This document shows, one piece after another, positions 1 through 18,528 of a DNA stretch of 18,528 bases. The stretch is taken from positions 1-18,528 of IMG/VR virus record IMGVR_UViG_2909739949_000002, one strand, 5' to 3'. Source of the stretch: a virus (lineage: Duplodnaviria > Heunggongvirae > Uroviricota > Caudoviricetes). Both the position numbers and the translations under genes were made by a program. The stretch's first letter is position 1. Each line of letters starts with the position of its first letter. The notes under the pieces were generated by a model. That model had not been told where the DNA came from. It saw only the letters and a program-made list of their open reading frames with translations, and did no database searches.

Positions 1-213
1 ATGAATAATTCTGATCAAGAAAATTTATCTAAAGCCATAAGTGAGTTTAGAGATAGTTGGAGAGAGTACTTTAAATCTCAATACGGCTTATATCCTGATG
101 AACTATCTCCATATAGAGATGGTGAAATACAAATGAGTTGGATAATAGAAAGAGGCTATATCTCTAAAGAGACTATAAGTAAATTATTAGGTGAACAAGA
201 TGAACTGTATTAA
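1..213 (+). CDS. hypothetical protein (70 aa)
   Basis: ATG at 1, stop overlaps the next ORF; no recognisable motif; upstream context not visible. Confidence 0.65.
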   Translation: MNNSDQENLSKAISEFRDSWREYFKSQYGLYPDELSPYRDGEIQMSWIIERGYISKETISKLLGEQDELY

Positions 214-679
214 TTGTGGTAAACATTTTCATTATTGTTCTAGTTGCGGATATATTCCAGAAGCAGAATGGGAATGCTGTTCTAGTAAATGTGTCCATGA
301 AAGGATTAATAAACTAGAAGGTAGAGAACTAATAGAAGTATTAGCTGATCATATCTATTGTGATAATGTCTCTTATGATCTAGCTTTACAAAAGATTAGG
401 GAGAATAAAAGAGAAGTAGGTATAGAACTAGTAGGTGTTAAATTAGAACATTGGTCTGCTTGTTCTGATACTGTGCCGCTAGAAGAAGTACTAGAGTTAG
501 AATGTGTAGAAGATGAAGAGCTAATTAACTACCTATTTAAACTATTTAAAGAAGAAAGACTATCACCTAAGTTTGCTTTAGCTGAAATATTAGAGAATGA
601 GGAGGCACTAGGAATAAAACTAGTAGATGAATTCCTAGAAGAATATGATAATTATTACCCTACTGCTGATAAGGATTAA
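200..679 (+). CDS. hypothetical protein with N-terminal Cys-rich putative zinc finger and acidic C-terminus
   Basis: CINC..HYCSSC..CCSSKC; AGGTG about 6 nt upstream of ATG 200 (GTG 191 is an alternative start). Confidence 0.7.
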   Translation: MNCINCGKHFHYCSSCGYIPEAEWECCSSKCVHERINKLEGRELIEVLADHIYCDNVSYDLALQKIRENKREVGIELVGVKLEHWSACSDTVPLEEVLELECVEDEELINYLFKLFKEERLSPKFALAEILENEEALGIKLVDEFLEEYDNYYPTADKD

Positions 680-681
680 AT

Positions 682-972
682 ATGAATAAAGTAAATATAA
701 TTGCAAGTAAAGAAATAGACTCTATTAGAGATATAGCTAGTGAAATATTTGAAGTTGAATTTACTTGGACAACAGATGGGGCTTATATTCAATGGTACTC
801 AGATAGTAGTACTAGACTTAGATTCTTAATAGACCCCGCAGAAAGAAGACTTTATATTAATCATGGTATTGGAAAAGATAATTGTGAATATCCTTTAGAA
901 GATATTAATGATATTGGCATTATTAAAAAGTGTCTAATTGATTATAAAGAATGGTATATAGGATGGGTATAG
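682..972 (+). CDS. hypothetical protein (96 aa)
   Basis: AAGGA SD at 671-675, ATG 682, 2 nt after the previous stop. Confidence 0.75.
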   Translation: MNKVNIIASKEIDSIRDIASEIFEVEFTWTTDGAYIQWYSDSSTRLRFLIDPAERRLYINHGIGKDNCEYPLEDINDIGIIKKCLIDYKEWYIGWV

Positions 973-1430
973 ATTTTATTAGACAGTACTTGATGAGTAT
1001 CTCTTCTTTTAGAGAAGATAGAAAAGATTGGAAATTTAATGGCGTAGAAGAGTTAATTCTTAAGTTAGGTGTTGAAGGTAAAACAAAACCCACTAAATAT
1101 AATGGATATCCTAAATATTGTTTTCATAACTGTCAAACCTTATGTCTTAGATATCATCATCTAATCTATGTAGAAGGTTACTGTCTAGTACATAAAGTAG
1201 GAATACCTATAGAACATGCTTGGTTATTTGATACTAGATATGATTGCTTCATAGACCCCACTATTAAAAAGTATGAATGTACTTACCTAGGAGTCCCTCT
1301 ACCTAATTACTTTATTAAAGATACTCTTAAGAAAAGGAAGGAAAGTAAGGGGGCTCCTATTCTATTTGACTACTTGAATAATAGAGATCTTCTAAAAGAA
1401 GGTATATCTCATATATGTATTGTTAATTAA
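951..1430 (+). CDS. transglutaminase/papain-like Cys-His-Asp fold protein (putative)
   Basis: Motifs YCFHN ... YVEGY ... PIEHAW ... FIDPT ... YLGV give a C-H-D triad spacing typical of transglutaminase-like hypotheticals; start uncertain (951/963). Confidence 0.55.
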   Translation: MVYRMGIDFIRQYLMSISSFREDRKDWKFNGVEELILKLGVEGKTKPTKYNGYPKYCFHNCQTLCLRYHHLIYVEGYCLVHKVGIPIEHAWLFDTRYDCFIDPTIKKYECTYLGVPLPNYFIKDTLKKRKESKGAPILFDYLNNRDLLKEGISHICIVN

Positions 1431-1437
1431 GTTAAGT

Positions 1438-1458
1438 AGGCGGCTAGTTGAGCCGCCT
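1438..1458 (+). terminator. GC-rich intergenic hairpin (terminator-like)
   Basis: AGGCGGCT-agttg-AGCCGCCT followed by TTACTATTT. Confidence 0.55.
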
Positions 1459-1483
1459 TTACTATTTAATGGAGAGTAATAAT

Positions 1484-2089
1484 ATGAATAATGAAGATAG
1501 AAATGAGAATGAAATTAGTACTGGAGAAGATTGGGAATTATTTGGTAGTGATATCAATAGAAGACGTAGAGATAAAACTTACTACATAATTAGAGACCGC
1601 CCAGCAGAACGTAGAAGAAATATAAGAATAGGTATTGCTCTTCTAATAGCAGGACTAAGTATCTATGGATATATGAATCGGCCTTGGGCTATGGGATTTA
1701 GCCCAGGTAAAGAAGCTAGAAAGAACTTTATTCAGAAGATTAGAAATTGTATAGCAGAAGGTAATTGTCCTAGCATGATTACTGCTGCTGAATATAGTAG
1801 ACACTGTATTAAAGGAAGCACTATTGGTGAAGTAGTAGGTGATGCTCATAAAGACCTAACCCTAGAAGAGCTTAGAAAGCTAAAGCAGAGTAATAATTCA
1901 GATAAGAAAAACAAAGGCGGCGTTAATAAAGTAACTAAGAGAAATCAGGAAAGGGTAGATAAGAGTGACTTATCTAAAGTAGTCTGTAAACCTTTAGCTG
2001 ACTACATAGGTAGTAGAGTAAAAAGAATAATAATAGATCTAGACCTATTAGAAAGTAATGATAAATCAGGAGATAAGAAAGATGAGTGA
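1484..2089 (+). CDS. hypothetical membrane-anchored protein (201 aa)
   Basis: GGAG at 1471-1474 supports ATG 1484 over the track TTG 1448; one hydrophobic segment IRIGIALLIAGLSIYGYM. Confidence 0.7.
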   Translation: MNNEDRNENEISTGEDWELFGSDINRRRRDKTYYIIRDRPAERRRNIRIGIALLIAGLSIYGYMNRPWAMGFSPGKEARKNFIQKIRNCIAEGNCPSMITAAEYSRHCIKGSTIGEVVGDAHKDLTLEELRKLKQSNNSDKKNKGGVNKVTKRNQERVDKSDLSKVVCKPLADYIGSRVKRIIIDLDLLESNDKSGDKKDE

Positions 2090-2582
2090 TGTAGAAAAGT
2101 ATCTTTATTTAGTAATTGTAAGTACTGCTGTTGTATTTACTATAAAATGGGCAGAAGGAGATGAAAGGAGAAGATCTCTATTTAGAGAGTTTTATTTTAT
2201 TAGACTTAATTCTAGGTCTGATGAAAGAGATGATAGAGATGATGATGAACTTCTAGATGAAGCAGAAAGAATAGCTAAGGAAAGAAGCAAAAGAAGGGCT
2301 AACAGAATAGATAAGAAAGCTAGTAGTCAAGAAAACTATGATGTCCATTATCATATGGAAAGAGAAATAAAAGATGTAGAAGTAATCCCTTTATATCCGG
2401 GAGAAGATGATGACTTAGTTCATTTTATTAATAACAAACATAGACATGTAGTTTGCTTTACTGATGACGAAGGCAATGACCCAGAAGATAATGAGCCTTT
2501 ACCTGAATGGATGATAGAAATGAATAAGGAATTTATTGAGAGTCTGAGAACAATAGACTTTAAAGAAGAATCAGAAGAGTAA
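2082..2582 (+). CDS. hypothetical protein with N-terminal TM anchor and acidic C-terminus (166 aa)
   Basis: AGGAG upstream of ATG 2082, which overlaps the previous stop; YLYLVIVSTAVVFTI hydrophobic stretch. Confidence 0.7.
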   Translation: MSDVEKYLYLVIVSTAVVFTIKWAEGDERRRSLFREFYFIRLNSRSDERDDRDDDELLDEAERIAKERSKRRANRIDKKASSQENYDVHYHMEREIKDVEVIPLYPGEDDDLVHFINNKHRHVVCFTDDEGNDPEDNEPLPEWMIEMNKEFIESLRTIDFKEESEE

Positions 2583-2589
2583 ACTAATG

Positions 2590-2609
2590 AGGCGGCCTAC
2601 TAGCCGTCT
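2590..2609 (+). terminator. GC-rich intergenic hairpin related to 1438-1458
   Basis: AGGCGGC-ctacta-GCCGTCT (one G-U pair). Confidence 0.45.
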
Positions 2610-2628
2610 ATTCTATTAAAGGATTAAA

Positions 2629-2817
2629 ATGCTAAGAAGATACTTTAAGATATTTATCATTTCCTTCGCCGCCACTTTTATATTCTGTGAAACTATCATA
2701 GTACTTCGTGATCATACAATTCACTTCAGTATGAAACGTTCATTAGTCTATCTAATAGCTTGTAGTACAGGCTCTGTCTGGGGAACTCTATTAGGTGAGG
2801 CTTATCTTCGTAAATAG
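2629..2817 (+). CDS. small membrane protein (62 aa, two hydrophobic segments)
   Basis: AAGGA SD; FKIFIISFAATFIFCETIIVL and SLVYLIACSTGSVWGTLL. Confidence 0.7.
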   Translation: MLRRYFKIFIISFAATFIFCETIIVLRDHTIHFSMKRSLVYLIACSTGSVWGTLLGEAYLRK

Positions 2818-2846
2818 AGAACACTGTATTTCGTAAAATATTTCTC

Positions 2847-2970
2847 AGCTTCTATCTCATTCTTCAATAGAAGAGGAGCTATTTTAAAACCTACTTGTTA
2901 CTAAGTAGGTTTTATTTTATCTATTAATTTTACTAGCTTCTATCTCATTCTTCAATAAAAGAGGGAGCTA
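2847..2970. repeat. imperfect 35/36-bp direct repeat flanking an 11-bp perfect hairpin
   Basis: AGCTTCTATCTCATTCTTCAATA(G/A)AAGAG(G)GAGCTA at 2847-2881 and 2935-2970; AAAACCTACTT/AAGTAGGTTTT at 2886-2913. Confidence 0.9.
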
Positions 2971-3003
2971 AAGTCTGTACTATATCTGGATCGCTACACG
3001 TTA

Positions 3004-3071
3004 GGTAAAAGGTTGGATAGTAAAGAATTTGCACTGTATTTGGATAATCTTGCTGGGTAAAAGGTTGGATA
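3004..3071. repeat. 16-bp exact direct repeat, 52-bp period
   Basis: GGTAAAAGGTTGGATA at 3004-3019 and 3056-3071. Confidence 0.9.
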
Positions 3072-3187
3072 TTGATGGTACTCGTATAGTCCCCCTAGGG
3101 GTATGGTAATTATTTCTTAATCAATTAAATAATAATCAAGCTGCCCTGATAGAAAGAGTCTCTAGGGTAGCTAGTCAATTAATTAAT

Positions 3188-3258
3188 AGTGTTAGTAGTT
3201 AACACTCTTTTTCTTTTCTTCTGTTCTTTAGTGAAGTTAACAATCAAAGGACAGAAGA
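3188..3258 (+). promoter_or_regulatory. cassette element 1 (variant): terminator-like hairpin + SD-occluding hairpin
   Basis: AGTGTTA/TAACACT + T tract; 13-bp stem TCTTCTGTTCTTT (3217-3229)/AAAGGACAGAAGA (3246-3258) enclosing AGTGAAGTTAACAATC. Confidence 0.75.
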
Positions 3259-3260
3259 CA

Positions 3261-3665
3261 ATGATTACTAAACAACAAGTACAAGAACTAGGTAGATTAC
3301 TTTCTAAGATTGGTGTGGAGGTTGTACCCCACACTAGCAAGAAAGCTAAGACTAAACTAGTTCGTAACCAACAAGCTTCTTACTATAGGAAGCAGATAGT
3401 CTATAGAGTAGGTTGTACCTATGACTCTATAGTGCATGAAGCAATCCACGCACTACAAGATTATCTAGGTACTCTAGTAGGTCTACCTGCTAGAGTAACC
3501 TCTTCAGTCAAAGCTAATCCTAAGTTCGCTTGGAGTATAGAAGCTGAAGCTTATACCAATGAGAACAACGCTACCCTAGTGATAGCTAAGTTCAAACAAG
3601 CTCTTGGTATGAATCTTTCCTTAGGAGAGAGGGTAGTAGTACTAATGAATAAGGTAGTGTTCTAA
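3261..3665 (+). CDS. HExxH zincin-like (ImmA/IrrE-like) protein (134 aa)
   Basis: SIVHEAIHALQ plus downstream IEAEAY; AAAGGA SD supports ATG 3261 over the track GTG 3189. Confidence 0.65.
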   Translation: MITKQQVQELGRLLSKIGVEVVPHTSKKAKTKLVRNQQASYYRKQIVYRVGCTYDSIVHEAIHALQDYLGTLVGLPARVTSSVKANPKFAWSIEAEAYTNENNATLVIAKFKQALGMNLSLGERVVVLMNKVVF

Positions 3666-3689
3666 TGATAGATATATACATATATCTAT

Positions 3690-3757
3690 CTATTATCAAT
3701 CTGGTGAATGATGGCGTACATTCCATCTAGTGAGGTTCGATTCCTCTAGATAATAGA
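3690..3757 (+). ncRNA. tRNA-like element copy 1 (diverged)
   Basis: CTATTAT/ATAATAG acceptor-like stem (extends to 15 bp, 3683-3697/3749-3763), CAATCTGGTGAAT connector, GATGG-CGTACATT-CCATC stem-loop, GAGG-TTCGATT-CCTC T-arm. Confidence 0.7.
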
Positions 3758-3822
3758 TAGATAGGTATATATCTATCCTTTTTTTATTTCTCTTCTAGTG
3801 ATGTTTACAGTACACACTGGAG
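3756..3822 (+). promoter_or_regulatory. cassette element 2
   Basis: GATAGATA/TATCTATC + T7; CTAGTG (3795)-N14-CACTGG (3815) AG, with the A>G change kept as a U-G pair. Confidence 0.85.
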
Positions 3823-3829
3823 AAATAAA

Positions 3830-4315
3830 ATGTCTTTAGTAAAAGAATACACCAACACTTCATTTAAAGCTATTAATAAATCTTTCAGGGAGAGAGTTCC
3901 TTCTGAGAAGGCTATTAATACTTTAAAGGAAATGGAAAGTTTACCTAGCCAAGTATTTCCATATTTAGCTAGGGGAACAAAGACCAAGCACTTACTTTCT
4001 GAAATAGAGGGTAATGTATGGTCTCCTAGAGGAATAGTAAGTACTAGTAGTTCCATCCAAGTTGCTAGAAAATTTGCTATTCACCATAATGAAAACTGCT
4101 TTGCCTCTTCTCAGGGTGAGGCCAGCTTAATAATTATGCTAGGAGCAGTTGGTAAAGACTTAAGCCTTTATACCTCATTCTCGAAAGAGAGTGAGGTAGT
4201 CTTATTAAATCCTTCTCTTAGAATTAAGTTTCTAAGAAATACAGATGAATATAAGATATGGATTGCAAGTAATCTTATATTCAGAGATGAAGAAATAGAT
4301 TACTTATTTAAGTAA
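3830..4315 (+). CDS. ADP-ribosyltransferase, R-S-E (C3/VIP2/T4 Alt-like) clade
   Basis: EYTNTSFKAINKSFR helix, YLARG catalytic Arg, VSTSSS motif, KESEVVL ExE motif, in canonical order. Confidence 0.85.
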   Translation: MSLVKEYTNTSFKAINKSFRERVPSEKAINTLKEMESLPSQVFPYLARGTKTKHLLSEIEGNVWSPRGIVSTSSSIQVARKFAIHHNENCFASSQGEASLIIMLGAVGKDLSLYTSFSKESEVVLLNPSLRIKFLRNTDEYKIWIASNLIFRDEEIDYLFK

Positions 4316-4320
4316 GGCAT

Positions 4321-4384
4321 AAAAGAGTAAGATAATTCTTACTCTTTTTTTATTTCTAGTGATGTTTTAGTGACAACACTAGGA
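4321..4384 (+). promoter_or_regulatory. cassette element 3
   Basis: AAAAGAGTAAGA-taat-TCTTACTCTTTT; CTAGTG (4356)-N15-CACTAG (4377) GA. Confidence 0.9.
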
Positions 4385-4388
4385 AAAT

Positions 4389-4793
4389 ATGTTTAACAAT
4401 ATCTCTGCAATTGAAACCGCTAACCAAGTCTATTCCTTCCATAAGGATAATGGATTTGGTTTAGATCCTTTCAGATTCAGTCATGATTTAGTTCACACTA
4501 TTCTAAACTTGTCTACTTCCATAGTAGAGGAGTTAGTAGTAACTTCTCTAGAGATGGAGAAGTTACTATCTTATGAAGAGTGTGAAGGGTTGAATAATCA
4601 AAACAATATTGATTACTCACTTAACAATGAGTGGTCAGTAGAGTTATATCAGCAAGTTGTAGAGAAATATAACTCTCTACCTGTTAAGAGCATTCTAGAA
4701 ATAGAATGCATGTCTGATATTAAATGGTGGAACGAGTTCTCTAGAGAACTCGAAGTACTTCATTTATCAGAGGATGAAGATTACTTATTCTAA
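4389..4793 (+). CDS. acidic hypothetical protein (134 aa)
   Basis: ATG 4389 after AGGA; no motif recognised. Confidence 0.75.
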   Translation: MFNNISAIETANQVYSFHKDNGFGLDPFRFSHDLVHTILNLSTSIVEELVVTSLEMEKLLSYEECEGLNNQNNIDYSLNNEWSVELYQQVVEKYNSLPVKSILEIECMSDIKWWNEFSRELEVLHLSEDEDYLF

Positions 4794-4798
4794 TAATT

Positions 4799-4862
4799 AA
4801 GAGTACTATTTAGTACTCTTTTTTTCTTTTCTCTTCTAGTGAACATTTACATTCACTAGGAG
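4799..4862 (+). promoter_or_regulatory. cassette element 4
   Basis: AAGAGTACT-attt-AGTACTCTT + T tract; CTAGTG (4836)-N12-CACTAG (4854) GAG. Confidence 0.9.
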
Positions 4863-4868
4863 ACTAGA

Positions 4869-5339
4869 ATGTTTACAGTTAGATTAAATAATGCTTCCTC
4901 TTTAACCTTCACAGTTTATGTGGAAGGTTATCCAGTACAAGTTGAAAAGTCCTTACCAGAAGAGGTTGATGCCTCTTATTGGGATGGAGATGACTTAGTA
5001 TTGGAATGCTCCTACAAGAGCGAGGAGGGGCGTAAAGCTTGGGCTCATACTATGAGATATCTAAAAGAGCAGTTTTGCCGAAAGCAAAATAGCTTTCTAG
5101 ATAAGATTAGAAACCCACAATATCAAACAGTTGTATCAGAGCTGAATGATATTAGAACATCGTTAGTCTCTCTATATAGAGAGAACACTGAAGTTCTTGC
5201 TAAAGAGCTAAAAGCTGAAAAAGGCAGCCCACAAAGATTTGTATATTCTGAAATATACAGAATCAACATGGATAAAATTCAATTCTTATTAGATCGTGAG
5301 AATGATTTATTAAGAGTAAAAGCTGAGTTATTAGCTTAA
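4869..5339 (+). CDS. hypothetical protein, paralog family A (with 8007-8552)
   Basis: Shares SLTFTV..EGYP..VE.SLPEEVD.S.W.G.DL.L.CS.K.EEG..AW.H...YLKEQF; helical C-terminus. Confidence 0.8.
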   Translation: MFTVRLNNASSLTFTVYVEGYPVQVEKSLPEEVDASYWDGDDLVLECSYKSEEGRKAWAHTMRYLKEQFCRKQNSFLDKIRNPQYQTVVSELNDIRTSLVSLYRENTEVLAKELKAEKGSPQRFVYSEIYRINMDKIQFLLDRENDLLRVKAELLA

Positions 5340-5343
5340 TAAG

Positions 5344-5409
5344 AAAAAGAGTAGGATAATTCCTACTCTTTTTCTTTTTCTTCTAGTGAACATTTACATT
5401 CACTAGGAG
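5344..5409 (+). promoter_or_regulatory. cassette element 5
   Basis: AAAAAGAGTAGGA-taat-TCCTACTCTTTTT; CTAGTG (5383)-N12-CACTAG (5401) GAG. Confidence 0.9.
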
Positions 5410-5415
5410 TGAATT

Positions 5416-5709
5416 ATGAAATCTTTATTCAATGAAATCATCTCTTTAGTTAGATCTGAATCTGCTGACGAAGTACTTGAAAGAGTACAACGTGAAAAGA
5501 AGGAAGCTCTAACTAATGGGCAGGTTTACGAGTTTTCTAAAGAGGACTTTCAAGTGATTAATGGTATTCGTCCAAAGTACACACAAGTACCAGCTATGTG
5601 GGGCTGGTATACTGCATTTGCTATTACCATCTTAATGATGGTAGGTACTGCATCTAGACAGTATCTAATGTACTGTAATACTACCTCTAACCAAGAGGTA
5701 GTTAAGTAA
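5416..5709 (+). CDS. hypothetical single-pass membrane protein (97 aa)
   Basis: WGWYTAFAITILMMVGTA hydrophobic segment. Confidence 0.75.
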   Translation: MKSLFNEIISLVRSESADEVLERVQREKKEALTNGQVYEFSKEDFQVINGIRPKYTQVPAMWGWYTAFAITILMMVGTASRQYLMYCNTTSNQEVVK

Positions 5710-5715
5710 CTAATT

Positions 5716-5775
5716 AAAGAGGGGAGAAATCCTCTCTTTTTTCTTCTAGTGATGTTTTAGTGACAACACTAGGAG
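5716..5775 (+). promoter_or_regulatory. cassette element 6
   Basis: AAAGAGGGGA-gaaa-TCCTCTCTTT; CTAGTG (5746)-N15-CACTAG (5767) GAG. Confidence 0.9.
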
Positions 5776-5781
5776 AAATAT

Positions 5782-6207
5782 ATGCCTAATAAGTTTGAAG
5801 AGTTAGTTGACCTATGCCGCTCTTGTGGCATTAAAGTTGACTTAAACCCCTTCTGCTCAAGGGGGAATAACTACAGATCGGGCTGGATCGAATTAGATTT
5901 CAGGAATGAATATCTACCTGAATATCTCAAAAGGACAGGACTTTCTCTCATAGAATACCAATTCTATGGGTTGTTGCATGAGTTGGGTCATGCAACCCAC
6001 CTTGATGAACATATCAATTCCTTTACCTCTAAGGTAGAGGAAGAGCAAGATGCCTGGGAACGGGCATACCACATCCATTGCCTCTTGTGGGGTGAGCCAC
6101 CACTTGAATTCCATATAGCATGGATAGATGCCATTCAAACCTATCATCAAGCTGCTGCTGAATTGGCAGCACTGCCTGAAGAGAAAAGAAGAAGACCTAA
6201 ATGGTAA
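5782..6207 (+). CDS. HExxH zincin-like (ImmA/IrrE-like) protein (141 aa)
   Basis: GLLHELGHATH ... EEEQDAWERA. Confidence 0.7.
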   Translation: MPNKFEELVDLCRSCGIKVDLNPFCSRGNNYRSGWIELDFRNEYLPEYLKRTGLSLIEYQFYGLLHELGHATHLDEHINSFTSKVEEEQDAWERAYHIHCLLWGEPPLEFHIAWIDAIQTYHQAAAELAALPEEKRRRPKW

Positions 6208-6213
6208 ATAGAG

Positions 6214-6274
6214 AAAGAGGGGAGAAATCCTCTCTTTTTCTTTCTCTTCTAGTGAACATTACATTCACTAGGAG
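6214..6274 (+). promoter_or_regulatory. cassette element 7
   Basis: Same terminator as element 6; CTAGTG (6249)-N11-CACTAG (6266) GAG. Confidence 0.9.
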
Positions 6275-6282
6275 AGAAACCT

Positions 6283-6846
6283 GTGAAAATTTCTGTAAGA
6301 TTTGAAATCCATCCTACCTACATTTCTAAATTTGTTACTGAACGTCACTCTTCCCAAGGAGTGGCTGTTGCTGCTAAGAATCTAGAAACAGGAGAAGTAG
6401 GATGGCTCCATGTCTGCCATAAATGGAATCTACAGAGAAGCGCTGTAGAAAAAGCCAAGTGGATAATAACTTGCGGTCTTCCCAGTAAATATAATCATCT
6501 CTCTCCTTTTGGAGGGAATGAGAAGTATTTAGTAGATACCAAGTTAGAAGGATGCATACTCACCGCTTCTATTTGGAAGGATGAATATCCTTCCTGCACT
6601 CCATTAGAAGGATACTCTTGGGGAGAAGAGTCTTCTTCTAATGACAGTTCTCCATTTCCCACTGTGGAGTGTCCATATGAAGCTTTCACTCCAGAGTGGC
6701 AAGCTTGGTGGGACGGATACTATTCCGTAATGGAGACTAACGAAGATTGGGATGAAGTAGATCCCAATCTAGACTACGAGGACGATGTAAATGCTTGGTG
6801 CTACAGAGTGCCAAGTAGAAACCTAAGAATCATATTAGGTTCCTAA
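6283..6846 (+). CDS. hypothetical protein, paralog family B (with 6917-7498), acidic C-terminus
   Basis: GTG start after AGGAG; GWLHVCH...AKWIITCGLPSKYNHLSPFGG. Confidence 0.75.
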   Translation: MKISVRFEIHPTYISKFVTERHSSQGVAVAAKNLETGEVGWLHVCHKWNLQRSAVEKAKWIITCGLPSKYNHLSPFGGNEKYLVDTKLEGCILTASIWKDEYPSCTPLEGYSWGEESSSNDSSPFPTVECPYEAFTPEWQAWWDGYYSVMETNEDWDEVDPNLDYEDDVNAWCYRVPSRNLRIILGS

Positions 6847-6856
6847 TTAAATACTG

Positions 6857-6910
6857 GGAGGGTAACACCTCCTTTTTTCTCTTCTAGTGAACTCTTTACA
6901 TCACTAGGAG
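6857..6910 (+). promoter_or_regulatory. cassette element 8
   Basis: GGAGG-gtaaca-CCTCC + T6; CTAGTG (6884)-N12-CACTAG (6902) GAG. Confidence 0.9.
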
Positions 6911-6916
6911 AACAAT

Positions 6917-7498
6917 ATGTCTTACATGAAAGTTATCTTCAATGTAACTTCTCAAGTACCTGCCTCTATAGGAGGAATAGGGGAAGTTGTAGTTGCAGAA
7001 CTGAATGGTAAGAAAGGACTATTGTATATTACTCATTCCAATCATGTGGATGAGATGCTAGCTATCCAAGCAACATGGATAGTTAGTTGTTACTTACCAA
7101 AGAAGTGGGCACACAAATGTCCCTTTGGAGGCAGAAGTAGTAATACTACAGTAGAACGATTGACTATTAAAGACAGATCAGATCTCTTTATAGTTCAATG
7201 CTATTACTCTCTGAAAGGAGAGTATATAGACATTTGTGCAGTTCCCATGTACTCCATTGTACAGAGCGAAGAGTACCAACAATTCGTATCTGAAATATTT
7301 GGAGTCTATGAACAAGTGAAAGCTTGGGGAACATATAGCAAACACGGAATAATGTTTGCTATAGCTAACCACTTACCTGAAAAGTGGCAGCACTTTAAGT
7401 CCTATGTTGTATACACTCTTAGAAAACAAGAGTATATCAATGCAGGAAGAGATTTCTCTTATGGAGTTATCTGTATTGAGATTGATGAACTCGAATAA
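6917..7498 (+). CDS. hypothetical protein, paralog family B (193 aa)
   Basis: GLLYITH...ATWIVSCYLPKKWAHKCPFGG; a second LPEKWQH-like motif near the C-terminus. Confidence 0.75.
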   Translation: MSYMKVIFNVTSQVPASIGGIGEVVVAELNGKKGLLYITHSNHVDEMLAIQATWIVSCYLPKKWAHKCPFGGRSSNTTVERLTIKDRSDLFIVQCYYSLKGEYIDICAVPMYSIVQSEEYQQFVSEIFGVYEQVKAWGTYSKHGIMFAIANHLPEKWQHFKSYVVYTLRKQEYINAGRDFSYGVICIEIDELE

Positions 7499-7508
7499 AT
7501 AAATATGC

Positions 7509-7571
7509 GGAGGGTAACACCTCCCTTATTTCTTTTCTCTTTTGTTGACATCTCTGCAACACAACAAGGAG
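7509..7571 (+). promoter_or_regulatory. cassette element 9 (compensatory variant)
   Basis: GGAGG-gtaaca-CCTCC; TTGTTG (7542)-N14-CAACAA (7562) GGAG. Confidence 0.85.
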
Positions 7572-7576
7572 AAAAA

Positions 7577-7936
7577 ATGTTTCAAAGATTATTTGAGTTA
7601 ATTGCTAATGCGGGTTTAATTGTTCGCTTGAACAATATAGACTGCCATTACAATTACATGTCTAGGTCTATAAATATAAAACCAGAACAAATAGTAGACA
7701 TGTCTAAAGGATGTCTACTATCTAAGGTAGAAGTAGAATTCTACACTACCTTACATGAGTTCGGCCACTCTCTACAACCAGTAGAGATGATTGACAAAGC
7801 TCATATGACAGGTAACTTCTATCCTCTAGAAGAGGATGCTTGGAATAGAGCTGAAGAAGTATATAAAGAGAACTGGGGAAATCCCCCAGAAGAGTTCTAT
7901 ATGTTCAGAGATTACTCTCTGGACACCTATAAATAA
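7577..7936 (+). CDS. HExxH zincin-like (ImmA/IrrE-like) protein (119 aa)
   Basis: TTLHEFGHSLQ ... LEEDAWNRA; AAGGAG SD supports ATG 7577 over the track 7505. Confidence 0.7.
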   Translation: MFQRLFELIANAGLIVRLNNIDCHYNYMSRSINIKPEQIVDMSKGCLLSKVEVEFYTTLHEFGHSLQPVEMIDKAHMTGNFYPLEEDAWNRAEEVYKENWGNPPEEFYMFRDYSLDTYK

Positions 7937-7942
7937 ATAATT

Positions 7943-7999
7943 GGTAGGTATTATCCTACCTTTTTTCTTTTCTAGTGAAGTTTACATCCTCACTAGGAG
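7943..7999 (+). promoter_or_regulatory. cassette element 10
   Basis: GGTAGG-tattat-CCTACC + T6; CTAGTG (7972)-N13-CACTAG (7991) GAG. Confidence 0.9.
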
Positions 8000-8006
8000 A
8001 GAAAAG

Positions 8007-8552
8007 ATGTTTGTACTAAAACTAAATGATTGTCAAAATTCTTTAACCTTCACAGTCTTTGCTGAAGGTTATCCAATAACAGTTGAAAGATCGCTTCCAG
8101 AAGAAGTTGATTCAAGTTTCTGGATTGGAAAAGATTTATATCTTCTTTGTTCCTTCAAAGGAGAAGAAGGGGAGGGTGCTTGGAAACACTCTCTCCAATA
8201 TCTTAAAGAACAATTTCTACCCTCTATGGTAGAAACTCTTGATGAAGAGAAGTACAAAAACTATTTCAATAAGATAGAAAAGTACCAATCTGCTTCCAAG
8301 GCGGAACTCTTAACTTTCTTAGAAGAAGCAAGAGAAGAGTGGCAATCATATGTAAACTTGCAAATTAAATTCTCCAAAGAAGGTCAGCAGGCCTTAGAAG
8401 CTTCGAGGCTTCTCTTTGGAAATAGCTCTGAGAAATGGGCTCTTGAGCAAGTATATAATGTGTGTCGGAAGCAGGAAATTGCTTTAGGGAAGAAGAGAAA
8501 CCAAGCAGAAGAAACGAAGCAGATGCTAATTAGATTAATTTACTGCTCATAA
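8007..8552 (+). CDS. hypothetical protein, paralog family A (181 aa)
   Basis: N-terminal ~70 aa similar to 4869-5339; SD supports ATG 8007 over the track TTG 7941. Confidence 0.8.
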   Translation: MFVLKLNDCQNSLTFTVFAEGYPITVERSLPEEVDSSFWIGKDLYLLCSFKGEEGEGAWKHSLQYLKEQFLPSMVETLDEEKYKNYFNKIEKYQSASKAELLTFLEEAREEWQSYVNLQIKFSKEGQQALEASRLLFGNSSEKWALEQVYNVCRKQEIALGKKRNQAEETKQMLIRLIYCS

Positions 8553-8556
8553 TTAG

Positions 8557-8614
8557 AAAAGAGGGGATTGCTCCCCTCTTTTCTTTTCTAGTGAAGTTTA
8601 TAACTCACTAGGAG
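8557..8614 (+). promoter_or_regulatory. cassette element 11
   Basis: AAAAGAGGGGA-ttgc-TCCCCTCTTTT; CTAGTG (8588)-N12-CACTAG (8606) GAG. Confidence 0.9.
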
Positions 8615-8621
8615 AAATTAT

Positions 8622-9293
8622 ATGTCCACTTTAAATACTGCTGACTTAGCTTATTCTAACTGTAACTCTATCTCTGCAATAGGGATAGATATAGAAATAG
8701 AAACGCTACGTGCTCAGTTAGCTGCTGCTCAGGCTCGTATAGCTGAATTAGAAGCTGAGGTAGAACAGCTATCTACTAACCCTAACTTCAATACTCTTAA
8801 TAGAGTGGCTGGCTTGAATAAAGCTAAAGCTGCTATTAGAGAAGATAGAAGAAGAAAGCCAAATGGGACGATAACTCTAGTTACTATTGACATTGGTGGA
8901 ATGGGTAACAGTAACTCTTCTAGAGGAGAAATAGCTACTAATGAGGCTATGACTGAATTACTAGAAGAGATTCGTACTTCTTTCAGAAGTGGGGATATAC
9001 ATCTCCTTACTGATGGGCAACTAAACTCAGGTGATGAGTTTCTCTTTTGGTTATCAGTAGATGTTGGAGATATAAGTGGCATTATAGGCAGACTAGATAC
9101 TATGTCTAAGAAACATGGCTTTGAAGGTGCTTATTGTGGTCATGTTCAAGTAGAAGGTTCTCCATCTACTATTGATGAGCTAGGTCTAATAGCTAATCAA
9201 GGAATGGAGCAGGTATATCCAGTTAAGAAACAGATTAAGGCGGCTAAGAAATTAGCTGTTAAGAAGTCTATCTTATGGAGAGGCTTTAGATAA
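8622..9293 (+). CDS. coiled-coil + degenerate GGDEF (diguanylate cyclase-like) domain protein
   Basis: LSTNPNFNTLNR, LVTIDIGGMGNSNSSRGE..TN, FRSGDI, LNSGDEFLFWL follow the GGDEF pattern D.LTgl.NR / DiD.FK..ND..GH..GD / R..D / R.GGDEF. Confidence 0.75.
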   Translation: MSTLNTADLAYSNCNSISAIGIDIEIETLRAQLAAAQARIAELEAEVEQLSTNPNFNTLNRVAGLNKAKAAIREDRRRKPNGTITLVTIDIGGMGNSNSSRGEIATNEAMTELLEEIRTSFRSGDIHLLTDGQLNSGDEFLFWLSVDVGDISGIIGRLDTMSKKHGFEGAYCGHVQVEGSPSTIDELGLIANQGMEQVYPVKKQIKAAKKLAVKKSILWRGFR

Positions 9294-9303
9294 TTAATAT
9301 ATT

Positions 9304-9360
9304 AAAAGAGGGGAGTAATCTCCTCTTTTTTCTTCTAGTGAAAATTACATTCACTAGGAG
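9304..9360 (+). promoter_or_regulatory. cassette element 12
   Basis: AAAAGAGGGGAG-taat-CTCCTCTTTT; CTAGTG (9335)-N11-CACTAG (9352) GAG. Confidence 0.9.
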
Positions 9361-9366
9361 AATGAC

Positions 9367-9831
9367 ATGTTTAACTTAAAAGGTATTGTTGAGAAATATC
9401 AATCATTAACTAGTGCAGAGATATCTCTGCATTCTCTCAGAGTTAATCCTACTATATGGATTGATGAAGAGGAAGTAGATATCTTCTGTTCTTATATACA
9501 GGAGATAAACCTTATTACGATTCTCATTGATGAAGTAATAATGATTGCTAGAGACAATAACTGGGAACCTGAAGAGGTCTTTGAGTACATTCTAGTTCAT
9601 GAGATAGGTCACAGCCTTGACCCTGAACTAGAAGAACTTAACTCTCAGTTAGTCAACAATGAAGAATTGAGTGAAGTTAAGTTCCGGGCAGAGGTTAACG
9701 CTTGGAAGATAGCTGACACTATTATTCCAGAACAAACTCTAAGGTATAAAATCCTTAGAGCTAACTGCTTAGAAGCTTATAGTGAAGGGCATCCTGAATG
9801 GAGAGATAAGTGGTGTCCTGATTACTTCTAA
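9367..9831 (+). CDS. HExxH zincin-like (ImmA/IrrE-like) protein (154 aa)
   Basis: YILVHEIGHSLD ... AEVNAWKIA. Confidence 0.7.
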   Translation: MFNLKGIVEKYQSLTSAEISLHSLRVNPTIWIDEEEVDIFCSYIQEINLITILIDEVIMIARDNNWEPEEVFEYILVHEIGHSLDPELEELNSQLVNNEELSEVKFRAEVNAWKIADTIIPEQTLRYKILRANCLEAYSEGHPEWRDKWCPDYF

Positions 9832-9844
9832 TTAAATAAAGATA

Positions 9845-9913
9845 GGGGAGAAATCCCCCTTCTTTCCTTCTAGTGACAGTTAGCAATACAGCTATCTAAA
9901 TTTTCACTAGGAG
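9845..9913 (+). promoter_or_regulatory. cassette element 13 (long loop)
   Basis: GGGGA-gaaa-TCCCC; CTAGTG (9870)-N29-CACTAG (9905) GAG with inner TAGC/GCTA stem. Confidence 0.85.
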
Positions 9914-9920
9914 AAAAATC

Positions 9921-10592
9921 ATGTTGAATAAAATATTTGACAAGCTATCAAATATCTTCTCTTCTACTAACTATAATATGGGGCTTTATGCTCCTATATG
10001 GTTAAAACATTTCTTCTTCGGAAAGGGAGAAGATATGATACTAGAAAATAGTCATCCTTTAGTCTTAAAGGAGGTCAAGAATATAACAGGATTCACAAGC
10101 CCTTTAACTGAAGGATTATGGCTTGGTAGAACTGGTATTATGAGAGCCCATGATCTTTCTGGATTCTACTGGTGTGTAGGCACCTACAAATGGAAAGCAG
10201 TAGAAGAGCTAGAAGATTCTTGGATTCTAGAATGTGAAGACTATTTTGACTTTCATAGATCTGGAAAAGAAGGTACTTGGGAATTTAGATTCCCAATTAA
10301 GTATAAGAAATGGATAGAAGGATTAAGACCCTTATGTCCATTTCCTTATACTGTAGAAAAGCCCTTCAAAGCAAGTTATTCATCTGAAAGAGAAAGAGAT
10401 GAAGAGCTTGCTAAAGAATTCTTCATAGTGTGCTTTGTTGAAACAGACCTCAATAAGTGGGGTAAATCATTCTTTACTAAATGGAGAATGATTATATCTA
10501 AAGAAGCATTAGATATGGTTTATGTCAAACCTATTTCAGAAGATGAAGAATATGAAGGAGAATACGAACCTTCTGAAGATTATGAAGACTAA
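9921..10592 (+). CDS. hypothetical protein (223 aa), acidic tail
   Basis: SD-led ORF; only a weak colicin-M-like motif resemblance (see findings). Confidence 0.75.
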   Translation: MLNKIFDKLSNIFSSTNYNMGLYAPIWLKHFFFGKGEDMILENSHPLVLKEVKNITGFTSPLTEGLWLGRTGIMRAHDLSGFYWCVGTYKWKAVEELEDSWILECEDYFDFHRSGKEGTWEFRFPIKYKKWIEGLRPLCPFPYTVEKPFKASYSSERERDEELAKEFFIVCFVETDLNKWGKSFFTKWRMIISKEALDMVYVKPISEDEEYEGEYEPSEDYED

Positions 10593-10601
10593 ATAAAGAT
10601 A

Positions 10602-10656
10602 GGGGAGAAATCCCCCTTCTTTCTTTCTAGTGAACACTCTACTTCACTAGAAGGAG
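10602..10656 (+). promoter_or_regulatory. cassette element 14
   Basis: Same terminator as element 13; TTCTTTCTAGTG (core 10627)-N12-CACTAGAAGGAG (core 10645). Confidence 0.9.
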
Positions 10657-10664
10657 AATCTAAT

Positions 10665-10802
10665 ATGTCTAGCGATAAGCAACTTACTTTGGTTGTAATC
10701 TTAGTATCTGCTGTAGTATCTACAGCATTAGTAATTCAAGGGTTATATTTATCCTTGAATGTTAAAGCACAGCCAATTACTAACGAGAGAGTAACTCGTT
10801 AG
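10665..10802 (+). CDS. small single-pass membrane protein (45 aa), not in the ORF track
   Basis: Translated by hand: MSSDKQLTLVVILVSAVVSTALVIQGLYLSLNVKAQPITNERVTR; AAGGAG SD; fills a complete cassette. Confidence 0.8.
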   Translation: MSSDKQLTLVVILVSAVVSTALVIQGLYLSLNVKAQPITNERVTR

Positions 10803-10813
10803 TAATAATTATA

Positions 10814-10867
10814 GGGGAGATATCTCTCCCCCTTTTTCTTCTAGTGATAACCAACATTCACTAGGAG
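10814..10867 (+). promoter_or_regulatory. cassette element 15
   Basis: GGGGAGA-tatc-TCTCCCC + T tract; CTAGTG (10841)-N12-CACTAG (10859) GAG. Confidence 0.9.
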
Positions 10868-10873
10868 AATGTG

Positions 10874-11365
10874 ATGCTAGTAGTTAAATTTGTTCCTACC
10901 TTCAATGACAACTCTATGCTAAAGAGTGCTGAAGAAGTAGCATGGCAACTACGTGGAAATGTAGTTGATGGAGAAGTATACGTCTGCATTGATATTATGC
11001 TTCCTCATATAAAAATGTATGCTACATCCAAGCAGATCGTTAAACATCTTATGCTTCAACTTCACTTGTTTGGGGTTGGGGTGCAAGGGTGTCCTTCTGT
11101 TGATAATAATTTTCAAGGAGATTGTAGAGAGTCAGGAGCCTTCTCTTGTATCTACGATCAAATTGAAGATCTATATAGACAGACAGAAGAGAGAGGTCTT
11201 GTAACTCTTAAGACTTTTACTAAAATGAACTTAGCTAAAGTAAAGATTATGGAAGAGAAATTCAAAGCTCTCCATAAGAAAGAAATAGAAGTCTTAAGAT
11301 TTGCTTTTCTGCATCAAGTACAAACAAGACATGAAGAGTTTGTAAGAAAGCAACGGCATAAATAA
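10874..11365 (+). CDS. hypothetical protein, paralog family C (with 11505-12089)
   Basis: MLVVKFVPTF..NSML..AE.VAWQ.RGNVVDGEVYVCID...KHLMLQL..FGVGV.GC shared; GTG 10871 is an alternative start. Confidence 0.8.
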   Translation: MLVVKFVPTFNDNSMLKSAEEVAWQLRGNVVDGEVYVCIDIMLPHIKMYATSKQIVKHLMLQLHLFGVGVQGCPSVDNNFQGDCRESGAFSCIYDQIEDLYRQTEERGLVTLKTFTKMNLAKVKIMEEKFKALHKKEIEVLRFAFLHQVQTRHEEFVRKQRHK

Positions 11366-11375
11366 AAAAGAGATA

Positions 11376-11443
11376 ACTAACTCTATCTGGTGAAAGTGAG
11401 TGTACATACTCATGAAAGAAAGGTTCGATTCCTTTAGTTAGTA
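11376..11443 (+). ncRNA. tRNA-like element copy 2
   Basis: ACTAACT | CTATCTGGTGAAA | GTGAG-TGTACATA-CTCAT | GAAAG | AAAGG-TTCGATT-CCTTT | AGTTAGT | A. Confidence 0.8.
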
Positions 11444-11497
11444 GGGGAGAAATCCCCCCCCTTTTTTCTTTCTAGTGATAACAATATTCACTAGGAG
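11444..11497 (+). promoter_or_regulatory. cassette element 16
   Basis: GGGGA-gaaa-TCCCC + C/T tract; CTAGTG (11472)-N11-CACTAG (11489) GAG. Confidence 0.9.
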
Positions 11498-11504
11498 TGA
11501 AGAA

Positions 11505-12089
11505 ATGCTAGTAGTTAAATTTGTTCCTACCTTCTCTGAGAATTCAATGTTACAAACTGCTGAAGACGTTGCTTGGCAGTTTCGTGGTAATGTAGTAGAT
11601 GGGGAGGTATATGTCTGCATTGATTTAATTCTTAACTCAAATAAAGTAGTGTATAAATATCAAGTCGTAAAACACTTGATGTTACAACTATTAATGTTTG
11701 GTGTTGGAGTTAAAGGATGCACCCAAATAGATAAAGATTTTGTGGGTTATGCTTGCAATATTGTAGAAACCTTCAAACCTCTAGAGGAACAGCTAGAGGA
11801 AATTTATTTCCGTGACGATAAGCACGGAATTATATCTGCCAAACGGTATCAAAAGCTGAATGGCATTCCTAACCCTTACTACTCTAAAGAAGAGGATGAT
11901 AAGTACAATGAAAAAATTGAGAAGATAAAGTATGACTACTTCCAAAGAGAAACTCTTAATATCTTAAAAAGATATGTCCAAGGGACACATGAGGCTAAAG
12001 TTAAACGTCAAATGGAAGAGAAAAGATTCAATTCAATGGTGTCTGAAACATGGGTACTAGAAGGAGATGATTTAGTACAAATTAAATAA
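11505..12089 (+). CDS. hypothetical protein, paralog family C (194 aa)
   Basis: Tandem paralog of 10874-11365; SD supports ATG 11505 over the track 11475. Confidence 0.8.
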   Translation: MLVVKFVPTFSENSMLQTAEDVAWQFRGNVVDGEVYVCIDLILNSNKVVYKYQVVKHLMLQLLMFGVGVKGCTQIDKDFVGYACNIVETFKPLEEQLEEIYFRDDKHGIISAKRYQKLNGIPNPYYSKEEDDKYNEKIEKIKYDYFQRETLNILKRYVQGTHEAKVKRQMEEKRFNSMVSETWVLEGDDLVQIK

Positions 12090-12098
12090 GAAGAGATA

Positions 12099-12166
12099 AC
12101 TAACTCTATCTGGTGAAAAGTGGCGTACATTCCACTTAAAGAAAGGTTCGATTCCTTTAGTTAGTA
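12099..12166 (+). ncRNA. tRNA-like element copy 3
   Basis: ACTAACT | CTATCTGGTGAAA | AGTGG-CGTACATT-CCACT | TAAAG | AAAGG-TTCGATT-CCTTT | AGTTAGT | A. Confidence 0.8.
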
Positions 12167-12168
12167 TT

Positions 12169-12232
12169 GGGGATTAATTTCCCCCTCTTTTACTTTTTAG
12201 TGAATAGGTTGTATTCACTAAAAAGTAAAAGA
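12169..12232 (+). promoter_or_regulatory. cassette element 17 (perfect 21-bp palindrome variant, no GGAG)
   Basis: GGGGA-ttaatt-TCCCC; TCTTTTACTTTTTAGTGAATA-ggttg-TATTCACTAAAAAGTAAAAGA. Confidence 0.85.
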
Positions 12233-12234
12233 TA

Positions 12235-12648
12235 ATGAGTATTAAACAACTACGCGCTGAAATCTCTCTACTTAAAGTTGAGTTAGCTAACACTGAGTTA
12301 GCTTATCAAAAGTTAAAGGCAGAGTACTCTGCTACCTACCTAGTTAATCTAGGTGGAGTAATAGTAGATAGAATGCAGGTAGAGGAAGATTTATTCTGGG
12401 CAGACTTTGATCCAGAAGAAGATGATTACTGGGAATATCTAGGTAAATTATACTGTACTGCTTCTGAAGAGCATATACAGGAAATAGGTCGTCATAGAGA
12501 TATCATTCTTGGGTTAAAAGACTTACCCCAAGAATGTTGTTCTATCTTCATCTCTCTTGAAGAGAAAAGAGAACAATTAGCAGAACTAGAAGATAAAGCT
12601 AGTAATAGATTTATGTATCTATTAGAAATGCTAGGTAACTTATTCTAA
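12235..12648 (+). CDS. acidic coiled-coil hypothetical protein (137 aa)
   Basis: Heptad-like N- and C-termini; no SD. Confidence 0.7.
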   Translation: MSIKQLRAEISLLKVELANTELAYQKLKAEYSATYLVNLGGVIVDRMQVEEDLFWADFDPEEDDYWEYLGKLYCTASEEHIQEIGRHRDIILGLKDLPQECCSIFISLEEKREQLAELEDKASNRFMYLLEMLGNLF

Positions 12649-12656
12649 TAGTATTG

Positions 12657-12712
12657 GGGTGGTGTAATGCCACCCTTTTACTTTTCTAGTGACTAACTAC
12701 ATTCACTAGGAG
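12657..12712 (+). promoter_or_regulatory. cassette element 18
   Basis: GGGTGGT-gtaat-GCCACCC + T4; CTAGTG (12686)-N12-CACTAG (12704) GAG. Confidence 0.9.
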
Positions 12713-12719
12713 AGAAAAC

Positions 12720-13151
12720 ATGTCTAATATTATTCCAGGTATTGACATTACATTAGATGAAAACAGAGGGAAGAAGGTAGCTAATGCGGCTGCCTTGGAT
12801 TTCCCTAGACCTGTACTCTTCCAATGTGAGAAGGGTTACAGATTCATGTTGTGTCATGGTGATTCTAATGGAGGAATTGTCCATGAAGATAAGATAGTTA
12901 GCCCATTAGAGTGGGTAACTACTTTATTTCAGTTAAAACCTGAACTAGCTCAAGGAGATCTTTACTTACTCTGCTGTCATCAAGATAAGCAGGTAGGTGG
13001 GGGTATTCCTGGCGGCGAGTTAATTATTCCATTCCCTGAGTGGCAAGGGGAGAACAAAATCTCCATAGGTGAAACTATGGATGATGGATGGGTTTTAAGT
13101 TTCTATAATAAGAAACTTTGGAGAGAAAGAAAAGCCTGGATAGATAAATAA
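12720..13151 (+). CDS. hypothetical protein, possible caspase/CHAT-like His-Cys peptidase fold
   Basis: RFMLCHG followed ~35 aa later by DLYLLCC. Confidence 0.4.
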   Translation: MSNIIPGIDITLDENRGKKVANAAALDFPRPVLFQCEKGYRFMLCHGDSNGGIVHEDKIVSPLEWVTTLFQLKPELAQGDLYLLCCHQDKQVGGGIPGGELIIPFPEWQGENKISIGETMDDGWVLSFYNKKLWRERKAWIDK

Positions 13152-13157
13152 ACATTT

Positions 13158-13225
13158 AGGGGAGATATCTCCCCTTTTTCTTCTAGTGAAGTTAACAATC
13201 CCGTTAACAAAAGTTTCACTAGGAG
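13158..13225 (+). promoter_or_regulatory. cassette element 19 (long loop)
   Basis: AGGGGAG-atat-CTCCCCT + T tract; CTAGTG (13183)-N28-CACTAG (13217) GAG with inner GTTAAC/GTTAAC stem. Confidence 0.85.
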
Positions 13226-13232
13226 AAAAAGA

Positions 13233-13712
13233 ATGTTACAAGTTAAACTATCTCAAGCTAAGAATGGATTACATATCATTAGCACTAATGTATTGATGAT
13301 TGATATTGATTGCAAAGGGCCTGGTCACAAAGATATGGCGAGTATATCTGCAAAGAGCAGGGCAGAAGCAGCAAACAGATTGATTACCTTCTCTAAAGAA
13401 GAACAACTTCCTATAGTAATCTACCCTACTAGAAGTGGAGTGCATTGCTATCTATTAGATAGACTACGTGATAGTAGAGATGCCGAGTCTTTACTGCTAA
13501 TGACTAGAGTTGGCTGCGATGCTAACTATATAGGTTTGACTTTGTTAAGTCAGACTGGATTATGGAATGAACGTATTAGTCCGAAGAAAGATAGAGAGGA
13601 ATTTCCTCCTATCTATGGATTTCAATTTGGGCCGAGTGAGAAGATTCATCCACTGTGCCAGAAGTGGATTGATATTAGAGGTGGGTTTATAAGCCGTCGT
13701 TGGAAGTTATAG
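13233..13712 (+). CDS. hypothetical protein, possible AEP/PrimPol-like catalytic core
   Basis: LMIDID (hhhDxD) and IYPTRSGVHCY (S/TxxGxH). Confidence 0.45.
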   Translation: MLQVKLSQAKNGLHIISTNVLMIDIDCKGPGHKDMASISAKSRAEAANRLITFSKEEQLPIVIYPTRSGVHCYLLDRLRDSRDAESLLLMTRVGCDANYIGLTLLSQTGLWNERISPKKDREEFPPIYGFQFGPSEKIHPLCQKWIDIRGGFISRRWKL

Positions 13713-13764
13713 AACTTGATTCTATTATTCCCTAGAGATAGGGAGTAACACTACTACACAATAG

Positions 13765-13827
13765 AGGGGCATTCCCCTTTTTTTCTTTCTAGTGAACTTT
13801 ATGGGCACTCAGCCCATTCACTAGGAG
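13765..13827 (+). promoter_or_regulatory. cassette element 20 (long loop)
   Basis: AGGGG-catt-CCCCT + T tract; CTAGTG (13789)-N24-CACTAG (13819) GAG with inner ATGGGC/GCCCAT stem. Confidence 0.85.
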
Positions 13828-13833
13828 AATAAA

Positions 13834-14367
13834 ATGTTTAAGGTAATTATGATCGACAAAAAGAAATATAACCTTCTATCTGAAGGAGCCAATGGAAAGG
13901 TTATAGAGCTTGATTCTAATAGAGTTGCAAAGATATTTGAATTAGGCGACTCTAAAAGAGAAACTTCTCTTATGCAACAAGCTAATCAAATAAACGAATT
14001 AGTCTGTAAATTTCTTAAAACCGAGTTTACTTCTAACTACAGCAAAGAATTAATGATTATGGAGAGGTTATATCCTCTTCAATACAGAGCTATTACTGTT
14101 GTAGAAAGAGAAAGAATGTTTGAGGAATTTATCAAACAAATAAAAGAACTACATTCTAATGGTTTTGCTCATTGGGATATAAAGCGTCCATCTCATGCAG
14201 TATCTAGTTCTGATAGATACTGGGACAATATAATTCTAACAAGAGATGGGATTCGCCTAATAGATACAGGTAACTCAGTATCTACTGAAGATCCAGATTT
14301 TGAAGAAGCTTGTGAAGATGACATTAGATCAGCTATGGAATTTAAGAAGATATTTCTGATTCCATAA
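13834..14367 (+). CDS. minimal protein kinase-like protein (177 aa)
   Basis: LSEGANGKV Gly loop, VAKIF Lys, RE alphaC Glu, MIMERL hinge, HSNGFAHWDIK...DNIIL catalytic loop, IRLIDTG DFG-equivalent. Confidence 0.85.
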   Translation: MFKVIMIDKKKYNLLSEGANGKVIELDSNRVAKIFELGDSKRETSLMQQANQINELVCKFLKTEFTSNYSKELMIMERLYPLQYRAITVVERERMFEEFIKQIKELHSNGFAHWDIKRPSHAVSSSDRYWDNIILTRDGIRLIDTGNSVSTEDPDFEEACEDDIRSAMEFKKIFLIP

Positions 14368-14394
14368 ATGATCTAATCGCTTTTAGCAACATAT

Positions 14395-14423
14395 AAAAGG
14401 GGTTAATTTAACTCCCCTTTTTC
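14395..14423 (+). terminator. intrinsic terminator after the kinase
   Basis: AAAAGGGG...CCCCTTTTTT. Confidence 0.7.
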
Positions 14424-14674
14424 TTAAGGGTCTCATAGACTGAAATCTATAAATCAAAATTTAAGGCTAGTTTATATAACACATTTACATGAATTAGCAA
14501 GAAGAAATATGAATTATATTAATTAAGTGTGGTTAATTTAAGTATAAGAAAATATATATACATAAACAAAAGCTTATACAGTAAGTAATATTACTGATTA
14601 AATATATTTACATTTAAATAAAAATATTTACCTAGCGGGGAGAAAAAAAGAAATATACCTAGTCCCCCTTTTTA

Positions 14675-14710
14675 TTTTTGGTGAAGTTTACTTTCCCAGA
14701 AAGGGGAGGA
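14675..14710 (+). promoter_or_regulatory. cassette element 21 (degenerate; SD outside the stem)
   Basis: TTTTTGG(T)GAA-gtttact-TTCCCAGAAA followed by GGGGAGGA; upstream GGGGA...TCCCC + T tract. Confidence 0.5.
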
Positions 14711-14716
14711 ATTAAT

Positions 14717-15790
14717 ATGTCTTTGTTTGCAAAGTTACGTGCTGCTGCTAACAACGTTGAAGTGAGCGTCGAAGCTGCTCCCGCTAAACTCTCTGATACC
14801 TTTGCTAAGTATTACGAGAAGGGACAAATGATTGTCGCTATCAACGTTGGAGCTAATGAGAAATATTACGAACGCAGAGGAAGTGAAGATAAATCTTCTA
14901 CTCCTATTGTGTCTAATAAGATGGGCATACGTCTTAACCAAGACGGAAGTGTATTCGTAAAAGGTTTAATGACTGGGATATTCTACTGGTCTGAAAACCG
15001 CAAGTCTTGGATAGCTCCACCAGCAGTAGAGAAGAATAAGGAAGGTATAGAAGTTCCTGGTATCAAGTCTAAGCCACAAGGTTTTATTGGTACCTACATG
15101 GGTGGAATATTATTTACCCTGAATGACTATATCAGCCGTATGCAAGAAGATGGAGAGATTGAACTGGCCGCAAAAGTAGAGAAGTTGAAGAAAGATAAAC
15201 TAACTCTATCCTTTATGTGTCAGCAAGAAATCTCCTTTGACTTGCCTTGCTCCCATGACCAAGTTATTGAGCAAGCTGATCGCTTACGCGCCGAAAGACA
15301 AATAGCTTTAGATTCAGGTAAGAAAGCAGGTGTATTAGGCAATACTTTAGTCTTAGCAATAACTCTAGAGTTCAGCGAAAATCCTGATGCATTTATGACT
15401 CCCATAGTCAAAGTGCAAAAGGTACTTAGCTGGACTGAAGACTACATGCCTCTAGAAACTTGTGGGAAACTGCGGGTGGATGGAGAAATGGCTGAAGACC
15501 TGGAAGCCTATGCTATCGAACAAACCTTCAATGAGAAAGAAGCCGAAATCAAAGCCGCCAACGCAATGGCTCAAGCTGCGATTAATCTTTTAACTCCAGA
15601 TGAAGGAGGCGTTGCTGGTACTCGTACTAGTCGTCGTACTGCTGACTATAAGAGAGCTCGCCGTAAACAGAAGCAGGAGCAATTTCTACTCAATGAAGCC
15701 GCAAGGAATCTAGAAGTAGAACAATCCAAAGCTGAAGTTGAAGAGATCGATGAAGACGATATGATGTCTATGTCAATGGGAGGTATCTAA
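14717..15790 (+). CDS. hypothetical protein (357 aa) with basic patch and acidic C-terminal tail
   Basis: GGAGG SD supports ATG 14717 over the track GTG 14678; ends EVEEIDEDDMMSMSMGGI. Confidence 0.8.
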   Translation: MSLFAKLRAAANNVEVSVEAAPAKLSDTFAKYYEKGQMIVAINVGANEKYYERRGSEDKSSTPIVSNKMGIRLNQDGSVFVKGLMTGIFYWSENRKSWIAPPAVEKNKEGIEVPGIKSKPQGFIGTYMGGILFTLNDYISRMQEDGEIELAAKVEKLKKDKLTLSFMCQQEISFDLPCSHDQVIEQADRLRAERQIALDSGKKAGVLGNTLVLAITLEFSENPDAFMTPIVKVQKVLSWTEDYMPLETCGKLRVDGEMAEDLEAYAIEQTFNEKEAEIKAANAMAQAAINLLTPDEGGVAGTRTSRRTADYKRARRKQKQEQFLLNEAARNLEVEQSKAEVEEIDEDDMMSMSMGGI

Positions 15791-15812
15791 TTATTTAATT
15801 GAATAGGGGATA

Positions 15813-15873
15813 GGGAGGAAACTCCCCCTCTTTTCTTTCTAGTAGGGCATTTACTTTACCAGCCCACTAGGAG
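15813..15873 (+). promoter_or_regulatory. cassette element 22 (bulged variant)
   Basis: GGGAG-gaaa-CTCCC; CTAGT(A)GGGC (15839)-N13-GCCCACTAG (to 15870) GAG. Confidence 0.85.
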
Positions 15874-15879
15874 AAATAT

Positions 15880-18528
15880 ATGTTTATCACAACTACAACT
15901 GTGCGTTTCTATTCTGTTAGCTCTATCAACAAGGAAGTGAATATCCTTGGAGCTAAAGGAGAAATAGTTAGTACAGTTAAAGTGAAAGTTCCAACATTAG
16001 TGGGACATGAAACTACATATTATGCAAATACACTACCAGACACTTCTGGCATAGGTTTTGCTAAATACTGTTCTTTACCTAGAGGAAAGAAGAGCAATAG
16101 AAAGAAGATTGCTAAATTATCTAGGAAGATTAATAGAAAGCCTAAGTCTGTTAGTAAAGCTCCTAAGAAATGGAGTCTACTAACTAAACAAGTGGGTAGA
16201 GTAGTTAGAGAGATGTTTGATGAACTGGATTTATCTATAAGAATAAAAGAGGAGTTAGATATTCCTAAACCTATTCTTAAGAAAGATAAACCAGTTAAAA
16301 CATTCGAGAAACCTATCTTAAAGAAAGATAGGAAGCCTGTTGAGAAACCAATACTACGTAAAGAGGAGGTAATAGTTAGAAAGACAGGTGGATTACCAAC
16401 AATACTTGAATCATTGAAGGAGGTTAGAAAAGAGAAGAAAAGTATTAAGGGTCGTACTTGTGTAGGTAAGAAGTTCAAAGACAAGCCTCGCTCAACTAAT
16501 AGAGTGAGTAAGTCTGCTGCAAAAGCTAGAAGTGGCAAGAAATGTCTTCTAGTAGAAAGCTTTCTTAACAAATCAATAATTGAGGCTGCCAGTAATAACC
16601 ACTGGCAAGAGCTAGTTAATCTAGCTGAGAATTATGGTTATGTTGTTGAGTTCAGTGATCTTGATGAGGCAGGTTATATCCAAAAGGATATAAAAGTAAT
16701 CCATATCAAAGATACATTCAATAATCAGGGTGCATTAGCAGAATACATACTAGCTCATGAGCTAGTTCACTTGGGTCAGGATAATGGAGTATTCCCTAAA
16801 GAGATGCCATTAGATGAACTAAAAGAACTAGTAGGTGAAGAAGCTAGTATTGATGCTGAAGCAGTTTTAGGTGAAATGAAGAGACTATTTGCTGATAGTT
16901 ACTATGAAGAGTTAGGCATTAAAACTCTTAAAGAGTTATTACCTAATGATGAATCAGTAGCTTACTATTTGATGTTCAATCCTGAATTAGTAATAAAGGA
17001 GATGAAATATACTTTGAAAGCAAGAGTAGCTTGTGGATCATTAAGTTACAGAATCGCACCTGAAGAGATAAAAACTATACTCCCTAACCAAGTATTTGTC
17101 TTTGGTAGCAATACTCAAGGTAGACATGGTAAAGGTGCAGCTAAGTTAGCTCGTGATAAATTTGGAGCTATCTATGGTCAAGCTCGTGGTTTACAAGGTC
17201 AAAGCTACGCAATAGTAACTAAAGATTTAACTAAAGGAGGTGTTCCATTAGAAAGTATCAAGAAGGAAATAGATATATTCCTAACCTTTGCTACTGAACA
17301 TCCTGAATTAGAATTTCTGGTTACCAAGTTAGGATGCGGCCTTGCTGGATATGCTGTCAAAGAGATAGCTACCCTTTTTGCTGACAAGTATATTCCCAGT
17401 AATGTACTACTCCCTAGAGAGTTTGTAGATTACCTAACGTCCACTACTACAGGGAAAGAGTCTGACGACTCAGTAGTGGGTGATATTTCCCTGAACCCTT
17501 TTGGCGTGGTTGAAGATAACAATATGAAATATGCACTTGTGAACGATCCTAAGATGCCTAAAGAAGAAGCTATTGCTTTATTCGAGGAAATCATTAAGGA
17601 TGAGCGTTTGGATTTAATTGACTCTATGTGGCTTAACCGCAGCATGGAAAGTTACCAAACCTGGACAAATACTACTTTGCAATTCTACGCGAGAGTATTA
17701 GCTAGCTATTTAAACGCTAACTCTACACCATTCCCAAGATGGTTAGCTAAATATGATGCTATTGTCTTAGTAGATAGTGTCAATAGCCTAACTAAAATCA
17801 AAACTATAAAAGAGTTTGGGATTCCTCTTTATAGCGCTTTATGGGATGGAAAAGAAAAGAAGCTGAAGCCCAGTAAATCTTATCAAACATATGGAGTACT
17901 AGAATATCAGTACGACACTAGACAACCAAACACTTTATACTTGTCTAGTCGTTCTAAATGCCCTTGGGTTAGACCTCTTGAGTGGCTTGATGCTGCACAT
18001 ATTACAAAGATCAGTGAATCTCTATCTAACCATGAGAAAGCTGAATTCTTAAGCGGCTTTAGTTCGTTCAAGCTAATAGAACCAGGCGTATTAACTCTTT
18101 CTCCTAGTGGAATAACTGCTGGCTATAGTGAAGCTATCTTTGACTTCAATAATGCTGTTATCAAAACTGGTAGAGACCACAACGTAAGAAGTCAAGGTTT
18201 CTTAGGTGGAGTTGGTGTTATGACAAACACTACTCTAATGGTATTGCTGGGTCTTCAAATTGGCAAGCTAAATCAATGGTCAGTAGGTCAAACCACTCTT
18301 GATGGTATTGTGGCTGGACTAACTCAATTGTGGGAAGAGCAAGACCTATATGGTCAAGTGATGGATACTAATCAGGAACTAAGAACAATTAGAGAGAACA
18401 CTTGTTCTTTACTAAAAGTTAGTCCTGATCCAATATTCCCATACTTCAGACTGGAAAACAATAATAGTAAGGACGGTGTAGCAGAGGCTGTAGAATACTT
18501 TAGCATCAAACGAATTCCTTTCATGACT
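15880..18528 (+). CDS. large multidomain protein, 3'-truncated (>883 aa): Lys-rich region, HExxH zincin-like domain, A1S_2505-family macrodomain-like domain, unknown C-terminal region
   Basis: Hand translation is open from ATG 15880 to the window end; ILAHELVHLG at 16756-16770; PNQVFVFGSNTQGRHGKGAA..A...FGAIYGQARGLQGQSYAI..K...EFLVTKLGCGLAGY...NVLLPREF at about 17059-17433; absent from the ORF track because it has no stop. Confidence 0.85.
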   Translation, partial: MFITTTTVRFYSVSSINKEVNILGAKGEIVSTVKVKVPTLVGHETTYYANTLPDTSGIGFAKYCSLPRGKKSNRKKIAKLSRKINRKPKSVSKAPKKWSLLTKQVGRVVREMFDELDLSIRIKEELDIPKPILKKDKPVKTFEKPILKKDRKPVEKPILRKEEVIVRKTGGLPTILESLKEVRKEKKSIKGRTCVGKKFKDKPRSTNRVSKSAAKARSGKKCLLVESFLNKSIIEAASNNHWQELVNLAENYGYVVEFSDLDEAGYIQKDIKVIHIKDTFNNQGALAEYILAHELVHLGQDNGVFPKEMPLDELKELVGEEASIDAEAVLGEMKRLFADSYYEELGIKTLKELLPNDESVAYYLMFNPELVIKEMKYTLKARVACGSLSYRIAPEEIKTILPNQVFVFGSNTQGRHGKGAAKLARDKFGAIYGQARGLQGQSYAIVTKDLTKGGVPLESIKKEIDIFLTFATEHPELEFLVTKLGCGLAGYAVKEIATLFADKYIPSNVLLPREFVDYLTSTTTGKESDDSVVGDISLNPFGVVEDNNMKYALVNDPKMPKEEAIALFEEIIKDERLDLIDSMWLNRSMESYQTWTNTTLQFYARVLASYLNANSTPFPRWLAKYDAIVLVDSVNSLTKIKTIKEFGIPLYSALWDGKEKKLKPSKSYQTYGVLEYQYDTRQPNTLYLSSRSKCPWVRPLEWLDAAHITKISESLSNHEKAEFLSGFSSFKLIEPGVLTLSPSGITAGYSEAIFDFNNAVIKTGRDHNVRSQGFLGGVGVMTNTTLMVLLGLQIGKLNQWSVGQTTLDGIVAGLTQLWEEQDLYGQVMDTNQELRTIRENTCSLLKVSPDPIFPYFRLENNNSKDGVAEAVEYFSIKRIPFMT
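16267..16362 (+). repeat. three intragenic KPIL(K/R)K peptide repeats
   Basis: KPILKKDKPVKTFE-KPILKKDRKPVE-KPILRK. Confidence 0.85.

Follow-up and report, generated by a model that had tools for sequence, protein, structure and literature searches.

Twenty-two consecutive small genes on the plus strand of a phage genome, running from position 3261 to position 15880, are each preceded by a two-part element in which an intrinsic-terminator-like hairpin is followed by a second hairpin, predicted to bury the ribosome-binding site. The view that this second hairpin is selected as a sense-strand structure covering the Shine-Dalgarno (SD) sequence is supported by covariation, seen both inside and among nine genomes, by the asymmetry of G·U pairs and by the predicted pairing of the SD. 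Because relatives keep the shape of the hairpin while changing its letters, the hairpin cassettes are regarded as a real, apparently undescribed way to gate and shuffle a block of genes. The explanation towards which we lean, if only modestly, is that the hairpin acts in the sense-strand RNA to silence translation of the cistron whenever the 5' arm is part of the molecule, and that the element is also a recombination junction for cassettes.

Organization of the gene array

The window is the whole stretch of 18,528 nucleotides that was analyzed, which is the first part of a 168,414-bp record (IMGVR_UViG_2909739949_000002). The first-pass annotation had placed the two-part element before all 22 plus-strand open reading frames, and this holds for 22/22 genes after their starts were re-derived. 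Mechanical starts at 3189, 7505, 7941, 10871, 11475 and 14678 were rejected as their positions fall within elements. In its common form the second hairpin consists of a pyrimidine tract plus CTAGTGA paired with TCACTAG plus the SD AGGAGA, which is the usual SD of this phage and is also present after unrelated GGCGGC hairpins. The sequence CTAGTG-N(11-29)-CACTAG occurs 16 times on the plus strand versus 0.04 expected (200 shuffles), although the 22 copies are mutually non-independent since paralogous genes are among them. Exact arms with GGAG number 14 in the 168,414-bp record, every one within 4836-13827, and no exact copies were found outside the array in that record. The six variants are as originally described. 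A CACTGG variant (3795) yields a U·G pair, TTGTTG/CAACAA (7542) and TTAGTG/CACTAA (12197) are compensatory arm variants, a bulged A together with GGGC/GCCC is found in unit 22, and units 1 and 21 have stems that differ from those of the other units. Stems of the elements measure 8-21 bp and loops 5-27 nt, and two stable hairpins are predicted to adjoin at every junction. Terminator-like sites in the window number 68 versus 8.8 expected, with atypical terminators in units 1, 2 and 21. Three of the array's 3' UTRs contain tRNA-like modules, which also occur in contig L185.

All units lie on the plus strand. Unit 1 (3188-3258) has a weak terminator-like stem (3188-3206) with a T/C tract and a divergent SD hairpin, CTGTTCTTT/AAAGGACAG (3217-3258), before the gene at 3261-3665. 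Unit 2 (3756-3830) joins an AT-rich terminator stem plus T7 to the CTAGTG/CACTGG hairpin, and its gene lies at 3830-4315. Terminator, hairpin and gene then follow at 4321-4348, 4353-4385 (SD GGAA) and 4389-4793 in unit 3; at 4799-4820, 4832-4862 (hairpin core, in an element reaching 4869) and 4869-5339 in unit 4; at 5341-5376, 5375-5412 and 5416-5709 in unit 5; at 5716-5739, 5740-5778 and 5782-6207 in unit 6; and at 6210-6241, 6241-6279 and 6283-6846 (GTG start) in unit 7. Unit 8 continues this order at 6856-6873, 6880-6911 and 6917-7498, and unit 9, with its rewritten arms, at 7509-7524, 7533-7575 and 7577-7936. The next units occupy 7943-7960, 7961-8007 and 8007-8552 (unit 10), 8555-8584, 8584-8615 and 8622-9293 (unit 11), and 9304-9329, 9330-9362 and 9367-9831 (unit 12). 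Unit 13 (9844-9860, 9867-9913, 9921-10592) carries a nested stem in a 27-nt loop and unit 14 (10601-10617, 10620-10657, 10665-10802) has AAGGAG as its SD; units 15 (10814-10831, 10836-10869, 10874-11365) and 16 (11444-11457, 11462-11505, 11505-12089) follow. The terminator of unit 17 (12169-12184) precedes a perfect 21-bp hairpin (12186-12232) in which the 5' tract CTTTTACTTTTTAGTG matches the non-canonical ribosome-binding region CACTAAAAAGTAAAAG of the gene at 12235-12648. Unit 18 lies at 12656-12676, 12676-12718 and 12720-13151, unit 19 at 13158-13175, 13174-13231 (loop with a nested GTTAAC stem) and 13233-13712, and unit 20 at 13763-13780, 13778-13834 (nested GGGC/GCCC stem) and 13834-14367. 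Unit 21 (14637-14710) combines a long-loop terminator-like stem, GGGGAG...CCCCC, and a T tract with a divergent hairpin (14663-14710) where CCCCCTTTTT pairs with GAAAGGGGAGG, upstream of the gene at 14717-15790. Unit 22 has its terminator at 15813-15826 and the hairpin CTAGT(A)GGGC/GCCCACTAG at 15832-15876, followed by a giant gene (15880-21975) that extends beyond the end of the window.

Folding and covariation of the hairpin

For each of the 22 upstream regions the predicted fold is a hairpin with the SD inside it (mean dG -20.8 kcal/mol; mean z -4.6 against dinucleotide shuffles), which bears out the earlier description of an SD buried in a stem extended by the pyrimidine tract. The predicted pairing probability at -15 to -5 is 0.92 in the 22 units versus 0.44 in 44 further genes of this genome that have an SD (Mann-Whitney p 1e-10). 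A covariance model built from 16 copies recovers 20/22 units on the plus strand at E<0.02, including units 2 (E 2e-5), 9 (E 1e-4) and 22 (E 0.019), with E about 5-6.7 for units 1 and 21. The rest of the genome, its first 2.8 kb included, gave no match at E<0.1, in agreement with the claim that the reading frames before 2817 are without the element. Scores of the model are about 51 bits on the plus strand versus about 27 on the minus strand, and the predicted fold is more stable in the sense than in the antisense orientation in 43/47 elements (Wilcoxon 8e-9).

In a 46-element ladder aligned across genomes from the SD, the first G of the SD is paired in 46/46 elements and the second in 45/46, 31 of these being U·G pairs. 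Inner positions -2 to -6 are paired in 34-45 of the 46 and each shows 3-5 standard pair types, of which 2-4 are Watson-Crick. Within the window genome covariation is weak, since the arm sequence there is nearly uniform; both sides have changed in 4/13 pairs, and 88.9% of alignment cells are paired versus 86.3% in shuffles. In unit 17 the pyrimidine tract covaries with the non-canonical ribosome-binding region.

Conservation in related cyanophages

The element is a lineage-wide feature of Ma-LMM01-related cyanophages and is not unique to the window. It precedes the syntenic small-gene block of the Ma-LMM01-type Microcystis phages (Ma-LMM01, MaMV-CH01 and MaMV-DH01) and of five uncultured relatives represented by metagenomic contigs (L183, L184, L186, L188 and L191), where the elements depend on gene starts assigned in this analysis. 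The window phage is itself a cyanobacterial phage, and Ma-LMM01 is a cultured Microcystis phage. In every element-bearing genome the block lies upstream of a gene for a giant protein of 1,400-2,000 amino acids, which in the five contigs is 35-55% identical to that of the window phage (35% for L191, in the C-terminal part). The arms of the relatives include CTGACCC/GGGTCAG, CTGGGGA/TCCCCAG, CTGTCC/GGACAG, CCTTG/CAAGG, CCTTCTAG/CTAGGAGG and CCTTCTGG/CCAGGAGG. Their letters thus vary between and within genomes while complementarity is kept, and the hairpin structure persists across genomes of 33% to 44% GC. The L184 orthologues of g11 and g20 (62% amino acid identity) carry other arms. One copy, before Ma-LMM01 gp064, keeps TAGTGG...TATATT and is without an SD or a good stem.

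The first-pass annotation had proposed region-wide post-transcriptional control. The part of this proposal that concerns a sense-strand hairpin covering the SD gained support from covariation, G·U asymmetry and SD pairing. A region-wide 'early' character is unsupported, as the homologous Ma-LMM01 genes gp064-gp067 are assigned to middle class B5, with low levels at 1 h (PMC5780444 Table S3).

Evidence for gain, loss and reassortment of cassettes

Comparison of Ma-LMM01 with MaMV-CH01 and MaMV-DH01 shows homology blocks that start and stop on elements, and where a cassette has been inserted the 5' part of the element flanks the insertion. Because indel breakpoints among the Microcystis phages fall there, the element is taken to be a recombination junction, as had been suggested when it was proposed as a site of cassette shuffling. 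In 21/22 units the nearest relative of the terminator half is not that of the hairpin half, the two coinciding in 1/22, and hairpins of non-paralogous genes are near-identical.

Proposed mechanism and alternative explanations

Each junction would be a composite cassette boundary at which an intrinsic terminator closes the upstream gene. The U/C-rich tail of the terminator (an anti-SD mimic, UCUUCU) and a genome-specific extension, CUAGUGA, would form the 5' arm of the hairpin, and the complementary extension UCACUAG, fused to the ordinary SD AGGAGA of the next gene, the 3' arm. An RNA that contains the 5' arm, whether by terminator read-through or as part of a polycistronic message, would therefore carry the next cistron with a buried ribosome-binding site, and that cistron would be off by default at the level of translation. 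Its translation would require loss or melting of the 5' arm, possibly through an endonuclease that cuts the loop or the linker (the loops are enriched in a UUUACA/ACA motif), through a helicase or binding factor, or through transcripts starting inside the hairpin as in T4 e and soc. The conserved element would also provide the stretch of homology through which complete cassettes of hairpin, ORF and terminator come, go and reassort. We infer the read-through RNA, the actual translational repression and the means of relief. With 22 good terminators in series, a single long transcript is implausible if termination is neither leaky nor suppressed. A perfect TATAAT in some Fukuivirus loops and the gp064 copy without an SD or a good stem also count against this explanation, and if each gene has a start site inside the hairpin the main mRNA would be without the hairpin.

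An unlikely but not negligible possibility is that the conserved segment is a DNA-level promoter which makes every cassette its own transcription unit, with RNA starting near the SD. The polymerase could be that of the host, acting through a loop sequence that serves as a -10-only box, or else a modified enzyme or one specific to the phage, perhaps the giant protein encoded next to the array, and the inverted repeat could be a recognition element or a silencer of read-through RNA only. The double-psi beta-barrel at the C terminus of the giant protein carries RTP...H...NRGDGDGD, which we take to resemble the beta' motif NRAPTLH...NADFDGD, but a second barrel was looked for and not recovered, and no T7-type polymerase was found. 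TACATT, TATAAC or TAAATT lies directly 5' of the 3' arm in about half of the window copies, Fukuivirus loops contain TATAAT, TTTAAT and TATATT, and in the gp066 element TATAAT is identical between Ma-LMM01 and CH01 with 3/6 other loop bases changed. Nevertheless, TAnnnT in loops is unenriched (17 vs 15.5 in shuffles, p 0.37) and missing from many copies, and TTTACAT is absent upstream of other genes. The 5' motif TTCTAGTG(A/G) is conserved in sequence between the window phage and Ma-LMM01 despite protein identity of about 26%, yet the arms covary rather than hold one sequence, and in unit 17 the stem follows the ribosome-binding region itself. With loops of anything from 5 to 27 nt the arms are not tied by fixed geometry, and the antisense (template) strand folds worse, in contrast to N4-type template-strand hairpin promoters. 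A terminator after every gene normally implies one promoter per gene, and promoter-coupled terminators are reported to be common in bacteria (bioRxiv 10.64898/2026.08.19.745784). The units are, however, without a -35/-10 pair and sigma-70-like sites number 48 versus 59.5 expected, which upholds the earlier claim that they leave no room for a standard sigma70 promoter.

It is somewhat less probable that the hairpins are signals for RNA processing and stability. RNase III, RNase E or a toxin-type ACA/UACAU nuclease would then cut a long transcript, or one made by read-through, inside the paired hairpins or between them. After the cut the terminator hairpin would protect the 3' end of the upstream mRNA, and the downstream mRNA would begin with a 5' stem, with SD occlusion secondary or lifted by the cut, in a manner resembling the T7 early region. 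The abutting stable hairpins at every junction, stems of 11-21 bp and the tRNA-like modules of the three array 3' UTRs and L185, which are typical processing signals, fit such a scheme, although stems of 8-13 bp with G·U pairs are short for RNase III and the T7 early region has a single terminator at its end versus one per gene here. Across genomes, loops hold more ACA and UUUACA than expected (ACA, 25 vs 13.4; TTTA is enriched too), an excess confounded by the shared ancestry of the copies. Least probable is an element that regulates nothing by itself and is a patch for recombination, selfish or neutral, which gene conversion has spread and homogenized, in which SD pairing arises since any post-terminator pyrimidine tract can pair with a purine-rich SD. 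AGGAGA does pair easily with U/C tracts, and the near-identical hairpins of non-paralogous genes, the reassorting halves and the coincidence with indel breakpoints all agree with a patch of this kind. Against it, the inner stem is independent of the U tract and shows compensatory changes within and between genomes, orthologous genes with entirely different arms still keep pairing, and structure is maintained over the 33-44% range of GC content. In addition, genes elsewhere in this genome that come after terminator-like hairpins are predicted to keep their SD unoccluded.

Comparison with known systems

By analogy, the gene cassettes are akin to the RBS hairpins of T4 and to PeSL cassettes. In T4 genes e, soc, 49 and I-TevI, a hairpin buries the ribosome-binding site in a longer read-through transcript, which is translationally silent; these are isolated cases, relieved by a late or middle promoter inside the hairpin. 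The cassettes would share the buried site in read-through RNA but differ in that 22 consecutive genes have one conserved design fused to a terminator, a promoter box is statistically undetectable and the arms are homogenized genome-wide. RNase III sites of the T7 early region and RNase III activation of the lambda N leader illustrate that processing can free a ribosome-binding site and give an RNA a protective hairpin at its 3' end. As in the array, hairpins of a similar kind separate the early cistrons of T7, but the whole T7 region has one terminator, and cleavage is a proposal here. The N4 virion RNA polymerase uses template-strand hairpins with a 5-7 bp stem and a 3-nt loop. Conserved hairpins before genes and a giant polymerase-like phage protein are common to both, whereas here the stems (8-21 bp) and loops (5-27 nt) are longer and the sense strand is the more stable.

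PeSLs of T4-type phages consist of a terminator stem-loop and a sigma-70 early promoter, for example TTTACW-N17-TAYWAT (PMC4122927). Like the present element, they are conserved intergenic stem-loop modules that flank ORFan genes in plastic regions, with indel junctions between close relatives at the module (PMC4122927), but the second half here is an SD-occluding hairpin without a -35/-10 pair. In mycobacteriophages of Cluster K the start-associated sequence (SAS) is a fixed 13-mer, GGGATAGGAGCCC, and the inverted repeat of the extended form (ESAS) lies upstream of it (PMC3203893). The SAS too is a repeated asymmetric motif that overlaps the ribosome-binding site immediately 5' of many start codons, some copies having imperfect inverted repeats with a variable spacer, and a translational role is suspected (PMC3203893). 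The element of the window phage differs in that its inverted repeat contains the SD, covaries and is coupled to a terminator, and the hosts and phages are unrelated.

The two-part element and its genes

Each of the 22 plus-strand genes of the array (g1 to g22, with starts from 3261 to 15880) has a terminator-like hairpin and T run in front of it, a type of site that occurs 68 times in the window versus 8.8 expected. A few bases further on is a second hairpin in which a pyrimidine tract and CTAGTGA pair with TCACTAG and AGGAGA. CTAGTG-N(11-29)-CACTAG has 16 plus-strand copies, where 0.04 are expected, and the same motif with GGAG attached is found 14 times in the whole record, always within 4.8-13.8 kb. 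Folding of the 22 upstream regions gave a mean ΔG of -20.8 kcal/mol (z of -4.6 versus shuffles), and a covariance model built from 16 copies found 20 of the 22 units at E<0.02. The first-pass annotation had placed the element before all 22 genes and before none of the genes preceding the array. Motif counts, folding and the covariance model confirm the former once mechanical ORF starts lying inside elements are corrected, and the latter agrees with the lack of any covariance-model match at E<0.1 in the first 2.8 kb. The model likewise has no match at E<0.1 across the other 150 kb of the record.

The element does not correspond to a described family in Rfam, where a scan returned only sub-threshold, miRNA-like chance matches, and no description of it was found in the literature. 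Exact-motif scans of IMG/VR (42 matches) and of GTDB genomes (at least 120 matches) turned up isolated chance matches, one of them in a coding sequence conserved in Nostoc, and revealed no second array.

No array protein scores above the curated cut-off of a Pfam family, weak sub-threshold matches being the only ones obtained. The array contains four paralogous groups with 24-55% identity (g4/g10, g6/g9, g7/g8 and g15/g16); g12 is weakly similar to g9, and g15 has no homologue besides its paralogue. The hairpins are far more alike than the paralogous proteins, and their likeness does not track gene paralogy. In only 1 of 22 units do the two halves of a junction, terminator and hairpin, have the same nearest relative.

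Occlusion of the Shine-Dalgarno sequence

The Shine-Dalgarno (SD) sequence is predicted to lie within the stem in all 22 units, with a predicted pairing probability for the SD region of 0.92 in the array versus 0.44 in a comparison set of 44 further genes with an SD sequence from this genome (p of 1e-10). When 46 elements from nine genomes are aligned on the first G of the SD sequence, this G is paired in all 46, the second G in 45 (31 of these as U.G) and the following A in 42. At each of five inner stem positions, 34-45 of the 46 elements are paired, by three to five standard pair types of which two to four are Watson-Crick. The copies in the window genome resemble one another so closely that, taken alone, they show weak covariation. 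Of 47 elements, 43 fold with greater stability on the sense than on the antisense strand (mean of -14.0 versus -10.8; Wilcoxon, 8e-9), and covariance-model scores on the plus strand are about twice those on the other strand. AGGAGA is the ordinary SD sequence of the phage and is also used after unrelated GGCGGC hairpins; in unit 17 the ribosome-binding region is AAAAAGTAAAAG and the upstream tract is its exact complement. The aligned pairing, the strand asymmetry, the pairing probabilities and unit 17 favour an RNA hairpin that is formed by the sense strand and has been selected for covering the ribosome-binding site.

Taken together, these structure statistics make an operator in double-stranded DNA less likely, and likewise a hairpin on the template strand. 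A dimeric DNA operator was rejected on three grounds: the spacing varies, the arms covary and the two strands differ in stability. N4-type hairpin promoters, which are read by the virion RNA polymerase, form on the template strand with a stem of 5-7 bp and a 3-nt loop, whereas the elements described here have stems of 8-21 bp and loops of 5-27 nt, and their antisense strand is the less stable one in 43 of 47 cases.

On balance, and with modest confidence, the element is best regarded as a terminator joined to a sense-strand RNA hairpin that occludes the SD sequence of the next gene. It would keep translation off by default, as a gate or insulator, and would also be a junction for recombination. 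Such a module of about 65 nt, reused 22 times, would join termination, translational gating and cassette exchange, which are usually separate, and would amount to a natural modular 'insulated cistron' design.

Loops across genomes are enriched in ACA (25 versus 13.4), TTTA and TTA[AC], and the ACA-type words are often UUUACA or CUACA directly 5' of the 3' arm. ACA or UUUACA may be a contact for a nuclease or another protein, a lead drawn from counts that are inflated by shared ancestry. The sequence CTCCTAGTGA is a perfect complement of the 3' arm plus SD sequence (TCACTAGGAG) and has three plus-strand copies outside the array versus about 0.2 expected, at positions 35012 (intergenic), 43225 and 61285 of the record. 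Within an RNA, it could base-pair with the SD sequence of any array gene, and such an RNA would be a candidate trans-acting sRNA.

Transcription of the array

A terminator after every gene leads one to expect a promoter before every gene, and this is the main weakness of a purely RNA-based reading. The main rival to the SD-occluding hairpin is therefore a promoter acting at the DNA level, which is considered unlikely. TACATT, TATAAT or TATATT does occur just 5' of the 3' arm in a subset of elements, the 5' motif TTCTAGTG(A/G) is conserved in sequence between the window phage and Microcystis phage Ma-LMM01, and the copy before Ma-LMM01 gp064 retains TAGTGG...TATATT without the SD hairpin. Against this, no -35/-10 pair fits the units, which bears out the earlier claim that they leave no room for a sigma70 promoter. 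Sigma-70-like sites show no enrichment in the window (48 versus 59.5 expected) and no such site recurs from unit to unit, TAnnnT in the loops is not above the level of shuffles (17 versus 15.5), and TTTACAT, considered as a genome-wide promoter word, is absent outside the array. A T7-type polymerase (PF00940) was looked for and is not present. A layout like that of T4 e or soc, in which a promoter lies inside the hairpin and read-through RNA is silenced, may by analogy reconcile both sets of facts.

More specific promoter assignments were rejected. The resemblance of TCACTA-GGAGA to a T7-like promoter lacks a PF00940 polymerase to go with it, and positions -17 to -5 are unconserved in long-loop copies. 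TTTACA as a -35 box would place its -10 box over the start codon; at 16-18 nt past the TTTACA/TTAACA motif of the loops, no hexamer looks like a -10 box, bar two chance cases that overlap the start codon. TACATT is not enriched as would be needed for a general -10 box.

The SD-occluding hairpin resembles several known systems in part. Like T4-style hairpins that sequester the ribosome-binding site, it has an SD sequence that is base-paired in a longer transcript (here as predicted, with pairing backed by covariation). The T4-style hairpins contain a promoter that yields a shorter, translatable RNA; in the elements described here TAnnnT is at background level, but a subset does have TATAAT or TACATT. 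PeSLs likewise stand beside ORFans in a plastic region and have indel junctions between close relatives at the module (PMC4122927), but they combine a terminator stem-loop with a sigma-70-type promoter whose hexamers are about 17 bp apart, and no such promoter is seen in the window elements. The start-associated sequences (SAS) of Cluster K have a 13-bp consensus, GGGATAGGAGCCC, located 3-8 bp upstream of start codons (PMC3203893); the window motif, TCACTAGGAGA, differs from the SAS/ESAS consensus. T7-type intercistronic sites, where RNase III cuts at the hairpin, are a further possible parallel.

In Ma-LMM01, the element-bearing genes gp064-gp067 belong to the middle class (B5) and are low at 1 h (PMC5780444), so the array block should not be assumed to be early. 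The early region of Ma-LMM01 (gp054-063) has no equivalent of the element. The transcriptome study of this phage found no phage-specific motifs and left the temporal programme unexplained (PMC5780444); the element and the adjacent giant, possibly polymerase-like protein are testable candidates for it.

Distribution of the element and cassette exchange

The window opens a 168,414-bp IMG/VR record, of which it makes up the first 18.5 kb; the record is part of a contig of 359,493 bp in assembly GCA_014696495.1. The 9 kb of contig just before the window (L062:1-9038) has 33% GC and the same strand and GGCGGC hairpins as the window, and from the shared composition and hairpins the genetic element is larger than the record; the 'provirus' boundary at window position 1 looks arbitrary. 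This flank codes for polysaccharide synthesis (glycosyltransferases, a Wzy-like protein, a flippase, a pyruvyl transferase and a cellulase). A megablast of the window against phages gave no match. The largest virion-type protein of the phage has 26% identity to proteins of Ma-LMM01 and relatives, and the source is treated as a large cyanophage akin to Fukuivirus. The 1,020-aa large terminase (record positions 146177-149239, or L058:1177-4239, minus strand) has an internal segment matching endonuclease/primase PHROGs, which suggests an intein or inserted nuclease domain.

Homologues of g21 (357 aa) were found on metagenomic contigs. The giant protein g22 (2,031 aa) has counterparts with 35-55% identity on contigs L183, L184, L186, L187 and L188, a C-terminal match (35% identity) on contig L191 and a weak match to Ma-LMM01 gp064; a search of IMG/VR with g22 gave none. 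All these relatives have a block of small genes before the giant gene, and most of the small genes carry the two-part element with other arms: CTGACCC/GGGTCAG and CTGTA/TACAG in L184; CTGGGGA/TCCCCAG and CTGTCA/TGACAG in L183; CCTGT/ACAGG, CTGTT/AACAG, CTGTCC/GGACAG and CCTGA/TCAGG in L191; and ATGGGG/CCCCTA in L188. The L184 orthologues of g11 and g20 (62% identity) bear the arms of L184 and not those of the window phage. Ma-LMM01 was also picked out by the covariance model; it and the Microcystis phages MaMV-CH01 and MaMV-DH01 have terminators followed by CCTTCTAG-loop-CTAGGAGG, with the compensatory variants CCTTCTGG/CCAGGAGG and CCTTG/CAAGG. The element is thus real and reaches across a phage lineage that includes cultured, bloom-relevant Microcystis phages, and it can mark the fast-evolving accessory-gene block in uncultured relatives. 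Two Ma-LMM01 copies (NC_008562, 19956-19988 and 20851-20884, minus strand) are not directly followed by any annotated gene; between gp065 and gp067 the annotation probably misses small ORFs or an extension of gp065.

The suggestion that the element is a junction for cassette shuffling, to be sought as gain or loss of units in related genomes, gains support from these phages. Cassette number differs among Ma-LMM01, MaMV-CH01 and MaMV-DH01, and the homology blocks of Ma-LMM01 versus the other two begin and end on elements. Moreover, the 5' part of one element is common to both blocks flanking a cassette specific to MaMV-CH01.

It is conceivable, though rather doubtful, that the genome-specific arms form a recognition code, in which a phage trans-acting factor reads the arm plus loop (UUUACA), switches on the whole block including the giant gene, and co-evolves with the arms in each lineage. 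The factor could be a sequence-specific nuclease, an RNA-binding protein, or the adjacent giant protein if that is a two-barrel RNA polymerase. Such a code would govern a whole regulon by riboregulation or hairpin promoters, in a way as yet undescribed in phages.

The giant protein

The g22 gene runs from window position 15880 to 18528 and on to position 21975 of the record (L051:880-6975). All members of its family share an RGDG core, which in most of them reads RGDGDGD and has RTP...H in front of it, with a KGRGIGIKAV motif upstream; the counterpart motif in Ma-LMM01 gp064 is QRTP...NEGDADGDQ. Together, RTP...H...NRGDGDG and KGRGIGIKAV presumably resemble the catalytic motifs of the RNA polymerase beta' and beta subunits. 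The C-terminal 90 residues model as a double-psi beta-barrel (DPBB), with Z scores of about 8 (against DPBB domains) and 6.3 (against the P23-45 gp96 RNA polymerase). A second barrel sought around KGRGIGIKAV did not appear (best Z of 4.3), and g22 has no sequence match in PDB or Pfam. It is only as a hypothesis that g22 may be considered an RNA polymerase, the modelled C-terminal barrel being the part that is supported.

A stop codon interrupts the motif in the g22 ORF (GDGDGK-stop), and 5 of 20 homologues likewise end within it. The ORF that follows (record positions 22280-22885) encodes a LAGLIDADG homing endonuclease (E of 2.5e-21) and is flanked by 304 and 648 nt of non-coding DNA. The stop within the motif and the neighbouring endonuclease gene suggest an intron-like intervening sequence in the catalytic motif; a search of Rfam gave no group I match, and a second exon was searched for and not located.

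Other repeats and structured modules

A second conserved family of intergenic hairpins, TAGGCGGC-N(7-8)-GCCGCCTA, has about 26 plus-strand copies over the 168-kb record and the upstream flank, usually 15-30 nt 5' of an SD sequence and start codon. Copies lie at window positions 1438-1458 and 2590-2609, at record positions 28271, 44656, 58628, 72589, 97163 and 152795, and at positions 811, 6681 and 9009 of L062. None is inside the 22-gene array, and the phage therefore has two or more types of junction hairpin, each specific to certain regions.

Three array genes have a tRNA-like module (window positions of about 3690-3757, 11376-11443 and 12099-12166) after the stop codon and ahead of the terminator, in which the T-arm is canonical (GGTTCGATTCC) and the loop reads GUACAU; ARAGORN does not recognise any of the three as a tRNA. 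Contig L185 has a similar module (GGTGGTTCAATTCCACC with GGTACATTC; about 30-80) 5' of its g21 homologue.

The 371-nt gap before the array (2817-3188) contains two copies of a repeat of about 34 nt (GCTTCTATCTCATTCTTCAATA(G/A)AAGAGG(G)AGCTA), two of GGTAAAAGGTTGGATA, and a strong AT-rich terminator-like stem (2885-2914), and may be a control region or entry promoter of the array. In the 310-nt AT-rich gap before unit 21 (14368-14677), ATTTACAT and ATTTACC are repeated three times, and the word recurs in the hairpin loops.

Follow-up and report, generated by a model that had tools for sequence, protein, structure and literature searches.

A repeated two-hairpin module predicted to mask ribosome-binding sites along a gene array of a cyanophage related to Ma-LMM01

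In a phage related to Ma-LMM01, a row of small genes is punctuated by a repeated module of two hairpins, the second of which (HP2) pairs with the Shine–Dalgarno (SD) sequence of the gene that follows. This pairing is maintained by compensatory change in the phage and in its relatives, and we consider it probable (roughly 60%) that HP2 is an mRNA hairpin that masks the ribosome-binding site, gating or tuning translation within a long transcript. SD masks and PeSL-type cassettes (see below) are already known; what is new is to find the two joined as a conserved terminator-plus-mask module that recurs ahead of each gene of an operon, in a family of cyanophages. A preliminary description, made from the sequence alone, had proposed selection on the structure of the hairpin, probably at the RNA level, and this proposal is supported by covariation, plus-strand bias, G·U pairs and loops of 5–27 nt. 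The two-hairpin unit, its conservation in cultured phages and its use as a recombination junction go beyond that description.

The module and its gene array

The window analysed here is the first 18.5 kb (18,528 nt) of a 168,414-bp virus record, which IMG/VR classes as a provirus and whose terminase is 57% identical to those of the Microcystis phages Ma-LMM01 and MaMV. About 21 small plus-strand genes lie between 3.2 and 15.9 kb. None of the cassette proteins encoded by the array matched a Pfam family above threshold, and a megablast comparison of 13 kb of the window with GenBank phages returned no match. After the array comes a gene for a 2,031-aa protein (record 15880–21975) that is a relative of Ma-LMM01 gp064. 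Residues ~390–530 of this protein correspond to the domain phrog_2072, which many phages carry as part of helicases, of DNA polymerase III alpha or of other large proteins to which it is fused, and the protein is also present on a 359-kb contig.

The order of elements in the module is a stop codon, a G+C-rich terminator-like hairpin (HP1), a T-rich tail, HP2 and a start codon. All 21 copies are on the plus strand, within 3217–15880, and the rest of the 168-kb phage has none (Table 1). A canonical HP2 consists of TTCTAGTGA, a loop and then TCACTAGGAG, and its pyrimidine-rich 5′ arm pairs with CACTAG and the GGAG SD sequence. In whole-spacer folds, HP1 begins 1–10 nt after the stop codon and is separated from HP2 by 0–6 unpaired U-rich bases (none in 10 of 16); HP2 ends 3–9 nt before the start codon in most spacers, and GGAG lies 5–8 nt upstream of the start codon in every canonical copy. 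RNA folding of the 21 copies gave HP2 stems of 10–21 bp with energies of −12.8 to −26.3 kcal/mol, and GGAG or its replacement was paired in all 21 predicted folds. The 6-bp arms named in the preliminary description are only part of longer stems, because the upstream pyrimidine tract also pairs with GGAG and with the purines after it. HP2 loops range from 5 to 27 nt, some of them with nested helices, and the apex of the hairpin has a conserved sequence, CUAG-UGA ... UC(A)-CUAG. TAGTGA is kept even though it is unpaired in the copy at 3217 and in relatives; a sigma-70 −10 box in the loop, complementarity of GUGA to the 16S tail and tandem in-frame stops (TAG-TGA) were each considered as the reason, and none of them fits all copies. 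In 13 of 16 spacers, a word that is SD-like or rich in G (GGAG, GAGG, AGGA or GGGG) is present in the 5′ purine arm of HP1, for example at 5716–5727, 6216–6227 and 9308–9319, so that HP1 may hold a decoy ribosome site that is also kept paired.

Table 1 Coordinates of the modules and associated features in the window
Feature	Position	Strand	Evidence or remark
Control region, upstream of the array	2847–3071	+	likely promoter region
HP2 variant, first gene (ATG 3261)	3217–3258	+	13-bp outer stem buries AAAGGA; −15.6 kcal/mol
HP2, CACTGG variant	3785–3830	+	covariance model, 41.5 bits
HP2, SD is GGAA	4346–4392	+	fold, covariance model
HP2, canonical	4826–4869	+	covariance model, 54.4 bits
HP2	5373–5416	+	fold, covariance model
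HP2	5736–5782	+	fold, covariance model
HP2, 16-bp stem	6239–6281	+	fold, covariance model
HP2	6874–6917	+	fold, covariance model
HP2, arms TTGTTG/CAACAA, GGAG paired, start codon 7577	7532–7577	+	40.8 bits
HP2, sets likely true start 8007	7962–8006	+	fold, covariance model
HP2	8578–8621	+	fold, covariance model
HP2	9325–9367	+	fold, covariance model
HP2, 27-nt loop with inner helix	9860–9920	+	fold, covariance model
HP2, AAGGAG, precedes ORF 10665–10802	10617–10660	+	fold, covariance model
HP2	10831–10874	+	fold, covariance model
HP2, sets likely true start 11505	11462–11504	+	fold, covariance model
HP2 variant, 20-bp perfect stem	12187–12231	+	−22.8 kcal/mol
HP2	12676–12719	+	fold, covariance model
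HP2, nested GTTAAC helix	13173–13232	+	fold, covariance model
HP2, nested GGGC/GCCC helix	13779–13834	+	fold, covariance model
HP2 variant CTAGTAGGGC.../...GCCCACTAG, before the 2,031-aa gp064-like gene	15829–15880	+	24.6 bits
HP1 of the 7542 module, GGAGGGTAACACCTCC then T/C-rich tract	7509–7524	+	terminator scan, spacer fold
Other HP1 hairpins, one directly upstream of each HP2	span 4321–15833	+	terminator scan, spacer folds
HP1 stem	4321–4348	+	
HP1 stem	4799–4820	+	
HP1 stem	5341–5376	+	
HP1 stem	5716–5739	+	
HP1 stem	6210–6241	+	
HP1 stem	6856–6873	+	
HP1 stem	7943–7960	+	
HP1 stem	8555–8584	+	
HP1 stem	9304–9329	+	
HP1 stem	9844–9860	+	
HP1 stem	10601–10617	+	
HP1 stem	10814–10831	+	
HP1 stem	11444–11457	+	
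HP1 stem	12169–12184	+	
HP1 stem	12656–12676	+	
HP1 stem	13158–13175	+	
HP1 stem	13763–13780	+	
HP1 stem	15813–15826	+	

The module is also a practical guide to true start codons, and to small genes missing from the annotation of these genomes. Longest-ORF starts at 7505, 7941, 11475 and 3189 fall in modules, and the true starts judged from module position are likely 7577, 8007, 11505 and 3261. A 45-codon ORF at 10665–10802 with a hydrophobic core (MSSDKQLTLVVILVSAVVSTALV...) is unannotated and missed by longest-ORF lists, and is framed by its own HP1/HP2 module. The neighbouring cassette genes 10874–11365 and 11505–12089 are paralogues with almost identical N termini (MLVVKFVPTF...); by sequence, the pair is a putative tandem duplication that included the module. 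Between 14368 and 14677 lies a 310-nt A+T-rich gap that contains an HP1-like hairpin without HP2 and precedes a 370-aa gene with an apparent TTG start; this gap may be an internal promoter or another type of leader. Three spacers contain tRNA-like elements with a GGTTCGATTCC T-arm, located between the stop codon and HP1 (3690–3757, 11376–11443 and 12099–12166). ARAGORN found no tRNA gene in the window, and Rfam returned only sub-threshold matches there, to miRNA-type hairpin models, with no family at its gathering score.

Compensatory change and strand bias in two lineages

Compensatory change is visible in individual copies, several of which had been singled out before. At 7542–7571 both arms are rewritten yet paired, as claimed: TTGTTG, 14 nt, CAACAA and GGAG follow one another, with six perfect pairs, three of which differ on both sides from CTAGTG/CACTAG. 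A second register through the repeated CAACA is about as good, and GGAG is paired in both. The stem described before the first gene is also there, TCTTCTGTTCTTT (3217–3229) pairing with AAAGGACAGAAGA (3246–3258) over 13 bp with one U·G; its loop leaves the canonical TAGTGAA unpaired and holds TAGTGAAGTTAACAATC, identical to 13184–13200, which accounts for the 17 nt said to be shared with that copy. At 10617–10660 an AA insertion (CACTAG-AA-GGAG) is compensated by TTTCTTT in a 15-bp stem with two G·U pairs, and the inner stems attributed to the long loops at 9870, 13183 and 13789 are nested helices, present also at 15839. The copy at 3795 contains CACTGG, as described, giving a U·G pair in the register first proposed; RNAfold favours another one, in which nine outer pairs form and 3 nt bulge out, and GGAG is paired in either. 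The strongest case is the copy at 12187–12231 (12197), in which A-rich AAAAGTAAAAG stands in place of GGAG and the 5′ arm is rewritten to match, giving a perfect 20-bp stem.

Across the 16 short-loop copies of this genome, 87.1% of cells were paired, compared with 44–57% when the partners were slid by one to three columns. Seven of 14 pairs were changed on both sides in the 16 copies, and none of 500 shuffles reached the observed pairing or covariation. A strict pattern matched 13 times on the plus strand, never on the minus strand and never in its reversed control form; dinucleotide-shuffle z-scores averaged −5.0. A covariance model built from 16 copies identified 20 loci in the 168-kb genome, all on the plus strand between 3785 and 15880. 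RNAalifold, run unguided, recovered the core helix, with 6 of 11 pairs changed on both sides. Core covariation within this genome came mainly from the copies at 7542 and 12197, so relatives were needed.

A search for related loci with the 2,031-aa protein alone gave nothing, and tblastn with this protein returned only the small shared domain. Its closest relative, 37% identical, is encoded on a 26.6-kb ENA contig (assembly ERZ1426848) with the same gene spacing, and a profile of both proteins matched 13 viral contigs at 29–30% identity, which are of the Ma-LMM01 type. The module of these relatives runs from HP1 and a T run through CCTTCTAG or CCTTCTGG, a 10–13-nt loop and CTAGGAGG or CCAGGAGG to ATG, with stems of only 8–11 bp plus a bulge. 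The covariance model found 24 distinct copies in relatives, all on the strand of the large gene, in which 86.2% of cells are paired (48–71% when slid). One pair among these 24 occurs as AU 14 times, GC 8 times and GU once, and CTAG/CTAG covaries with CTGG/CCAG through a G·U intermediate. Besides related metagenomic contigs, the module is carried by MaMV-DH01, where ten model matches share one strand of a single 7-kb stretch, and by Ma-LMM01, whose four modules are spread from gp067 to gp064; its early region, gp054–gp063, contains none, the modules lying upstream of gp064. The Microcoleus phage My-WqHQDG has neither a model match nor a gp064-like gene, and a generic scan of it for masked SD sequences gave only scattered unrelated sites. 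When exact-arm patterns were run against viral, genome and metagenome collections, they returned only single chance matches, mostly in coding DNA, and no other multi-copy locus.

The two lineages were counted separately and in a model-based alignment, as MAFFT could not join the 3′ arms. Among the 42 distinct plus-strand rows from both lineages, no cell of core pairs 9–14 is non-canonical, one row being gapped at pair 14, and 37 copies keep U·G as the pair formed by the first G of GGAG. The minimum free energy of the plus strand is below that of the minus strand in 41 of the 42, on average by 3 kcal/mol in one lineage and by 4 kcal/mol in the other. Of 575 pairs, 74 are G·U and would become A·C on the opposite strand. 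Taken together, these data point to an HP2 fold selected in sense-strand RNA, with plus-strand single-stranded DNA as a formal alternative. Covariation, strand bias and loops of 5–27 nt together rule out an operator in double-stranded DNA. An operator for a dimeric regulator has a fixed half-site and fixed spacing, both of which are absent in the copies: the arms are anywhere from 5 to 27 nt apart, two copies have entirely rewritten arms, and G·T replaces A·T on one strand only. The preliminary description had argued against an operator, and likewise against a recombinase site; consistent with the latter, the tyrosine recombinase family PF00589 is absent from the 168-kb record, whereas control genomes matched in 14 of 14 cases.

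Transcription, translation and competing explanations

Upstream of the first module are two 23-nt direct repeats (2847–2869 and 2935–2957) and two 16-nt direct repeats of GGTAAAAGGTTGGATA (3004–3019 and 3056–3071), each unique in the genome. These repeats, together with a TTGCTGG at 3050, are similar to the tandem TTGCTGG...TATTAT repeats located ahead of Ma-LMM01 gp067, which are a predicted promoter (Morimoto 2018), and the stretch at ~2.85–3.1 kb is a likely promoter region for the array. Sigma-70-type promoters are not enriched between 2500 and 16500 (31 sites compared with 42.6 expected) and none recurs in the modules, whose loops, inspected by eye, share no consistent TAnnnT word. Terminator-like sites are nine-fold enriched (65 compared with 7.2 expected), with one per spacer, and HP1, a G+C-rich hairpin with a U-rich tail, has the predicted signature of an intrinsic terminator. 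In the published time course of Ma-LMM01, gp067, gp066, gp065 and gp064 belong to the 'middle' class, with log2 FPKM values at 3 h of 7.9, 6.8, 6.6 and 7.5, respectively. The lack of a steady fall across the modules fits a read-through RNA containing HP2 and suggests, from this relative, that HP1 is not an efficient stop in vivo; the values are low, and internal promoters could also lie behind them.

The region from −50 to +3 folds on average at −15.8 kcal/mol for array genes and at −5.9 kcal/mol for other ORFs of the phage, and the SD is fully paired in the predicted folds of 16 of 19 array genes compared with 12 of 153 others. In the explanation that we favour, the array would most likely be transcribed as one long RNA from the promoter region at ~2.85–3.1 kb. 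The 5′ arm of HP2, similar to the anti-Shine–Dalgarno sequence (UCUUCUAGUGA), would pair with UCACUAG and the GGAG of the next gene, placing each cassette ribosome-binding site inside a 10–21-bp helix of the long RNA, so that de novo 30S binding would be blocked or strongly damped. How much of each protein is made would then depend on the strength of the stem, which is not the same in every cassette, or on a factor able to open or cut the helix. The presence of the 5′ arm in the mRNA and the repression of translation are points we infer. Protection or processing of RNA ends is a likely secondary role. Another is likely as well: because it is conserved between unrelated genes, the ~45–70-nt module would also act as a homology patch for cassette exchange and shuffling. 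The mask also has points against it: stems this stable would nearly abolish initiation; the apex is conserved beyond what a pure mask needs, which hints at a sequence-specific partner; and a single transcript could hardly run through ~20 serial terminator-like hairpins if these were neither weak nor antiterminated.

Alternatively, the module could be a processing or stability mark, with the transcript cut at or between the hairpins by host RNase E, RNase III or a phage nuclease. The products would be monocistronic mRNAs whose 3′ ends are protected by HP1 and whose HP2 either protects the 5′ end or is cleaved, freeing the SD. The early RNase III sites of T7 and the lambda N leader are precedents, the spacers fold as two abutting hairpins with 0–6 unpaired U-rich bases between them, the conserved apex could be a nuclease determinant, and the tRNA-like elements in three array spacers suggest that processing belongs to the biology of the array. 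However, the relatives' stems of 8–11 bp plus a bulge are short for classical RNase III, and SD pairing, which both lineages share, would be superfluous in a pure cleavage site. Pfam searches of the phage yielded no nuclease candidate, neither RNase III nor RegB, the RegB control also being without a match anywhere. Cleavage is compatible with masking rather than exclusive of it; in place of masking we rate it unlikely, if less so than the other alternatives.

A more elaborate possibility, which we find doubtful, is that HP1 and HP2 stack coaxially as a dumbbell and that the apex serves as an RNA operator, making the ~21 anti-host cassette genes a post-transcriptional regulon addressed through the hairpin. 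The stop codon would lie within ~10–20 unpaired bases of the next start codon, and the SD would be held within a helix formed in cis, an imitation of the SD:anti-SD duplex. A single factor devoted to this task, from phage or host, would read the apex, CUAG-UGA ... UC(A)-CUAG, together with the invariant U·G, and would unmask or cut all ~21 cassette masks at once. If true, this would be a regulon common to Ma-LMM01-type cyanophages and not described for any phage.

We considered it improbable that the module is mainly a recombination linker at the DNA level, a PeSL-like boundary whose hairpin is a side effect or a cruciform or single-stranded DNA signal, although recombination within it is evident. 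In near-identical Ma-LMM01-type contigs, the orthologous copy is CTAG/CTAG (L258) or CTGG/CTAG with a G·U pair (L254 and L259), whereas L256 and L257 share the upstream part and then have CCAG and a different downstream gene. L254/L259 and L256/L257 thus agree in the upstream gene, HP1, the 5′ arm and the start of the loop but diverge in the 3′ arm and the downstream gene, which places the crossover in the loop; the G·U copy looks like a tolerated hybrid. Moreover, the downstream gene of L256 and L257 recurs in L247 behind a different upstream context, and PeSLs act as crossover points (PMC2839356). Recombination, however, needs sequence identity and not pairing, and it leaves unexplained the rewritten complementary arms at 7542 and 12197, the conserved U·G, the plus-strand bias and the fixed distance of 5–8 nt between GGAG and the start codon; nor is there a tyrosine recombinase in the 168-kb record. 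Cassette exchange is better understood as something that follows from the conservation of a regulatory module.

Least probable of all is a phage-specific promoter overlapping the hairpin, with the 5′ arm and loop as a DNA element and with transcripts begun there lacking the 5′ arm and being translatable while read-through RNA stays masked: the 5′ arm motif (TTCTAGTGA or TTCTGGTGA) is conserved even where partly unpaired, some loops have TATAAT- or TACATT-like words and T4 late promoters lie inside the e, soc and I-TevI hairpins (PMC3014915), but about half of the copies have no TAnnnT word at a fixed place, loops of 5–27 nt with inserted helices break any spacing of two boxes, the positions that are invariant in a −10 box are missing from TAGTGA and TGGTGA, there is no excess of sigma-70-type sites, and a Pfam search of the phage for a T7-type RNA polymerase gave no match (nor did its control).

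Known elements and cultured relatives

There is a close likeness to the PeSLs (promoter-early stem-loops) of T4-type phages (Arbiol et al. 2010, PMC2839356; Comeau et al. 2014, PMC4122927). Both are repeated intergenic cassettes of 50–100 nt upstream of ORFans in a variable region, both have a terminator-like stem-loop of the form GGGG...CCCC and end in an SD and start codon, and both are crossover points at which cassettes are gained, lost or swapped. In the present array, the stable G/C-rich stem-loop is a predicted terminator or attenuator, the modules stand before ORFans in a variable region with breakpoints, and junctions inside the module are seen in relatives. By contrast, the sigma-70 −35/−10 early promoter that defines PeSLs was not found in the modules, PeSLs have no second, SD-pairing hairpin corresponding to HP2, and they belong to T4-type phages, whereas the modules belong to Ma-LMM01-type cyanophages of a different family and host. 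PeSL-style cassette shuffling would thus extend outside the T4 group, on a chassis that is an RNA mask and not a promoter.

For HP2 itself, there is a close parallel in T4 e, soc, 49 and I-TevI, and in mobE of Aeh1, where helices that sequester the ribosome-binding site silence long transcripts (PMC3014915). There, as predicted here, the SD is locked in a helix on RNAs read through from upstream; in the modules the SD is paired in a predicted conserved structure, and the pairing is kept by compensatory change. The T4 hairpins guard single genes and are lifted by a late promoter inside the hairpin, whereas here a single conserved module serves ~21 genes in a row, with no internal promoter in evidence.

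Integron attC sites are also imperfect palindromes with a variable centre, are recognized as folded single strands and lie between promoterless single-gene cassettes in one orientation. However, their RYYYAAC/GTTRRRY core sites are absent here, where the arms are CTAGTG/CACTAG, no integrase was found in the 168-kb record (PF00589), and HP2 is at the 5′ end of each gene and contains an SD at canonical spacing.

SD-masking RNA thermometers include FourU, ROSE and cyanobacterial hsp17 leaders. Like HP2, they are simple hairpins in which a U-rich strand pairs with the SD, often with G·U pairs. They occur in a single 5′ untranslated region, whereas HP2 is repeated ~21 times within an operon, and growth temperatures would fall far short of melting HP2, at −13 to −26 kcal/mol.

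No account of the element in Ma-LMM01-type phages came up in literature searches. Ma-LMM01 is a cultured model phage of bloom-forming Microcystis, and its transcriptome paper raises the question of how expression is timed without a change in host transcription (PMC5780444); a conserved mask ahead of each gene in one operon would suggest that post-transcriptional control contributes to that timing. As a compact two-hairpin insulator between cistrons, the module may also interest designers of cyanobacterial expression systems. In Ma-LMM01 itself (NC_008562.1, ~49.7–50.9 kb, minus strand), two of the modules precede unannotated, ATG-initiated small ORFs, one between gp065 and gp066 and the other between gp066 and gp067. 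In Ma-LMM01-type contigs (L258:5380–5425 and orthologues), a 5-codon mini-ORF, ATG GCA TTA ATA ATA TAG, lies downstream of the promoter repeats, with its stop codon shortly ahead of the first HP1, and may encode a leader peptide.
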